Of a stretch of 64,000 bases of DNA, positions 1 to 64,000 are shown piece by piece. The DNA lies in contig CBDCFW010000006.1 in NCBI GenBank assembly GCA_965216465.1, forward strand, positions 1,235,334 to 1,299,333, written 5' to 3'. The stretch is from Bacteroidia bacterium (GTDB lineage: Bacteria > Bacteroidota > Bacteroidia > NS11-12g > UBA9320). Both the position numbers and the translations under genes were made by a program. The stretch's first letter is position 1, and each line of letters starts with the position of its first letter. A model generated the notes under the pieces. That model was not told the DNA's origin. It saw nothing but the letters and a program-made list of their open reading frames with translations, and made no database searches.

Positions 1-105
1 TTGACCAGCCTCCAGATGCATCGCCTCTGCGAGTGTGGTCATACCGGCTTTGGAAGCTCCAACCAAAGCAATGTTTTTGATGTGTTTATCGTCGTATGAT
101 CTCAT
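1..105 (-). CDS. fusA: Elongation factor G-family protein, N-terminal 35 aa (truncated by window edge)
   Basis: Manual translation MRSYDDKHIKNIALVGASKAGMTTLAEAMHLEAGQ resembles the EF-G/EF-G2 N-terminus (IKNIALxGxxxxG[K]TTLxEAM). Confidence 0.75.
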   Translation of the reverse strand, partial: MRSYDDKHIKNIALVGASKAGMTTLAEAMHLEAGQ

Positions 106-363
106 GGTTGCTACATGTTTTAAAGTTTGCGTGCAAGGTAGAGCAAACAAGTGTGTGGAGACTTGAAGATGCTCAACTTCTTGTATGATTTTGATTCGGG
201 CCATACAATTTAGTAATTTTTGACCAATTTGCAGCGTATGTGATGTAAAATATCAATGGGAGTAATCATAGCAGAGAGCAAGTTATATCAGTGATTATAA
301 TGACGCATATCACTTATGCGGTTCGAACTTGAGTGAACCTTTGTAGTATAATTTTGAATTAAA

Positions 364-1647
364 ATGGTCAACTATCACCGAGCAACAGCAGACGAAGCAT
401 TGCGCCTGCTTCAATCCGATCAAAATGTCTTCATTCACTCTGCAGTTGCTGCCCCTCAGTTACTTATAAATGCAATGGTTGCTGCAGCACCTCGACTAAA
501 AAATGTAAAAATATATCATTTACATACCAATTCAGAGGCTCCTTATGTGCAACCTGAGTATGAAGGAATATTCGAAGTGAATTCCCTTTTTATTGGCGGA
601 AATGTGAGAAAGGCAACGTGGGAAGGACGAGCTAATTTTATTCCCGTTTTTTTAAGTGATATTCCTTATTTGTTTAGAAGCGGAAAGATTAAGCTCGATG
701 TTGCATTGATTCAAGTGTCTCCTCCTGACAAGCACGGTTACTGCTCAATGGGTACTAGTGTTGATGCATCTAGGGCTGCTATGCAGACTGCTAAAATAGT
801 AATTGCTCAGGTGAATAAACATATGCCTAGAACACATGGAGATGGGCTTATTCATTATAGTGAAATTGATGCTATGGTTGATGGAGATTCTCCACTACCA
901 GAAGTTATTCTTCCCGAACCTAACCCGATTGAAGACCGAATCGGCGAGCATGTTGCCGCATTAATTGAAGATGGTTCAACACTTCAAATGGGTATAGGTA
1001 CCATACCGAATTCAGTCTTAACTAAGCTTAATGGCCATAAAGATCTAGGAATTCACACAGAGATGTTTAGTGATGGGGTAATTCCCCTCGTTGAATCAGG
1101 TGTAATAAACAATCGCCTAAAGGCCGTTCACCCTGGGAAAATTGTTTCTGGATTTGTAATGGGCTCTCAGAAATTGTATGATTTTATTGATGACAATCCT
1201 TTAGTAAACATGCTTGATATTGCTTATGTAAACGACGTTAGAACCATAAGGAAAAACCCAAAAGCGGTTTCAATAAACAGTGCAATTGAAGTGGATTTAA
1301 CCGGGCAAGTGTGTGCTGACTCTATAGGTTCTCGATTTTACAGTGGGGTAGGTGGTCAGATGGACTTTATACGTGGGGCATCCTTATCTCCTGGAGGTAA
1401 ACCCATTATAGCACTACCTTCCAGAACACTAAAAGGTGGGCGTAAAATTGTTTCCATTCTTAAACCTGGGGCAGGAGTAGTAACAACTAGAGCTCACGTA
1501 CATTATGTAGCAACGGAATATGGCGTAGCAGACCTTTACGGCAAGCCAATCAAGCAAAGAATAAAAGAGATGATTGAAATAGCTCATCCTGACGATCAAG
1601 AGCAACTCGATGAAGAAGCTTTCTCAATTTATCGACTTCACCATTAA
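364..1647 (+). CDS. Acetyl-CoA hydrolase/transferase family (4-hydroxybutyrate CoA-transferase-like)
   Basis: Motifs TLQMGIG, DLGIHTEM, SGVGGQMDF. Confidence 0.93.
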   Translation: MVNYHRATADEALRLLQSDQNVFIHSAVAAPQLLINAMVAAAPRLKNVKIYHLHTNSEAPYVQPEYEGIFEVNSLFIGGNVRKATWEGRANFIPVFLSDIPYLFRSGKIKLDVALIQVSPPDKHGYCSMGTSVDASRAAMQTAKIVIAQVNKHMPRTHGDGLIHYSEIDAMVDGDSPLPEVILPEPNPIEDRIGEHVAALIEDGSTLQMGIGTIPNSVLTKLNGHKDLGIHTEMFSDGVIPLVESGVINNRLKAVHPGKIVSGFVMGSQKLYDFIDDNPLVNMLDIAYVNDVRTIRKNPKAVSINSAIEVDLTGQVCADSIGSRFYSGVGGQMDFIRGASLSPGGKPIIALPSRTLKGGRKIVSILKPGAGVVTTRAHVHYVATEYGVADLYGKPIKQRIKEMIEIAHPDDQEQLDEEAFSIYRLHH

Positions 1648-1658
1648 CTCAGGATCAC

Positions 1659-2432
1659 CTAAATTATCCCAGCTCCCATTAGGATTGCCAAAATGATAAT
1701 CATGATACTAACGGTGACATGAACAAAGTTAATGGTTACTTTTTTGAGGAGTCTTTTGCCAAAAAATGCTCCCGCAAAAGCAGATAACACAGCCGCTGTC
1801 AGCAGTCCGATGTTTTCTTCAATACCTATGTTTGAGAATCGAGTGAAGTAAACAGAAATTCTTGAAATGTCGACTACAGATGCAATCATTACCCCAGTTG
1901 CAATGAAGGCCTCTTTTGATAATCCATACTTGATCAAAAAAGCACTTCTCAAGGCTCCTTGATGACCTGAAATTCCACCAAAAAAGCCACTAATAGCTCC
2001 ACCTAAGAATAACTTATTTTCTGAAAATTGAAGGTTTTTGTAAAAGGGTACAAATTCCACAATCGCAAAAAAGGCCATGAGTATGGCTACGGCAAGTTTT
2101 ACAGGAGTAATAACACAAAGTCTCGAGCCAATATAGTAGCGGGTGATTTCGCTGCCTTCTGTAAAATACATTAAAAGCCAGGCTCCCAAGAGGGCTCCTA
2201 CAATTGCGGGGGCTCCAAATTTAAATACCACTCTCCACGCAGCCTGTTTTCCAACAATTGCCATTTTAAATAGGTTATTGAGTAGATGTACTATTCCCGT
2301 CAGTGCAATAGCGACTTCAACAGGGAAAAACAGAGCTAAGACCGGCATGAGAATAGTGCCCAGGCCAAATCCAGAAAAGAAAGTTAAAAAAGATGCAAAG
2401 AGTGCAGCTATACAAACGAGAACTATTTCCAT
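1659..2432 (-). CDS. TauE/SafE (TSUP) family membrane transporter
   Basis: SGFGLGTILMP, GGISGHQG; multiple TM helices. Confidence 0.88.
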   Translation of the reverse strand: MEIVLVCIAALFASFLTFFSGFGLGTILMPVLALFFPVEVAIALTGIVHLLNNLFKMAIVGKQAAWRVVFKFGAPAIVGALLGAWLLMYFTEGSEITRYYIGSRLCVITPVKLAVAILMAFFAIVEFVPFYKNLQFSENKLFLGGAISGFFGGISGHQGALRSAFLIKYGLSKEAFIATGVMIASVVDISRISVYFTRFSNIGIEENIGLLTAAVLSAFAGAFFGKRLLKKVTINFVHVTVSIMIIILAILMGAGII

Positions 2433-2463
2433 TGATAAAGCTACAAATTAAGCCAAATTTTGT

Positions 2464-3288
2464 TTACGGTTTTCGCTCTAAAATTCGTTGAGCGGATCGC
2501 TCAAGTGCATCAATATTGGTATGAATCGAGCCATATTGTGTTATGGTGTCTACATCTTGGGCTTCAGCCATTATCAAAACAAATGCTGTGTCTTCTTGTG
2601 CTTGAAGCAAGAGACTACCCGTATTTTCTTCTAGGATAGAAAGATGGTACAAGGGGACATCTTCACTATGTAACGACAATTTGCCTCTTCTCGGAAAGAC
2701 AAATCCACGATTTTGCCCATTCGGTGTTGCAAGTTCAAAGTTTTCGCCTGCTTTGAGTTGAACGTCTAAGTAGGTGACATTTATAGGGATGTTAAGTGGA
2801 GATGTAACTCCGTTGTATTCACCTGCGATAACTTTTACATTACCAACTTGGGGAAGATCATCTGGCTGAGCATTGTTATACTCAGGTTGGCCTTCTTCGA
2901 GATGAGGTGGAAGCTGAAACCACAACTGGTGTATAGTAAACTCCCATTCTTCAGGAGCTCCTTCAGGTCTTGAATAACCTTCTGAATGCCAAATTCCTCC
3001 GCCAGAATTAACCCATTGGGCTCCACCATCTTTAATTATTCCTCCTTCACTGGCACTGTCTTGGTGAAGAATGTCAGTACCTTCTACATAGGTGATAATT
3101 CCTATGCCAGAATGCGGGTGCATTCCGATGCTGAATCCCTCGTCTGTTCGTTTGGAAGATCCAGCATCGAAAAAAACAATTGGATTCAACTCTTTGCGAA
3201 CTTCTGGTCCTAAGATGTATTGAAATCCATTTTTAGGACTTTGTAATCGCTTTATTTTTCGTTTTTCCTCCATTGTGTGACCCATCAT
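2464..3288 (-). CDS. Pirin family protein
   Basis: HPHSG, GIWHSE and QLWFQLP pirin motifs. Confidence 0.9.
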   Translation of the reverse strand: MMGHTMEEKRKIKRLQSPKNGFQYILGPEVRKELNPIVFFDAGSSKRTDEGFSIGMHPHSGIGIITYVEGTDILHQDSASEGGIIKDGGAQWVNSGGGIWHSEGYSRPEGAPEEWEFTIHQLWFQLPPHLEEGQPEYNNAQPDDLPQVGNVKVIAGEYNGVTSPLNIPINVTYLDVQLKAGENFELATPNGQNRGFVFPRRGKLSLHSEDVPLYHLSILEENTGSLLLQAQEDTAFVLIMAEAQDVDTITQYGSIHTNIDALERSAQRILERKP

Positions 3289-3299
3289 TTTATAATTAA

Positions 3300-3956
3300 T
3301 TAGGAACGTGCAACGCTTACGTCGATCGTAAAACCAATGTCGTTAGCAATAAGATAGTCAACTGGAACACCAGAAGTACCTTCTGTATTGTAAGAGATTC
3401 CCCAAACAGTTCTATCTACTGAAAAGTCTTCAGATTGAATGCTAACTGCATCGTTGGTGATGTCAACATTTGCTAAAAATGTGATGCTCTTTGTAACGTC
3501 TTTGATGGTTAAGTTTCCGGTAACTTTGGAGTTATATTCACCGTCGTTTCCTTCAATTTTGGTCATTTCAAATTTGGTATTTGGGTAGTGCTCAATATCA
3601 AAAAAGTCTCCAATTTTAAGGTGTCCTTCAAGCTTGGCTTTTGATTCAGCATCTTCGAAGTTCTCAACTGTTAATGACCCCATGTTCATAAGAACAGTTG
3701 CATTGGTTAAGGCGTCGTTTTCAACCTTTACTGAGGCATCTGCTAATGAGACTCTTCCCCAACGTTTTTGCATTCCTCCAAGATGAGAAGCTCTCCAAAA
3801 AACGAAGCTCGAATCTTTAACTTGAGCGTATTCGGTTCCGTTTTGATTTTCTGTAGTTGGAACTACTTCTGCTTGGCCGGCCTCAACTCTGTTTTGGTTG
3901 CTGCACGATTGTAAGAATAATCCACCGATTGCGATGGCGATAAATAATTTGTTCAT
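3300..3956 (-). CDS. YceI-family lipoprotein
   Basis: Lipobox LQSC; GHLKIGDFFD...GNLTIKDVTKSI. Confidence 0.9.
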   Translation of the reverse strand: MNKLFIAIAIGGLFLQSCSNQNRVEAGQAEVVPTTENQNGTEYAQVKDSSFVFWRASHLGGMQKRWGRVSLADASVKVENDALTNATVLMNMGSLTVENFEDAESKAKLEGHLKIGDFFDIEHYPNTKFEMTKIEGNDGEYNSKVTGNLTIKDVTKSITFLANVDITNDAVSIQSEDFSVDRTVWGISYNTEGTSGVPVDYLIANDIGFTIDVSVARS

Positions 3957-3974
3957 GATTTTTATAAGTAATTT

Positions 3975-4829
3975 TTATTTAAGTTGGCTCCAGTCTTGTT
4001 TTGAAGCCCATTGTTCAAATGATGATAAATTGTATTTTGAAAGTTCTTGTAAATCAGCCGAGTAGCCTGTGTCGATAAACCATTCGTACATCAATGCTAA
4101 ATCTTCGCTAAAACTTCTAATGTTGTCTGGACTGAATCCATTGTATGCAATTGGTTTGCCGATAACTTTCGATAAGGTTGCCGCAACATCTTGACCTGAA
4201 ATTTCGTCTCCGGCAATATCTAACCGCTGACCAAACATATTGTCACGCTCATTAACGGCGATAGCAACCATGTTTCCGATATCTTCAACAGCAACTTGCT
4301 GTAACACTCGGTCTTCTGGCATGGCCATGGCTAGAACTCCATTCTTAAGCCCTTCCATCGAGTCAGGAAAGAAGATGTTCTCCATGAAATAAACAGGGGC
4401 AATAATGGTATGGTTTAAGCCAATTGATTTGATATGCTCCTCAACTTTAAATTTACTATCGAAGTGAGGTATGTTAGTATTATTGTTAGCATCTCCAACT
4501 GAATTGAAAATGAAATGGCCAACCTGAGCTTCTTTGGCTGCATTCGCCAAGGCAATTCCTTGTTCAGTTTCGTGTTCTGTTCCTTTTTCGAAAGGTGTGG
4601 TTAAGGCGAAAACCGTATCTACATTGCTCATTGCTTCAACAAGCTTTTGGGTGTCTGTAAAATCAACAGAGATCATTTCTACCCCTCTGGCTTGTAGTGC
4701 TTTTGATTTATCAGAGTCTGTGTTTCTGGTTATTCCTATAACGTGATGCCCATCTCTTAAAAGGGCGTTAACAACTGAACCACCTTGTTGTCCTGTTGCT
4801 CCTGATACTAATACTTTTCGTTGAGTCAT
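3975..4829 (-). CDS. NmrA/HSCARG-family NAD(P)-binding protein
   Basis: GATGQQG, PHFDSK. Confidence 0.9.
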   Translation of the reverse strand: MTQRKVLVSGATGQQGGSVVNALLRDGHHVIGITRNTDSDKSKALQARGVEMISVDFTDTQKLVEAMSNVDTVFALTTPFEKGTEHETEQGIALANAAKEAQVGHFIFNSVGDANNNTNIPHFDSKFKVEEHIKSIGLNHTIIAPVYFMENIFFPDSMEGLKNGVLAMAMPEDRVLQQVAVEDIGNMVAIAVNERDNMFGQRLDIAGDEISGQDVAATLSKVIGKPIAYNGFSPDNIRSFSEDLALMYEWFIDTGYSADLQELSKYNLSSFEQWASKQDWSQLK

Positions 4830-4848
4830 TGCTTAATTATTGTAGGTA

Positions 4849-4909
4849 CAAAGGTCATGCGTGGTGTACCACCTGAAAAGGTAGTTTTGAGACCAATTAG
4901 GGTAAGTTT
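4849..4909 (-). promoter_or_regulatory. Promoter (-7 GACCTTTG) with tandem putative AraC operator
   Basis: On + strand CAAA at 4849, GGTA at 4880 and 4901; the same 31/21-bp spacing recurs at 6317 and 7114. Confidence 0.6.
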
Positions 4910-6305
4910 AGTCCTGCTTCTTTTTCCAAATTCCTAGAATCAACTTGTAATCTTGAATATAGTCTTGAAGTATGTTTTTGTTTTCTAAACTTGAATGAGA
5001 TTCTGTGATATGTTTTTTCATCAATCGTGAGGCATAAATGCCTGCAAGAATGTTCGAAGCAGCTAGGCCAATAAAGATTCCTATGGTTCCAAACTGCATT
5101 CCAATTAGGGTGAGTGGTACGGTAAATACAAGTGATTTTACCAGTGAAATTTTAAACGACTTACCCGTTAATTCCATTCCATTGAAGATGGCCATCGTAA
5201 CCAGGCTAAGTGCATAAAGAACATAGCTCAATCCAACACAGTAAAAGTAGTATGCGGTTTGTTGCACTACTACAGCATTGTCACTAAATATTCCAGCAAT
5301 CGGTTTTATAAATATGAAAAGCACCATGGCCACGGCTATACCCAAATAAGTTGATGCCTTTCCGCCAAATTGAATGGCTTCATCTATTCGCTTATCGGCA
5401 TTGGCTCCTGAGTTTTGAGCAATGAAAGGGGTAAGAGCGGTGCTTACAGATAAGATTCCAATCATCAAAAGCATTTCAATTCTACCAGCTACACCAAAGG
5501 CTGCAACGGCCATTGATGATTGCTTGGCCAAAAGAAAAGTTACGTAGGTTATCGTGATTGGTCCAATAATCTGAGTCGCTATGGTCGGCCCTGAGAGTGA
5601 AAAAACCTTTTTAATTATTGTTGAAGTGTTCGCTAGTTTGAGGTGAAGTAACTTGTCTTGAAGCAAGAGCACAACCATCCCTATAAACAGAAAAATCCAT
5701 GATATAACCGTAGCTAAGGCAGCTCCTTTAATGCCCAGTTCAAGGAAACCCCATTTTCCAAAAATCAAGGTGTAGTCAAAAAAGACGTTTAATACGCCTG
5801 CAATTCCCATAATTACTTCAGGTTTAGTGATGTTGCCTGATGCTCGAAGAATTCCGCCTGCAACAATACCTGTGTTCAGTAAGGGTATGCCCCAAAATAA
5901 GGGCTCAATGTATTGATGAATTAACGGTAAAACAACGTGATCAGCGCCAAGAAATCTAAAGATGGGTTGAATATTAAAAACAACCAATACCGAAAGAGCG
6001 GTAGAGATTATAGCTGTTAGCAATAAGCCATGAATTGCAGTGTCTTTCAATTTATCTTTTTCACCTGCACCAAACGCTTTACCTACCATAACCGATACTC
6101 CAACCGAAAGTCCAATGAACAAACTGACAACGGTAAAGTAGAGTGTAGATGCAAAACTTAAAGCTGCGAGTGCCTCATGGCCTAGCTTTCCAACAAAGTA
6201 GGTGTCGATAATTTGGAATAGAAAGGTTGAGAGCATTCCAAGACCAATAGGGAGGCTCATTAGTCTAAGAACCTTATTTGTTTTGTCGTGTAATATATCT
6301 GCCAT
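4908..6305 (-). CDS. MATE family efflux transporter
   Basis: IDTYFVGKLG...ALAAL, LGIKGAALAT; about 12 TM helices. Confidence 0.92.
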   Translation of the reverse strand: MADILHDKTNKVLRLMSLPIGLGMLSTFLFQIIDTYFVGKLGHEALAALSFASTLYFTVVSLFIGLSVGVSVMVGKAFGAGEKDKLKDTAIHGLLLTAIISTALSVLVVFNIQPIFRFLGADHVVLPLIHQYIEPLFWGIPLLNTGIVAGGILRASGNITKPEVIMGIAGVLNVFFDYTLIFGKWGFLELGIKGAALATVISWIFLFIGMVVLLLQDKLLHLKLANTSTIIKKVFSLSGPTIATQIIGPITITYVTFLLAKQSSMAVAAFGVAGRIEMLLMIGILSVSTALTPFIAQNSGANADKRIDEAIQFGGKASTYLGIAVAMVLFIFIKPIAGIFSDNAVVVQQTAYYFYCVGLSYVLYALSLVTMAIFNGMELTGKSFKISLVKSLVFTVPLTLIGMQFGTIGIFIGLAASNILAGIYASRLMKKHITESHSSLENKNILQDYIQDYKLILGIWKKKQD

Positions 6306-6316
6306 GATTATGGGTG

Positions 6317-6377
6317 CAAAGGAGGTCTTGCTGGTTTAATTAAGAAAGGTAGAAAATGGTCTAGTAAAGGTAATTTT
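6317..6377 (-). promoter_or_regulatory. Promoter with tandem putative AraC operator
   Basis: CAAA 6317, GGTA 6348 and 6369. Confidence 0.6.
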
Positions 6378-6384
6378 GAGATGA

Positions 6385-7104
6385 CTACTTGTTCAATTTG
6401 ATATTGATACCGTACATCAGCATTGAATTCAATTTTTCAGTATCTGGAAATTCTCTGGCATTAAAAAAGGTGCGGTGACTAAGGTTAACGAAAACCTGTT
6501 TAGATATCGGTAACAAAACTTGAATGTTGCTACTTCCACCCCAAATGTTTGAAGGGTTGATTCCATGAAATGTGCCAACGTTCCAATTTAGTATAGCTTT
6601 TTTAAGCTTGTAGTTGACAACAATATCAGTACCAACTGCAGGGGTCTGTATTGGCGACGATTCGATTGGTTTGAAATGAAAGTATGCAGCATATAGGTTG
6701 CTTTTGAAACTTAGTTTGCCATCTAGATTTGGCCTATATCCAACACCTATTCCAGCAAACAGTGATTGGTCTATGCGATAAGATAGTGCTGTGCCTGCAA
6801 TGACCTGTGCTGTTCGATAAAACGTTTTGCCTCGATGAAGGTCTACAATTTGGTTAATCCACAAGTCATTAATGATTGTGAAATCCTCAACATGTACATA
6901 AGTGTAGCTAATGTTAAGGCTGGTATTAAACATTGTATCTGTTGTTACTCTATTAAGCTGTGAGGATACACTTATTTGATTCAAATTTCCTGTTTGATAA
7001 TTGCCCATTACCGAAGCCTTAAGGTGACTGTGTTTATTTGAATCTTGAGCAAAGCCTTGTAAGAAGGCCATTAATACTACGATGATGGATGCACTTCGCT
7101 TCAT
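6385..7104 (-). CDS. Putative outer-membrane beta-barrel protein (DUF481-like)
   Basis: Start moved to ATG at 7104, which gives signal peptide MKRSASIIVVLMAFLQGFAQ and leaves room for the promoter; amphipathic strands. Confidence 0.6.
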   Translation of the reverse strand: MKRSASIIVVLMAFLQGFAQDSNKHSHLKASVMGNYQTGNLNQISVSSQLNRVTTDTMFNTSLNISYTYVHVEDFTIINDLWINQIVDLHRGKTFYRTAQVIAGTALSYRIDQSLFAGIGVGYRPNLDGKLSFKSNLYAAYFHFKPIESSPIQTPAVGTDIVVNYKLKKAILNWNVGTFHGINPSNIWGGSSNIQVLLPISKQVFVNLSHRTFFNAREFPDTEKLNSMLMYGINIKLNK

Positions 7105-7113
7105 AATTGGGTG

Positions 7114-7174
7114 CAAAGCACCGGCTAAAGTGCAAGCCACAAAAGGTCAATTTCAGAAAAAAGCGGGTAATTTT
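7114..7174 (-). promoter_or_regulatory. Promoter with tandem putative AraC operator
   Basis: CAAA 7114, GGTC 7145, GGTA 7166. Confidence 0.6.
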
Positions 7175-7177
7175 AGG

Positions 7178-8059
7178 TTAGGATGATGGTGTGTTTTTGA
7201 ACTCTTTTGGCGACATCCCAGTATGTTTTCTAAAGTATTTGAACATGTTGGTTGGCTCACCAAAATTAAGTTCGTAGGCAATCATTTTGCTTGATTTATC
7301 AGTTCCAAGAAGCTGTCTTTTAATCTCCAAAATTCTTCGCTCGTCAATTACCGATTTCGGTGAGGTTTTGAAGTAGGTCTTTGAAAGCTCTACCAATTTT
7401 TTGGTAGTGACTTGAAGTTTTTCAGCGTAGAACGAAACACTAGTCTCAGATTTAAAGTTATCTTCTATCAACTGGCTAAAGGAGAAAACCAGTCTTCCTA
7501 CATCTCCATCAGCAAATGATGATGCTCCATGCTGCAAATTCCCCATCTTTTCGCAGTGCATAAGAAACAAGCAAAGCCAATGGTAAAATTCTTTTGATTT
7601 GTTTGCATCAGCAGACTGGTAAGCCTTGTTCATGCCATCACTCAAGCTTTTTAGCAACAACTGGTCTTTTTCAAAAACGTTTAACTGCTGACGTTCAGGA
7701 TTGTGAGCACTCGAGAAGAAATTGTACAGGTGTGCTATGTCTTGCTCGTTCTTGTAGACAAATTCAGGCTTAAAAGTGATGGATTGCATTTCTACCGGTT
7801 GTTCAAACTTGTTGAAGTAATGCAATTGGTCTTTCGATAAGAGGATGAGGGTATTGGGTTCAAAAGAATATTCTTTGAAATCAACATAATAACTGCCTCT
7901 GCCGCTGAGCACCCAAAAAATTACATGGAAATCGCGAATCGAAGGAATGAAGATGTCTTCAGTGGTTTGTAAGTGGTCGGGTGGGGTTAGAGCAAAGTCT
8001 CGGCCTGCACCAATATCACTCGACTTAAAATACTTTACTTCTGATGAATCCACAAACAA
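7178..8059 (-). CDS. AraC family transcriptional regulator
   Basis: Cupin N-terminus; C-terminal IAYELNFGEPTNMFKYFRKHTGMSP. Confidence 0.92.
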   Translation of the reverse strand: MFVDSSEVKYFKSSDIGAGRDFALTPPDHLQTTEDIFIPSIRDFHVIFWVLSGRGSYYVDFKEYSFEPNTLILLSKDQLHYFNKFEQPVEMQSITFKPEFVYKNEQDIAHLYNFFSSAHNPERQQLNVFEKDQLLLKSLSDGMNKAYQSADANKSKEFYHWLCLFLMHCEKMGNLQHGASSFADGDVGRLVFSFSQLIEDNFKSETSVSFYAEKLQVTTKKLVELSKTYFKTSPKSVIDERRILEIKRQLLGTDKSSKMIAYELNFGEPTNMFKYFRKHTGMSPKEFKNTPSS

Positions 8060-8162
8060 AGATAATCATGCCTGAAATATTTAAGATAGGCTTGAGCCAA
8101 TTCAAATACTTGCGTTGGGCACGAACAATAACTAAATTCGTAGAAACCTAACCTAATTAATT

Positions 8163-8630
8163 ATGCAATCCAAAAAAATCCCTTTTTACTTATTTGCCTT
8201 TGTTACCCTGGTGACAAGCATGCTATTAATTATATCTAGTTGCGGACCAGTTGAAGAAGAAGTTGTACCAGAAACTACAGTTACAGGGTATGCTACTGAT
8301 GAAATTAGTGCTGTTCACAAAGTTGGCGAAAGCCCTTGTCCTCAACGAGTTGGGTCGGTCGAAGTTTTTTGCTTCGAAGGAGAAGAATATTATGGTTGTG
8401 ATGCCGATTCAGTAGCGGTAAAAAATAGCCATCTCGCCTTAAACATGAGTTTTCCAAACGGTCAGTCTTCAACCTCATTATCAAACGGTCAAGGATCGAT
8501 ATCGCTTACGGTGGATTTTAACTGCGGTCAAACCACATCATTTACGCACGACATAGAATTGTGCTTCTTTAAAGACGGTCAACAAGTTGCTACTGAAACA
8601 GCGCGAGTGACTATGACAATTGAAGAGTAA
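8163..8630 (+). CDS. Hypothetical lipoprotein
   Basis: Lipobox ISSC followed by acidic residues. Confidence 0.65.
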   Translation: MQSKKIPFYLFAFVTLVTSMLLIISSCGPVEEEVVPETTVTGYATDEISAVHKVGESPCPQRVGSVEVFCFEGEEYYGCDADSVAVKNSHLALNMSFPNGQSSTSLSNGQGSISLTVDFNCGQTTSFTHDIELCFFKDGQQVATETARVTMTIEE

Positions 8631-9093
8631 GAGCTTTGGTCATGTGGTAGTTAATCAAAACTTGACCCTTAACATGGTTGAGGTTTTTGTGTATTGATTT
8701 AAATCCTTTGGCTTTAAAAAAGTCTTGAGCAGTTATACTCACATCTGAAGATAATTCTAATGTATTATGCGTTCGAGCGAAGTCTTCTAACTCATTCAAA
8801 ATTTTTGATGCAATACCCATGCCTTGGTGCATATGGCTTGAATAGAGGAAGTCGATGTAGTTAAAGTCTTTAATAGAACCAAATCCGACGAGTTTACTTT
8901 CAAGTATAGCTACGATTACAATCTGTTCTTCTATTAATTTTTCCCAACGGTCCTTCTTCTCCGAACTAGAGGCCCAAACATCAATTTGTTCTGGAGTGTA
9001 GTCCTCGCTACATGTATTTCTTATGGTTTCAACGAACAGTCTTTTTAGAGCGTTTAGGTCATTGAATTCTGCCGTGCGAAGTTTAAGTTCCAT
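8611..9093 (-). CDS. GNAT N-acetyltransferase (YafP-like)
   Basis: YTPEQIDVW, QGMGIA, SITAQDFF..KGF. Confidence 0.9.
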   Translation of the reverse strand: MELKLRTAEFNDLNALKRLFVETIRNTCSEDYTPEQIDVWASSSEKKDRWEKLIEEQIVIVAILESKLVGFGSIKDFNYIDFLYSSHMHQGMGIASKILNELEDFARTHNTLELSSDVSITAQDFFKAKGFKSIHKNLNHVKGQVLINYHMTKALTLQLS

Positions 9094-9197
9094 ATGAAAT
9101 TTGTTGAGCTTAATTATTTTTAATTCTTTTCGACAAAACTACCTAATAGTTAAGTGAATTATGATAAAATTATGGGAATTGCATGAGGTCGTTATTC

Positions 9198-9205
9198 TAT
9201 ATTTG
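9198..9205 (+). promoter_or_regulatory. Bacteroidota sigma-A -7 element TATATTTG
   Basis: Exact TAnnTTTG ending 8 nt before the ATG at 9214. Confidence 0.6.
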
Positions 9206-9213
9206 CACCCAAA

Positions 9214-9525
9214 ATGAAACGGTGGATGGCCATAGGTGCAATTTTGTTATTCTCCTTTGCGGGAATACAGACGCTGTTTCATGGTGTAGAGTTTCATGAA
9301 GACGATTGTGAATCAACAGCAGAACATTATTGTGCTCCTGAATTTCACCATCACTGTGAACTCTGCGACCTCTTTACGGGATTTGCCATAGTAAATGCCA
9401 AAGCGCAGTGGATTCCTTCAGATTTTATAGGAATTGTATTTGAGGATCTGCAACACCAAGAACCAATTGCTTTATGGACTTATCCCCCTCAAGGAAGAGC
9501 TCCTCCGTTAAAACTGCATTCATAA
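9214..9525 (+). CDS. His/Cys-rich leader peptide with CxxC and C-terminal RAPP (DUF2946/CruR-like)
   Basis: N-terminal hydrophobic segment, HHHCELCD, GRAPP; directly upstream of a TonB receptor. Confidence 0.75.
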   Translation: MKRWMAIGAILLFSFAGIQTLFHGVEFHEDDCESTAEHYCAPEFHHHCELCDLFTGFAIVNAKAQWIPSDFIGIVFEDLQHQEPIALWTYPPQGRAPPLKLHS

Positions 9526-9561
9526 TATCCCTAAGTTTTAACAAAAAATCAAATCAATTTA

Positions 9562-11823
9562 ATGAGAAAAATGATGACTATGCTCATGATTATGGGCGTA
9601 GCATGGAGTGCATCGTCACAAGTAAATGTTAGTGGCGTTGTGCTTGAAAAAGAGTTAGGAATTCCGATAGCTTATGCTGTTGTGAAACTAGGAGATCGTA
9701 CGGCACTTACCAACGATAATGGCCGCTTTATGTTCAAAAATTGCGAAGTAGGTGATCTGTACTTTAAGCTCTCCTATTTAAGTTCAATAGCCTCTTTTAA
9801 ACACCATGTTTTTAGTGATACCAGCTTGATGTTCTATTTTCATGTAGACCACAATGAAATCACCCAAATTGTGGTGCGAGGCCATGAGCACGATAGCAAT
9901 GAGTTTGCAGGCATTAAGTACGAGATAAGCCGAGATAAGATAGAAATGCGCGCAGCTACCTTGCTTAGTGATGCCTTGTATGATGTTAATGGAATACGCT
10001 TCCTAAAAACAGGAAACTCAATTGCCAAACCTATTATAAATGGTATGCACAGCAATCGCGTAGCTATAGTAAATTCAGACAGCAGACAAGAAGGTCAACA
10101 ATGGGGGAGTGAACACGCCCCTGAAGTTGATCCATTCAGTGCGGGCTCTGTTGAAGTGATAAAAGGAGCATCAACGTTATTGTACGGCAGCGATGCAACC
10201 GGCGGTATTATAAAACTAACACCATTGCCTTTTGCTGATTCAACCTATCGTCAGTTTCAATTGCATACTCGATTTGCATCTAACCCTTTAGGAGGTTTGT
10301 TTGGTGGACAATGGGAGAAATTTAACAGGCAAAAGCATTTGGGGCAACGTTTGTCAATCAATGTTCAGAAGAATAGTGATGCCTCCGCTCCAAATTATGT
10401 TTTAAGCAATACCGGTTTTGACCAGCTAAGTGGAAGTTATTACATAACCAAACATATGGCTTCACATCAATTCTCATTAAATCTTACTTCGTTTCAACAA
10501 CAGCTGGGTATTTTGGCCGGAGCCCATATTGGAAATCTCACTGATTTGAAAAGGGCTTTAGCAAGTGACACACCTACCATAGTAAATCCACGAACTTTTG
10601 AAATAGGCTTGCCATTTCAAAAGATTAATCACCACGCGGCAAAGCTGATGTGGGAATCGGTAGAAACAGCTATGGGAGATGTAACGATGAGTTTAACTCA
10701 TCAAGTCAATCATCGTGAAGAGTTTGATCGACATGGAACGGAAGATAAAGCCGCTCTTGACCTATTGCTGAATACAACTCAAGTTAATGCTTTAGTTGAT
10801 AAGCATTTTGAAGAATGGAGAATTGAATACGGAGCAATGGGAGAACGCCAAACCAATATTTACAAAGGGCGTTACTTTATTCCGAATTACCTACGTCATA
10901 AATACGGGGTGTTTTCTGTGGCAACATTGAAGAAGCATCGTTATTTGTTGGAAGCGGGATTGCGGTTCGACGATCATTGGAACAGTACGTATAGAAACAA
11001 CCGAAATGAGGTAGTGAATGATAAATTTCGTTTTTATGGCATTTCATCAGGATTAAGTGCATGGTATAGGGTTAACACTACATCTCGTATTCAAATGTCA
11101 ATCTCTTCTAAGTTTCGAGCTCCTGACATTAATGAGTTGTTTAGTGATGGACTTCATCACGGTACGGCCAATATCGAAATAGGAGACCTGAGTCTTACAA
11201 CAGAGCGTAGTAATTCGTTGATCGCTGCGTATGAATTTAAGCACGAACGAATAGCAATCAATGTTGAACCTTACGTTCATTACTTCAAGAATTATATCAA
11301 TCTAGAACCAACTGGAGAAACGCAGTTAACCATTCGTGGAGCATTTCCTGTGTTTCGATACATTCAAACCGATGTTATGTACAGTGGTGCAGATGCACAA
11401 ATTCAGTTTGTGGCCAACGATCATTGGAGCATACGCACTGGAGGTAATTTGGTGTACGTACGAGACTTAGATGAGGATCGATTCATTTATGGAATTCCTG
11501 CACCGCAATTGAACGGAGGTGTAACCTACCGATTTTTTGATTTTGCATCTTTTGAGCACGGGAGCTTTAAGCTCAGACCCGAATACGTTTTTCAACAGAA
11601 CTGGGTAGACGCAACCAATGATTTTGCCCCTATACCACAAGCTTATTTCTTGCTAAATGCGGAGATGACCTTGCAATTTAAGTCGAGCCCATTGCGTGTG
11701 CTTTTGGGTGTAGACAATCTATTAAACAATTCCTACAGAGACTATTTAAACCGATACCGATACTTCGCCGATGAGCGAGGAATTCAGTTTAACATTACAA
11801 TTAATTACAAAATAAGAAAATGA
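9562..11823 (+). CDS. TonB-dependent receptor, probably for a transition metal
   Basis: Carboxypeptidase-regulatory-like N-domain, plug QEGQQWGSEHAPEVD, VEVIKG, DNLLN..YRDYL. Confidence 0.92.
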   Translation: MRKMMTMLMIMGVAWSASSQVNVSGVVLEKELGIPIAYAVVKLGDRTALTNDNGRFMFKNCEVGDLYFKLSYLSSIASFKHHVFSDTSLMFYFHVDHNEITQIVVRGHEHDSNEFAGIKYEISRDKIEMRAATLLSDALYDVNGIRFLKTGNSIAKPIINGMHSNRVAIVNSDSRQEGQQWGSEHAPEVDPFSAGSVEVIKGASTLLYGSDATGGIIKLTPLPFADSTYRQFQLHTRFASNPLGGLFGGQWEKFNRQKHLGQRLSINVQKNSDASAPNYVLSNTGFDQLSGSYYITKHMASHQFSLNLTSFQQQLGILAGAHIGNLTDLKRALASDTPTIVNPRTFEIGLPFQKINHHAAKLMWESVETAMGDVTMSLTHQVNHREEFDRHGTEDKAALDLLLNTTQVNALVDKHFEEWRIEYGAMGERQTNIYKGRYFIPNYLRHKYGVFSVATLKKHRYLLEAGLRFDDHWNSTYRNNRNEVVNDKFRFYGISSGLSAWYRVNTTSRIQMSISSKFRAPDINELFSDGLHHGTANIEIGDLSLTTERSNSLIAAYEFKHERIAINVEPYVHYFKNYINLEPTGETQLTIRGAFPVFRYIQTDVMYSGADAQIQFVANDHWSIRTGGNLVYVRDLDEDRFIYGIPAPQLNGGVTYRFFDFASFEHGSFKLRPEYVFQQNWVDATNDFAPIPQAYFLLNAEMTLQFKSSPLRVLLGVDNLLNNSYRDYLNRYRYFADERGIQFNITINYKIRK

Positions 11824-12371
11824 ACAAATCACAATTTATAAAGGCTTTAGGCCTAGTAGCAGTTTTAAGTTTAACCTTTACCGCTTGTAAAGAAGAAGTT
11901 GAAGATCCGCATGATCACAATGAAGAAGAATTAATAACTTCGGTTGAGCTGAGCTTTACAGAAGACAGCACAACTAACACCGTTGAATTTAAGTTTGCTG
12001 ACCCAGATGGAGATGGAGGAAATGCTCCTACTCAACACGATACGATTCAATTGAAGGCGAACACAACGTATAACCTTTCACTGAAGTTTTTAAATGAATC
12101 TGACCATGTTCATGACATTACAGGAGAAGTTGAAGAGGAAGCAGATGAGCATTTAGTGTGTTTTGATGTTACTGGATCTACAACTGTTACCATAAATGAC
12201 ATGGATGGAAACAACCTTCCTTTAGGACTTGAGTCAACCGTTACAACTGGAGACTCGGAATCAGGAAGTTTTACTGTATCGCTTAAGCACCAGCCTGATG
12301 TTAAAAACGGAAGCTGTGACGTTGGTGAAACAGACGTTGAAGTTGCCTTCGTATTGCAGGTGGTTGACTAA
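11820..12371 (+). CDS. His/acid-rich surface lipoprotein partner of the TonB receptor
   Basis: Lipobox FTAC, HDHNEEELIT, DPDGDGG, LKHQP, GETDVE. Confidence 0.8.
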   Translation: MNKSQFIKALGLVAVLSLTFTACKEEVEDPHDHNEEELITSVELSFTEDSTTNTVEFKFADPDGDGGNAPTQHDTIQLKANTTYNLSLKFLNESDHVHDITGEVEEEADEHLVCFDVTGSTTVTINDMDGNNLPLGLESTVTTGDSESGSFTVSLKHQPDVKNGSCDVGETDVEVAFVLQVVD

Positions 12372-12453
12372 CAAAACATTAACTTTTTAGAATTGCTGTT
12401 ATTGAGGTTCGATTTTAGGTAATTGTGGTATATTAGCAGTCAACCTAATTACC

Positions 12454-14139
12454 ATGTCGAACCCCAATAACGCCGATTCGCTTAGGAAAGAATTAGAGGA
12501 ACTTGCTCGATTTCCTGAAATGAATCCGGGGCCGGTTCTTCGCCTCGATAGACAAGCCAATGTTATTTTGGCTAATTCTGCTGCCCGCAAAATTTTTAAT
12601 CACGAATCACTCATTGGAAAAAGTTGGTTAGACCTTTGTCCAGGACTAAACCAAGAAGAGTGGAATGATATCAGTACATGCTCCAACGATGGGGGATTTG
12701 AAGCTGATGTAGCTGGTCAGTGCTATTTATTTACCCACGTTTGTCCAGAAGAAAGCGAAAACTATTTTGTGTTCGGTTCAAATGTTTCGAAGATTAAGCT
12801 TATTGAACGACAACTTGTAGAACAACAAAAGTCATTGGCCAATATGGCAAGGTTTCCAGACATGAATCCTGGGCCTGTGCTTAGAATAAAAGAAGACGGT
12901 GAAATTATACTTTCAAACAAAGCGGCTAAGGGAGTATTTGGAGAAGACTTAAAGGGTCAAAATTGGTTAGACATTTGCAAAGGAATGACCCCCTCATTAT
13001 GGAAAAAAGTAAATGAGGTTGATGAAATCACCTACCTTGAAGTAAAGATTGCTGGGCATATTTACATGTTTACCCACACCAAAGATTTTCAAAGTCAGTT
13101 TGTATTTGTTTTTGGTGCTGATGTCACCGAACAAAAAAAGACGGAGAAGTCGCTTCAGCAATCCAAGAAAATGGCCACGTTAGGTACATTAGCTGCAGGG
13201 GTCGCTCATGAGCTCAATAATCCAGCAGCAGCAACCAAGCGAGCTTCGTCATACCTAAAAGAGAAATTATCTGAGCTTGAGAAGGCTCACATTGCATTAA
13301 ATCAGCGTGATTTGTCGGAAGCAGACCTTACCTTAATCAACCAATTTGAGAAAAGAGCCATTGAAAAAAGTTCAAGTGTTAATGAACTAGACGCGATGAG
13401 CAGATCAGACCTCGAAGCCGATATTGAAGATTGGTTGGATGATGAAGGATTTGATAACGATTTAGATATGGCTCCACAGCTTGTAGATCTTGGGTTTGCT
13501 ATCGATGAGTTGGATGAGCTAAAAGGCAATCACAGCGAAGAAAATCTAGAAGCTATATTGAACTGGGTTTGCCTAATTTTTCCAGTTTATTCTTTGCTCA
13601 CCGAAATCAGTGAAGGAACTGGGCGTATTTCAGAAATTGTTGTGGCTTTGAAGAATTATTCATTCTTGGGTCAAGCTCAGGTTTTAGATATTGATTTACA
13701 TGCTGGGTTAGACAATACTTTGGTCATCCTCAGAAATAAAATGAAGGTAGGCGTTAAAGTTGAACGTGATTATGATGAGTCTGTTCCGCACATCATGGCT
13801 TATGGAAGTGAGTTAAACCAAGTTTGGACTAATTTAATTGATAATGCAGTTGATGCCATGGGCGGTGAGGGTACCATTAAACTGCGAACAAAGAATTTAA
13901 ACAATCGCGTGCAGGTTGAAATAGAAGACAGTGGGTCCGGAATTTCGCAAGAACATGTCGATCAGATATTTGATCCGTTTTTTACAACGAAAACCATTGG
14001 AAAAGGTACTGGTTTAGGACTTTCAACCAGTTACGGAATTATAGTAGAAAAACATAAGGGAGAGATGACTGTGACATCTCAGCCGGGTAAAACCATATTC
14101 AAAATAACATTACCGGTTAATTTAGATAATCATGAGTAA
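12454..14139 (+). CDS. Cytoplasmic PAS-PAS sensor histidine kinase
   Basis: Two ARFPxMNPGPVLR PAS repeats; AHELNNP H-box; N, G1, F and G2 boxes. Confidence 0.93.
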   Translation: MSNPNNADSLRKELEELARFPEMNPGPVLRLDRQANVILANSAARKIFNHESLIGKSWLDLCPGLNQEEWNDISTCSNDGGFEADVAGQCYLFTHVCPEESENYFVFGSNVSKIKLIERQLVEQQKSLANMARFPDMNPGPVLRIKEDGEIILSNKAAKGVFGEDLKGQNWLDICKGMTPSLWKKVNEVDEITYLEVKIAGHIYMFTHTKDFQSQFVFVFGADVTEQKKTEKSLQQSKKMATLGTLAAGVAHELNNPAAATKRASSYLKEKLSELEKAHIALNQRDLSEADLTLINQFEKRAIEKSSSVNELDAMSRSDLEADIEDWLDDEGFDNDLDMAPQLVDLGFAIDELDELKGNHSEENLEAILNWVCLIFPVYSLLTEISEGTGRISEIVVALKNYSFLGQAQVLDIDLHAGLDNTLVILRNKMKVGVKVERDYDESVPHIMAYGSELNQVWTNLIDNAVDAMGGEGTIKLRTKNLNNRVQVEIEDSGSGISQEHVDQIFDPFFTTKTIGKGTGLGLSTSYGIIVEKHKGEMTVTSQPGKTIFKITLPVNLDNHE

Positions 14140-15796
14140 ACCAATTATACTGTGTGTTGACGACGATCCAGAAGTGCTGGCATCTGTCGAGAGAGATTTA
14201 AGATCGAGGTATCGAAAAGAATTTAGAATAATAAAAGCATTGGGGTCTCAAAATGGACTAGAAACCGCAGAGACCATTAAGAAAAGAGGTACACCAATAG
14301 CTCTGTTTTTGGTAGACCAGCGTATGCCGGGTATGACGGGAACAGAATTCTTGAGTAAGATGACCACGCTCCACCCCGAAAGTGCTAAAGTGTTATTAAC
14401 GGCGTATTCTGATACAGAGGCAGCAATAGTGAGCATTAATGAAATTGCCTTAGATCATTATTTACTCAAGCCCTGGGATCCACCAGAAGAAAAATTATAT
14501 CCGGTATTAGATGATCTTTTGAGTTTATGGAGAAGCAAGGCTACTGAAACATTTGACGGTATTCGAATTGCTGGAGCAAGATGGTCATCAAACTGTTATG
14601 AATTGAAAGAATTTATGTCGCGGAATCAAGTTCCATACAAATGGATTGATGTCGATAAAGATGAGTCCATGCGCGAAATGGTAAAATCGATAACTGGTGA
14701 ACCGAATAAGCTTCCTGTGGTCTTCTTTGAGGATGGCAGTGTGTTAATTCAGCCAACAGTTCAAGAAGTTGCTAAAAAAGTTGGGCTGAAAACTTCAGCG
14801 GCCAATCCGTTTTACGACGTCGTGGTAATTGGAAGTGGTCCAGCTGGATTAGCCAACGCAGTATATGCAGCATCGGAGGGATTAAAAACATTAATTGTAG
14901 AGCGACAAGCTCCAGGAGGGCAAGCAGGAACAAGTTCGCGTATAGAAAATTATTTAGGTTTTCCGGCTGGCTTATCAGGTGCAGATTTAGCACAACGTGC
15001 AGTGGCCCAAGCTAAAAAGTTTGGAGCTGAATTGTTAACGGCACAAGAAGTAGTAGAGGTTAAAGAAAATGGACCGTACAAAGTTGTTCGGTTTAAAGAT
15101 GGCAAAGAAGTTTCTGCATATGCAGTTGTTCTTGCTACGGGTATGAAGGTTCGAAAACTTGAGATGAAGGGTATTGATAAGCTGCAAGGAATAGGCGTGT
15201 TTTACGGAGCAGCAATGACAGAGGCCTCGACGTATAAAGGTGAAGAGGTTTGTATAATTGGAGGAGCCAACTCTGCCGGACAAGGGGCACTGTTCTTTAG
15301 CCGCTATGCGAAGAAGGTAAATATTATGATTCGAAGAGATTCATTTGTAGAAACCATGTCAAGTTATTTGAGTGAAAGAATTGAAACTACACCGAACATA
15401 GAAATCATTCCAAATGCGGAAGTTCAAGAAGTTGTTGGCAACGACGGTTTGGAGCTTGTGAGATACAAAAACAATAAGACTGGCGACATGCATGAACTGA
15501 ACGCAAGAGCGATGTTTATCTTTATTGGTTCGGCTCCGCAGTCAGATTTTGTAAGTGACTTCGTTAGTACTGATGAGAAAGGATTTATTTTAACCGGTTC
15601 TGACCTGCCTAGACTTAAAAATAATCGTCCGGCCAATTGGAATTTGAAACGTGATCCATTCTTATTTGAGACCAGTGTACCTGGGGTGTTTAGTGTTGGG
15701 GATATCCGCCACGGCTCGAATCATCGAGTTGCTGCCGCGGTTGGAGAAGGCTCAGCATGTATTCATTTGGTACACAAGTATATTGAGACAGTATAA
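14132..15796 (+). CDS. Receiver domain + glutaredoxin-like domain + thioredoxin-reductase-like FAD oxidoreductase fusion
   Basis: CVDDD, DQRMP, KPW; GSGPAG, GGQAGTSSRIENYLGFP, GGANSAGQ, GD. Confidence 0.92.
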   Translation: MSKPIILCVDDDPEVLASVERDLRSRYRKEFRIIKALGSQNGLETAETIKKRGTPIALFLVDQRMPGMTGTEFLSKMTTLHPESAKVLLTAYSDTEAAIVSINEIALDHYLLKPWDPPEEKLYPVLDDLLSLWRSKATETFDGIRIAGARWSSNCYELKEFMSRNQVPYKWIDVDKDESMREMVKSITGEPNKLPVVFFEDGSVLIQPTVQEVAKKVGLKTSAANPFYDVVVIGSGPAGLANAVYAASEGLKTLIVERQAPGGQAGTSSRIENYLGFPAGLSGADLAQRAVAQAKKFGAELLTAQEVVEVKENGPYKVVRFKDGKEVSAYAVVLATGMKVRKLEMKGIDKLQGIGVFYGAAMTEASTYKGEEVCIIGGANSAGQGALFFSRYAKKVNIMIRRDSFVETMSSYLSERIETTPNIEIIPNAEVQEVVGNDGLELVRYKNNKTGDMHELNARAMFIFIGSAPQSDFVSDFVSTDEKGFILTGSDLPRLKNNRPANWNLKRDPFLFETSVPGVFSVGDIRHGSNHRVAAAVGEGSACIHLVHKYIETV

Positions 15797-15808
15797 AGAA
15801 AAGATAAA

Positions 15809-16033
15809 TTGAAACTAAAGTACTTTATAAAATCAGGCTGGATGCTTTCGGCCTTAAAGGTGGCGTTAATTGTTGGGACCATTTTATTTGCTATTAATCA
15901 TGGTGAGGCGGTTTTTAATGGTCATATGAACCCAGGAAGATGGGCTTCGGTGGTGTTAAGCTACATTGTGCCTTATTGTGTTTACATAGTCGGAAAGGCG
16001 TCTAATATGAAGGCGAATGGCGAAAAGCCTTAG
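15809..16033 (+). CDS. nrtS: NrtS-family small membrane protein
   Basis: ALKVALIVGTILFAINHG...SYIVPYCV. Confidence 0.75.
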   Translation: MKLKYFIKSGWMLSALKVALIVGTILFAINHGEAVFNGHMNPGRWASVVLSYIVPYCVYIVGKASNMKANGEKP

Positions 16034-17148
16034 TCTATTTGATACAAGGCCAAACGTCGAGCATTCTTAGAGCCATCCCGGTTATAATAGCTTAAAATTA
16101 TTCTTTCAGGGAGGATGTGAATGTAGAAAATATCTCTGTTCTCCTTTGCAGGTAAATCATCATTTATAGTATTGTCGCCAACAAAATTCCCTTCAAACTC
16201 AAGCTTAATTGCGTAGTGACCCTTGTAAGGAAACATTTTGATATTACTAGTAAATACCTCAAAATTCAATTCAGAAAAAGTGCTGTCAACTGGAAGTTTT
16301 TCCATTTTTATACCCTCAGAAGGAAAATTGATATTAAAAGGGAATTCGTATAGTTTAACTCCATACTTTAGACCTTTATTAATGTATTTGTATTCATTGC
16401 GGTCGGGTGTTAACTTATACAAAAGTTCTTGCTGGCTTTTTGCAGTTTCGTGCTGAAAATACATTTGATAAACCAGCTCTTCCTCCGACAAGTCGTGGTG
16501 CTTTTTTATACTGTCGACCAATGCTTCGAATTTCATTGGCTTTGGATAGCTTGCTCCTAATAGACTGTTAATTGAATCGATGAGCATCTCATAAGAATCG
16601 GGCTCGTCATCGTCATAATCAGGTGCAACTAGTAATTGTTCACCTTCTTTTGGAGTATAGACGGGAATGTATCTTTGATTCCCTTGTTTTCCATCATTTA
16701 CGATATATTCTGTTGTATTGTAAAGCAATTTGCCGTTTGACCAGCCATTATCCATTTTAATTAATTTAAGCATTGACAAAGCCGACAGATCAATATCAGG
16801 ATCAAAAAGATAGCCTTTCGACTCGTGTAAAAAGATTTGTGGAGTAAAAGGTTCAACTCCTGAATCGACGGGGTAGTCTTTTGGAATAAATTGAATAGGA
16901 GAGTATGGAAGGCTTAACGTGTCGAGGTGGCGCATCGAAAGGTGAAATGCGAACATATGGCCACGACCATACTGCGGGTTTTTTACAAATTGTCTTTTTG
17001 AAAATGCATTGAACCATTGCTCAAAGCTGTCTAATTCTTGCGGAAGATTAATTTGAAGATCTAATGCATTATAAAACCGCTTTCGCTGAGCACTTGCATC
17101 AAACGTAAGACTTATAATAATTGAAAAAATTAAGAGTACACGCAGCAT
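16030..17148 (-). CDS. Hypothetical secreted protein
   Basis: 372-aa ORF with a signal peptide ending ASA/Q. Confidence 0.7.
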   Translation of the reverse strand: MLRVLLIFSIIISLTFDASAQRKRFYNALDLQINLPQELDSFEQWFNAFSKRQFVKNPQYGRGHMFAFHLSMRHLDTLSLPYSPIQFIPKDYPVDSGVEPFTPQIFLHESKGYLFDPDIDLSALSMLKLIKMDNGWSNGKLLYNTTEYIVNDGKQGNQRYIPVYTPKEGEQLLVAPDYDDDEPDSYEMLIDSINSLLGASYPKPMKFEALVDSIKKHHDLSEEELVYQMYFQHETAKSQQELLYKLTPDRNEYKYINKGLKYGVKLYEFPFNINFPSEGIKMEKLPVDSTFSELNFEVFTSNIKMFPYKGHYAIKLEFEGNFVGDNTINDDLPAKENRDIFYIHILPERIILSYYNRDGSKNARRLALYQID

Positions 17149-17215
17149 TGTATCGCAAGATAAACGATATAAAATGGAAAGTAAAATTGGTCAAGCGCTG
17201 TATACTTGCATTTCG

Positions 17216-17797
17216 ATGCAGTCAGAACTTTTAGCACAAGATATAATATTAGAAAATGAGCGAGCAATGCTTCTTCCATTCAACCATGAACGACAGGCAG
17301 AACTTAAAGAAATCATTTACGATCCAGAGATCTGGACTTATATGGGTATGGAGATGAAGTCAAAAGACGACTTCTCAAACTACATTAAAAGCACAATCCA
17401 AGCTTGGGAGGATGGAATATGTTATCCATTTATCATTGTCGATAAACGTTCTAATCGAGTTGCCGGGTCATCTCGTTATGGTTACATAAATGAGGCCAGT
17501 GAAAAATGCGAAATCGGTTGGACCTGGTATGGCAAAGATTTTCAAGGCACAGGACTGAATCATCAGTGCAAAAAACTCTTATTGTCTTATGGCTTTGAAG
17601 AAATTGGTTTCAGAAGGATTCAACTCAGTGCAGATGCTGAAAATCTACGATCACAACGAGCAATAGAGAAACTTGGAGCACAGAAAGAGGGATTCTTCCG
17701 CAATAACTACATCGATGCAAAAGGTGAGAGCAGAGACGATGTTTACTTCAGCATAATAAGAGAGGACTGGGAGGCTATTAAGCAAAGCCATTTTTGA
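17216..17797 (+). CDS. GNAT (RimJ/RimL-type) N-acetyltransferase
   Basis: EIGWTW, NLRSQRAIEKLGA..EG; start probably ATG 17216. Confidence 0.9.
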   Translation: MQSELLAQDIILENERAMLLPFNHERQAELKEIIYDPEIWTYMGMEMKSKDDFSNYIKSTIQAWEDGICYPFIIVDKRSNRVAGSSRYGYINEASEKCEIGWTWYGKDFQGTGLNHQCKKLLLSYGFEEIGFRRIQLSADAENLRSQRAIEKLGAQKEGFFRNNYIDAKGESRDDVYFSIIREDWEAIKQSHF

Positions 17798-17851
17798 GAT
17801 AAAATGTTTGACTTACAGAACATAGAAGCAGTTTAACTTGTTGAAAGAGTG

Positions 17852-18700
17852 ATGGAAGAGCGGGTGTTAAAATATAAAGACCATGTTGTTTTTGGGAAAA
17901 TTATAATTCCCTATTTTGAGCGTGCACCCAAAACCTATCAAGAAAATGAAGCCTGTTTCATCTTTGTAAATAAAGGGAGTTTTAGTGTTCGAGCGGCAGA
18001 AACACAATTAAGCTTGAACCCTTCTAATGCTATGCTCGCAAAGTGCGTAAACTACTTTATGGAAACCAACAAGGCTCAACGAACTGAAGAAGGGTTTGAA
18101 ATGATTGGCGTTTTACTTTACCCATCATTAATAAAAGAACTGTTTGCATTCGATGTTTCTCAAAGCGATTATGAGCTAGATTACAATTTAGTGCAAGTAG
18201 AGGTCGATCATTTGCTGGAGAATTTCAGACAGAGCATTAGCATATTAATCGACAATCCAGAGTTGGCCGATGAACAAATGATCAAGACCAAGATTAAAGA
18301 GTTTGTTCTCTTGCTGTCAAAATCTCAAAACGCACCTACCATGCTTGATTTCTTGGCCGGTTTGTTCAAGCCTCGTGAGGTAGCATTCAAAACAGTGATT
18401 AAGCAAAACTTGTATAGCAGCTTAAAACTGGACGAGCTCGCACGCCTGACCAACTTGAGCTTATCTTCATTCAAGCGCAAGTTTAACGAGGTGTACGGAC
18501 AGCCTCCAAAGCATTTTATTACTCAGAAAAAATTGGAAAAGGCATGTGCGTTATTGCAGAGTAAAGACTATAGAATATCGGATATAGCTTACGATGTTGG
18601 CTTTGAATCGGTGGTAACTTTTAATCGAAATTTTACTTCAACGTATAAAAAATCACCTTCTGAATACCGATTGAACTTTTTTGAGAAATCTTTGAGCTAA
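17852..18700 (+). CDS. AraC family transcriptional regulator
   Basis: LSLSSFKRKF; ISDIAYDVGFES. Confidence 0.93.
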   Translation: MEERVLKYKDHVVFGKIIIPYFERAPKTYQENEACFIFVNKGSFSVRAAETQLSLNPSNAMLAKCVNYFMETNKAQRTEEGFEMIGVLLYPSLIKELFAFDVSQSDYELDYNLVQVEVDHLLENFRQSISILIDNPELADEQMIKTKIKEFVLLLSKSQNAPTMLDFLAGLFKPREVAFKTVIKQNLYSSLKLDELARLTNLSLSSFKRKFNEVYGQPPKHFITQKKLEKACALLQSKDYRISDIAYDVGFESVVTFNRNFTSTYKKSPSEYRLNFFEKSLS

Positions 18701-18758
18701 ACTGTAAAATCTCAGGGCAAAATCCGCTCCAACTTTGTACCTAAATAAGTACAAAGTC

Positions 18759-19694
18759 ATGAATAAAACAGTTTTAATTACAGGAGCAAATTCAGGGTTG
18801 GGTAAAGACACAGCGAGACAATTTGCATTGAAACCAGAAGTAACCAAGGTATACCTTGCATGTAGAAATATTGATAAGGCTAGAATTGCAAAGCAAGAAT
18901 TAGTAAAAGCTACTGGCCGAGATATTTTTGAAATCATAATCATCGACGTATCCAATTTGGGATCGGTCAATGAGGCTCTACCAAAACTAAACACTCCAAT
19001 CGACTATATTTTGTTAAATGCTGGTGGTTTAGGAGGTAAAACACCGAATAAGATTACTCGGGATGGTGTTACTCAAATTTTCGCATCAAACGTTCTTGGA
19101 AATCTGTATTTACTCGAACGCTTACTCGAAAAAGGATTGATTAAAGAGTCAGCCGTATTTGCAGGTTCAGAAGCAGCCAGAGGTGTTCCAATGATGGGAA
19201 TTAAGAAGCCGATTCTCACCAATTCAAGCGTGCAAGAGTTTGAAGACATTGCCAACGGTTCATACTTTAAAACCGACGATGCCATGTTTGCCTACGGATA
19301 CATTAAGTATATGGGTGCGTTGGTAGTTGGGAAGTTAGCACGCTTATATCCAGAAGTTCGAATCTTGACCATGAGTCCGGGTGGAACAAATGGAACGAAT
19401 GCAATGAACGACCTCAAAGGAATGATGAAAGTGATGTTTAAGACTTTAGGTCCTACGTTGATGCCTCTTTTTGGAATGATGCATTCGCTGGATAAAGGAG
19501 CCAAGCGTTTTGTTGACGCACTTGAAGATCCGAAGTATCAAAGTGGTGTATTTTATGCGAGCAAAGGAAGTACTACCACGGGACCCGTTGTAGAACAAAC
19601 CCAGTATTACCCAGAGCTTGCAGATGCTAGAATACAAGATAATGCATACGCTGCACTTGCTGGCATGTTTGAGCCGGTAACGGTAGCGGCATAA
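18759..19694 (+). CDS. Short-chain dehydrogenase/reductase
   Basis: TGANSGLG, LNAG, YGYIK; start ATG 18759. Confidence 0.9.
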   Translation: MNKTVLITGANSGLGKDTARQFALKPEVTKVYLACRNIDKARIAKQELVKATGRDIFEIIIIDVSNLGSVNEALPKLNTPIDYILLNAGGLGGKTPNKITRDGVTQIFASNVLGNLYLLERLLEKGLIKESAVFAGSEAARGVPMMGIKKPILTNSSVQEFEDIANGSYFKTDDAMFAYGYIKYMGALVVGKLARLYPEVRILTMSPGGTNGTNAMNDLKGMMKVMFKTLGPTLMPLFGMMHSLDKGAKRFVDALEDPKYQSGVFYASKGSTTTGPVVEQTQYYPELADARIQDNAYAALAGMFEPVTVAA

Positions 19695-19723
19695 TTAAGG
19701 TAAAATTAGATGGGAGTGAGTAA

Positions 19724-20404
19724 TCACTTCCATTTAATTTTTTCGAATTTTGACCCGGCCCATAAATAAAATCCGGGTTCTGGCATTTCACACGTTCTGC
19801 CTTCTTCATCATTACCCTCTAATTCATCCTTGAAATTTGAAATTTGAATTCCATCTGTGGTGATTTTGAAGTCAATACTGCAGGTTCGCGTGTATCCCGC
19901 TGATTCATCTTCGTAGGCATACCACAAGAAATAAGACTTCGAATGGAAATTAGCCTCACAACGATTAGAGTCCGTGTTCAAAACATGTATTTCGGTCTCA
20001 CTTGAACTAAATCCACAATTGCACGAATTCAAATGATTGCTAAGCTCGGCAGAACTTTCGATTACGACCATTGGATTTTTCAATGAATCGAAAGGTGCTA
20101 AATACACCGAATCGATTTGAATGTGATAGTCAGTATACACCTTCCATCTTCCATTTTTTTGAATGCATGAAAGTCCAGGACTTGATTTTAATCCATCCCC
20201 ATATATCCAAGAATCTGGGAAATAGAAATAGTTGAAAATGATGCTATCTAATTGTGCTTCAAACTTCAGTGCATAGCCAATATTATAGAGTGTATCTAAC
20301 GATTCGAATTCTCCCCAATACTTTAAGTCATATTGATGCAAATTGTTTTGAGCCTGAGATGTGCTCAATACAATCAATAATGCAAAAAATAGAATTAGAC
20401 GCAA
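19724..20404 (-). CDS. Hypothetical secreted protein
   Basis: Signal peptide ending SQA/Q; TTG start. Confidence 0.6.
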   Translation of the reverse strand: MRLILFFALLIVLSTSQAQNNLHQYDLKYWGEFESLDTLYNIGYALKFEAQLDSIIFNYFYFPDSWIYGDGLKSSPGLSCIQKNGRWKVYTDYHIQIDSVYLAPFDSLKNPMVVIESSAELSNHLNSCNCGFSSSETEIHVLNTDSNRCEANFHSKSYFLWYAYEDESAGYTRTCSIDFKITTDGIQISNFKDELEGNDEEGRTCEMPEPGFYLWAGSKFEKIKWK

Positions 20405-20482
20405 GGTTTTGAATGTTTAAGGTCTTCACACAAATATAAGCACTACTTTATTGGCTTCTGCATTGCTAAATTTGACGAATCT

Positions 20483-21466
20483 ATGTATTTGAAAAAATTG
20501 CTTTTGCCCATCTTGCTTTTAACCATAACATTTGGATGCAATCAAGCACCAGAAGAAGTTGAACAGGCTGAGATTCCTTTTGCCATTGTTATTCACGGTG
20601 GGGCTGGGTACATCACCCCGGAACAAATTGATTCGAGTTTAGAGCAGCAATACCGCGATACGCTTAATCTAGCATTAAAATCTGGGTATGCCGTACTTGA
20701 GAATGGAGGCACGGCCGTTGATGCAATTCAGGCCGCCATTACCTTTCTCGAAGATTGTTCGTTGTTCAATGCGGGCAAAGGGTCGGTGTATAATAGTCAA
20801 GCTCAACAAGAAATGGATGCATCAATCATGGATGGGAGTACTTTGAATAGTGGAGCAGTTGCCGGTGTTCGCAGTATAAAGAATCCAATTCTGGCAGCAC
20901 GGTTGGTGATGGATAGTTCTAAGCACGTGATGATGGCTGGGAGAGGTGCTGAGAAGCTCGCTGATCAGTATGGATTGACCTTGGTAGACAGTGCATATTT
21001 TTACAACAAAGCGGGCTATGATCAAATTCAAGAGCGTATAAAACGCGATAAACATGGAACGGTTGGAGCTGTGGCCATCGATAAAAATGGGAATATCGCA
21101 GCGGCCACTTCCACTGGAGGAATGTTTAATAAAAAATGGAACCGTATTGGAGATTCACCAATAATTGGAGCTGGAACGTATGCCAACAATGAGTCGTGTG
21201 GCATTTCTTGCACAGGAACCGGGGAATTCTACATCAGAACTGTAGCTGCACATGAGGTTTCGAGTCTATATCAATATCAAAACATGACACTTGCAGAAGC
21301 AATAAAAGAAGTGACATTTAATCAAATAGAGCCACTTGGAGGCGAAGGTGGGATGATTGGAATCGATAAGCTAGGGAACATCGCTTGGGACTTCAATACC
21401 CCTGGAATGTTCAGAGGATTTATCAGCTCGAATGGAAGTTCTGACATACAACTGTTTGGTCAATAA
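20483..21466 (+). CDS. iaaA: Isoaspartyl peptidase/L-asparaginase (Ntn hydrolase), lipoprotein
   Basis: IHGGAG, HGTVGAVA, STGG, RIGDSP, TGTGE; TAAATTTG promoter at 20467. Confidence 0.93.
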   Translation: MYLKKLLLPILLLTITFGCNQAPEEVEQAEIPFAIVIHGGAGYITPEQIDSSLEQQYRDTLNLALKSGYAVLENGGTAVDAIQAAITFLEDCSLFNAGKGSVYNSQAQQEMDASIMDGSTLNSGAVAGVRSIKNPILAARLVMDSSKHVMMAGRGAEKLADQYGLTLVDSAYFYNKAGYDQIQERIKRDKHGTVGAVAIDKNGNIAAATSTGGMFNKKWNRIGDSPIIGAGTYANNESCGISCTGTGEFYIRTVAAHEVSSLYQYQNMTLAEAIKEVTFNQIEPLGGEGGMIGIDKLGNIAWDFNTPGMFRGFISSNGSSDIQLFGQ

Positions 21467-21538
21467 AGCCGATTGAAGCTCAATTTTAGCACGAGTTAAC
21501 AGGCAATTTTGTAACTTACAAACCCTAATTAGCCTGTT

Positions 21539-22164
21539 ATGAAACAAATAGTAACCTCATTGCTTCTCGTCGCTTTGTGCTTTGGTGCTTATTGTCAGGT
21601 CCTTCCACCTGCATACACAGATTCAGAAGCTTCATCAATCTCAATTTCTGTTAACCCAGCTGGAATATTATTTTTTGGACCCTCGGTCGACCTGGGTTAC
21701 GGAATCAATTCTTCCACTGATGTAAACCTTCAAGTGCGGTATTTACCACTTGGTATGGTTTTGCAGAGTCGAAAAACCTATGAGGGAGAAGAAATGGCAG
21801 ATTTTAAGGGCTTGAGTTACGGCGGAGGAGTTACTCGATTTTTGCAAGATCCTTCTAGCTTAAGACCCTATGTCGGAGGGAGATTAGAATTTGGAACGAT
21901 GATGATTATATACGAAGAAAGAGAGGCCTGGCAGTGGTATGAAAAGAATAGCAATTTTATCTTAGCCTTAAACGGTGGGGTCAGAAAAACATTTGAATCG
22001 GGTGTATATGTGAACATCGGGGCTTTTTCGGAGGAGCCTACACCAATTACTCCTGGGATTACGAAGATGTTGCCTATGGAGTTAACGACCTCGACGAAAG
22101 AGAAGGCACAACCCTATTGCCTGTAGGAACTTTGGAAGTTGCGATTGGGGTTTCCATTAAGTAG
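21539..22164 (+). CDS. Small outer-membrane beta-barrel protein; one frameshift in the T5 run at 22024-22028
   Basis: Adding one T gives ...GAFFGGAYTNYSW...LEVAIGVSIK, stop 22162-22164. Confidence 0.6.
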
Positions 22165-22186
22165 GTATACATGTGGCAGAAAAAGT

Positions 22187-22961
22187 CTATTGCATTAACA
22201 CCTTAAATACTCCCGGAAACCAGCGGTTTAAAATTACTGATATCCGCATTTGCCAGGGAAAAATAAACTCCTTGTTCTTCACAAAAAGGTTTCTGCAAAT
22301 AATTTGAGCTGCTTCAGTTTCGGAGAGGGTAGGGATGAGCTGGTCTACAATCTTTGGTATACGTTCTTCACTTATTGGGTTGTTGGTGAAGTAAGGTGTT
22401 TTAACCTTGCCAAAGGCCAACATGTTAACGCCGAAATTGGTCGTTCGTAGGTCAGCCTGAAGTGACCGCGAAAGTCCTAACAATGCCCACCGAGCCGAAG
22501 TGTAGCCCGTTGCCCCCGGAAATGAAAAATAACACGCAGCAGAATTTATAATAATGAATTGCCCTCTTCCTCTTTTTAGCATGCGGTCAAAAAAAGCTTT
22601 ACACGTGTGTGCTGCAGCAAGATAGGGTGAGTTAATGGTTTCATTAAAGTGCTCCATGGTGGTCTCATTTAAAGAGAGCCACTCACCGGCTCCAGCACTG
22701 TTAATTACAACATCTGGAATGCCAATATTAGAAACAATGTAATCGGCATCACGTTCAACTTCTTCCCAGTCTGCTAAGGTCGGTTGATATGAATAAGACC
22801 TTTTTGCCTGAGGGGTCAATAGAGGTAGCAGCTTCTTTTAACTTTTCTTCGTTTCGAGCTTGAAGAATAACTTTAGCTCCTTTTTCAAACAACAACTTCG
22901 CTGTTGCCTTGCCAATTCCACTTGAACCTCCGGTTACTAAAATCAGTTTGTCTTTAATCAT
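22187..22961 (-). CDS. Short-chain dehydrogenase/reductase; one frameshift near 22778
   Basis: TGGSSGIG in the upstream ORF; NSAG and YTSAR in the downstream ORF; joins as ISTDL/ADWEEV. Confidence 0.85.
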
Positions 22962-23119
22962 CGATTACAACCACTAAGGTAAAAAAACCTTGTATATTTT
23001 GATGATTAAAATGAATATCTTGCGAGATGTATGACTATGCGATAGTACAGAACACCTTTGTAAGGAAGCAATAGTGTTTGCATAGTTTAATCGCCTACTT
23101 TTGCAGTTGTTTTACCGTT

Positions 23120-24369
23120 GTGAAAGAATTCTATAAAGATCTTCTAATTAAGCAGCATATCGACTTCATGGAAGTTGATTTGTTGGCAGTTATCCTGCAT
23201 GCGCTAACACTTGTTGTTTTATGTGCGATTATTTATTGGGTGACGAAAAAAATTGTACTTGATCGGGTGCACAAGTTTGCTATCAAGACCGAAAGTAAAT
23301 GGGACGACAAGTTGATGGATGCGCGTTTCTTTAGACGAACGGTGTTGTTACTTCCCTTATTGATTGTTCGCTATTCTGTAGATGCCGTAATGGCCGATTA
23401 CGATACTAGTATTCCCTTGGTTACTAAGTTGTTTGAAGTGCTAATTGCCTTTGCTGTGATGCGGATTATTGTCTCCTTCATCAATGCATTGTTAAGTATT
23501 TTTTCGGAGTCTGAAACCTATAACGACAAGCCCATCCAGAGCTATGCTCAAATCTTAAAGATTGTCGTTTATGTTTTCTTTGGAATTGCTATATTTTCAG
23601 TGGTTACGGGCAAAACGCCCATGTTTTTCCTTACGGCAATGGGGAGCTATGTCGGCCATTGTATTGCTGATTTTTAGAGATACAATTCTTGGTTTTATTG
23701 GAAGCATCCAATTGGCTTCGAATGATATGGTGCACATTGGCGATTGGATTACCATGGAGAAGTACGGTGCTGATGGGAATGTGGAAGAGATTGCACTGAC
23801 AACAATCAAGGTTAGAAACTTCGATAAAACGATTACAACCATTCCAACCTATTCTCTAATATCCGATTCGTTTAAAAACTGGCGAGGAATGGAAGAATCA
23901 GGCGGGAGAAGAATAAAAAGATCGATTAACATCAAAACGGCTAGCGTACGATTTTGCGATGATGCCATGCTAAAACGCTTCGGTGAAATGCGTTTGCTAA
24001 AAGAGTATGTAGCAGAGAAAAAAGAGGAGTTAAAAGCGTTCAATGCTCAACTTGATGAAGGTGAACGGTTACAAATCAATGGCCGTCATTTGACCAATGT
24101 GGGTGTGTTTAGAAAGTACTTAGAAATGTATTTAAAAGAACACCCGATGATAAACCAAGATTTAACCTGCATGGTGCGTCAATTGCAACCTCAATCGGAA
24201 GGATTGCCTCTGGAGATTTATGCATTTAGTTCAGATAAACAATGGGTAAATTACGAAGGAATAATTGCCGATATATTCGATCATGTTTTGGCAATTGTAT
24301 CCCAGTTTGGACCTTGAGGTTTTCCAAAGTCCAACGGGTAGCGACTTAAAAGGGCTGGGCGGACGCTAA
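23120..24369 (+). CDS. MscS-family mechanosensitive channel (YbdG/MscM-like); frameshifts near 23641 and 24308
   Basis: IGDWITMEKYGADG, NWRGMEESGGRRIKR; TACTTTTG promoter at 23096 favours the GTG start at 23120. Confidence 0.88.
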
Positions 24370-24513
24370 TTAAGGTGTAGTAATTCAACTACATCGCCGT
24401 CTAAATATCTAGAAGAGAAATTCGTAAAGCTACATAAACACTAGGGGTTTATGATGTCTTTTTAGCTGGAATGGACTTTGTTATGATATTACAAAATCAC
24501 AAAGATCCATTTT

Positions 24514-25281
24514 ATGAAGTCACATTACATTTATTTACTTGCTGCATGTGCAGTGCTGTTTTCCTCGTGTTCAATTGTTCGTCCTGGAGAGGTGGGCGTG
24601 AAACAACGTTTAGGAAAACTTAACGAAAAAACCATTGATGAAGGCGTGGTAGTTTACAATCCATTTATCACAAAAGTGGTAAAAGCCTCAACACAAACCA
24701 ACAACTTGAAACTCCATTTAAATTTACCCAGTAAAGAAGGCTTGAGTGTTAAGTCTGAAATATCTATCCTATACCGCATTGAAGCCGATAGCATTCAAAG
24801 CATTTTAAAGAAATACGGTCAGAATTACGAAGCGATTATCGGGAGCATTTTCCGATCGGCGTCGTCTGATGTGTGTGCGAAATATTATGCAAAAGACATG
24901 CACTCGGGCATGCGTGCTAATATAGAGCAAAGCATTAAAGAGAAGATGGGAGAGTTGCTAGCAGAAAGCGGCATTATTATCGAGTCGGTATTGATGAAAA
25001 GTATCCAACTTCCATCTGGTTTGGCCAGTTCTATTGAAGCGAAATTGCAAGCAGAACAAGACGCGATGCGAATGAAGTTTATTTTAGAGCAAGAGAAACT
25101 CGAAGCTGAAAGAAAGATTATTGAAGCAAAGGGAGTTCGAGATGCTCAAAAAATTGTAGCAGAAGGACTTACGGAAGAAGTTTTGAAATTAAAAAGCATT
25201 GAAGCATTTCAAAATTTGAGCAATTCACCGAACACGAAAGTCATTATCTCTGATGGCAATGCATCAGTTTTGGTAGATTAA
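24514..25281 (+). CDS. SPFH/prohibitin family protein
   Basis: VRPGEVGV, SKEGL, IEAKLQAEQ. Confidence 0.9.
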   Translation: MKSHYIYLLAACAVLFSSCSIVRPGEVGVKQRLGKLNEKTIDEGVVVYNPFITKVVKASTQTNNLKLHLNLPSKEGLSVKSEISILYRIEADSIQSILKKYGQNYEAIIGSIFRSASSDVCAKYYAKDMHSGMRANIEQSIKEKMGELLAESGIIIESVLMKSIQLPSGLASSIEAKLQAEQDAMRMKFILEQEKLEAERKIIEAKGVRDAQKIVAEGLTEEVLKLKSIEAFQNLSNSPNTKVIISDGNASVLVD

Positions 25282-25326
25282 CGGAAGTTTTTATTTCTTT
25301 TAATTAAAGCATTAAAAAGTTGATAG

Positions 25327-25352
25327 AGCACCAGTTTGAAGCTGGTGCTTTA
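25327..25352 (+). terminator. Rho-independent terminator
   Basis: AGCACCAG-N7-CTGGTGCT followed by a T-rich tract. Confidence 0.65.
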
Positions 25353-25395
25353 TTATTTGGCATTTACTCTGTTAAAACCTCCTTTTTTGTTGCCC

Positions 25396-25425
25396 CTTCA
25401 GGGTCTCCTGTAAGGGACCCTGAAG
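25396..25425. repeat. REP-like palindrome, copy 1
   Basis: CTTCAGGGTC-TCCTGTAAGG-GACCCTGAAG; 29/30 identical to the core of 54769-54816. Confidence 0.75.
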
Positions 25426-25545
25426 TAACCTTAAACAATTATCTCTCTTTTGTCCATTTACTATTGGTCTGAAGTAGGTGCTAACTAGTTTTCAATACTT
25501 TTTAAAAAAAACTGCAAGAGAAAAAAGAAAAACATTTATTGCCTT

Positions 25546-27932
25546 CTAAAATGAAAATTTAGCAAGCAACCTGCTGCCATAAACAAATTTATCATCTACG
25601 CCATAAAGCTTGACAATTTTGCCGGCTTCTGCATTTAGGGCAAATTCAAGTTTTGAGCTTGCTGCGATTCGAAGTTGTAAGATACCTCTGCTTCTATAGG
25701 CTCCAATATCGTATTGGTCAATAAATCCATTGAACGATACATTAATTTTTTTACCGCTGGTTTGGTTAATTCCAATTCGATATCCCCAAAAATTTAGGGT
25801 GTCAACAATTGGACCTGTTATGTTTCGGCTGGTCATCGCAGTTATATTCATTTTTTCATTGATAAAGGTGGTACTCCAAAGTAATAGCTTATTATCTACC
25901 TGCATTTGGCCCTGATTGTAATCTACTGTTGAGTTTACAAAAGAAAATATTGAAGAAATTGAATGATTCTTATACTGTTTCATGAAAATAAGACTTGCTG
26001 TGGTGACGGCAAGTTGATTGTCTGTGCGAAATAGCGTGTCGGGATTATTGTTGCCTTGTTGATAAGGAGAGTGCTGAATCTGAAAGTTTAATGCCTTGCG
26101 GAAACTAGATTTTACGCTTATGCCGTAGCCTGACATCTTATTTGTGGTATTGGATAAACCAGTGATATTATCTCTAAAGTCTTTATAAAAAGCTGAAGCT
26201 GTAATTCTTCTATCAAAGACTTTTGTTTTTAGTTTTACATCCAACTCATTGTAGTTGCTCCTTAAAAAAGGATTGCCCCAGTGAGATGTATTTCGGGTTG
26301 ACGCGTTGCAGTTGGGCATCTATTGAAGTATTTTTTAGGAGTTCATATTTTGAACTCACCTCAAACGCAAATGGATCTAAGAAGTTCTGAAATGCGGACA
26401 AGTCTGGAATTTCAGTTTCTCCCACAGATATTGATTCAGGGTTAAGATTAACTTCCTGCAAAAGTGCATGATGTATAGCAAGATTAAGTTTGAGTTTTTT
26501 CCCGATGGCAGAACTTGCCTCTAAAGAGTGTAAGATGTTTTGCTTTTGCTCTTCAACACTTCCGTCATCAAATAAACTAACACTGGTTAATGCTATTGAT
26601 CCTGATTTAAGCTGATAAGCCGATCGTATTCCAATTACATTTCTGTTAAACTGGGGTGAAGGTTGACTTAACCCAAATGTATTGTATTCTGTTTGGAACG
26701 TTTTTTCCTCCGGTAATGTGCAACTCTGTAGACTTAATTTCATACTTAAGGTCTAGGCCTTTTACGGGAATTCCATTTAATGTATACTCAGAAAAATAAG
26801 GATTTGTGGTTCCTACTTTAAAGTGCTGAATTTTGCTTACAATGCTAGCAGCTCTTTTCAGTTTTGGATGTTGTTGGGCTTGACTAAGCCAAAAATCAGA
26901 AGAATTGATATCAGACTTGAGCATATTCAAACTATCACTCAATCTTTCATAAGATTCTTTGGCTTCGCTATACTTAGCTTGAAGCTCAGTTTTCTTGGAT
27001 TCTAATTGTGCAATTCGCTCACGCACTTGGTTAATAGAATCTTGATATTGCTGATACTTTTGATAGTTTTTCTGATACACAGAGTCATATTTTGCACCAC
27101 GATCTGAAGCAATACTTTGGGTGCTGTCTTTGATGCTGTTTAGTGAATCAGAAACGAATTGTTTGGCAGCGTCTTGATATTTTTCTGTATCCAAATCAAA
27201 GTCAAAATCAGGTTTGTTGAGCTCAAGCATGCCTAACTCGTGTTTTTTACGTTGAATTTGCCGTTCTACGATTTGTTGTTGCTTGCTTATATCGAGCTTA
27301 TTAGACAAAGAATTTCGTTGTTCTTTAATTCTAGCATCAAGTTTTTCCTTGGCTTTTTGCCGCATTTGTTTCTTGAATTGTTCTATATCAAATTCTACGG
27401 TAAAAAAATTTGAATTATAGAAGGAATTATCTTCTGTTGTATAGTAGAAGTTTGTTTTTAATGGTAATCCGTATATTGAAATTGAAGGACTCCCATAAAG
27501 TCTAGAATAGAAAAGTTCACTTTTTGAAAATGGATCTAAATAATTGGTGTAATACGATTCTGAAACAACTGCACCTGATAAGTCAATATGGCTTAATGGA
27601 TTCTTGAGTTTTGAACGATGTTGATTTAAATGGCTTTTGACTAAACTGTCAGAATTAACATCTTTAAACTTAGACTTTAGATCAACATTAGTTGTAGCAT
27701 TTTTTTTGATGGAGTCTAGTGAAATATTAATGTCTTTTCGTGACATTTTTGGAATCTTTTCTTGAAGAGATTCTTTTTTATGTTGCAGGCTATCTGTTAT
27801 TTCCCTTTTGAAATCATCTGTGTTTGGTATCGAATCAGAGAGAACTTGGGCGGAAGTAAATTGCTGATAGCCAAACAATAGCATCCATAATATAAAGAAT
27901 AACCGAGGTGGTATGTGGTGTTGAGTTTTCAA
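25546..27932 (-). CDS. Putative outer-membrane beta-barrel with periplasmic coiled coil (~795 aa); frameshifts near 26701 and 26277
   Basis: Three overlapping ORFs join on removing single bases (GGK/TFQT; SLG/NPFL); signal peptide; terminal Phe. Confidence 0.7.
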
Positions 27933-28115
27933 TTCAAGTATCCAAAAGTAAATTATTTTTTGTTAAACCCTTGCAATAAATAAGTTAGCACTCCGATAAT
28001 AAAATTATTTAAAATTAATTTGGCTATACGAAATTTTCATCCCAATTTTACACCTGAAAAACTTTAAATATTCTTTTGACGTTTCTGAATATTTGAACTC
28101 TAACTTTACGAAAAC

Positions 28116-29243
28116 ATGAGACAAAAGCTACTGATCCTTTTACTGGGGATTGCTACGTATGGAAATTCGCAAACTTTGATCCAACCGATACCGGTCGGAG
28201 GCTTTCAAGTGATGTGCGAAAATCTAGTAAACTTTAATGTAATCCATTCCAATTCTGAGTCGGTTAATGTGAAATATTAAATATCTGTTCAGCAGGTAGG
28301 AGCAGGAACTGTTGTTCAAATGACTTCAGGCATTCATGTGCTGAAAAGCGGCATTAACAACTACAACATTTCAAACATTAACATTGTAGAAAAGCATTAT
28401 GCCAAATCTGATTTTGCACAATATGAAGCAAAAATGCGTTCATTCCCGATTGGTAGCTATGAGTATTGTATTGATATCATTTGTGTAGACGAGTTATCAA
28501 AGTGTGAAGAGGTGTTAGAGAGTGAAATTACGCGTAAGCAATGCCACGATTTCACCATTCTTCCGATGACGCCATTGCTACTTTCTTCACCTGATGATGA
28601 AGAAGTAATCGAGACTGTTCGACCAAACTTTACTTGGATCCCACCTATGCCTTTAGGCAATGACCCAGACATTAGCTACGATTACACTTTAGTGAAATTG
28701 AATGAGGATCAGCGCGGTGAAGACGGGATAAGAAGAAATCGTCCTCTTTACGAACGCCAAGGTATTCAAGCCATAAATTTAGTTTTCCCTTCTACGTTAG
28801 AAGATTTAGAGCGTGGTGAACGTTACGCTTGGCAAGTTAAAGCAAGATTGGGTGATGTTGTTGCTGGAATATCAGAAGTATGGGAATTTGAAGTGGAGGA
28901 AGAGAATGAACCACAGAAGTATGTACTTTTAAGCAAAACACCTAACGCTGCAATTTTTGACTATAAGGATGATGACGTAATCTATTTTATGCATAAATCG
29001 CCATATGCTGGCACCAATTATACGATTCGAATTAAAAGTACAGAAGGCGAGATTGTTGCAGATAACCTGTCTAAAGACTTGTTACTTCGTCAGAACAATG
29101 ACCACAATGAAACTAAACACACTGGATTAAATACTTACCAGCTTGAACTGAAGAGGTTTAATCTCAATCCGGGTATCTATACTTTGATTTTAGAAGACAT
29201 TAAGTCAAATAAATTCACCATGAAATTTCAAATTATTGAATGA
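28116..29243 (+). CDS. Secreted Ig/FN3-like protein; in-frame TAA at 28278-28280
   Basis: ATG 28116 gives signal peptide MRQKLLILLLGIATYGNSQ in frame with the 28320 ORF; LSSP...PNFTW...YAWQV...SEVWEF. Confidence 0.7.
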
Positions 29244-29728
29244 AGAACAGTTTATTAGCCTTACTAACCATCCTTTTACTCAGTAGCTGCTCTAATAGCG
29301 AGATTAGAACAGTCGATATCAAACAACTGTTCGATGAGTTTAAGTATACCAAAGAGCTTCAACTTGAATATAAATTAAAGACCCAACAAGAAGAGGCTGC
29401 ATTGGATAGTATGTACAAGCAGTTAGCTGCTATCAAGCAACTAACTTTGAGTGATGGGAGCACTGAAGCTGCAGTTCAAGAAATGGAGATGCGGTTTAAT
29501 CAACGCTATACGCGATTTGAAGATTTTAAGGCTGAACTTACAGCTAAGTCTGATGAAAAGGTGCTGAACCAACTTAGTAACTATATACAACAATACGCGG
29601 AGAAGAAAGAGCTGGATATGATTGTAGCCAAAACTCAAGATGATGTAACCGTGCTTTACGCTGAAGAGTCAATGGATATAACCCAAGAAGTTTTAACTTT
29701 TATTAATGACCTCTACGATGCGAAGTAA
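29240..29728 (+). CDS. OmpH/Skp-family chaperone (lipoprotein-type signal)
   Basis: VDIKQLF, coiled coil, YAEKKELDMIV...VLYA...DITQEVL. Confidence 0.85.
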   Translation: MKNSLLALLTILLLSSCSNSEIRTVDIKQLFDEFKYTKELQLEYKLKTQQEEAALDSMYKQLAAIKQLTLSDGSTEAAVQEMEMRFNQRYTRFEDFKAELTAKSDEKVLNQLSNYIQQYAEKKELDMIVAKTQDDVTVLYAEESMDITQEVLTFINDLYDAK

Positions 29729-30269
29729 GTTGTTTATATACGTTATTTCCGTTCTAATGTGCTCTGCATGTTCAAAGTCCAGTAGTGAGCAACAGCAGGA
29801 CGTTGGCACAAGTTCGGTTCCTTTAAACTCGAAAAAAGAAAATCAACTAAAAGAGTTTCGGAATGCTAATTATGCACTAACGTATTTAACACCAGAGTAT
29901 CGTGCAAGTCAGCTTTATGAAACAGGCTCAAGTCAGTATAGAGCGGAATTAATAAACCAGCAAGAACAGAGTGTTTATCGGTTGAGAATTTCTAATAATT
30001 TAGGTAAACCTGTACTTGACTATGATCACCCTGATCTATATAATCGAGAAGATAGGCTCCAGTACTTTATGAACAGTTTTCCTTTAGGAATTACCATGCT
30101 GTCAGAAACAGATACTTTAAAACCAAGCTTTTACCATTTGGTTCAACCCAATCCAATGGTTCCATATATTGACCTAATGGTGGGTTTTGATCAAAAATAT
30201 AACCCAAACGATCTATTTCAATTTGAAGATGAATACTTTAACAATGGACGAATAAAACTAAGAACGTAA
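29718..30269 (+). CDS. Hypothetical lipoprotein of the Rhs operon
   Basis: MRSKLFIYVISVLMCSAC lipobox. Confidence 0.7.
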   Translation: MRSKLFIYVISVLMCSACSKSSSEQQQDVGTSSVPLNSKKENQLKEFRNANYALTYLTPEYRASQLYETGSSQYRAELINQQEQSVYRLRISNNLGKPVLDYDHPDLYNREDRLQYFMNSFPLGITMLSETDTLKPSFYHLVQPNPMVPYIDLMVGFDQKYNPNDLFQFEDEYFNNGRIKLRT

Positions 30270-30271
30270 CT

Positions 30272-33200
30272 ATGAAATCTATAATTAATAACATTCGGAG
30301 AGTAGCATTTTTGTTGCTTTTGATTTTCTCGATAGAGATTGTCTCTCCTCTTACTGCATTTGCCTTAACTGGAGGCCCATCTCAGCCTGAAGTTCAAAGC
30401 TTTCAACCTGTTGGGGCATCGGATATGGTTGATCTATTTACTGGGGATTTTTCATATAATATACCTCTGCTTGATGTCGATGGTTACCCCATTAATTTAA
30501 GTTATTCTTCAGGGATTTCAAACGACCAAGAGGCAAGTTGGGTAGGATTAGGATGGAACATAAATCCAGGTGTAATCAACAGAGCGATGCGCGGAATTCC
30601 AGATGAGTTTAGCGGAGATCGAATCATTAAGAAACAAAAAACGAAACGAAATTTAACTATCAATGCCAATTTCGCACCTGATGTTGAGTTTTTTGGTAAA
30701 CCAAAAACCAAAAAAACGAAGAGCGGAGATTCTATTAAATATGGTGTAAATCTGGCATACTCTTTAGGAATGAAATGGAACAACTATACTGGGTTTTCTA
30801 TAGAACCAACCTTAAATGCTGGAGTATTTGTAGGCGGAGATAAGGGGACCATGTCTGGCGGACTAGGACTTACGTCTACTTCTAGCGGTTTAACTATATC
30901 TCCAGATATCAGCTATGAGAAAAAGATTGATAAGCTAGACAAAGAGAGCAAGCGTCCAGACTTTATTAAATTTGGTTTAAGTACAAATTATAACGCACTT
31001 AGTGGATTTTCTTCACTAACCATTTCTAAGACCACAATGGACAAAGGTGCGATTGATGATAACAAAAAGAAAAGACGTGGGGCGGGAGCTGGATCTATAA
31101 ATATTGGAATACGATCATATACCCCAGCTATCTCCATGCCGCTTAAGAATTTTAATGGAAGTTTTACCTATAAATTTGGTCCGGATGCGATTGGTTTTTT
31201 TCCAAATGCTACCATTTCAGGATCAGTTTCGGAGCAACATTTGAACGTTCCTGAAACTGGATTGAGAATGCCCGCTTATGGCTACAACAACACCGACAAG
31301 GCGGTAAGAAGTAATGGTGAAATGAGGGCAGTTCAGGATGTGAATAGAGATTGGGATATGCCTTACAGTAAAAATACTCCTGCCTTACCAATTACTAATT
31401 TTACCTATGACTTTCTAAGTGTAAGTGGTCATGGTGTAGGTGGTACTTTTAGACCATTTAGGGGAGATTATGGTTATGTATCTGACAATTACGCTCGTAA
31501 TATTAGCGTAGGTGCATCTATGGGATTGGAAAGTGGATTCGGGAACACCAATGAAACCGGTTTTAAATATGAAGACAATGTAGTAACCACTACAACAAAA
31601 ACATGGGTGCGTCAAAATAGAATGGCTGAAAAATTCTATTACCAGCGTGATAGAGAAGAAGCCGATTATGAGGCTTATACATACAAACAGTTGGGCGAAC
31701 TTTCTGTTGACGATGAGCCTGAATTTTACAACATGATTCAGAACGATAAGGCGGTAAAAGTACAAATTGAAAAAGGTGGAGGCTTTCAAACAAAGGCAAA
31801 TAATGTTCTGGTTGATGCTGCAGATCAAACTTATGAAATGAGTGGAAAAGGTTACCGAACGAAACGCCTTAAAAGAAATCAGACCTTAACCATTGTTTCT
31901 CAAAAAGAACGTATTGCAAGAGGAGATTTGGGGGCTCAAGATCTAACGAATATTCCCGGCCATCACACTTCTGAAATAACCGTTACACGAAACGATGGAG
32001 CTCGCTACATTTATGGAATTCCAGCATACAATCGCACGCAGGAGCAGGTTAGTTTTGCAATTGGAATGGATCGAAATCCTGGCAAGAAAGATCGAGAAAA
32101 TTTTTCAACTTTCCGGGCTAAAATACTGGATGAGAAAGGAGTTTTCCGATATAAAAGTGAACACAACAAAATGGACAATGAATATGGTGTCGATAATTTC
32201 TATTCCAATACCATAATGCCTGCTTATGCGCATTCTTATTTATTGACTTGTGTCTTGTCTTCAGATTATGTTGATTCGGATATGGAACCAGGTCCATCAG
32301 ATCATGATATTGGTAACTATACCCGATTCGAATACGAAAAGCTTCCTGAATTGTATAAGTGGAGAACGCCTTATGAGAATTTTGAAGCCAACTACAATGA
32401 GGGGTTGAAGTCAGACTTTTCGGATGACCAGGCAAGTTATGTTTATGGAGAAAAAGAAGTGTGGTTTTTAAGTAAGATAGAATCAAAAAATACAATTGCA
32501 ATCTTTCATACCTCCGCACGTCACGATGGTTATGGTGTTGCAAATGAAAATGGAGGTCGAAGTACATCAACCCCTTCTACTCACAAGCTTGACAAAATAA
32601 GCTTGTATTCTAAAAAAGACTATGAAGATAACGGTCAGAATGCAGTGCCAATTAAAGAAGTACACTTTGAATATGACTACCACCTGTGCCCTAACGTGCC
32701 AAACAATGACGGCCAACCGGAATTAGATGCGAATAATGATGATCTTAATGAAGACAAAGGCAAGCTGACCCTAACTCGCGTCTATTTTACATATGGTAAT
32801 TCAAACAAAGCTAAATTTAGTCCTTATGTGTTTGATTATTCAGATTTCAACCCAGATTACGGGCTAAAGAATTACGACAGATGGGGAAATTACAAAGCAC
32901 CGGCAACAGGCTCAGACTTATTTGATTCTCAGTCAGAAATGACCAATTCTGAGAATCCTTATGTTGGCAAAGACAAGACGAACGCAGATCTCTACGCTTC
33001 TGCATGGACACTCAAAAGTATTAACCTACCTTCTGGGGGAACGATTTCAATAGAAGTTGAGGCCGATGATTATGCCTATGTTCAAGACGAGGTGGCTCAT
33101 GAGATGTTCAGAATTGTTGAAACTGGAAATTCAGAGGCCAGTTTGGAGGATGCAAGTCCAACTGCTAAATTAATGGATATAGACAACAACGACGAGGTCT

Positions 33201-35701
33201 ACCAATGGGTTAAATTTCCTTTAAAGTCAACTCTTGATCCTTCTACGACCGATGATGAGTTTAAAGAGATGTATACCCAAGGTATAGAGAATAACATTTA
33301 TTTTAAATGCTTAGTGGACATAACCGGTAAGCAAGACTATGAATATGTTAATGGTTACTGCCAAATCAGTGACGCTGGCTTGGTAGATAATGGGGGAAGT
33401 CCATACGAATATGGATGGCTCAAAATAAATAAGGTGCCAAAAAATAGTTTGGGTCTTGGTGATTATGTACATCCAATTTCTAAGGCTGCATGGACGTTCG
33501 GGTTAAACGCTATGCCACAACGTGTTATTGGTAAAGATTGGGATGATAATGGAGGATTTAAAGATTTTCTTCGGGTGCTTGGAGATGCAACTTTTGTTAA
33601 AGGATTGGTGCAAGCGTTTAAGGGTCCAAATGATGTAATTAAATCAAATGGTGGAGGCGTGAATATTTCGAGTACTAAATCACTCATTCGACTAAAGACC
33701 CCTGATTTAAAGAAAATCGGAGGAGGATTACGTGTTAAGAAGATATTAGTATCAGATGAGTGGGCTACAATGGCCAACGCTGCAACAAATCCGTCTCAAG
33801 TAATTGGATCTGAATATTCGTATACAATGCAAGAAGATAGATACGATGATCCTATATCTTCAGGTGTTGCTGCATGGGAGCCAGCGATTGGGAATGATGA
33901 AAATCCATTGCGTATTCCTATCTACTATGGAGACGAAGATGCAAGAGTAATTTCAATCAAAAATGTAGATTATCTTGAAGGGCCAATTGGCGAGAGTTTC
34001 TATCCCAATCCAAGTGTTGGATACCGAACGGTTACTGTTAAATCCTTATCACACAACGATATTAACCGTCACGCTACAGGTAAAACAGTACATAAATTCT
34101 ACACTGCGAAAGAATTTCCTGTCATTTCTGAGCAAACTTCAATTACCCCAGTTAAGAGCAGAACCCCAAGCTTATTAGCTGGTATAAACCCCTATTCAAG
34201 AGATCACATGGCAGCCTCTCAAGGCTATGCCATTCAAGTAAATGATATGCACGGCAAACAGCGCTCGGTAGAAGTGTATCAAGAGGGAAATACTGATCCC
34301 ATTTCAGGGGCAAAATATATCTACCAATCCGATCCTTACGAAGAAGGATCTTGGAAATTGAATAATACCTGTACTGTTGTTCGTCCAGATGGAAGCACTG
34401 ACCAGCGAGAAATTGGAGTAGAATTTGACTTTGTTATGGACTTCAGACAGCAACAAACTCTGGGTATTTCTCGTTCGGTAAGTCCGCAAGTAAGTACATT
34501 CTTAGCCGCCTTTTTGCCGGGAGTAGTTCCTTCAATATGGCCGGGCCTAAGTGTTGATGACACTCGATTTAGAAGTGCGGTGACAACTAAAGTCATTAAT
34601 CGATACGGAATATTAAGCGAGGTTGTAGCCTTTGATTTAGGCTCTGAGATAAGTACGAAAAATCTGGCGTATGATTCTGAAACAGGACTGGTACTGCTAA
34701 CTCAAACAGTGAACGAATTTGAGGATGACATTTACAACTTTAACTATCCAGCGCACTGGTATTACGATGGAATGGGTCAAGCTTATAAAAACTTAGGATT
34801 AGAGTTTGCAAGCATAACGCTGACCTCAGGAATACTTTCAGGCGTAGAAAATGCTCACACCTACTTTGTTCCTGGAGATGAGCTTTTACTCGACAATAAG
34901 AAAAAGGCATGGGTGCTGAGTGTTAATGGGGAAGATGTCACCATTATAAATAAAGCAGGAGGAATAATTACAGGCACATACAGTACCTTAAAAATAATCC
35001 GCTCTGGAAGAAGGAATATGATTGGTGTTGGCATGGGAAGCATGGTAACAATGGAGAATCCTTTACCTTTTTTACAAAGCAATCAGTTTAATAAAGTACT
35101 GAATACTTCAACCCAAGAGTATAAAGAGGATTGGGAGACATTTTGTGAATGCTACAATAATTTAGGTTCGCCGATGATTTCAACCAGTAATCCATACCTG
35201 AATGGGGTAAAAGGAACGTGGAGACCGTTTAAGTCGTATGCCTATTTAACTCCGAGAAACCATACGTGGGACGACAACAATACGAACATTCGTGAAGATG
35301 GAATCTATTCCCGTTACAATCCTTTTTGGATATGGGGAGACAATGCTTGGGGAATTGATCAAACCAACTGGACTTGGACTTCTGAAATAACGAAATACAC
35401 CCCTTATGGGGCTGAGATTGAAAATATGGATGCCTTATACCGTTATAGCTCAGCGGTTTATGGCTACAATAAATCAATTCCCACAGCAGTGGGGAGCAAC
35501 ATGCAGTATCGTGAAATCGCTTTTGATGGATTTGAAGACTACGACTACTCGAGTTGTGCAGACGACCACTTTAGCTATAGACCATACATAGCTGATGTAA
35601 CGGAAGAAGCCGCACATACAGGTAGAAGTAGTTTGAAAACGGGAAATGGAGACAGTGCTGTGGTTATAAAGACTTTAGTTGACTGTGAAGAAGGAATATA
35701 G
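30272..35701 (+). CDS. Large secreted YD/TcB-like shell protein (1809 aa)
   Basis: MVDLFTGDFSYNIPL...ASWVGLGW (SpvB/TcB-like start), GGGLRVKKI, VGYRTVTV, IAFDGFE...AHTG. Confidence 0.75.
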   Translation: MKSIINNIRRVAFLLLLIFSIEIVSPLTAFALTGGPSQPEVQSFQPVGASDMVDLFTGDFSYNIPLLDVDGYPINLSYSSGISNDQEASWVGLGWNINPGVINRAMRGIPDEFSGDRIIKKQKTKRNLTINANFAPDVEFFGKPKTKKTKSGDSIKYGVNLAYSLGMKWNNYTGFSIEPTLNAGVFVGGDKGTMSGGLGLTSTSSGLTISPDISYEKKIDKLDKESKRPDFIKFGLSTNYNALSGFSSLTISKTTMDKGAIDDNKKKRRGAGAGSINIGIRSYTPAISMPLKNFNGSFTYKFGPDAIGFFPNATISGSVSEQHLNVPETGLRMPAYGYNNTDKAVRSNGEMRAVQDVNRDWDMPYSKNTPALPITNFTYDFLSVSGHGVGGTFRPFRGDYGYVSDNYARNISVGASMGLESGFGNTNETGFKYEDNVVTTTTKTWVRQNRMAEKFYYQRDREEADYEAYTYKQLGELSVDDEPEFYNMIQNDKAVKVQIEKGGGFQTKANNVLVDAADQTYEMSGKGYRTKRLKRNQTLTIVSQKERIARGDLGAQDLTNIPGHHTSEITVTRNDGARYIYGIPAYNRTQEQVSFAIGMDRNPGKKDRENFSTFRAKILDEKGVFRYKSEHNKMDNEYGVDNFYSNTIMPAYAHSYLLTCVLSSDYVDSDMEPGPSDHDIGNYTRFEYEKLPELYKWRTPYENFEANYNEGLKSDFSDDQASYVYGEKEVWFLSKIESKNTIAIFHTSARHDGYGVANENGGRSTSTPSTHKLDKISLYSKKDYEDNGQNAVPIKEVHFEYDYHLCPNVPNNDGQPELDANNDDLNEDKGKLTLTRVYFTYGNSNKAKFSPYVFDYSDFNPDYGLKNYDRWGNYKAPATGSDLFDSQSEMTNSENPYVGKDKTNADLYASAWTLKSINLPSGGTISIEVEADDYAYVQDEVAHEMFRIVETGNSEASLEDASPTAKLMDIDNNDEVYQWVKFPLKSTLDPSTTDDEFKEMYTQGIENNIYFKCLVDITGKQDYEYVNGYCQISDAGLVDNGGSPYEYGWLKINKVPKNSLGLGDYVHPISKAAWTFGLNAMPQRVIGKDWDDNGGFKDFLRVLGDATFVKGLVQAFKGPNDVIKSNGGGVNISSTKSLIRLKTPDLKKIGGGLRVKKILVSDEWATMANAATNPSQVIGSEYSYTMQEDRYDDPISSGVAAWEPAIGNDENPLRIPIYYGDEDARVISIKNVDYLEGPIGESFYPNPSVGYRTVTVKSLSHNDINRHATGKTVHKFYTAKEFPVISEQTSITPVKSRTPSLLAGINPYSRDHMAASQGYAIQVNDMHGKQRSVEVYQEGNTDPISGAKYIYQSDPYEEGSWKLNNTCTVVRPDGSTDQREIGVEFDFVMDFRQQQTLGISRSVSPQVSTFLAAFLPGVVPSIWPGLSVDDTRFRSAVTTKVINRYGILSEVVAFDLGSEISTKNLAYDSETGLVLLTQTVNEFEDDIYNFNYPAHWYYDGMGQAYKNLGLEFASITLTSGILSGVENAHTYFVPGDELLLDNKKKAWVLSVNGEDVTIINKAGGIITGTYSTLKIIRSGRRNMIGVGMGSMVTMENPLPFLQSNQFNKVLNTSTQEYKEDWETFCECYNNLGSPMISTSNPYLNGVKGTWRPFKSYAYLTPRNHTWDDNNTNIREDGIYSRYNPFWIWGDNAWGIDQTNWTWTSEITKYTPYGAEIENMDALYRYSSAVYGYNKSIPTAVGSNMQYREIAFDGFEDYDYSSCADDHFSYRPYIADVTEEAAHTGRSSLKTGNGDSAVVIKTLVDCEEGI

Positions 35702-35719
35702 AAAATTAAAAAAGTACAA

Positions 35720-36298
35720 ATGAAAAACAAGTTAAAAACAAGACTTAAAGTGTTAACTCTATTGAGTGTTTTATCAATTATCAGTGTGGCTATTGTAAGC
35801 TGTGGACCAGAAAATAATCCCGAACCAGGAGGTGGAGATGATCCAACATCCAATTTTAAGGAAGAATTTCTAATACTTGATGGGGTGCGTTATGAAGCTG
35901 ATGATTTCAGTGCGAAAATTTTAAAAGATAACAATAGTGAGGATATTCTTGAGATTCAGGTTGATGGAGTTTATCCAAAGCTATTTTTGACACATGAACG
36001 TGAACAAAATTCGGATACGGTAGTGTGCAGAGATTATGAACCTTTTTGGGGTGCACTCTATGACCCTGATTTTGATACCTATTATGTTCAAGTATGGTAC
36101 ACAAAAGGACCTCTCCCAAATCATTGTCAGTATATGCCACGTAACGAACCTCCTTCGCCTCATGAAAAATATGAGTTGACGAAAGTTGATGGTAAATACG
36201 TGTCTGAATTTGGAAAAATCCAAGTTCAATGTGGTGATCAAGGAGCCGGAGAAGAATGGGTTACCGTGGAAGGCTATGTAATCTGGGAAGAAAAATAA
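35720..36298 (+). CDS. Hypothetical lipoprotein
   Basis: Lipobox IVSC followed by an acidic linker. Confidence 0.7.
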   Translation: MKNKLKTRLKVLTLLSVLSIISVAIVSCGPENNPEPGGGDDPTSNFKEEFLILDGVRYEADDFSAKILKDNNSEDILEIQVDGVYPKLFLTHEREQNSDTVVCRDYEPFWGALYDPDFDTYYVQVWYTKGPLPNHCQYMPRNEPPSPHEKYELTKVDGKYVSEFGKIQVQCGDQGAGEEWVTVEGYVIWEEK

Positions 36299-36335
36299 AC
36301 TTATTCTATGGAAACTCTAATTTAAAACTAAAACT

Positions 36336-38498
36336 ATGAAAAATTCGAGAATACTCATATTTATATGTTATTCACTGTTCTGGCAACTTTCATTTGCTCA
36401 CAGTGTTGTTGAAACGGAAAAATTGCTAGAGGAGAAAAGCGTGGTATCGTTTATTCTTCAAAAAGGAAATGAATTGAACTGGGACCAAAAGATTTTACAA
36501 GTCTTCGTTTTTAAGAACTTCGTTGAATTGGAGGATGATGTATTGAAGACAGCGAATTTGGCCTTTCATGAACACATGGAACTAAACGAATTGGCTGTTG
36601 TTTTGGACGAAATTAACTCCAAGTACAATGGCATGCTGGAAGCATTTGATTCTGAGATGAAGGCGGACCCCAATCTGATTGAATCTTCAATTGCCGAAAT
36701 GAATTCAATTGCTCAAGCATCAGCCGCCTCAAACTGTACCAATGTAGGTTTTGAAAGTGGGGCATTTACTAACTGGGAAGTACGTTTGGGCTATCGTTGG
36801 TACTGTGATTATTCAAGAGAGACGACCAACTTAAACTGTTTCAATTTTAATCCATCTTCATATGCAATCGCCAATGCTGCAAATACTTCTAATCCACAAT
36901 TTGGAAATCGATTGGAGATTATTGACAAGAATACTGTTCCAAATTTATATGACGATTTTGTAGGAGGTGAAGCCTTACCTATGGTGAGTCCTGATGGAGG
37001 TAATTACTCCATTCGCCTCGAGAACAAGACCAATGGATACGGTGCTACCGAGATCAGTTACGAATTTGTTGTAGATCCTAATAACCCCTTCTTTGAGTAT
37101 CAGTTTGCCGCCGTGATGGAGGATCCTGGGGAAAGCCACCCGGCAGAGAGCAAGCCATTCTTTTCGGTGAAAATTTATGAAGACAATGGAGACGAAATTG
37201 AGTGTGCACGATATATTGTAATTGCGGATTCTGAAGATAAATACTTCGAAACCAATATTTATAAAGAAGTTCCAGGCAAAGGAGGATTTAAGTACTGTGA
37301 CTGGCAAAAAATTGCTATCCCATTATCTGAATTCGCTAATGAAACATTAACTATTAAGTTTATAGCATCAGATTGTCCTTGGGGCGGACACATGGGCTAT
37401 GCATATGTAGACGGGTCGTGCTTTAACGCATCTATTACCCAATCAGATTGTAATCTAGATGGTACGAGAGATCTTGAATTTCCTGAAGGATTTGATTCAT
37501 ATCTTTGGCTTGGTCATGAATTGGTTACAACCAATTCCAGTCGGTCAATTAAGGTAAGAGGAGAAGGACCATTTAAGCTGATGGCTCATTCGCGTGGGTG
37601 CATGCATATTGACACAATATCTCTCTCCACTTGTGATCAACCTCCTGCACCTAGCTGTGCCCTATCCTTGAGCAATGTAAATGTTACGGCGTGTGATATT
37701 GAGAATGAACATAACGTTACGGGTACGGTTTCAATATCACTGTCAAATTATTCGGGACAACATCATGTACTAGTGACCAACGGAATTCAAGAACAGGTTT
37801 TTGAATACGTAGAAAATACATCACTTAACTTTTCGTTTGAGAATTTGTATTCAGATGGAGAGCAGCGTGAAATAAAAGCCTATTTATTTACAGATGAATT
37901 TTTCGCAAAAGATGCAGCTATTTGTACCCAAACAACAACATACAATGCCCCTGAATCTTGTATAACTTTTCCGCAGAGTTGTGCGTGCATTGGCTCATTT
38001 GCACCTATTCAAAAAGACAAGGTTGTACACGGAATTACCGAATCAGGTATTTATGTCTTGGGTGCATGGATTAAGGAACACAATGCTCCGGCAACCCAAA
38101 TAAGCTACGACGATGCGTATATACGCGTTGAGTTTTACAATGGGGCTACCCAGTTAACCTCAACTAGCTTCAATGCTTCAGGAATGATTATTGACGGTTG
38201 GCAGCGCATACATGAGGAATTTGAAGTTCCACCTACCGCAACATCAATTCAAGTTATTCTAGGCACAACCAGTGGCGAAGCTTATTTTGATGATATCCGT
38301 ATCTACCCTAAAGATGGAAGTATGCAATCGTATGTATATGACCCGGTTAGCTTAAAACTGGTAGCGTCACTCGATGAGAACAATTACGCAACACTGTACG
38401 AGTACGACAACGAAGGGCGACTAATACGAACCAAAAAAGAAACCGAAAGAGGAATAATAACTATACAAGAAAACAGACAAAGCACTATTAAACAATAA
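36336..38498 (+). CDS. Secreted Cys-rich/carbohydrate-binding-like protein with a YD-repeat C-terminus
   Basis: Signal peptide; CTNVGFESG...GYAYVD; DDIRIYP...SYVYDP...DENNYATLYEYDNEGRL. Confidence 0.75.
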   Translation: MKNSRILIFICYSLFWQLSFAHSVVETEKLLEEKSVVSFILQKGNELNWDQKILQVFVFKNFVELEDDVLKTANLAFHEHMELNELAVVLDEINSKYNGMLEAFDSEMKADPNLIESSIAEMNSIAQASAASNCTNVGFESGAFTNWEVRLGYRWYCDYSRETTNLNCFNFNPSSYAIANAANTSNPQFGNRLEIIDKNTVPNLYDDFVGGEALPMVSPDGGNYSIRLENKTNGYGATEISYEFVVDPNNPFFEYQFAAVMEDPGESHPAESKPFFSVKIYEDNGDEIECARYIVIADSEDKYFETNIYKEVPGKGGFKYCDWQKIAIPLSEFANETLTIKFIASDCPWGGHMGYAYVDGSCFNASITQSDCNLDGTRDLEFPEGFDSYLWLGHELVTTNSSRSIKVRGEGPFKLMAHSRGCMHIDTISLSTCDQPPAPSCALSLSNVNVTACDIENEHNVTGTVSISLSNYSGQHHVLVTNGIQEQVFEYVENTSLNFSFENLYSDGEQREIKAYLFTDEFFAKDAAICTQTTTYNAPESCITFPQSCACIGSFAPIQKDKVVHGITESGIYVLGAWIKEHNAPATQISYDDAYIRVEFYNGATQLTSTSFNASGMIIDGWQRIHEEFEVPPTATSIQVILGTTSGEAYFDDIRIYPKDGSMQSYVYDPVSLKLVASLDENNYATLYEYDNEGRLIRTKKETERGIITIQENRQSTIKQ

Positions 38499-38502
38499 GA
38501 CG

Positions 38503-39159
38503 ATGAAAAACCTACTCACCCTTCTTCTTCTGGGGTTATTTTGGAATGCCACTGCCCAAGATGAGCAAATTGCATCCATGCTCCAAAAAGTTGACCAATC
38601 AATGCGGTCTTCAGAAAATCTTCATTTGGAGTTTACTACTCAAGTCAAGAATTTACAAAGTGGAGAAGTGGAAGAGAATACAACGACTTATTGGAAATCA
38701 GGAAATAAAATTAGAACAAAGCTTGGGAGCTATGAATCTGTCTCAGACGGAAAAGTGCAATTGCACATTGATCACGACGAGAAAAAGATTATTGCCAACA
38801 AGCCTGCAGCAGTAGAAAGTATTGCAGAAGTTGATTTTCAATCCTCACTTAAGTTTTGTGCCAAAAAACTCTTGAAAGATACCTTGGGTCAGCATTTGAT
38901 AGAATTGCACTTCGATTCAAGCTATCCGATTTCTACATTATTTATCTATCTGAAAAAAGATAAATTAACCAAGGTGGTGATTAGCTCTCGTGGATCAACA
39001 CCAACTTTAGTAACCGTTTCTTACGATGTTTTTGACACGTCACCAACTATTTCATCTAAAAAGTTTGATGTGAAAAAATTCATAAACTACAAGAACGGAA
39101 ATATGACTCAAACAATTGACTACCAATCCTATAAACTCTATAATCTATTGAAAGCTTAA
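38503..39159 (+). CDS. LolA-like periplasmic protein
   Basis: Signal peptide; KSGNKIR...VSDGK..LHIDHDEKKII. Confidence 0.55.
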   Translation: MKNLLTLLLLGLFWNATAQDEQIASMLQKVDQSMRSSENLHLEFTTQVKNLQSGEVEENTTTYWKSGNKIRTKLGSYESVSDGKVQLHIDHDEKKIIANKPAAVESIAEVDFQSSLKFCAKKLLKDTLGQHLIELHFDSSYPISTLFIYLKKDKLTKVVISSRGSTPTLVTVSYDVFDTSPTISSKKFDVKKFINYKNGNMTQTIDYQSYKLYNLLKA

Positions 39160-39161
39160 CT

Positions 39162-42100
39162 ATGAAAAGACTTAAACTCATACTTGCCGGGATTTTACTT
39201 TACTCTGCATCATCTTTTGGTGCGTTTTATCCTACATCACAGGTTCAAAATTCAGTAAATTTTGGTACCACATTGACCTTGCAGGAGCTCAATTATAGTT
39301 CGCTTCCAGGAATGTTGGGCTATACCAATGTTTCGGTTAAGAACTATGTTCAACTAAGTGTTGATTGGGATAATTATACTTACCATAATAAGTATTCTTA
39401 TCTTATTGAAATAGAGTTGAAAACGAAAAACAGTGCTTTACAGCAAAGCACCCAGGTTATCACAATACCTATAGAGTATGATCCCAATGCAAATCCCGGG
39501 ACCTCGTATAGTGACAAATCAACTTATCGTTTTACCGATGCACATCAAATCGATGCTAAAGTGTTGAGTGCATATGATGTAATCAATAAAACTCCTGTTA
39601 CGCTTGCTAGTTTGCCGTCGAATATTTTGATGACCTCGTACATTGGTATTGAACGTTTTGAAGACTTTAATACTTCAACTACAGTTTGCCCGAGTACCAG
39701 TCTTATTACGCATGCAGGTAGTCCGTCTCCAGACGAGTTAGAATTGGAATGGAGTGCAGTTGCAGGTGCAGAAGAATACGAAGTGCAGTGGACGTTTGTA
39801 GACAATTATGCAGACGACTTTGGTGCCATTCCAGCTTCGAGCATAGGCTACGATTTTGATCAAAATTGTTCTAAAGTACGCTTATCGGCAGAAACAAAAT
39901 TTAATATTAGCCTAATCTATGAACGAGGCTACGTGATATACCGTGTTCGGGCAATTGGTCGATCACAAACTGATTTTAAACATCATATTCTTGGTGACTG
40001 GGAAGTTCCTGATAATGCAACTAGTTTAACAACACTTTCATGCGGTTACTATTACTTAACAGACGCTTTTGAATCCGGATTAAACTGGCAATATAGCATG
40101 GCATATGCGGAAGAAGGAAAGAGAAAGGAAGTTATAAGCTATTATGATGGAGCTAATAAAAACAGACAAGCGGTAACTGCAACAAACTCAAAAGACACAT
40201 TAGCGATAGTGGGCGAATCGGTTTACGACTACAATGGCAGAAAAGCGATTGACATTCTTCCGGTGCCTACTCAATCTCCAGCACTTCGCTATTATGAAGA
40301 TTTTAATATGAACGCTGGCGCTAGCCAGCATTACGGTTGGGAAGACTTTGATAAAGACGGAAGCTCTGATTGTGAATCGGCTTTAGGAGCACTTTCAACT
40401 AGCAGTGGTGCAGCGCAATATTACAGTTCGAACAATCCAGATCAAACTGATGAGAATGCGTTTATCCCAGATGCAGGAGGATATCCTTTTGCACAAGTTG
40501 AATATACTCCAGACAATACTGGACGGGTGAGAAGACAAGGAGGGGTAGGAGAAACACATCAATTGGGTGCTGATCCTTGGGCAGATAAGTCTACAAAATA
40601 CTTTTATGGAAAACCAACACAGATAGAACTTGATCGATTGTTTGGTAACGAAGTAGGCTATGCAGTTCACTACAAAAAAAATATGGTGGTAGATCCCAAC
40701 GGGCAGGTGAGCATTTCTTACCTCAATTTAGCAGGCCAGGTAATTGCCACGTCGCTTTCTGGAGAGAAACCAGGCAATGTTAAGCAGTTGCCCAATTTTG
40801 AGAATTCGATTTCCCTTTCTTCAGAACTGCTGAATAAAAATCACTTAGGAAACTATATCTCCAACAAGATTAACCAAGATTTTGATGGAATCGAATTTAG
40901 AACCACGTTTGTAACAGGTGTAGCTGGTATACATACATTTACATACTCCACTACAGCTCAGCAGTTTTTTGACAATTGCTTGGGTTCGTTCTGTATGGAT
41001 TGTGCTTACGACCTCGTATTTGAGGTGTGGGACGACTGCGGAAACTTGGTAACATCTAAAACACAGTACATCGGGCCGAGCGAATTAAACATGAGCTGTG
41101 AAACAGTAAGCTATACGTCACCAGCTTGGGATGTTCAGCTTACAAAAGGTTCATACAACATTGTTAAACGCCTAGAAATCAACAAGGAAGCATACGATTA
41201 TTATTTGAATGAGTATCTCAGTGAATCAAACAATACATGTATTACAACCATGGCTGACTTGATTGTTGAAGAAAAGAATAAACTCGATTACACTGGCTGT
41301 GAAATTGATTGTGATGATTGTGTGGATGAGCTTGGTAGCTTAGATGAGTTTATAGCTAAAAACTATGGAACAGAAGAAGAGTGGCTAGAAGAGTACAATA
41401 ATTGCGTAGCAGCCTGCCAAGGAGTGAGTCTGTGTGAAAACATTTTCCAAATGATGAAGATGGACGTTACTCCTGGAGCACAATATGCTAAATACCAGAT
41501 TGATGGCGAAGTGGGAGTAGACCCATCAGCGTACCCTTTAAGCTTGCTGAACGAAAGCAACAACTTGCCTCATCCGAATGCAAACTGGAGAAATCCTGTA
41601 AAACTTGATGGGAGCGGCGATGAATATAGGGATGAAGATGGTGAAATTAGTAGGATCTATCTCTCACGAGACGAGGAGGGGAATTACACTCCTGCCTGCA
41701 ATCCAGCCTTTATTCTTTTTGATCCTGTTGAAGGCCCTTACACAAAACCTGAAAACTTAACTAATGTTGAAGACTTTATCTTCTATTGGCAACAGTCTTG
41801 GGCAGAATCATTAGTCTACTACCATCCAGAATATGGATATGTAGAATGGTGTCAAGATTTTAATTTAAAACGCGAGGGCCAAAATGTGATGAATAGTGAT
41901 GAGTTTGACAATTTTATCTCTTCGCAAGACAATTATGCTGAAGCTAACAGCAATAATTTGACTACCGATGATATTGATCACCTGCTGGATATGGACCCGT
42001 TCTTTAAAATCTTCACAACCGAAAAAGCTAATATGCAAGCTTTGTTAGCTGATTTTAATGGAACATCTTATGACGCTATGGATTTTGCAGCGTTGGTAAA

Positions 42101-45100
42101 CAACTGTGGTAGCGAATATCACGCAACTCCACCACTGCCAGCAAGCTGTACTGCTTGGGGAGCTGATGATGACATCTGGCAAACCTATGTTTCATATTAC
42201 TTAAGTGCTAAGCAGTTTATACAAAAAGAAATTGCGGATGACTGGGTTATATCTACGGGCCGACTAGGATTTAATGAATGTATTGGCAATGAGAATTATT
42301 CGCCTTCTTCAAGTAATTTGCAAAAGCTTGGGACAGCTCCTGTTTCTGGAACTCCTGCATTTGGAGGGTTAGAAGGTTTGCTAGAACCATGTGGCAATTT
42401 AAATTACACCAAATATCTTAATAAAAAACCACGTTTTGATTTAAAAGCAGTAACCGTAAAAGTGGACGAGGAACTCGCACGCTTTAATAGATCGTACCAG
42501 TTCAATGCCTGTCCGCTTGCCTTAGATTTTGAATTCTTCTTGAATGAGCTAACCAGTAGAGACAAGCTTAAAACGACACAAACTAATCTGGACTTAAAAG
42601 ATTTCAAAAGCCTCACTCCTGCATTGTCGGATGTTATCTTTGGAACAAATCCCGCATCTTCCATTACTTGGAATAGTTCAACAACCGGTAACGTTTTAAC
42701 CGGAAGTTTTCAATACAACTCCAATACGGTTAATGTAAGCTTAACACTAAGCAATGGAACATGGAACGATGTAACTCGAATTTTTGCAATTTCTGATGTT
42801 GTGTTTGACGATGTTTCCGTTCCGAACACATCCAATTTCAACCTTAAAGCATTGCAGTATAATACAACCACAGAAGAGTTTTTACAATCTACAATTGTTG
42901 GCTCTTTTGATGTTGATTTGAATAAGGATTGCAAGTTTGAGGATGAGTGTGAACCTACCGATTACGCATTTACAATTCGCGATATTTTGGCAGGATTAAG
43001 TTTGAACGCAAATGATTTAACCTCTACAACTGCGATTCCCCTTGAAACAACCTATTCTACTTTTATAAAACGATTTGTTCGAAATGAACTAACTGTGGCT
43101 ACAAATCTTGAGTATACCTTTAATAGTACCTCTAACAAGGGAACCATCCATCAGCAAGGAGCAGTTGGTTCTGGAATTGATATTAACTTCCCAAGTGGGT
43201 TTAGTGTTTCAAGCATTGCAACAATATACGGAATTGAGGTGGATAAAGACAAGGTAGCAAACGGTTTAGTAATCTTATACATTGATAGTAATGGAGATAA
43301 ACAAAGCGTTAAAGTAACCGTAAGCAAGGGTCAAACAGCGAAGTGTTTTGACCCTACAAAGATGTTTTGTGAAGATATTCGCTATGATGTAACTCGCGAC
43401 TTTGCCTCTTTATTAGAATACTTAATCGAAAATCCTTCAGTAAACAATGTAAACCTGAACGACAACAACTTGTATACGGCTTTACTTCAGAGTTATATAG
43501 GACACGGTGATGCCGTATTCAATGTTCCTGTAAGTGGCAATGATGGAAACGAATTGACTACAACAATTGATGTATTCGAAACGGGAACAGCAAACAAGTT
43601 GACTACATGTGAGCTTAAACTTTATAGAAAAATGTATGGTGACGTGCAGACCGATATTCCATTGACTGATATTACCGATATTGGCGAGTTGCAAGTAGAC
43701 ATGGAAAATCTTCACATGGGAGACGCCCATCACTTTACTGTTTTAGCCGTATTTAATAACAAAACAGATTATGCTGAAGAAATTCATGGTTATATATCCT
43801 GCCTTCCTTTATTTGATTGTGCTGATTGTGTAGAGAAGGAAGAGGATGATGCAGAAAAGAAATGTGGAAACTACGAATATGAGTTATATTATCATGAAAT
43901 GATGCAACTTGGTATGGAAGGTTTGATTATACCTTATTCTGATGATTTTCCTTGCTCTTGTGTTGAAGAGTATTTATACTATGTAAAACTTGCCGTGCTC
44001 AGTGCAAATAGCAATTCCACAGCGATTACCAATGCAGTGCCTCAATTAAATCCAACATTGGGAATTGATGAGTTTGTTTTACCACCGTACAACTGTACGG
44101 TTACCTTTCCTGACTGTGATGTCACTCAGGAAATTCTACCAAATATCGTAGCTGAAGTCAATAATTTCAATGCACAATATGCACAATACTTTCCTACTTT
44201 AAGCCCGCCTAGTCTGGTAACTGGTGATGATTGTCATTGTGCTGCTAAATATTTAATATATCTAGAATTATGGACTTCCTTGTATGGAACCAATGTTCCG
44301 CCAATCCCACCATCAGCCATACCCATTCCTCCATTGAGCTATAACAATTTTCAAATTGGAGGTTGCCAAATTGATCAGTGTCTGGTAAACTATAAAATGT
44401 ATCGTGACAAAACCACTTCTGTAGGCGGAGTGCCTATTGTATTTGATCCTGCAATTGGGTGTGATTGTTGGAAACATTATGCACTCGAAGCGAATTTGCT
44501 AACCCCTCACTTATCAACTGATATTACAAATTATTGCAGCAATCGATTGATAAACTTAACATCTTCTTATCCTCCAAAATATGACCACGTTAATTTCGAT
44601 GAGGAATTGACCATGTTTGAGGTCAGCTATGCAGATGATGCACCTATTGAATCAAGATCAAGAAGCTTTAATGAATGCGAACCGCCCGAATTTGATGTGT
44701 TTAGAGTGAATATTCCAGACCGTTGTTCAACATGGCTCGACAATCTCGCAGAAGAAAATGCACGTGTTCGCTATGAGCAGCAAATGGACCAGCTTAGACA
44801 GCAATTCCATAACGGCTACATGGATAAGTGTTTGAATATTGACGAGAGTTTAGACTTTGTAATGCCTATTCAAGACTACCATTACACGCTCTACTATTAC
44901 GATCAAGCTGGGAATTTGGTCAGAACCGTACCTCCAGCAGGTGTGGTCGTTGAAACGGATGTTAATGATCTAGCTGAAATCAAAGAAGATAGAATTAACA
45001 AAACGAGAAATTATGCAACCTTGCACGGACTTTCAACAGTTTACGAATACAACAGTTTACAACAGTTAACCAGACAACATGTACCAGACAACGACCCAAT

Positions 45101-48100
45101 GGATGACAAGTATGTTCTTCGTTCTAGTGGATTGCCAACTGATTTCGAAACGCATGATGTTGTATTTACTGATCCAACCCACGCAATCCTAGTAGGAACC
45201 AACACTGACGATGAGACTGAAATTTACCAGTCGTCAGATGCAGGAGAAACTTGGGTGCGACATAACGGTTTAAGAACCGACGACATACTCGATGTTGAGA
45301 TGTATGATGCGAATCAAGGATTTGCAGTTGGATCGGGCGGCGTATTCCTACATACAAAAGATGCTGGAGACAATTGGAAAATAGTTTACCATTCAGATCT
45401 AATCGGCAAAGACTTTACTAGCTTAGATTTAGCTATAGGTGTAAGCCCTGACCCTAAAGGAATTATAGCAGGCAATGATGCAGAGACCATTGAATTTGAA
45501 TATACTACCTCTTCAGGAGCATATGCTTTTAGCATTCTTGGCTTCAATACCACAGCTGACGAAGGTGACTTTGTAGACCTCGAGTTTAAAGATGCTAATG
45601 TAGCCTATGCTATCGTCAATACCGCAACAGATCAGCGTGTATTAAGCATAGATCTTTCTGCAGGTACACCGAAATGGACAAACTGGGATATTGATGAAAA
45701 TGTAAGACTCACCAACCTAAATGACGGGTGGTTCTATGGATCGGGTTCTTCCGATGGATATGTAGTAGGTGACGATGGAGTAGTGGCTCAAGCCGGAAAT
45801 GTAGGAGATAATTTTGATCAAATTGCAACTGGATTGACTGCTGATTTATTGCAGGTATACTTTAAAGATGTTAACAACGGAATAGCCTTAGGTGATGACG
45901 GATTTATTTACAGAACCACAAACGCTGGACAACAATGGACGGCTATGAATGGTATAGGCTCATACAATCAATTCCATATCTACGACGAAGCAAACGGTTT
46001 AGGATTTGCGGTTGGAGATGATGGAATAATTGCGGCAGTAGATATTTCGGAAGCCTATGTTAATCGACTGAGCTATACCCCTTTAAAATCTGACGATTTT
46101 ACTGCGGTTGGATTTGAAGATGATGAGCATGGATTAATCGGAACTTCTTCAGGAAAGGTATTCCGGGTTGAGAATCAACCTAGCGGTGTTTACTTTGATG
46201 ATTTGTTCTATGGCTCTGCTTCTTCAATCGAGCAACTTCATCTTGAAGGAAGTGTCGGGATAGTTCTAAACGCTGGTGCGGAAATGAAACGAATAGATAT
46301 TTCAGGATCTGTTGGAACCTACTCTATATCAACACCAACACTATTAAAATCAGGTGTAGAGAATTGGAGTATTGAAGGATCTACTCTATTTGCCTTAACA
46401 ACGGCTGCATCTCCAGCGGTGGAAGAATACAGTTCAACCAATCCCCAAGCGTACTCCATATCAACTACTCCATCACACCCCATTACTCAAAAGTCTTCAG
46501 GAGAAACGTTGCATTTTGTGGCAAACAGAACGTCAACCGATTACTTTGCTGGTGGTACAAATGGAGAACTTAACAGAGAGCTTTCATCAACTTCATCAAA
46601 TGTTTCTAAAAATACCAGTCCTCTGACATTAACAAGTTTGGATGTTGAGGGTAATTATGTTGCATTGGTGGCTGAAGATGGTAGATTATATGTTTCAGAA
46701 TCGCAGTTTGATGATATACGATTACGAGCGTCAAATCACCGTGGTGATTTGTTTGATTTAGACATTAACAGCTCGGGTGAAGGCTTTGCTATTGCTGATG
46801 ATTGTAAACTGTATGCACTTACATCAGGTGTGATTACAACCTCTGAGCTGCCCATTGACGCACATGCCGTTACCTTCGATAATCTAAATTCTCTTTGGGT
46901 TGCAAACGATAACTTTGTGTATGAAACGGCTACTGGCGGTGTCTCATGGCAGCTCACAGCGGAAGCTGAAGACGACCGAAGTTTTAGAACGATAAAACGA
47001 TTCAACAATGAATTGGTTTATGCAGGAACTGACGGTCTGGTATCTACCAACGATGGTAATCTGGATCAAGGATTTATTACATCTGATGTTCTTTACGATA
47101 TGGATTTAGAAGGTGCATATGGTCTCCTTGGAGGAGAAAATGGACTTTCATTTAGCTCAACAAGTTTCGGAGAATATTGGAACATCAATCCATACGCTCC
47201 TGATCATATACAAGGGGTGCATGTAAAAGATGAGAACACGGCATATTTCTTAGGAAGTAATGGCTTAAATGAACAGGCCAATATTTATTATACTTCTGTT
47301 ATATCGATGGGACTTGCATCCACTTCAGGAATTACCTACTATGCCGCAGATGAAAACCACAGAGGAACTGAAGTTTTAGTTTCTACCGATGGATTGTATC
47401 GCAAGCTTGATGGACAGTCTTGGGTGTTGATGCAATCTAGTGCAGTGCTCAAAGATGTATCTGTGCAAAGGAGTACAGCCTTTGCTGTTGGAGACAATAA
47501 GCAGATATACCGAATTTTAAATGTAAACCAATCCTCTGGTTATACACTCGATAATCTTACAACACTGTCTGGTACTAACATTCCAGGTTTACCAGCATCC
47601 AATTATACAAAAGTGGTGCAATACGGTAACAACGATGCATTTGTAGTCGGAACAAGTGGGTCTATAATAAAAACAGTAAACGCTGGGGCAGAATGGAATG
47701 CTTATGATTCAGATATTAATGAAACCAATACGAACGATGATATATACGCTATTGCGGTCTCAGGCAGAGAGAATATTATAATTGGAGGTGATGCCAAGTT
47801 TGCAAATGCAATTTATGATCGCGGCGGATTCGCTACCTCACTCTTCTACTATGATCGATTGGGAAGAATGGTAGCAAGTCAAAATGCGAATCAATTTGAC
47901 ACCGCTCACTCGTATACAATTTATGATGAAATTGGAAGGATTAAAGAAGTTGGAGAGAAGGTAAGCAGTACGCCAATGGAGGACAATTACGTGGATGGAC
48001 AAATGGACGATGCACTATTTACCGCATGGTTAACAGCTGGAGCCTTTAATACCCGAAAAGAAATTACGCGTACGCATTACGATGAGCAAACAGTAGCTCC

Positions 48101-51100
48101 TGCTGCAGAAATTATTCAAGTCAACCTCCGCAAGCGTGTGGCGAGTATGACCTATGAGGCCGTTTATGATGGATCAGACCTTACCTACGATGCAGCAACG
48201 CACTATACCTATGATATTCATGGCAACGTTGACCACCTGGTTCAAGAAATTCCAGAATTGGATGCTATAGGCCAGGCATTTAAGCATATATACTATGAAT
48301 ATGATCTCGTGAGCGGCAACGTAAACAAGGTGTCTTACAATCCAGGTGAAGATGATGCATACTATCACAAATACGAGTACGATGCAGACAATCGAATTGT
48401 TGATGTTTATACGAGTATTGACGATTGCATTTGGGACAACGATGCAAACTACAACTACTATAAACATGGGCCACTGGCACGTACAGAAATAGGAGACCTT
48501 AAAGTACAAGGCCAAGACTTTGCTTATACTATTCATGGATGGTTAAAAGGAGTGAATAGCAGCACCCTGGATCGAACGAGAGACATGGGTAGAGACGGTG
48601 ATATTTCCATTACGAATCATCCATACAAGTATTATGGAGGTGATGTGTATGGTTATTCATTAGGATATTATGAATCTGGTGCGAGTGACTATCAATCTAT
48701 AACGTCGTTCACCACAGCCAATTATTTCTTGGCTCAAGTTTCAGGCTCTGATCTGCTTAATGAACGTTGGGACTTGTACAATGGAAATATAGGTTACATG
48801 GTAACAGCTATTCCTGATGTAACGATATACAATTCAGGATATACTATCACAGCTGCTCCTCGAGCAAGTGCTTACAAATACGATCAATTGAACAGAATAA
48901 TAAGCAATAGAAGCTTCGACAATATCGATATGGTGAATAATTTCTGGCAGTCTGGAACTGGGGCGAGTAACAGTTATAGAACAGATTATACCTACGATGC
49001 TATGGGTAATATACTTACTCTTCAGAGGTACAATGAAACTCAGTTGATAGATGATTTACAGTACTATTATGACAACAATAACGGCTCTGGGACGTTGCAA
49101 AGCAACAAGCTTTATCATGTACACGATTATGCTGGTAAGGTAATGACCAATGATATTGCTGGGCTTGATACGGTGAAATGGGATACAGTAGAAACACAAA
49201 ACAACTTCCAATACGACAAGCTAGGAAACTTAGTGAAGGATAAGGAGGAATTGATAGATACGATATTATGGACCGTGTATGGCAAGATTGCTGAAATTCA
49301 CAGAAGAACGGATACCGTGCATCAAAAGGCTGATCTTGCCTTTAAGTATGATGCATCTGGCAATCGAATAATCAAAACAGTTAAACCAAGAGATACGTTT
49401 GGAGTAATAAAGCCGTCGGATGATTGGATTCATACCTACTACCTGCGGGATGCAAGTGGTAATATTATGGCGGTTTACAACTATGTTGGAGATGACTTCT
49501 CATGGGAAGAAGCTCACATATATGGTAGCAGTAGAATTGGAGTTTACAAGCCAAGCAAAGTTTTAGAAGACAATGATTGCACGCTTGATTTCGACGTAGA
49601 TACTATGTGGACAAGTGCCATGGGCCAACAAGCCTTTGACGATGAAATGGTCAACGCATTTAACAGCACGGGCTTGCAGCATGTTTCTACATTCTTAATG
49701 AGCAACTTGCAATACATCAACCAGTCAGTTGAAAATGCAAGAACTACAGCACCAAGCAAAACTGAATTTGCAGCATACTTGGATGGATTAGAACGTTATT
49801 TATGTAAATTTAAAGCATATACAATTCCTGACGATTCAACCTTCCACAATGAACTTTTACCGGAAATTGATGATGAATTTGACTTGAATTGGATGTTGCC
49901 AAAGATGGATATAACCAATGTTTCATCCATAGAAACGTATTGGGACGGTGCCGTGGTAAGAATACAAAAATCGTTGAATCAGATTTATGGTTACCAAGCA
50001 CCTGATGAAGTTTCATTACGCTTGTTAGGAAGCAAGAGGTATGAGTTAAGCAATCATCTGGGCAATGTTTTGGTAACGGTGACGGACAAAAAAGTTGCTG
50101 TGGCCGATATATCCGGATTGATTATAGAACAGTTCAATGCTGAGATAAAAACCATCTCCGATTACTATCCATTTGGGATGCTGATTGAAGAACGGTCAAT
50201 TTCTGGGGTGTCAAATGTGAGTAAATTAACCCACTCTCCGAACCCTACTTACACCTTTGTAACTCAGTTACCGAATGGTGATATTCAGTGGACAAAACAC
50301 GCTTGGAAAGGCGGCGGTGTATCGCAAGAAGTATACACTGAAAATTGTCGAGTAGTGTGGAACGATCCATTGGGTGTAGGCGGTACCCGAGCACATGCAG
50401 GACTATCGAGTCAAACCTATTCGTCCATTTGGAATATAGAATATCGTATCACCACAGATGTATCTCAGACCAATTATGGGTATCGTGTAATTGGCGGTTC
50501 ATCTGGCCTAACAGGAATAGCAGTACAGGCTGGCGACCAAGCCGTTGTAGAACGATTGAATGGAATTATTTATCTTTACATCATCAGAGCCAACGGAACA
50601 CGAATAGACATTGTAAATTTCGCAGAATCCTATGCAGATATGCCTTTGCGAGCGGCATACTACTGTGATATTGCATCGGCAACCAACGTCCTCACCATGG
50701 ATTTGGATTTCTATGGCCCCAATGGGTATCGATTTGGGTTTAATGGTTATGAAAATGAACCAAAAGTAGCTGGAGAAGGAAGTGTTATTGATTTTGGGGC
50801 TAGAATATATGACTCAAGGCTAGGAAGGTTTCATAGCACAGATCCGTATTTTAAGATGTTGCCAACATTCAGCACCTATGGTTATGCTATCAGTAATCCA
50901 GTATTGATGAAAGATGGAAATGGTATGGGGCCCATACCATTTCGCTTTAAAGAATTTCTAAGCGATGATTCATATTATTTTACTGGTCTTCTAGCAGGAA
51001 TCGGAGATGGCCTCGTTGAAAGCGTTGATATGATGCTTGGTGTAGTGGAAGCCAAAGATGCTTGGAATCCAACCGCAGGTCTATTTTATACTGCACGTGG

Positions 51101-51686
51101 TGCTGAGATTCGTGATCAACATATTGAATTTGGAAAACTTGCAATTAATTTAATGACTGACGAGGAACTCCAGAAGGAGGTTTATAACTCGCTAAAGACA
51201 GAATTTGGAGACTGGTGGGACGAAACTACTTTTGACGGTACAACAGCAGAAGCGGGATATAATCATGGCAAGATAATCTTTGAAGGCGTTGCAGCAATTA
51301 TTGGAGTATCTGAACTTAACTATTTAATGAAGACTGGACAGTTCTCGGTCAGGGGCCTTGCTAAAATTGCCAGAGCTAGGTATCATAAGATTATAAGTAC
51401 AATAGACGATGAGATTGTTGGATTGAAGACCCTTGAAGAAAAGGCTAGAAGAGCTTATGACATTAGACACGAAGCAAGAATCGTTTCAAGAGAAGCATCC
51501 GGAAGAATTAATAGTATAATTGCGAAAACGAGAGATATGATTAGATATGGGAAAACAGATGGTCCTTCATTTGACGATTTGTTTAAAAAGCATAAAGATA
51601 ATGGTTTGTCAGATGATGAGGCATATGAGAAAATCATAGAAAGTGCCAAGAAGACTAGCACAGTGTTTGACAAATTAGCGGAGTAA
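39162..51686 (+). CDS. Giant Rhs/YD polymorphic toxin (4174 aa) with signal peptide and C-terminal toxin CT1
   Basis: YD repeats, [48 protein letters not shown]. Confidence 0.93.
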   Translation: MKRLKLILAGILLYSASSFGAFYPTSQVQNSVNFGTTLTLQELNYSSLPGMLGYTNVSVKNYVQLSVDWDNYTYHNKYSYLIEIELKTKNSALQQSTQVITIPIEYDPNANPGTSYSDKSTYRFTDAHQIDAKVLSAYDVINKTPVTLASLPSNILMTSYIGIERFEDFNTSTTVCPSTSLITHAGSPSPDELELEWSAVAGAEEYEVQWTFVDNYADDFGAIPASSIGYDFDQNCSKVRLSAETKFNISLIYERGYVIYRVRAIGRSQTDFKHHILGDWEVPDNATSLTTLSCGYYYLTDAFESGLNWQYSMAYAEEGKRKEVISYYDGANKNRQAVTATNSKDTLAIVGESVYDYNGRKAIDILPVPTQSPALRYYEDFNMNAGASQHYGWEDFDKDGSSDCESALGALSTSSGAAQYYSSNNPDQTDENAFIPDAGGYPFAQVEYTPDNTGRVRRQGGVGETHQLGADPWADKSTKYFYGKPTQIELDRLFGNEVGYAVHYKKNMVVDPNGQVSISYLNLAGQVIATSLSGEKPGNVKQLPNFENSISLSSELLNKNHLGNYISNKINQDFDGIEFRTTFVTGVAGIHTFTYSTTAQQFFDNCLGSFCMDCAYDLVFEVWDDCGNLVTSKTQYIGPSELNMSCETVSYTSPAWDVQLTKGSYNIVKRLEINKEAYDYYLNEYLSESNNTCITTMADLIVEEKNKLDYTGCEIDCDDCVDELGSLDEFIAKNYGTEEEWLEEYNNCVAACQGVSLCENIFQMMKMDVTPGAQYAKYQIDGEVGVDPSAYPLSLLNESNNLPHPNANWRNPVKLDGSGDEYRDEDGEISRIYLSRDEEGNYTPACNPAFILFDPVEGPYTKPENLTNVEDFIFYWQQSWAESLVYYHPEYGYVEWCQDFNLKREGQNVMNSDEFDNFISSQDNYAEANSNNLTTDDIDHLLDMDPFFKIFTTEKANMQALLADFNGTSYDAMDFAALVNNCGSEYHATPPLPASCTAWGADDDIWQTYVSYYLSAKQFIQKEIADDWVISTGRLGFNECIGNENYSPSSSNLQKLGTAPVSGTPAFGGLEGLLEPCGNLNYTKYLNKKPRFDLKAVTVKVDEELARFNRSYQFNACPLALDFEFFLNELTSRDKLKTTQTNLDLKDFKSLTPALSDVIFGTNPASSITWNSSTTGNVLTGSFQYNSNTVNVSLTLSNGTWNDVTRIFAISDVVFDDVSVPNTSNFNLKALQYNTTTEEFLQSTIVGSFDVDLNKDCKFEDECEPTDYAFTIRDILAGLSLNANDLTSTTAIPLETTYSTFIKRFVRNELTVATNLEYTFNSTSNKGTIHQQGAVGSGIDINFPSGFSVSSIATIYGIEVDKDKVANGLVILYIDSNGDKQSVKVTVSKGQTAKCFDPTKMFCEDIRYDVTRDFASLLEYLIENPSVNNVNLNDNNLYTALLQSYIGHGDAVFNVPVSGNDGNELTTTIDVFETGTANKLTTCELKLYRKMYGDVQTDIPLTDITDIGELQVDMENLHMGDAHHFTVLAVFNNKTDYAEEIHGYISCLPLFDCADCVEKEEDDAEKKCGNYEYELYYHEMMQLGMEGLIIPYSDDFPCSCVEEYLYYVKLAVLSANSNSTAITNAVPQLNPTLGIDEFVLPPYNCTVTFPDCDVTQEILPNIVAEVNNFNAQYAQYFPTLSPPSLVTGDDCHCAAKYLIYLELWTSLYGTNVPPIPPSAIPIPPLSYNNFQIGGCQIDQCLVNYKMYRDKTTSVGGVPIVFDPAIGCDCWKHYALEANLLTPHLSTDITNYCSNRLINLTSSYPPKYDHVNFDEELTMFEVSYADDAPIESRSRSFNECEPPEFDVFRVNIPDRCSTWLDNLAEENARVRYEQQMDQLRQQFHNGYMDKCLNIDESLDFVMPIQDYHYTLYYYDQAGNLVRTVPPAGVVVETDVNDLAEIKEDRINKTRNYATLHGLSTVYEYNSLQQLTRQHVPDNDPMDDKYVLRSSGLPTDFETHDVVFTDPTHAILVGTNTDDETEIYQSSDAGETWVRHNGLRTDDILDVEMYDANQGFAVGSGGVFLHTKDAGDNWKIVYHSDLIGKDFTSLDLAIGVSPDPKGIIAGNDAETIEFEYTTSSGAYAFSILGFNTTADEGDFVDLEFKDANVAYAIVNTATDQRVLSIDLSAGTPKWTNWDIDENVRLTNLNDGWFYGSGSSDGYVVGDDGVVAQAGNVGDNFDQIATGLTADLLQVYFKDVNNGIALGDDGFIYRTTNAGQQWTAMNGIGSYNQFHIYDEANGLGFAVGDDGIIAAVDISEAYVNRLSYTPLKSDDFTAVGFEDDEHGLIGTSSGKVFRVENQPSGVYFDDLFYGSASSIEQLHLEGSVGIVLNAGAEMKRIDISGSVGTYSISTPTLLKSGVENWSIEGSTLFALTTAASPAVEEYSSTNPQAYSISTTPSHPITQKSSGETLHFVANRTSTDYFAGGTNGELNRELSSTSSNVSKNTSPLTLTSLDVEGNYVALVAEDGRLYVSESQFDDIRLRASNHRGDLFDLDINSSGEGFAIADDCKLYALTSGVITTSELPIDAHAVTFDNLNSLWVANDNFVYETATGGVSWQLTAEAEDDRSFRTIKRFNNELVYAGTDGLVSTNDGNLDQGFITSDVLYDMDLEGAYGLLGGENGLSFSSTSFGEYWNINPYAPDHIQGVHVKDENTAYFLGSNGLNEQANIYYTSVISMGLASTSGITYYAADENHRGTEVLVSTDGLYRKLDGQSWVLMQSSAVLKDVSVQRSTAFAVGDNKQIYRILNVNQSSGYTLDNLTTLSGTNIPGLPASNYTKVVQYGNNDAFVVGTSGSIIKTVNAGAEWNAYDSDINETNTNDDIYAIAVSGRENIIIGGDAKFANAIYDRGGFATSLFYYDRLGRMVASQNANQFDTAHSYTIYDEIGRIKEVGEKVSSTPMEDNYVDGQMDDALFTAWLTAGAFNTRKEITRTHYDEQTVAPAAEIIQVNLRKRVASMTYEAVYDGSDLTYDAATHYTYDIHGNVDHLVQEIPELDAIGQAFKHIYYEYDLVSGNVNKVSYNPGEDDAYYHKYEYDADNRIVDVYTSIDDCIWDNDANYNYYKHGPLARTEIGDLKVQGQDFAYTIHGWLKGVNSSTLDRTRDMGRDGDISITNHPYKYYGGDVYGYSLGYYESGASDYQSITSFTTANYFLAQVSGSDLLNERWDLYNGNIGYMVTAIPDVTIYNSGYTITAAPRASAYKYDQLNRIISNRSFDNIDMVNNFWQSGTGASNSYRTDYTYDAMGNILTLQRYNETQLIDDLQYYYDNNNGSGTLQSNKLYHVHDYAGKVMTNDIAGLDTVKWDTVETQNNFQYDKLGNLVKDKEELIDTILWTVYGKIAEIHRRTDTVHQKADLAFKYDASGNRIIKTVKPRDTFGVIKPSDDWIHTYYLRDASGNIMAVYNYVGDDFSWEEAHIYGSSRIGVYKPSKVLEDNDCTLDFDVDTMWTSAMGQQAFDDEMVNAFNSTGLQHVSTFLMSNLQYINQSVENARTTAPSKTEFAAYLDGLERYLCKFKAYTIPDDSTFHNELLPEIDDEFDLNWMLPKMDITNVSSIETYWDGAVVRIQKSLNQIYGYQAPDEVSLRLLGSKRYELSNHLGNVLVTVTDKKVAVADISGLIIEQFNAEIKTISDYYPFGMLIEERSISGVSNVSKLTHSPNPTYTFVTQLPNGDIQWTKHAWKGGGVSQEVYTENCRVVWNDPLGVGGTRAHAGLSSQTYSSIWNIEYRITTDVSQTNYGYRVIGGSSGLTGIAVQAGDQAVVERLNGIIYLYIIRANGTRIDIVNFAESYADMPLRAAYYCDIASATNVLTMDLDFYGPNGYRFGFNGYENEPKVAGEGSVIDFGARIYDSRLGRFHSTDPYFKMLPTFSTYGYAISNPVLMKDGNGMGPIPFRFKEFLSDDSYYFTGLLAGIGDGLVESVDMMLGVVEAKDAWNPTAGLFYTARGAEIRDQHIEFGKLAINLMTDEELQKEVYNSLKTEFGDWWDETTFDGTTAEAGYNHGKIIFEGVAAIIGVSELNYLMKTGQFSVRGLAKIARARYHKIISTIDDEIVGLKTLEEKARRAYDIRHEARIVSREASGRINSIIAKTRDMIRYGKTDGPSFDDLFKKHKDNGLSDDEAYEKIIESAKKTSTVFDKLAE
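43378..50740. repeat. Left arm of a >=7.3-kb inverted repeat (pairs with 56637-64000)
   Basis: Protein and off-frame ORFs are mirror-identical; coordinate sum about 107377. Confidence 0.95.
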
Positions 51687-51970
51687 TGAAAATTGAAAGG
51701 CATTTTAACAGGTTAACTTTGCAACTTCATGGAGATTGCGAGTTTGAAGAGTTTTTTGAAATTGCCGAAAGGTTTCAAAAAATAATGAATATTGGGAAGT
51801 TCTCTAAAAGTGACTCATTTGATAATTTATACTGGAAGTTTAGATTTAATTGCACAACCTACTACCTTAATTATAGTGTCGATTTTGGGGTGTTCGTGTA
51901 TGCCAAATACAAGTGGTCAGAGGAAAGTATAAGAAAAGTGAAGAAATATTTAATAGAAAATGGCTGGTGA
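51686..51970 (+). CDS. Cytoplasmic immunity protein for CT1 (DUF3630-like)
   Basis: TAATG overlap with the toxin stop codon; small, no signal peptide. Confidence 0.7.
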   Translation: MKIERHFNRLTLQLHGDCEFEEFFEIAERFQKIMNIGKFSKSDSFDNLYWKFRFNCTTYYLNYSVDFGVFVYAKYKWSEESIRKVKKYLIENGW

Positions 51971-52256
51971 GCAGATTAAACTCACAACTGGGATTTGTCA
52001 GATACCATTGATAAGTTAATGATAAATAGATTTGCTACTAAATTAGTAATCGGCATTGCTCTTCCCAAATGTTAGAGGACTAATGTGTTAATTATATTTA
52101 GCTTAGAGTACTTTACCAATATACACTAAGAAGAAATCAATGCGATTTTTAAACAGTTTCTAGCGGGTTTTCGTAAGCATAAGCTGATTCATATTAAATG
52201 AAACTCATTGACGCCAAAATTTCATAGTTTTAGACTAAAAATATAGTCACTTTTTG

Positions 52257-53756
52257 TATCCATTTGGGATGCTGATTGAAGAACGGTCGATTTCTGGAGT
52301 GTCAAATGTGAGTAAATTAACCCACTCACCGAACCCTTCTTACACCTTTGTAACCCAGTTACCGAATGGTGATATTCAGTGGACAGGCCATGCTTGGAAA
52401 GGTGGGGGTGTATCCAAAGAACGATACACCGAGAACTGCAGAGTAGTATGGAATGACCCACTCAGTTTTAAAGGTTCTTACAGCCATTTTGGATTAACAT
52501 CGCTTAACGATGCGTCCATCTGGAATATAGAGTATAGAATAACCTACTACCCCGGTTCATCAGCCAATTATACCTATCGACCATTGGGTGGCACAGGTGT
52601 AAACACAGGTGTAGCCGTACAGGCCGGTGACCAAGCCGTTGTTGAACGATTGGATGGAATTATTTATTTTTACGTCATCAGAGCCAACGGAATACGAATA
52701 GATTTTGGAAACGTAGCTGAATCCAATGCCGACATGCCACTAAGAGCAGGCTACTACGCAGGTGTTGGTTCTACAACTAACGTCCTCACCATGGACTTGG
52801 ATTTCTATGGACCCAATGGGTATCGATTTGGGTTTAATGGTTATGAAAATGAACCAAAAGTAGCTGGAGAAGGAAGTGTTATTGATTTTGGGGCTAGAAT
52901 ATATGACTCAAGGCTAGGAAGGTTTTTATCAATCGATCCTTGGGATTACAAATATGGTTGGCAGTCAACATATGCATATTTCAAAAATTCACCTGCAATT
53001 GTTGTTGATTTTAGAGGTTTAGGTGGTAATACCGAGAAAAAATCTAACTCTCAGCCTACGACATTAGTGATTAAAATAGTGCCTGCAGGAAAAGTTAAAA
53101 TGAAAACACGAATAATTAGTCGCAAAACTTTGTTAATTCAAGCTGAAAGCATTGAGTTAGCCAATGAGAAGCTAAATGAATACATGAAGAGTAATCCCGA
53201 TCAGAAAAAATTTCAAAAAATGATATTAATGGCTCATGCTTCCCCAAGAACAGTTAGACGAGAAGGAGAGAAAGTTCGAACAGGGAAGTATTCTTTGAGA
53301 CTGTTTGCATATAAAACTAAGAATGGAAAAACATATAGGGGACTTAATTCAGACAACATGGGATCCGAGGATAAAGGTAGTGAGGTTGCGGCACTAGAAA
53401 GTATTTTTTCGAATTTGGTCGAAAATGGAAGTTGCGTTATTTTAGGTTGTCAACTGGCGGACGATCAACAAGTAATCAAGGATATTTTTGGTATCTTCCC
53501 CCAAAGCAATGTAAAACTTTACACTGATGGTGATGTGACCACAGGAGGGCTTAAGACTAAAAAGTATACTAGAAGAATTGATGGCAAAGTAGTGTCTTCA
53601 AGAGAAGAAGAGAGGGCTGTAGTCTATACTAAGGATGAAGCATACGATGAAGGTTGGACGTTAACGACAAGGGGGCCAGATGGCGTTCCCACGAATACGA
53701 GTATAGGGCAGTTGGAAGTTGACACTTCTACCCAAGAAGTAATTACAATTAAATAA
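52257..53756 (+). CDS. Orphan Rhs cassette with toxin CT2 (putative His/Cys peptidase)
   Basis: 52257-52925 homologous to 50166-50831; SPAIVVDFRG; ILMAHA...VILGC; possible ATG at 52269. Confidence 0.85.
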   Translation, partial: YPFGMLIEERSISGVSNVSKLTHSPNPSYTFVTQLPNGDIQWTGHAWKGGGVSKERYTENCRVVWNDPLSFKGSYSHFGLTSLNDASIWNIEYRITYYPGSSANYTYRPLGGTGVNTGVAVQAGDQAVVERLDGIIYFYVIRANGIRIDFGNVAESNADMPLRAGYYAGVGSTTNVLTMDLDFYGPNGYRFGFNGYENEPKVAGEGSVIDFGARIYDSRLGRFLSIDPWDYKYGWQSTYAYFKNSPAIVVDFRGLGGNTEKKSNSQPTTLVIKIVPAGKVKMKTRIISRKTLLIQAESIELANEKLNEYMKSNPDQKKFQKMILMAHASPRTVRREGEKVRTGKYSLRLFAYKTKNGKTYRGLNSDNMGSEDKGSEVAALESIFSNLVENGSCVILGCQLADDQQVIKDIFGIFPQSNVKLYTDGDVTTGGLKTKKYTRRIDGKVVSSREEERAVVYTKDEAYDEGWTLTTRGPDGVPTNTSIGQLEVDTSTQEVITIK

Positions 53757-53758
53757 TT

Positions 53759-54265
53759 ATGAAGAGCAAAATTATAATCATCACCTTGTTAGTTGCAAGT
53801 TGTTCAAGTTCTAAGTACTGTAGCTTCAAAACTGACCCTGACAAGGAAATTTACAGAGGGGAAGATGAAATTGAAGAAATCAATGCTGTACAGGAAAGGG
53901 GGTCTCTTTTCAATCTTAAAATAGGAGATTTGACAGAAATGATAGATTCGCTAGCACACTTTCATTTCGGAGATTCTTCTATCAGCTACAAAACAAGTTA
54001 CCATTACAAGCTCACTTGGGATTCAACAGGAACCATAATTGAATTCTATGATTGGCAGAGTCCAAGTCTATTTGGAAATTCTATTGAGCAACTTTTTAAA
54101 AGCATTCAACCATTGAATCCACCAGTCTTCCTAGAAAGCTATAAAAGCTTCGGAACATATGAATCGAAAGCTAATATATATGTGGTGTTTAAGAACTATA
54201 AAAGTGTGATTAAAATATACTATGACAAAGCAGTTCTTCCCGAACAAGTATTTAAAGAACCCTAA
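53759..54265 (+). CDS. Lipoprotein immunity candidate for CT2
   Basis: Starts 2 nt after the toxin stop; lipobox LVASC. Confidence 0.7.
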   Translation: MKSKIIIITLLVASCSSSKYCSFKTDPDKEIYRGEDEIEEINAVQERGSLFNLKIGDLTEMIDSLAHFHFGDSSISYKTSYHYKLTWDSTGTIIEFYDWQSPSLFGNSIEQLFKSIQPLNPPVFLESYKSFGTYESKANIYVVFKNYKSVIKIYYDKAVLPEQVFKEP

Positions 54266-54458
54266 TTGGCTTGATGAGAAGAGTTCATAAAAGAAACCAC
54301 ATAAAAGAGGTTTGTAGTATTCGATTATTTGGAAGGAGGAGCTTAAAGCCAGTTATTACTGCACTATCATTAAAATATTTTGATTGTACACGACTTTTGA
54401 CTATGCACCTCGCAGGAGTATAGTAAAAGTATAACGACATAAATGATGTATCTCATTT

Positions 54459-54629
54459 TATTCAAATCGATACCTGTCCGGGCCATAGAAATCCAGGCCC
54501 ATGGTGAGGACATTGGTAGTAGAGCCAACACCAGCGTAGTAGCCAGCTCTTAGTGGCATGTCAGCATAGGATTCAACTACGTTTCCAAAATCTATTCGTG
54601 TTCCGTTTGCTCTTATACGTAAAAATAAA
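54459..54629 (-). pseudogene. Degenerate Rhs cassette remnant (insert allele B)
   Basis: Reverse complement reads [52 protein letters not shown]. Confidence 0.88.
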
Positions 54630-54768
54630 AACATTGACCTAGCTACGTTATTTCATTAGTGAGGTCTAGTTTTTTGAAGAATGAATCTCTTGAAATACTG
54701 TAAGTTTTAAAAGTCTTTCTTAATCGATTATCTTTTAACTGCCTTCGTAAGTCCTTATCAATAAATAC

Positions 54769-54816
54769 TTTCGACCACTTCAGGGTCTCCTGCAAGGGAC
54801 CCTGAAGTGGTCGAAA
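54769..54816. repeat. REP-like palindrome, copy 2 (19-bp stem)
   Basis: TTTCGACCACTTCAGGGTC-TCCTGCAAGG-GACCCTGAAGTGGTCGAAA. Confidence 0.8.
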
Positions 54817-54869
54817 AGTTACAACCTGAAATTAGTTAGGGTATTTCTAGTTTTGGCAAGATTCCAACA

Positions 54870-55583
54870 TTACGTGCAATCACAGTCTCTAATAATTTTT
54901 TTTATCGGCTCAATTGATTGTATCGTTTTTATATGATAAATTGGAACTGAAGTCTCTGTTACTCTTACTTTAGTTCTTCGTCCTTTTACCCTTAGCTCTT
55001 TTATTTTTCTTCTTCTAGTGGATTCAATCTGATTCAATTGTGAATAGCCGAGGGAAATTTTAAATACATAAATAGTTTCACAGAGATTTAGGCTATCTAC
55101 GTCTCTTTTTCTTCTTGTTTTGTTGCCAAGGTAGCCTCTCTTCCTTAATTTTTTCATCAATACTCTTTTATGGTCGCAGTAAAGTCCTGATATAGAATCT
55201 GTTGATGAAAACTCAGAGCCTTTTAATGTTGAATCAAATGAAATTTGAGTTATAAATCCTTCAAAGCTTGAAAGCTTATATCGGCCATTTAAATAATCAA
55301 TAGAATCGTGAACTAGGTGTGTTAGTCTCGAACTTAAGTAGTAAATAAAATAGCCGCCTTGATAATGAAATTTATTATTTGAGGTGTCAAACTTATGTAT
55401 ACCTTTAACAGCTTCTCCTGGAAAATAGTCCCAACATTCTACAGAATTTATTGGACAAGAAGTCAAAGCCAGTACAAATGTGTCGTATATTATTTGATTG
55501 TTGATAATTTTATCTGACACTTGACCTTTTGATGAAATCATGATCAAAAACATAACAAGAAGTATAGCATTTCTAATCATCAT
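54870..55583 (-). CDS. Exported immunity candidate for CT3
   Basis: ATGA overlap with the toxin stop; signal peptide. Confidence 0.7.
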
Positions 55584-58500
55584 TCTTCTAAGGTTGATCT
55601 GTTTTTATCAATTATATCCTTGGTATTTTGACTTGTCGGGTAGACTTTATTATGTTCATTAGAAGAAAGACCTACATCATAATACTCATATCCAAATGTA
55701 TGCCCTCTTTCCGTCGAGTTGTGACCGGCCTCATGAACAACTCCTTCAGTTCTGTTAATGTACGTAAAAGTTGTTCTTTCTCCCATTGCATTTATTCGTT
55801 CAGCTTCAAAACTCCAATTTTCATCGTCATCCCATAACGCTACATTCAGAAATATTACATCCATACCTTTTGTGTAGCCCCAACCACCTGCATCTGGCGA
55901 TTCAAGAAAATCTGCATTTGCTTTTAGATTGAGTTGATAAAATTCAATTCTAGGATCATTATCATCTGAAAGTGTAGTTAAATCAGGAGTAAATAATGTA
56001 CTTGAAGGATCATTCATTGCCACTATCCCCCTTGCAGCTGGATCTTCACTCTGCCATTCCAATATCTCTTCAAAAGTCATTCCTTCCGTTGTGGTTAGAG
56101 AATAATTATAAGAAATCTCAGTTACATAGTAATTTACTCCAGCTTCTCTAAGTTTTTCGGCAAATCTAGATTTACCTGCTTCAAGTTTTTTTGCCCATCT
56201 AATGTGTTTTTTCTTTTCAAGATATTGAGCTTCCTGAGTAGCTGTTGGTAATTGGGTCATAAATACAACAGAGTTACCTCTGCTGTAATGATTACTAAAT
56301 GCTACTGGATCTATCCTATTTGCGGCATCAGATACAGCACCAGGTCCTTCAGTCACCACCTTATACTCCTTTGTTATAGTTATGGTTGCTCGTCCAGGTT
56401 CTCCAGTTGAAGTATTTGGCTCACTTGTAACTGTTTTATTCAATTTCTCAGCACCTTCGATGTCTATACATCTTACTACATCATTTTCAGCAAATGCATA
56501 AGTTGAATTCCATGGGTATTGTCCATCTAACGGATCCACACTCAAGAACCTACCTAACCTCGCATCATGAATTCTATATTTAAATGCATATGAATTTCCT
56601 TCGCCTGCAACTTCGTCATCTCCTTCTTGACCTTGGAACCCAAATCTATACCCATTAGGTCCATAGAAATCCAAGTCCATGGTGAGGACGTTGGTGGCTG
56701 ATGCAATATCACAGTAGTATGCCGCTCGCAAAGGCATATCTGCATAGGATTCTGCGAAATTTACAATGTCTATTCGTGTTCCGTTGGCTCTGATGATGTA
56801 AAGATAAATAATTCCATTCAATCGTTCTACAACGGCTTGGTCGCCAGCCTGTACTGCTATTCCTGTTAGGCCAGATGAGCCACCAATTACACGATACCCA
56901 TAATTGGTCTGCGATACGTCTGTGGTGATACGATATTCTATATTCCAAATGGACGAATAGGTTTGACTCGATAGTCCTGCATGTGCTCGGGTACCGCCTA
57001 CACCCAATGGATCGTTCCACACTACTCGACAATTTTCAGTGTATACTTCTTGCGATACACCGCCGCCTTTCCAAGCGTGTTTTGTCCACTGAATATCACC
57101 GTTTGGTAACTGAGTTACAAAGGTGTAAGAAGGGTTCGGTGAGTGGGTTAATTTACTCACATTTGACACCCCAGAAATTGACCGTTCTTCAATCAGCATC
57201 CCAAATGGATAGTAATCGGAGATGGTTTTTATCTCAGCATTGAACTGTTCTATAATCAATCCGGATATATCGGCCACAGCAACTTTTTTGTCCGTCACCG
57301 TTACCAAAACATTGCCCAGATGATTGCTTAACTCATACCTCTTGCTTCCTAACAAGCGTAATGAAACTTCATCAGGTGCTTGGTAACCATAAATCTGATT
57401 CAACGATTTTTGTATTCTTACCACGGCACCGTCCCAATACGTTTCTATGGATGAAACATTGGTTATATCCATCTTTGGCAACATCCAATTCAAGTCAAAT
57501 TCATCATCAATTTCCGGTAAAAGTTCATTGTGGAAGGTTGAATCGTCAGGAATTGTATATGCTTTAAATTTACATAAATAACGTTCTAATCCATCCAAGT
57601 ATGCTGCAAATTCAGTTTTGCTTGGTGCTGTAGTTCTTGCATTTTCAACTGACTGGTTGATGTATTGCAAGTTGCTCATTAAGAATGTAGAAACATGCTG
57701 CAAGCCCGTGCTGTTAAATGCGTTGACCATTTCATCGTCAAAGGCTTGTTGGCCCATGGCACTTGTCCACATAGTATCTACGTCGAAATCAAGCGTGCAA
57801 TCATTGTCTTCTAAAACTTTGCTTGGCTTGTAAACTCCAATTCTACTGCTACCATATATGTGAGCTTCTTCCCATGAGAAGTCATCTCCAACATAGTTGT
57901 AAACCGCCATAATATTACCACTTGCATCCCGCAGGTAGTAGGTATGAATCCAATCATCCGACGGCTTTATTACTCCAAACGTATCTCTTGGTTTAACTGT
58001 TTTGATTATTCGATTGCCAGATGCATCATACTTAAAGGCAAGATCAGCCTTTTGATGCACGGTATCCGTTCTTCTGTGAATTTCAGCAATCTTGCCATAC
58101 ACGGTCCATAATATCGTATCTATCAATTCCTCCTTATCCTTCACTAAGTTTCCTAGCTTGTCGTATTGGAAGTTGTTTTGTGTTTCTACTGTATCCCATT
58201 TCACCGTATCAAGCCCAGCAATATCATTGGTCATTACCTTACCAGCATAATCGTGTACATGATAAAGCTTGTTGCTTTGCAACGTCCCAGAGCCGTTATT
58301 GTTGTCATAATAGTACTGTAAATCATCTATCAACTGAGTTTCATTGTACCTCTGAAGAGTAAGTATATTACCCATAGCATCGTAGGTATAATCTGTTCTA
58401 TAACTGTTACTCGCCCCAGTTCCAGACTGCCAGAAATTATTCACCATATCGATATTGTCGAAGCTTCTATTGCTTATTATTCTGTTCAATTGATCGTATT

Positions 58501-61500
58501 TGTAAGCACTTGCTCGAGGAGCAGCTGTGATAGTATATCCTGAATTGTATATCGTTACATCAGGAATAGCTGTTACCATGTAACCTATATTTCCATTGTA
58601 CAAGTCCCAACGTTCATTAAGCAGATCAGAGCCTGAAACTTGAGCCAAGAAATAATTGGCTGTGGTGAACGACGTTATAGATTGATAGTCACTCGCACCA
58701 GATTCATAATATCCTAATGAATAACCATACACATCACCTCCATAATACTTGTATGGATGATTCGTAATGGAAATATCACCGTCTCTACCCATGTCTCTCG
58801 TTCGATCCAGGGTGCTGCTATTCACTCCTTTTAACCATCCATGAATAGTATAAGCAAAGTCTTGGCCTTGTACTTTAAGGTCTCCTATTTCTGTACGTGC
58901 CAGTGGCCCATGTTTATAGTAGTTGTAGTTTGCATCGTTGTCCCAAATGCAATCGTCAATACTCGTATAAACATCAACAATTCGATTGTCTGCATCGTAC
59001 TCGTATTTGTGATAGTATGCATCATCTTCACCTGGATTGTAAGACACCTTGTTTACGTTGCCGCTCACGAGATCATATTCATAGTATATATGCTTAAATG
59101 CCTGGCCTATAGCATCCAATTCTGGAATTTCTTGAACCAGGTGGTCAACGTTGCCATGAATATCATAGGTATAGTGCGTTGCTGCATCGTAGGTAAGGTC
59201 TGATCCATCATAAACGGCCTCATAGGTCATACTCGCCACACGCTTGCGGAGGTTGACTTGAATAATTTCTGCAGCAGGAGCTACTGTTTGCTCATCGTAA
59301 TGCGTACGCGTAATTTCTTTTCGGGTATTAAAGGCTCCAGCTGTTAACCATGCGGTAAATAGTGCATCGTCCATTTGTCCATCCACGTAATTGTCCTCCA
59401 TTGGCGTACTGCTTACCTTCTCTCCAACTTCTTTAATCCTTCCAATTTCATCATAAATTGTATACGAGTGAGCGGTGTCAAATTGATTCGCATTTTGACT
59501 TGCTACCATTCTTCCCAATCGATCATAGTAGAAGAGTGAGGTAGCGAATCCGCCGCGATCATAAATTGCATTTGCAAACTTGGCATCACCTCCAATTATA
59601 ATATTCTCTCTGCCTGAGACCGCAATAGCGTATATATCATCGTTCGTATTGGTTTCATTAATATCTGAATCATAAGCATTCCATTCTGCCCCAGCGTTTA
59701 CTGTTTTTATTATAGACCCACTTGTTCCGACTACAAATGCATCGTTGTTACCGTATTGCACCACTTTTGTATAATTGGATGCTGGTAAACCTGGAATGTT
59801 AGTACCAGACAGTGTTGTAAGATTATCGAGTGTATAACCAGAGGATTGGTTTACATTTAAAATTCGGTATATCTGCTTATTGTCTCCAACAGCAAAGGCT
59901 GTACTCCTTTGCACAGATACATCTTTGAGCACTGCACTAGATTGCATCAACACCCAAGACTGTCCATCAAGCTTGCGATACAATCCATCGGTAGAAACTA
60001 AAACTTCAGTTCCTCTGTGGTTTTCATCTGCGGCATAGTAGGTAATTCCTGAAGTGGATGCAAGTCCCATCGATATAACAGAAGTATAATAAATATTGGC
60101 CTGTTCATTTAAGCCATTACTTCCTAAGAAATATGCCGTGTTCTCATCTTTTACATGCACCCCTTGTATATGATCAGGAGCGTATGGATTGATGTTCCAA
60201 TATTCTCCGAAACTTGTTGAGCTAAATGAAAGTCCATTTTCTCCTCCAAGGAGACCATATGCACCTTCTAAATCCATATCGTAAAGAACATCAGATGTAA
60301 TAAATCCTTGATCCAGATTACCATCGTTGGTAGATACCAGACCGTCAGTTCCTGCATAAACCAATTCATTGTTGAATCGTTTTATCGTTCTAAAACTTCG
60401 GTCGTCTTCAGCTTCCGCTGTGAGCTGCCATGAGACACCGCCAGTAGCCGTTTCATACACAAAGTTATCGTTTGCAACCCAAAGAGAATTTAGATTATCG
60501 AAGGTAACGGCATGTGCGTCAATGGGCAGCTCAGAGGTTGTAATCACACCTGATGTAAGTGCATACAGTTTACAATCATCAGCAATAGCAAAGCCTTCAC
60601 CCGAGCTGTTAATGTCTAAATCAAACAAATCACCACGGTGATTTGACGCTCGTAATCGTATATCATCAAACTGCGATTCTGAAACATATAATCTACCATC
60701 TTCAGCCACCAATGCAACATAATTACCCTCAACATCCAAACTTGTTAATGTCAGAGGACTGGTATTTTTAGAAACATTTGATGAAGTTGATGAAAGCTCT
60801 CTGTTAAGTTCTCCATTTGTACCACCAGCAAAGTAATCGGTTGACGTTCTGTTTGCCACAAAATGCAACGTTTCTCCTGAAGACTTTTGAGTAATGGGGT
60901 GTGATGGAGTAGTTGATATGGAGTACGCTTGGGGATTGGTTGAACTGTATTCTTCCACCGCTGGAGATGCAGCCGTTGTTAAGGCAAATAGAGTAGATCC
61001 TTCAATACTCCAATTCTCTACACCTGATTTTAATAGTGTTGGTGTTGATATAGAGTAGGTTCCAACAGATCCTGAAATATCTATTCGTTTCATTTCCGCA
61101 CCAGCGTTTAGAACTATCCCGACACTTCCTTCAAGATGAAGTTGCTCGATTGAAGAAGCAGAGCCATAGAACAAATCATCAAAGTAAACACCGCTAGGTT
61201 GATTCTCAACCCGGAATACCTTTCCTGAAGAAGTTCCGATTAATCCATGCTCATCATCTTCAAATCCAACCGCAGTAAAATCGTCAGATTTTAAAGGGGT
61301 ATAGCTCAGTCGATTAACATAGGCTTCCGAAATATCTACTGCCGCAATTATTCCATCATCTCCAACCGCAAATCCTAAACCGTTTGCTTCGTCGTAGATA
61401 TGGAATTGATTGTATGAGCCTATACCATTCATAGCCGTCCATTGTTGTCCAGCGTTTGTGGTTCTGTAAATAAATCCGTCATCACCTAAGGCTATTCCGT

Positions 61501-64000
61501 TGTTAACATCTTTAAAGTATACCTGCAATAAATCAGCAGTCAATCCAGTTGCAATTTGATCAAAATTATCTCCTACATTTCCGGCTTGAGCCACTACTCC
61601 ATCGTCACCTACTACATATCCATCGGAAGAACCCGATCCATAGAACCACCCGTCATTTAGGTTGGTGAGTCTTACATTTTCATCAATATCCCAGTTTGTC
61701 CATTTCGGTGTACCTGCAGAAAGATCTATGCTTAATACACGCTGATCTGTTGCGGTATTGACGATAGCATAGGCTACATTAGCATCTTTAAACTCGAGGT
61801 CTACAAAGTCACCTTCGTCAGCTGTGGTATTGAAGCCAAGAATGCTAAAAGCATATGCTCCTGAAGAGGTAGTATATTCAAATTCAATGGTCTCTGCATC
61901 ATTGCCTGCTATAATTCCTTTAGGGTCAGGGCTTACACCTATAGCTAAATCTAAGCTAGTAAAGTCTTTGCCGATTAGATCTGAATGGTAAACTATTTTC
62001 CAATTGTCTCCAGCATCTTTTGTATGTAGGAATACGCCGCCCGATCCAACTGCAAATCCTTGATTCGCATCATACATCTCAACATCGAGTATGTCGTCGG
62101 TTCTTAAACCGTTATGTCGCACCCAAGTTTCTCCTGCATCTGACGACTGGTAAATTTCAGTCTCATCGTCAGTGTTGGTTCCTACTAGGATTGCGTGGGT
62201 TGGATCAGTAAATACAACATCATGCGTTTCGAAATCAGTTGGCAATCCACTAGAACGAAGAACATACTTGTCATCCATTGGGTCGTTGTCTGGTACATGT
62301 TGTCTGGTTAACTGTTGTAAACTGTTGTATTCGTAAACTGTTGAAAGTCCGTGCAAGGTTGCATAATTTCTCGTTTTGTTAATTCTATCTTCTTTGATTT
62401 CAGCTAGATCATTAACATCCGTTTCAACGACCACACCTGCTGGAGGTACGGTTCTGACCAAATTCCCAGCTTGATCGTAATAGTAGAGCGTGTAATGGTA
62501 GTCTTGAATAGGCATTACAAAGTCTAAACTCTCGTCAATATTCAAACACTTATCCATGTAGCCGTTATGGAATTGCTGTCTAAGCTGGTCCATTTGCTGC
62601 TCATAGCGAACACGTGCATTTTCTTCTGCGAGATTGTCGAGCCATGTTGAACAACGGTCTGGAATATTCACTCTAAACACATCAAATTCGGGCGGTTCGC
62701 ATTCATTAAAGCTTCTTGATCTTGATTCAATAGGTGCATCATCTGCATAGCTGACCTCAAACATGGTCAATTCCTCATCGAAATTAACGTGGTCATATTT
62801 TGGAGGATAAGAAGATGTTAAGTTTATCAATCGATTGCTGCAATAATTTGTAATATCAGTTGATAAGTGAGGGGTTAGCAAATTCGCTTCGAGTGCATAA
62901 TGTTTCCAACAATCACAACCCAATTGCAAGGATCAAATACAATAGGCACTCCGCCTACAGAAGTGGTTTTGTCACGATACATTTTATAGTTTACCAGACA
63001 CTGATCAATTTGGCAACCTCCAATTTGAAAATTGTTATAGCTCAATGGAGGAATGGGTATGGCTGATGGTGGGATTGGCGGAACATTGGTTCCATACAAG
63101 GAAGTCCATAATTCTAGATATATTAAATATTTAGCAGCACAATGACAATCATCACCAGTTACCAGACTAGGCGGGCTTAAAGTAGGAAAGTATTGTGCAT
63201 ATTGTGCATTGAAATTATTGACTTCAGCTACGATATTTGGTAGAATTTCCTGAGTGACATCACAGTCAGGAAAGGTAACCGTACAGTTGTACGGTGGTAA
63301 AACAAACTCATCAATTCCCAATGTTGGATTTAATTGAGGCACTGCATTGGTAATCGCTGTGGAATTGCTATTTGCACTGAGCACGGCAAGTTTTACATAG
63401 TATAAATACTCTTCAACACAAGAGCAAGGAAAATCATCAGAATAAGGTATAATCAAACCTTCCATACCAAGTTGCATCATTTCATGATAATATAACTCAT
63501 ATTCGTAGTTTCCACATTTCTTTTCTGCATCATCCTCTTCCTTCTCTACACAATCAGCACAATCAAATAAAGGAAGGCAGGATATATAACCATGAATTTC
63601 TTCAGCATAATCTGTTTTGTTATTAAATACGGCTAAAACAGTAAAGTGATGGGCGTCTCCATGTGAAGATTTTCCATGTCTACTTGCAACTCGCCAATAT
63701 CGGTAATATCAGTCAATGGAATATCGGTCTGCACGTCACCATACATTTTTCTATAAAGTTTAAGCTCACATGTAGTCAACTTGTTTGCTGTTCCCGTTTC
63801 GAATACATCAATTGTTGTAGTCAATTCGTTTCCATCATTGCCACTTACAGGAACATTGAATACGGCATCACCGTGTCCTATATAACTCTGAAGTAAAGCC
63901 GTATACAAGTTGTTGTCGTTCAGGTTTACATTGTTTACTGAAGGATTTTCGATTAAGTATTCTAATAAAGAGGCAAAGTCGCGAGTTACATCATAGCGAA
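55580..64000 (-). CDS. Second (inverted) copy of the giant Rhs gene, 5'-truncated by the window, fused to toxin CT3 (HExxH metallopeptidase-like); indels near 62918, 62929 and 63660
   Basis: Matches the + copy to YRFGF, then QGQE...[16 protein letters not shown]...IDIEG; HEAGH at 55721-55735. Confidence 0.85.
56637..64000. repeat. Right arm of the inverted repeat
   Basis: Reverse complement of 43378-50740. Confidence 0.95.

Follow-up and report, generated by a model that had tools for sequence, protein, structure and literature searches.

A giant Rhs-type toxin gene and its inverted tip cassettes in a Bacteroidia bacterium: a likely shufflon-like toxin switch

Gene content of the locus

The window, i.e. 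the whole stretch of 64,000 nucleotides analysed here, carries on its forward strand a giant gene for an Rhs-type polymorphic toxin (positions 39162..51686), which as assembled with the tip CT1 corresponds in the list of open reading frames (ORFs) to a protein of 4174 aa. Profile searches placed DUF6443 at aa 315-392, a BNR/Ycf48-like stretch at aa 1989-2076 and the Rhs-associated core TIGR03696 (Rhs_assc_core) at aa 3857-3922 (33.9 bits, cut-off 32.5), and the best match to the RHS/YD repeat (PF05593; E 0.0046, 17.8 bits) lay below the cut-off of 22 bits. TIGR03696, used here to recognise Rhs/YD-repeat polymorphic toxins, was found in the giant protein as well as in orphan 2 and CT3, the two further tips of the locus.

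Each cassette opens with a shared region of about 190 aa. In the giant gene this region forms the left inverted repeat (50167..50740, +), which according to repeat search, blastn and alignment is 97% identical to positions 56637-57210 of the opposite strand and shares about 80-89% identity with orphan 2. The following CT1 tip (50741..51686, +) comprises the end of the Rhs-associated core motif and a putative toxin domain; it had no Pfam or PDB sequence match and has an identical copy at the end of another contig, C5. Its stop codon overlaps the start of candidate immunity gene 1 (51686..51970, +; 94 aa in the ORF list), so named from its position, for which DUF3630 was matched at sub-threshold level only. 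Orphan cassette 2 is a 500-aa ORF on the same strand (52254..53756, +) with TIGR03696 at aa 190-256 (40.5 bits) and a tip that had no PDB match. It is followed in the ORF list by candidate immunity gene 2 (53759..54265, +; 168 aa), likewise named from its position and with no family match in the profile search.

The remaining part of the cassette region is on the reverse strand. Repeats, alignment and translation revealed a decayed cassette remnant (54454..54635, -), reduced to the final ~163 nt of the shared region, terminated by a stop and devoid of the site described below. Between the remnant and the next gene, sequence inspection showed a perfect hairpin with 16-bp arms (54772..54813), likely a two-way terminator; it should be added that this hairpin is a spot at which joints between contigs and loose ends accumulate in the metagenome runs. 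Candidate immunity gene 3 (54870..55583, -; 237 aa in the ORF list) had no family match in the profile search and overlaps the stop of the CT3 tip (55580..56636, -), a putative toxin encoded opposite to CT1 as part of ORF 55580..62929, with TIGR03696 at 40.0 bits and no PDB match. The shared cassette-opening region of CT3 represents the right inverted repeat (56637..57210, -) and carries 14 CT3-type variants. Small ORFs thus overlap or abut the stop of each tip, an anatomy that fits pairs of tip and immunity gene, and judging from sequence the tips are probably toxins with matching immunity.

Homology among the three cassette contexts begins sharply at a proposed recombination site, copy 1 of which covers the DYYPFGM codons at the boundary of core and cassette (50160..50194, +). 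Copy 2, aligned where orphan cassette 2 begins (52251..52285, +), has a degenerate left half; copy 3 (57183..57217, -) is the mirror of 50160-50194, as located from a 27-mer and by mirror arithmetic. This 27-mer occurs four times in the genome, at 50169(+), 52260(+), 57208(-) and C5:753258. The first-pass annotation had let the homology of orphan 2 begin near 50166, in agreement with the sequence shared from 50166/52257 onward. As in shufflons, alternative 3' ends are bounded by inverted sites, one of which lies inside the expressed gene.

The fold-back repeat and a recombinase-linked cassette on a second contig

The observation that had drawn attention to the locus, namely that positions 56637-64000 are the reverse complement of 43378-50740, was borne out by repeat search and blastn (7365 aligned columns, 99.77% identity, 14 mismatches and 3 gaps in the alignment of both arms). 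As had also been described, the three indels (left arm 43718, 44450 and 44459; right arm 63661, 62928 and 62918) are confined to the final 1.1 kb of the window and disrupt the frame of the right arm (ORF 55580..62929). The abrupt onset of about 14 mostly synonymous substitutions at 50237 was reproduced too: the arms have none across 43378-50236 (zero in 6.86 kb) and all 14 in 50237-50730, 13 being synonymous. The first two differences (50237 and 50247) match orphan 2, as stated earlier, and it is the CT3 arm that carries the letters of orphan 2. Since the T/C marker at 50166 travels with the flank and variants specific to the tip are seen from 50237 on, the crossover is bracketed to 50167-50236.

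The fold-back copy of core 43378-50166 occupies 57211..64000 (-), with zero substitutions and the three indels of the last 1.1 kb, and runs off the contig, since base 64000 of the window is the final base of contig C6. In blastn against the 3.23 Mb assembly, positions 28000-43377 (the 5' part of the gene and the upstream sequence) matched only themselves, and neither the initial 4.2 kb of the Rhs gene nor its upstream operon has a partner in the assembly. In view of the position at the contig end, the restriction of indels to the last 1.1 kb and the missing partner for 28000-43377, the right arm 57211..64000 most likely represents the flipped state, which the assembler appended to the same contig, and the giant gene probably has no real inverted second copy of the kind that the first-pass annotation had headlined.

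The second context of CT1 is located at the end of contig C5, where positions 753256-754815 are 100% identical to window 50167-51726 (1560 bp), all CT1-type variants included. The cassette is preceded by the Rhs core in C6 and by a tyrosine recombinase gene in the flank at the C5 end. This gene (C5:752118-753182; L001:17303-18367) encodes 354 aa with PF00589 above the cut-off (E 1.7e-7) and ends upstream of the cassette, 76 nt before its start. The catalytic residues R180, H291, R294, H317 and Y327 are invariant among seven homologues. The earlier remark that no recombinase is visible in the window holds, as the genome-wide profile search gave four PF00589 and three PF00239 matches, all of them elsewhere; neither the window nor the end of C5 has any of the three resolvase-family (PF00239) matches. 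With the PF00589 recombinase beside the C5 copy of CT1, a site-specific recombinase does adjoin the putatively invertible DNA, as in shufflon-type systems, its gene lying outside the window.

Three of the four possible junctions are directly seen in the assembly, which originates from a metagenome bin and is therefore compatible with either two fixed strains or switching. The fourth predicted junction, that of the recombinase flank with CT3, is absent from the assembly, which counts against the explanation favoured below.

Four public runs were available as Logan contigs of low-depth metagenomes with a word depth of about 3. Their contigs break at 50195 and span no junction. CT1 and core contigs had depths of 6.1 and 3.2 in run X1 and 5.9 and 3.5 in run X2, values that do not equate to copy numbers. 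Two genuine copies of CT1 would account for its roughly doubled depth, which counts against the explanation favoured below; other strains or contexts are apparent from loose ends. In X1, the core contig at 3.2 compares with 3.0 for the 12-kb contig of the upstream flank, depth again being no reliable copy number.

Cassette orientation in related loci of Bacteroidota

Homologues of the recombinase (E <= 1e-40) were detected in 7 of 40 relatives. All four intra-contig loci of close relatives (G014, G027, G037 and G032:C3) have cassettes in both orientations; the fetched stretch holds a single giant gene in the first three, and G032:C3 had no core match within the 20 kb fetched. Furthermore, relatives of the recombinase occur across Bacteroidota, being encoded in 392 stretches of the phylum-wide set, of which the best 80 were examined. 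At least one Rhs tip cassette junction was present in 62 of these best 80 loci, and 16 of the 18 junction-less loci have less than 500 nt of flank on one side. The nearest junction is at most 600 nt from the recombinase gene in 41 of the 62 loci and in all 41 has its 5' end facing that gene. Among 23 cassette loci linked to a giant gene, at least one inverted orphan was found in 22, co-oriented orphans only in none, and no orphan in one.

In each of the 31 loci with cassettes of both orientations, the junctions carry inverted repeats. Most of these begin 44-63 nt ahead of YRFGFNG, and the position of copy 1 coincides with this common start. The shared repeat always spans the DYYPFGM codons, and in six loci the repeat at the site is just 32-40 nt long. 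In the pairs of giant gene and orphan that could be anchored (11 of 24), median identity was 0.94 over the 35-nt site vs 0.25 just upstream. In the related loci examined, a single giant gene accompanies cassettes of both orientations and no two facing giant gene copies were seen. Many of the related assemblies break exactly at the first cassette.

Other arrangements exist as well. Mixed-orientation clusters whose fetched stretch gave no homologue of the recombinase (G003:C105, G032:C17, G032:C18, G037:C5 and G037:C11:884-898k) count against the favoured explanation; three of these five are whole short contigs. So do purely co-oriented arrays linked to the recombinase, found for example in G036:C7 (13 cassettes), L057 (five), L048 and L099, which look like cassette storage and not switching. 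The recombinase-free relative G007 has four co-oriented junctions.

Proposed inversion, its alternatives and known systems

The locus is most likely a shufflon-like toxin switch. In the reading to which we give fairly good credence, the chromosome would bear a single giant Rhs-type gene (39162 to about 50166), followed by an invertible cassette segment of ~7 kb (50167-57210) and, beyond it, by the dedicated tyrosine recombinase gene now found at the end of contig C5, both orientations being present in the sequenced population. One strand of the segment would hold CT1 with imm1 and orphan 2 with imm2, the other CT3 with imm3 and the dead remnant. The same ~35-bp site, overlapping the DYYPFGM codons where the Rhs shell ends, would open every live cassette, and recombination between the site at the core end and an inverted one at a cassette start would flip the intervening DNA, fusing the alternative tip in frame to the core with its immunity gene behind and nothing lost. 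As a consequence of both orientations in the population, the assembler would have written core-CT1 and CT3-core on one contig and recombinase-CT1 on another. We infer that the segment flips in this population and that this recombinase catalyses the exchange at this site. Of the two options given by the first-pass annotation, one gene with ~50.2-57.2 kb probably flipping and an assembler fold-back is preferred on account of the C5 junction of CT1, the missing partner of 28000-43377, the recombinase and the recurrent layout; a genuine inverted duplication is disfavoured, as that partner is missing and, apart from the cassette, three indels at the contig end are all that distinguishes the arms.

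Such a duplication, if everything assembled were real, would imply two convergent Rhs copies of at least 7.4 kb with different tips and recent origin, plus a third, orphan CT1 beside the recombinase at another place on the chromosome. The contig as written does show this, and the CT1 contig is about twice as deep as the core in two runs. We nevertheless regard it as very improbable: the first 4.2 kb of the gene and the upstream operon lack a second copy in the assembly, the core in X1 is about as deep (3.2) as the 12-kb upstream flank (3.0; to be read with caution), 6.86 kb with zero substitutions would stand next to three indels that break the frame right where the contig ends, and related loci pair cassettes of both orientations with one giant gene and no facing giant copies. 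Little more probability is given to a static locus of one orientation, in which the fold-back and the C5 tip would be assembler errors or chimeric reads across the 574-bp repeat. The three indels at the end of the right arm look as if one or few unpolished reads carried the contig, both odd ends are contig dead ends, and public contigs give no independent support for the junctions. Two separate wrong joins would, however, be required (core-CT3 on C6 or core-CT1, and flank-CT1 on C5), each keeping tip-specific variants in phase and that on C5 error-free over 1560 bp, and the many related assemblies that break exactly at the first cassette fit a real ambiguity.

It is also unlikely, if somewhat less so, that the inversion is real but performed by RecA across the 574-bp repeat, with the recombinase serving cassette capture or excision in a rAID- or integron-like manner. 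The inverted repeat is long and about 97% identical, so that RecA could invert it without a recombinase, which weighs against the favoured explanation; recombinases of the family also adjoin the purely co-oriented arrays of G036:C7 (with its 13 cassettes), L057, L048 and L099, and published rAID arrays, in the available text, pair a tyrosine recombinase with co-oriented genes (10.1101/471110). Three points speak against this reading. The inverted sequence shared at the site has just 32-40 nt in six loci, a length typical of recombinase core sites but a poor substrate for RecA. At the present locus the exchange is confined to the initial 70 nt of the 574-bp repeat, the part that contains the site. 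Finally, 22 of the 23 loci with a giant gene have an inverted orphan, and storage by itself would not require one.

The R64 shufflon uses the tyrosine recombinase Rci and carries pilV tips on invertible segments with short inverted sites. It resembles the Rhs locus in the constant 5' part of the gene, the alternative 3' ends on invertible segments between short inverted sites, the adjacent tyrosine recombinase gene and the lossless reversible switching proposed here. It differs in its cargo, a pilus adhesin and not an Rhs tip with immunity gene; moreover, the present site lies inside the conserved DYYPFGM codons and the recombinase is a distant PF00589 member with predicted activity. The G segment of phage Mu (Gin) and related tail-fibre invertons rely on serine invertases with an enhancer, unlike the tyrosine recombinase here, but inversion there exchanges, as proposed for the Rhs locus, the C-terminal specificity part of a long protein, the N-terminal part being constant. 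The R64 shufflon is named in the available text of PMC10028968, and that of PMC9881135 (Milman et al. 2023), a survey of gene-altering programmed inversions including type I restriction hsdS invertons, lists Mu-like tail fibre. The hsdS invertons as described there are similar in that inverted repeats reach into the target gene and silent copies of parts of it lie close by, in many cases together with a tyrosine recombinase; "Rhs" and "toxin" have no occurrence in the main text of PMC9881135, supplements aside.

[quoted passage not shown] The stated criteria are a 5' XerD-like recombinase more than 44% identical to BF9343_RS08045 and at least two co-directional downstream genes of low G+C (10.1101/471110). 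As far as that text goes, rAID-1 shares with our locus the occurrence in Bacteroidota, a tyrosine recombinase heading an array related to polymorphic toxins, repeats between units and a first unit co-directional with the recombinase. Our units, in contrast, are complete tip ORFs of at least 500 aa, which together with their immunity genes occupy both strands downstream of the recombinase and face a full-length gene for a 4174-aa toxin, an arrangement other than a rAID-1 array. G+C is uninformative in this comparison, the genome being at 38%.

Work ascribed to Jackson in 2009 and Koskiniemi in 2013/2014 (cited in PMC6421346) is said to have found that orphan tips of Rhs and CDI systems are exchanged by homologous recombination. 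In these classical systems, as here, pairs of tip and immunity gene lie downstream of the main rhs gene and share the core end, orphan 2 being a co-oriented example; there, exchange requires copies in the same orientation and leads to the loss or duplication of DNA, whereas the present locus has at least one inverted cassette and a linked recombinase, and its exchange would be reversible. CT3 and the remnant on the opposite strand set it apart from a classical co-oriented orphan array. No description of such an Rhs tip switch was found in the literature searched.

Rhs and CDI tips are thought to change by rare one-way recombination with co-oriented orphans. If the recombinase-driven reversible switch is true, the identity of toxin and immunity would be a phase-variable trait and clonal populations would field several toxins at once with no cassette lost, which would bear on kin discrimination, strain coexistence and the reading of metagenome assemblies. 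On the scale of the phylum, we see about an even chance of a dedicated system in which a distinct clade of tyrosine recombinases, acting at a ~35-bp DYYPFGM site, reversibly flips cassettes of tip and immunity gene onto a single giant gene, and direct sites may store or capture cassettes. Shufflons, rAID-like arrays and polymorphic toxins would then be linked in one mechanism, and tyrosine recombinases beside toxin/immunity arrays of Bacteroidota would gain a role that can be put to the test, with a 35-bp sequence as candidate target. The layout is also present in cultured Flavobacterium strains, and the idea is therefore open to testing at the bench.

Inverted arms and cassettes of the giant Rhs gene

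The product of the giant Rhs gene (39162-51686), 4174 aa long, contains DUF6443 and a BNR-like stretch, and its residues 3857-3922 form the Rhs-associated core domain, scoring above the TIGR03696 cut-off. A repeat search of the window returned three collinear inverted pairs between 43378-50781 and 56596-64000, which blastn merged into a single alignment of 7365 columns (99.77% identity, 14 mismatches, 3 gaps). As sequence, the repeat is thus genuine and exact: the right arm (56637-64000) is the reverse complement of the left (43378-50740), as the first-pass annotation had proposed. Base-by-base comparison revealed no substitutions in 43378-50236; all 14 lie within 50237-50730, 13 of them synonymous, and at the first two differences the arm leading to toxin tip CT3 bears the letters of orphan cassette 2, whose homology starts at 52257. 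Three single-base indels were located at left-arm positions 43718, 44450 and 44459 (right-arm 63661, 62928 and 62918). They break the right-arm frame, so that the minus-strand ORF is limited to 55580..62929. The late onset of mostly synonymous substitutions, the three indels and the two orphan 2 letters had all been recorded correctly from sequence inspection, and every factual statement of that annotation held. Contig C6 measures 1,299,333 bases and the window spans its positions 1235334-1299333; the right arm therefore runs off the contig. Given this dead-end position and zero substitutions elsewhere over 6.86 kb, we infer that the three indels at the extremity of C6 reflect thin, unpolished read support, not divergence of a real copy.

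Three cassette contexts, namely core-CT1, imm1-orphan 2 (imm1 being a candidate immunity gene) and a flank-CT1 joint on another contig of the assembly, C5, together with the mirror core-CT3, turn alike at one spot only, ATCCATTTGGG, which holds the codons for YPFG. A 27-nt word from this spot has four copies in the genome, at 50169(+), 52260(+), 57208(-) and C5:753258(+). Cassettes proceed from a common region of ~190 aa through the last part of the Rhs-associated core motif to an unrelated tip, and a small ORF overlaps or abuts the stop of each tip. The tips had no Pfam matches and no NCBIfam matches beyond TIGR03696, and the CT1, orphan 2 and CT3 tips had no PDB sequence matches at E <= 0.1. 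A fourth, decayed cassette remnant (54454-54635, minus strand) lacks the opening site; between it and immunity gene 3 lies a perfect hairpin with 16-bp arms (54772-54813).

It should be added that in every live cassette (50200-50726, its mirror and orphan 2) ~186 aa separate DYYPFGM from YRFGFNG, a spacing of only ~17 aa in relatives, and that the common stretch at 50200-50726 has a G+C content of 44% vs 35-39% in the tips. The giant gene is immediately preceded by seven closely spaced ORFs on the plus strand (28320-39159). One product is OmpH-like, another has a weak DUF928 match, a third is 1809 aa long and a fourth, of 720 aa, shows an RHS repeat below threshold, the others being without family; together they may form a delivery machinery for giant toxins of the DUF6443 type.

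A tyrosine recombinase on C5 and the orientation of the cassette segment

Comparison of 28000-64000 with the 6-contig, 3.23 Mb assembly matched the last 1.57 kb of C5 to window 50153-51726. From C5:753256 to the contig end, the sequence is 100% identical to 50167-51726, every CT1-type variant included, and upstream of that position C5 is unrelated to the Rhs core. There, stretch L001 of C5 carries a tyrosine recombinase ORF of 354 aa (L001:17303-18367), which ends 76 nt before the cassette anchor and matches PF00589 (E 1.7e-7, above the curated cut-off). Residues R180, H291, R294, H317 and Y327, which we take to be the catalytic Arg-His-Arg-His-Tyr set of this family, are invariant among seven homologues. 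The genome has four PF00589 and three resolvase-family matches, none of them inside the window, where the first-pass annotation had likewise seen no recombinase gene. The recombinase is closely preceded by an ORF of 192 aa (L001:16402-16980) with a T6SS immunity Tdi1 C-terminal domain (PF08906, E 5.9e-8), a solitary immunity-like gene beyond the recombinase.

These joints would be accommodated by one core followed by a segment, 50167-57210, that can face either way before the C5 flank begins; four junctions would then be possible. Three of the four are present in the assembly: core-CT1 (C6, left) represents one orientation, and core-CT3 (C6, right, fold-back) together with flank-CT1 (C5) the opposite one. 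The T/C difference at 50166 goes with the flank and the tip-specific variants begin at 50237; exchange would therefore fall within 50167-50236. No second copy of 28000-43377 was found in the assembly, and the supposed second gene is therefore devoid of both its 5' part and the upstream operon. What had been termed an inverted copy of the giant gene is real as sequence but probably not as a second gene; most likely, one locus was written twice, once in its flipped state. The best reading, reasonably probable in our view, is that the locus operates as a shufflon-like toxin switch.

A real inverted duplication with different tips would require an unseen 5' half of the second gene and a third copy of CT1. 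In its favour, the CT1 contig had about twice the core depth in two public metagenome runs, X1 and X2, such depths not being copy numbers; in X1, the core contig (depth 3.2) hardly differed from the 12-kb upstream flank contig (3.0), which does not suggest two cores. Pure assembly error would demand two independent wrong joins, each keeping the variants in phase. The source being a metagenome bin, the two orientations could also belong to two very close strains.

The public data comprised four runs of one study, all available as Logan contigs of low-depth metagenomes, which were compared with 38001-58000 and gave word depths of ~2-6 that are not copy numbers. Run contigs end at 50195 and none bridges 50195-50277, so that no junction of either orientation is spanned. 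Contigs of X1 and X2 depart from the window at 51289, 51930, 47943 and 44410 into DNA outside the assembly, and therefore distal CT1 and parts of the core also occur there in other contexts or strains. Six loose-end sequences of the runs, absent from the assembly at <=3 mismatches, derive from other strains or contexts in the run samples and have no bearing on flipping. An exact scan of metagenome contigs for the 27-nt cassette-start word gave 0 stretches.

Both X1 and X2 contain a contig linking 54817 to 52247 with TTATA in between, and further joints and loose ends cluster at the 54772-54813 hairpin (54770, 54773 and 54805). The joint could reflect a different arrangement of cassettes in some related strain, orphan 2 joined to itself as a circle or in tandem, or an artefact of the assembly graph at the palindrome. 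Elsewhere in the assembly, the first 204 bases of contig C1 equal the last 204 of C3, and the two are probably joinable; the end of C4 (297173-299463) consists of >2 kb of degenerate tandem repeats with ~75-79% identity between copies.

Cassette orientation and the proposed recombination site across the phylum

With the recombinase as query, homologues at E <= 1e-40 were detected in 7 of 40 relatives. Cassettes occupied both strands at all four homologues located inside contigs, the remaining ones being at contig ends. In genome G014, the recombinase is followed by two plus-strand cassettes, one minus-strand cassette and the minus-strand tip of a giant gene. G027 has a plus-strand giant gene with its tip, one further plus cassette, two minus cassettes and then the recombinase (-), and in G037 one plus-strand orphan stands opposite a minus-strand giant gene, with an 82-nt inverted repeat at 95%. 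Contig C3 of G032 bears five plus and four minus cassettes, with no core match within the 20 kb fetched.

For a wider survey, a recombinase alignment was searched against one genome per species, loci being picked by the recombinase alone. Relatives of the recombinase are encoded in 392 stretches, and the best 80 were kept. These belong to Chitinophagales, Flavobacteriales, Sphingobacteriales and Cytophagales, and include cultured strains of Flavobacterium, Aquimarina and Hyunsoonleella and one record labelled as a bin of Akkermansia, presumably not a Bacteroidota genus. A cassette-junction profile built from 19 cassettes matched 62 of these best 80 loci; 16 of the 18 others retain <500 nt of sequence on one side, their contigs breaking off immediately before or behind the recombinase. 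Cassettes fused to a giant open frame were present at 23 of the best 80 loci, of which 22 have at least one oppositely oriented orphan, none has only co-oriented ones and one is without a detected orphan. The nearest junction lies <600 nt from the recombinase gene in 41 of the 62 loci, its 5' end facing the gene in all 41, and ~1.2-4.5 kb away in the other 21, mostly Flavobacteriia. Those of the 21 that show a giant gene (L077, L087, L090, L091, L096, L097 and L098) have the recombinase between its tip and an inverted orphan, inside the would-be flipping segment; L087 belongs to Flavobacterium sp. Root420 and L097 to Flavobacterium pectinovorum DSM 6368. L066, L071 and L092 (Flavobacterium agri, Flavobacterium sp. 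C4GT6 and Tamlana sp., all cultured) are whole short contigs carrying the recombinase with an inverted cassette-junction repeat at both ends, as expected if a segment between two sites assembles alone. None of the locus pairs among the 80 was >93% identical and thereby apt to display both orientations.

Inverted repeats were found at the junctions of all 31 loci holding both orientations. Most of them start at the DYYPFGM codons, 44-63 nt ahead of those for YRFGFNG, and at L035, L044, L051, L053, L065 and L075 the site repeat measures just 32-40 nt (L035 shows a second, weaker match of 53 nt farther along). Among 24 giant/orphan pairs, 13 were dropped since the CCNTTYGG anchor was not in both partners. 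In the 11 anchored pairs, identity over 35 nt was 0.89-1.00 (median 0.94), and just upstream of the site the median was 0.25; only site and upstream figures were used, ungapped identity downstream being unreliable owing to indels and shifted HMM starts. Across 76 anchored sites at 44 loci, the consensus reads GATTACTATCCNTTYGGGATGNTNATGCCNGGNAG. In 37 of 61 orphans both Tyr codons before PFG are retained, though nothing is translated into them. A short, locus-specific and near-identical inverted word, as large as the core site of a recombinase, within otherwise diverged cassettes is what a site-specific system would predict. RecA could invert the 574-bp repeat of this genome; general recombination predicts the short inverted site word less well. 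A search for a dyad arm/spacer structure within the site returned only a weak ATCC-N4-GGNAT in 50 of 76 sites, part of which is fixed by the anchor expression itself.

Relation to known systems

The proposed system would resemble shufflons and the G-segment switch of Mu, with an invariable 5' portion, exchangeable 3' ends carried by invertible DNA and a recombinase next to them. A full-text literature search, covering openly available main texts, found no recombinase-driven inversion of Rhs tips. The main texts of a survey of gene-altering programmed inversions (PMC9881135) and of an intragenic-inverton paper (PMC10028968) have no occurrence of "Rhs" or "toxin". Zhang et al. 2012 described XerC/D-type recombinases beside polyimmunity loci, in a text having no occurrence of "inversion" or "inverted". 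Rhs targets or inverted arrays could still appear in the supplementary tables of PMC9881135, PMC10028968 and 10.1101/471110. The locus belongs to a widespread arrangement in which a tyrosine recombinase and a putative ~35-bp site in the DYYPFGM codons accompany Rhs tip/immunity cassettes of both orientations; as far as found in the open literature it is undescribed, though an earlier description may exist.

In content, the nearest described relative is rAID-1 of Bacteroidales, where a tyrosine recombinase stands at the head of orphan immunity genes that all point the same way and have recurring motifs between them, an array interpreted as a defence store (10.1101/471110, 10.1101/2025.05.03.651265); the texts consulted mention neither inversion nor Rhs. 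Among the relatives, a stretch of G036 (C7:86000-117521; L108 and L109) has 13 co-oriented cassette junctions in a row, with a divergent family recombinase upstream of the array and a truncated one inside, a layout that seems closer to rAID or an integron than to a switch. At L057, five cassettes beside a family recombinase are purely co-oriented. Furthermore, five mixed-orientation clusters have no family recombinase in the fetched stretch, three of these being whole short contigs, and G007 shows the classical layout of four co-oriented junctions, recombinase-free. Owing to these purely co-oriented arrays, the recombinase-free mixed clusters and G007, the recombinase family may also serve cassette storage or capture.

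Follow-up and report, generated by a model that had tools for sequence, protein, structure and literature searches.

A predicted ConA-like domain inserted in the Rhs core of a giant Bacteroidia contact toxin, directly downstream of a putative cassette boundary

The central finding of this work is that a 177-aa segment interrupting the Rhs core of a giant Rhs/YD contact toxin is, according to confident structure models, a genuine domain that folds independently as a ConA-like (jelly-roll) beta-sandwich and belongs to a very rare family so far without a name. Sequence comparison of its copies points to a conserved palindromic site in YPFGM codons, directly upstream of the domain, as the cassette boundary. 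Because of this position, exchange at the boundary would replace the domain together with the toxin, and each stored cassette would comprise a binding-type domain, plug, toxin and immunity gene. We consider it rather probable that the insert decorates the outside of the shell at the plug pole as a domain of adhesion type. An initial annotation of this DNA had read the segment as a switchable receptor-binding module; of that reading, the fold and the boundary upstream of the domain stand, whereas the hypervariable loops and a strict coupling of target and warhead are not supported.

Binding-type domains inserted into YD shells are already known. What sets this one apart is the unnamed, very rare ConA-like family, the interruption of the Rhs core itself and the place on the exchangeable side of a cassette boundary. 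Little is understood of the way in which Sec-exported Rhs toxins find and enter their targets, and if the domain binds the target cell, such toxins, which work without an injection machine, could inherit and exchange recognition and toxin as one unit.

Host gene and copies of the insert

The window, that is, the whole stretch of 64,000 nucleotides analysed, contains the main gene of a Bacteroidia-lineage bacterium with 38% G+C. Its product is a giant Rhs/YD contact toxin with a signal-peptide-like N-terminus, DUF6443, a BNR/Ycf48-like propeller region, the YD shell, the insert, the Rhs core and the C-terminal toxin (Table 1). Exactly 177 aa lie between the 12-residue stretch that starts at nt 50160 and the YRFGF motif that starts at nt 50727, close to the roughly 175 aa first estimated. 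The coordinates proposed at that time, 50197-50725, had captured the right segment, and were out of frame because they fall 1 base short at each end.

Table 1. Features of the Rhs locus, with positions in the window
Feature	Position	Strand	Remarks
Main Rhs/YD toxin gene	39162-51686	+	4174 aa
12-residue conserved stretch, last before insert	50160-50195	+	contains palindromic site
Palindromic site TATCCATTTGGGATG in YPFGM codons	50166-50180	+	homology to orphan cassettes begins there
Insert, allele A, main gene	50196-50726	+	177-aa predicted ConA-like beta-sandwich domain
Remainder of Rhs-associated core, YRFGF...KDGNGM	50727-50927	+	TIGR03696 positions 15/16-76
C-terminal toxin region, main gene	50928-51686	+	252 aa, without Pfam match
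94-aa ORF, presumed immunity gene	51686-51970	+	function presumed from position
Orphan cassette 2	52254-53756	+	500 aa: site, allele B, Rhs core, different toxin
Palindromic site of orphan 2	52257-52271	+	
Insert, allele B, orphan 2	52287-52820	+	178 aa; predicted fold same as allele A
168-aa ORF 3' of orphan 2, presumed immunity gene	53759-54265	+	presumed from position
B-like insert remnant	54464-54634	-	last 57 aa only, ends YRF + stop
Hairpin element	54770-54817	not assigned	48 nt
237-aa ORF after inverted copy, presumed immunity gene	54870-55583	-	presumed from position
Largest open frame of inverted copy	55580-62929	-	2449 aa; allele A + third toxin
Insert, allele A, inverted copy	56651-57181	-	1 aa different from main gene
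Palindromic site of inverted copy	57197-57211	-	
Inverted repeat of main-gene 43378-50740	56637-64000	-	interrupted by contig end

Searching the window by tblastn returned, besides the main copy (50160-50741, 100%), a copy on the minus strand at 57217-56636 (99.5% over 194 aa), one at 52257-52835 (77.2% over 193 aa) and a fragment at 54634-54464, also on the minus strand (68.4% over 57 aa). The fragment shares 46 of 54 residues with allele B vs 39 of 57 with allele A and is B-like; the distribution proposed earlier, with A in the main gene and the inverted copy and B in orphan 2 and the remnant, was thus confirmed. Outside the window, contig C5 of the same genome has a fifth copy (753285-753815), which is identical to that of the main gene. 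The inverted repeat is 99.77% identical to the main gene over 7365 nt, with 14 mismatches and 3 gaps. The 94-aa ORF overlaps the main-gene stop by 1 base and has a weak DUF3630 match, below the cut-off, and the 168-aa ORF gave no Pfam match. Along its full length, orphan 2 is 41% identical to P0005, an orphan cassette from a metagenome.

Predicted fold and family membership

Both alleles were modelled with AF2 from alignments of only 9 rows, and they gave the same confident all-beta sandwich with the same strand order (pLDDT 87.1 for A vs 87.0 for B; pTM 0.86 vs 0.87), in line with the SPRY/ConA call made from sequence. Comparison with 48,161 chains by VIA-align yielded 149 with Z>=8. The best was the GH16-like 5dzg (Z 13.8, 158 aligned, 3.1 A), accompanied by the PRYSPRY domains of MID1 (Z 13.3), RIPLET (12.8), TRIM14 (12.7), TRIM25 (12.6) and the human SPRY 2yyo (12.5), and then by lectins, CBM66 and a phage baseplate protein. 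The best 50 entries comprise lectins, SPRY, GH16, CBM and similar sandwiches, which align over 142-170 of the 177 residues. Foldseek against the PDB gave at least 464 matches at E<=0.001, with legume lectins, PRYSPRY and GH16 first. In BFVD a structural protein of a Cellulophaga phage ranked first (TMq 0.71), with many tail proteins after it, and the ESM Atlas returned, as leads only, unnamed clusters at 0.92-0.93 (two of the three best viral) and GH43_C2/DUF1349 at 0.88. The predicted models thus have the two-sheet jelly-roll of the ConA-like lectin/glucanase fold and superpose on its members over most of the domain. A shared fold by itself shows no function; the catalytic motif of GH16 enzymes is ExDxxE, and reading all 177 and 178 residues of the two alleles gave no E.D..E.

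At the sequence level, six members of the family scanned against Pfam at E<=10 gave weak irrelevant matches only (BBP2 and a phage head-tail joining family) and no match to SPRY/B30.2 (PF00622). A six-frame search for PF00622 at E<=1e-5 gave 0 matches in this genome, and 0 of 301 genomes of the phylum matched, a result of little weight since the control genomes gave no match either. The best E value of a PDB profile search was 0.45, for a GH11 xylanase. The PRY-SPRY/B30.2 domains of TRIM, MID1/2 and RIPLET are of the same fold class as the insert (Z 12-13.3, 144-155 residues aligned), and its motif GD..V.....G.I.Y is one that we take to resemble the SPRY core motif; yet the identity in the structural alignments is 6-12%, the Pfam SPRY model does not match, and a specific kinship to SPRY is not shown, because a GH16-like protein scores equally well.

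The family amounts to 7 proteins among 1.84 billion representatives and to 3 of the 191 genomes of the order. A protein-homologue search with the domain and the family alignment, covering longer proteins only, had orphan 2 alone among the matches listed. Single-domain searching of genome contigs other than those of its own genome gave no match, alignment-based searching of metagenome contigs found only contig L013, and a search with P0005 recovered one relative, L012, at the level of the core only.

Position in the Rhs core and proposed role

TIGR03696, the model of the Rhs-associated core, was matched only at positions 15/16-76, 3' of the insert, in the three cassettes scanned and in all four cores of the genome. 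The three cassettes scored 37.8-40.5 bits against a curated cut-off of 32.5, which places the host gene among proteins with this core. Positions 1-14 are set apart from the rest by the insert, whereas most Rhs cores in 66 genomes of the family match positions 1-75/76 as one stretch of ~250 nt. Likewise, the spacing from PFGM to Y[RK][FY][GA]F is 11-13 aa in eight insert-free cassettes vs 182 aa here, so that the flanking motifs are normally only a few residues apart, as had been supposed. With this widened gap, and with further copies that interrupt other YD hairpins in genome G025, the insert resembles SGS1-type receptor domains in being inserted in YD/core sequence.

All four cassettes of this genome that have a core carry the insert, as does the remnant; the claim that every toxin cassette does so holds for this genome and fails as a general statement, for on metagenome contig L013 one insert-bearing cassette adjoins two without the insert. 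Since both kinds occur there, at least some cassettes of this Rhs subfamily can do without the domain. The same-genus homologue P0003 of G025 has four copies of the insert, located at a YD hairpin that is free of it in the window protein, in the helical insert and, as a tandem pair, at the site that the insert occupies in the window. The segment is therefore an insertable module, the copies in P0003 standing at several sites.

The closest structural precedent is mosquito SGS1, in which, as described in PMC9935623, a CBM, a lectin-CRD, a wedge and propeller 2 are YD-repeat insertions on the outer surface of the shell, whose top is plugged by the Rhs core. The likeness consists in beta-sandwich binding-type domains inserted in the YD-repeat sequence of a Tc/Rhs-type cocoon (PMC9935623), and the SGS1 stretch Y.P[YF]G...[FY]R[YF]TG (2653-2710) aligns to the insert-free form of the present core. 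The SGS1 domains differ in being Ig-like sandwiches placed mid-shell, whereas the insert is ConA-like and inside the Rhs core; moreover, as PMC9935623 presents them, they stand outside any exchangeable cassette and their binding function is only proposed. Cavity volume and this precedent suggest that our domain would be outside the shell at the plug pole, where it may act as a putative adhesion or ligand-binding decoration. The solved Rhs1 shell is reported to have a cavity of ~28,000 A^3 and toxins of 9-20 kDa (PMC8636562). Given a cavity of this size, taken from a T6SS Rhs shell that is possibly smaller than the shell here, neither a folded domain of ~19.5 kDa together with a 252-aa toxin nor four such domains would be expected to fit inside.

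A different role could be imagined for a domain inserted inside the Rhs-associated core itself, at TIGR03696 position ~15: it might cap the C-terminal plug in a structural or regulatory role, stabilise or gate the pole, for example in autoproteolysis or toxin release, and bind no target. According to PMC8636562 and PMC9935623, the core in solved shells is the embedded C-terminal plug plus aspartyl-protease region, and the former describes a DPxGL-type aspartyl-protease autocleavage motif at the end of the core. The cap would also fit the loose keeping of that motif in our cassettes, whose cores read at that place KDGNGM (main gene), VDFRGL (orphan 2) and IDIEGA (inverted copy), with an acidic residue and a glycine retained across the three. 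Nevertheless, G025 has the same domain at two other shell places far from the plug, most cassettes of the bacterial family work without an insert at this position, and the domain comes closest in fold to binding modules, not to caps. We therefore regard a cap as improbable and prefer the external decoration.

Divergence of alleles A and B

Alleles A and B differ at 43 of the 177 aligned positions, B having one residue more, and the shared framework with discrete patches described initially is present with all four of the patch pairs quoted. The differences fall at the most variable columns of the family (mean entropy 2.0 vs 1.45 bits, p 8e-6), are mildly clustered (runs test, p 0.02) and affect none of the 9 columns that are invariant in the other seven family members. 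With 18 differences in predicted strands and 25 outside, loop enrichment was rejected as not significant (Fisher p 0.38), and a placement of the variation in loops is not supported; by strand-loop parity the four patches would lie at both ends of the modelled sandwich. Overall dN/dS between A and B is 0.28, with saturated synonymous sites in the centre of the domain; the lowest values (0.07-0.08) come from the two most conserved 15-codon windows, and windows with variable patches give 0.6-0.83, none exceeding 1. A second B-type variant from metagenome contigs (B'), ~8% divergent from B in DNA, keeps the B patches; of the 29 codon changes listed, 27 are synonymous and 2 non-synonymous. "Hypervariable" is thus a misnomer: by these codon comparisons, A and B are two old, conserved types under purifying selection, not diversifying loops. 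As such they are a natural pair for testing the joint exchange of recognition and toxin.

The selection estimates bear on two readings. One is that the insert is a neutral passenger of a single ancestral cassette, spread by upstream exchange, and that A and B differ by drift. It would agree with the rarity of the family, with the optional presence of the insert within the L013 array and with differences at the least constrained positions. However, the strong purifying selection (overall, in the two conserved windows and in B'), the confident and well-ordered model, the four copies in G025 and the retention of the domain across a cassette lineage only 41% identical make it very improbable, and we consider it already disfavoured. 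The other is that A and B differ in receptor-binding specificity through variable surface loops on one face, so that a cassette swap would retarget the toxin as well as change it. Two discrete conserved types whose B patches are kept in the diverged B' would suit functional patches, and the variable columns, the mild clustering, the boundary upstream of the domain and fold neighbours that include phage tail/baseplate proteins and PRY-SPRY binding domains point the same way. Against it stand the lack of enrichment outside strands, the probable spread of the patches over both ends of the sandwich, dN/dS values without sign of diversifying selection and, as set out below, evidence that domain and toxin are also shuffled separately; on balance we find retargeting doubtful.

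Cassette boundary and recombinase

In orphan 2 and in the C5 copy, DNA homology with the main gene sets in within ~12 nt of 50166, and this boundary 5' of the domain bears out the idea that recombination would change domain and warhead. A strict coupling of the two is another matter. Two different toxins are found with allele A, and A in the main gene and B in orphan 2 have the core segment after YRFGF in common; crossovers therefore also occur downstream of the domain. The linkage of domain and toxin is at the same time long-standing, since orphan 2 and P0005 belong to one cassette lineage with 41% identity over domain and toxin alike.

A tyrosine recombinase gene (Pfam Phage_integrase, E 1.7e-07) has its stop codon 72-80 nt upstream of the motif [CT]ATCCnTT[TC]GGGATG in 5 loci of 4 genomes. 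This motif occurs at 7 sites in 35.3 kb (12 loci) vs ~0.5 expected, all at cassette 5' ends; cassettes bounded by a short conserved site next to a tyrosine recombinase gene thus make up a shufflon- or integron-like arrangement. Static footprints were seen on L013, with head-to-head cassettes sharing a common site, and on L017, with a perfect 12+12-nt palindrome around the site. Evidence of rearrangement was sought in Logan contigs at low depth (runs X1, X2 and X3), which break at repeats and cannot show absence. One contig of X3 joins 50073 to 50160 and so lacks the 86 bases that immediately precede the main-gene site, and one of X2 joins opposite strands at 52834 and 55900; in neither of these low-depth joints are two cassette-start sites linked. 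Contig C5 ends 40 nt after its first cassette.

From these observations we tentatively raise the possibility that, beyond homologous recombination, a dedicated tyrosine recombinase exchanges Rhs C-termini in this bacterial family at the near-palindrome ATCC-N5-GGAT in the YPFGM codons, in an in-frame integron- or shufflon-like system whose cassette here captured a ConA-like domain. If this is true, one recombination event at the palindromic site would replace the candidate target-binding module, plug, toxin and immunity gene together as one cassette. An active recombinase-linked site would also be a new way to diversify polymorphic toxins, and would account for genome assemblies breaking at such loci.

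Known systems share some of these traits. In R64-type shufflons, the C-termini of PilV are switched by the Rci tyrosine recombinase. The present locus is similar in its alternative C-terminal segments of a surface protein, found in both orientations, with short 5' recombination sites and a tyrosine recombinase nearby; it differs in that the site is a near-palindrome in conserved codons, that the cassettes also bear a toxin and an immunity gene, and that no inversion was seen in the low-depth contigs. The CdiA toxins of contact-dependent inhibition have discrete conserved classes of binding region and exchangeable C-terminal toxin/immunity cassettes, the binding region lying far upstream of the exchange point and not being known from orphan cassettes. 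Our protein is likewise a contact toxin with discrete conserved types, but the candidate binding domain is here inside the cassette. Related precedent for adhesion-related domains in polymorphic toxins comes from Zhang et al. 2012 (PMC3482391), whose accessible text places laminin-G at N-termini, does not name ConA-like or SPRY-like domains and describes no domain inside the Rhs core or in orphan cassettes. In the rAID-1 system of Bacteroidia relatives, as reported, a tyrosine recombinase heads stored orphan immunity genes in an arrangement with integron-like features (bioRxiv 10.1101/471110; PMC12247911); the criteria given for it are an XerD-like recombinase >44% identical to BF9343_RS08045 followed by at least two co-oriented genes of <=41% GC (bioRxiv 10.1101/471110). 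There too a tyrosine recombinase heads stored genes of interbacterial conflict, whereas the neighbour of the recombinase here is an in-frame Rhs C-terminal cassette that starts inside the YPFGM codons.

The hairpin at 54770-54817 was considered as an attC-like cassette end, which was rejected as the default reading: three other intergenic places of the genome, none of them Rhs, have its 30-31-nt core as well, so that it looks like a generic intergenic hairpin. As a separate observation, contigs of X1 and X2 join the hairpin end at 54817 through TTATA to 52247.

Placement of the segment in the Rhs core

The 4174-aa product of the main gene has a signal-peptide-like N-terminus. Pfam places DUF6443 at aa 315-392 and also gives a propeller region of BNR/Ycf48 type and a weak RHS repeat, with neither a PAAR nor a VgrG domain seen, and NCBIfam adds the Rhs-associated core TIGR03696. 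Within this core, 177 aa separate a conserved 12-aa stretch containing YPFGM from YRFGF, a segment that the initial annotation had located correctly, except that each end was placed one base short (50197-50725). A tblastn search with the segment found four copies in the window, and a fifth copy is present elsewhere in the genome (see table). The remnant is B-like, with an identity of 46/54 to allele B against 39/57 to allele A, and the patch pairs previously quoted for the two alleles were confirmed on both sequences exactly as written.

Main features of the region and related sites (window positions unless a contig or locus is named)
Feature	Location	Strand	Observation
ORFs upstream of the Rhs gene	30272-39159		Four, co-oriented (1809, 192, 720 and 218 aa), immediately upstream
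Main gene	39162-51686	+	Single ORF
Insertion in YD shell	~49550-50030 (aa ~3465-3625)		~160 aa, mostly non-repeat, after IYGSSRIGV
YPFGM-containing stretch, start	50160		12 aa
Segment, main gene	50196-50726	+	tblastn
YRFGF, start	50727
Segment, inverted copy	57217-56636	minus	tblastn, 99.5% over 194 aa
Segment, orphan 2	52257-52835	+	tblastn, 77.2%
Segment, remnant	54634-54464	minus	tblastn, last 57 aa only
Segment, fifth copy	C5:753285-753815		Identical to main-gene copy
C-terminal toxin regions	50928-51686; 53022-53756; 55580-56440		No Pfam match in any of the three
Inverted repeat	56637-64000, against 43378-50740	minus	7.36 kb, 99.77% identity, 14 mismatches, 3 gaps
Hairpin	54770-54817		48 nt
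Hairpin core, recurrences	~25396-25426; G000:C5:744381-744410; G000:C5:742455-742485		30-31 nt, non-Rhs intergenic regions
Tyrosine recombinase	L002 (G000:C5:751785-754815), ORF 334..1398		354 aa, Pfam Phage_integrase E 1.7e-07
Head-to-head palindrome	L013 3935-3950		CATCCC-AAA-GGGATG
Extended palindrome	L017 ~1282-1294		Perfect over 12+12 nt
Lone site copy	G000:C3:58083-58106 (site at 58090)		With flanks

Several lines of evidence indicate that the segment is an insertion in the Rhs core, as judged by sequence comparison. The TIGR03696 match is restricted to profile positions 15/16-76, downstream of the segment, in each of the three scanned cassettes and each of the genome's four cores; Rhs cores are present in 29 of the 66 genomes of the bacterial family, and most of these core rows match positions 1-75/76 unbroken, over ~250 nt. 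As the initial annotation had stated, the flanking motifs usually lie only a few residues apart: from PFGM to Y[RK][FY][GA]F there are 11-13 aa in eight segment-free cassettes (two orphans of the metagenome contig L013, five recombinase-adjacent orphans of L014-L018 and the main gene of L019), against 182 aa here. On L013 itself, the two segment-free orphans read "...FGMGIKEREW.DSSF.YRF.FNG", and the adjoining cassette, P0005, reads "(G)MVIKERTW", ~170 aa and then "YRFAFNG". When compared with PDB sequences by phmmer, the segment-free form aligns with positions 2653-2710 of mosquito SGS1, in its Rhs core (E 0.002), and also, weakly, with T6SS Rhs cores.

The domain is rare. Among 1.84 billion representatives, phmmer matched seven proteins at E<=0.001, two of them from the window itself (P0002 and P0006), and a whole-genome profile search found the domain in 3 of 66 family genomes and 3 of 191 genomes of the order. 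P0004, P0005 and P0007 start at or just upstream of the PFGM motif, P0005 being confirmed as an orphan cassette, and P0008 has the last third of the domain only. P0003, a 3748-aa Rhs protein of the same-genus genome G025, carries four copies: the first breaks a YD hairpin at a place where the window protein is insert-free, the second lies inside a large helical insert, and the third and fourth form a tandem pair at the YPFGM/YRFGF site used here. The domain thus acts as a module able to occupy various hairpins of the shell.

Some further observations concern the surroundings of the gene. The homologue in G025 has a far longer version of the main protein's YD-shell insertion, and one of its copies of the ConA-like domain lies within it. 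None of the four upstream ORFs matched a Pfam family, the 720-aa one giving a weak RHS-repeat match below the cut-off. The window (G000:C6:1235334-1299333) finishes on the last base of the contig, and the inverted repeat runs off its end. Its gaps leave the reading frame in three or more pieces, so it represents a silent copy in decay or else a fault of assembly within a repeat. By eye, the toxin tip of the inverted copy holds the string HEAGHN, which resembles a metallopeptidase motif.

Predicted fold and probable role

Sequence-model searches gave no family name for the segment, and the Pfam SPRY model did not match it. AlphaFold2 models were built from an alignment of nine family sequences: allele A is predicted to be all-beta (pLDDT 87.1, pTM 0.86), and allele B (pLDDT 87.0, pTM 0.87) has the same strand order with a longer 88-93 loop. 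Comparison of the A model with 48,161 representative PDB chains returned 149 with Z>=8, headed by the GH16-like 5dzg (Z 13.8, 158 residues, 3.1 A) and including the PRY-SPRY domains of MID1 (13.3), RIPLET (12.8), TRIM14 (12.7) and TRIM25 (12.6), followed by thrombospondin, lichenase, ERGIC-53, VIP36, CBM66, legume-lectin-like domains and a mycobacteriophage baseplate protein. Foldseek was concordant, with at least 464 matches at E<=0.001, and the best match in a viral structure library was a Cellulophaga phage structural protein (TMq 0.71), then many tail proteins. The fold is thus that of the ConA-like lectin/glucanase sandwich, in agreement with the SPRY/ConA fold proposed initially, SPRY being one among several equally close neighbours. 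The catalytic motif of GH16 hydrolases is absent from the segment sequence.

Previous studies help to place such a domain. [quoted passage not shown] In SGS1, the Rhs core is described as an internal spiral plugging the top of the shell, and the CBM, lectin-CRD, wedge and propeller 2 as exterior segments inserted into YD repeats, putative receptor domains (PMC9935623). The insert described here enters ~15 profile positions into the Rhs core. A folded domain of ~19.5 kDa and a 252-aa toxin would hardly both be accommodated in an Rhs1-sized cavity, nor could the four domains of G025 be, which argues that the domain probably lies outside the shell, at the plug pole. With a signal-peptide-like start and neither PAAR nor VgrG seen, the protein would need some hold on its target. 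Zhang et al. (2012; PMC3482391) proposed an adhesion-type role for domains of lectin type that are embedded in RHS proteins, and adhesion or ligand binding would be the most economical reading of the present domain, as a candidate role.

Alleles A and B and their association with toxins

Alleles A and B differ at 43 of 177 aligned positions, B having one extra residue. Their DNA comparison is mosaic, with dS of about 0.1-0.2 in codons 1-45, 0.46 to saturation in codons 45-180 (except for 0.10 in the 15-codon window 135-150) and 0 to 0.26 in codons 180-225; the flanks have thus been homogenised around an anciently diverged centre. The dN/dS ratio is 0.28 overall. It falls to 0.07-0.08 in the two 15-codon windows of strongest conservation and is 0.6-0.83 where windows hold variable patches, no ratio being taken where dS was saturated. 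The differences show mild clustering (runs test p 0.02) and no enrichment outside predicted strands, which hold 18 of them against 25 elsewhere (Fisher p 0.38). They coincide with the columns that vary most across the remaining seven members of the family (mean entropy 2.0 vs 1.45 bits, p 8e-6), and none of the nine columns invariant in those members differs between A and B. Successive loops of a beta-sandwich alternate between its two ends; by this rule and the strand list of the A model, patches 60-68, 87-92 and 157-162 might share one end, with 71-76 and 98-105 opposite them, a weak inference.

A further B-type variant occurs in the metagenome contigs of one study (X1 record 4 and X3 record 20, depth 2.3-3.4). 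Among the 30 of its 73 differences from B that are listed, 29 codons are changed, 27 synonymously and two non-synonymously, both of the latter yielding the allele A residue; the B-specific patches are thus conserved over ~8% DNA divergence. Taken together, these comparisons show A and B to be two long-standing, stable types on which purifying selection acts, and not the hypervariable loops of the initial annotation.

The main gene and the inverted copy have allele A in common and diverge immediately past YRFGF, and orphan 2, whose insert differs from that of the main gene, is identical to it from YRFGF to LGRF and then diverges. These differing shared stretches imply three breakpoints or more, so that recombination has acted independently on domain type and on toxin. 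On the other hand, an identity of 41% between orphan 2 and P0005 extends over the entire cassette, both domain and toxin, so the unit of domain and toxin is old. Of the switchable receptor-binding module first proposed, the general form, a cassette-borne binding module, is plausible; the form with hypervariable loops and target switching is unsupported and partly contradicted.

Cassette boundary and tyrosine recombinase

Orphan 2 becomes homologous to the main gene in DNA sequence at 52257 (50166 in the main gene), and the C5 copy does so within ~12 nt of the same point. This boundary is TATCCATTTGGGATG, the YPFGM codons, and forms a near-palindrome of ATCC, five bases and GGAT. In 35.3 kb from 12 loci, ATCC-N5-GGAT occurs at seven places against ~0.5 expected, all seven at cassette 5' ends, and it is absent from L019-L023. 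The third codon bases of Tyr/His and Gly fall in the palindrome arms and are invariant, those of Pro and Phe fall in the spacer and vary, and GGG is the rarest glycine codon in the window's genome (9.3%). On L013, two head-to-head orphan cassettes, one with and one without the insert, have the palindrome in common, and on L017 the protein reads HHHPFGMMMH across its palindrome; both arrangements look like footprints of inversion at the site.

The recombinase gene on C5, to which the loci L014-L018 are related, stops 72 nt short of the site, on its upstream side. Of the 66 family genomes, 9 have homologues at E<=1e-20, 11 of the 14 non-self places lying within 2 kb of an Rhs core. At five loci of four genomes, the recombinase stop codon stands 72, 80, 72, 77 and 77 nt upstream of [CT]ATCCnTT[TC]GGGATG, the exact start of Rhs homology in the adjoining orphan, and the intergenic sequence is otherwise unconserved. 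This arrangement looks like site-specific cassette exchange, for which the nearest described systems are rAID-1 and shufflons. Among the matches listed by full-text literature searches, no paper dealt with recombinase-linked Rhs cassettes and none combined Rhs with SPRY. No rearrangement was observed in the metagenome runs, which were covered as contigs.

The lone site copy on C3, GATTACTATCCTTTTGGGATGC, has no Rhs gene upstream and reads ...DYYPFGMHIQNG-stop. In X1 and X2 contigs, the end of the hairpin is joined via TTATA to 52247, which precedes the orphan-2 site by ten bases; this joint could reflect a tandem or circular form, or a further B-type cassette copy preceded by a hairpin of this kind.
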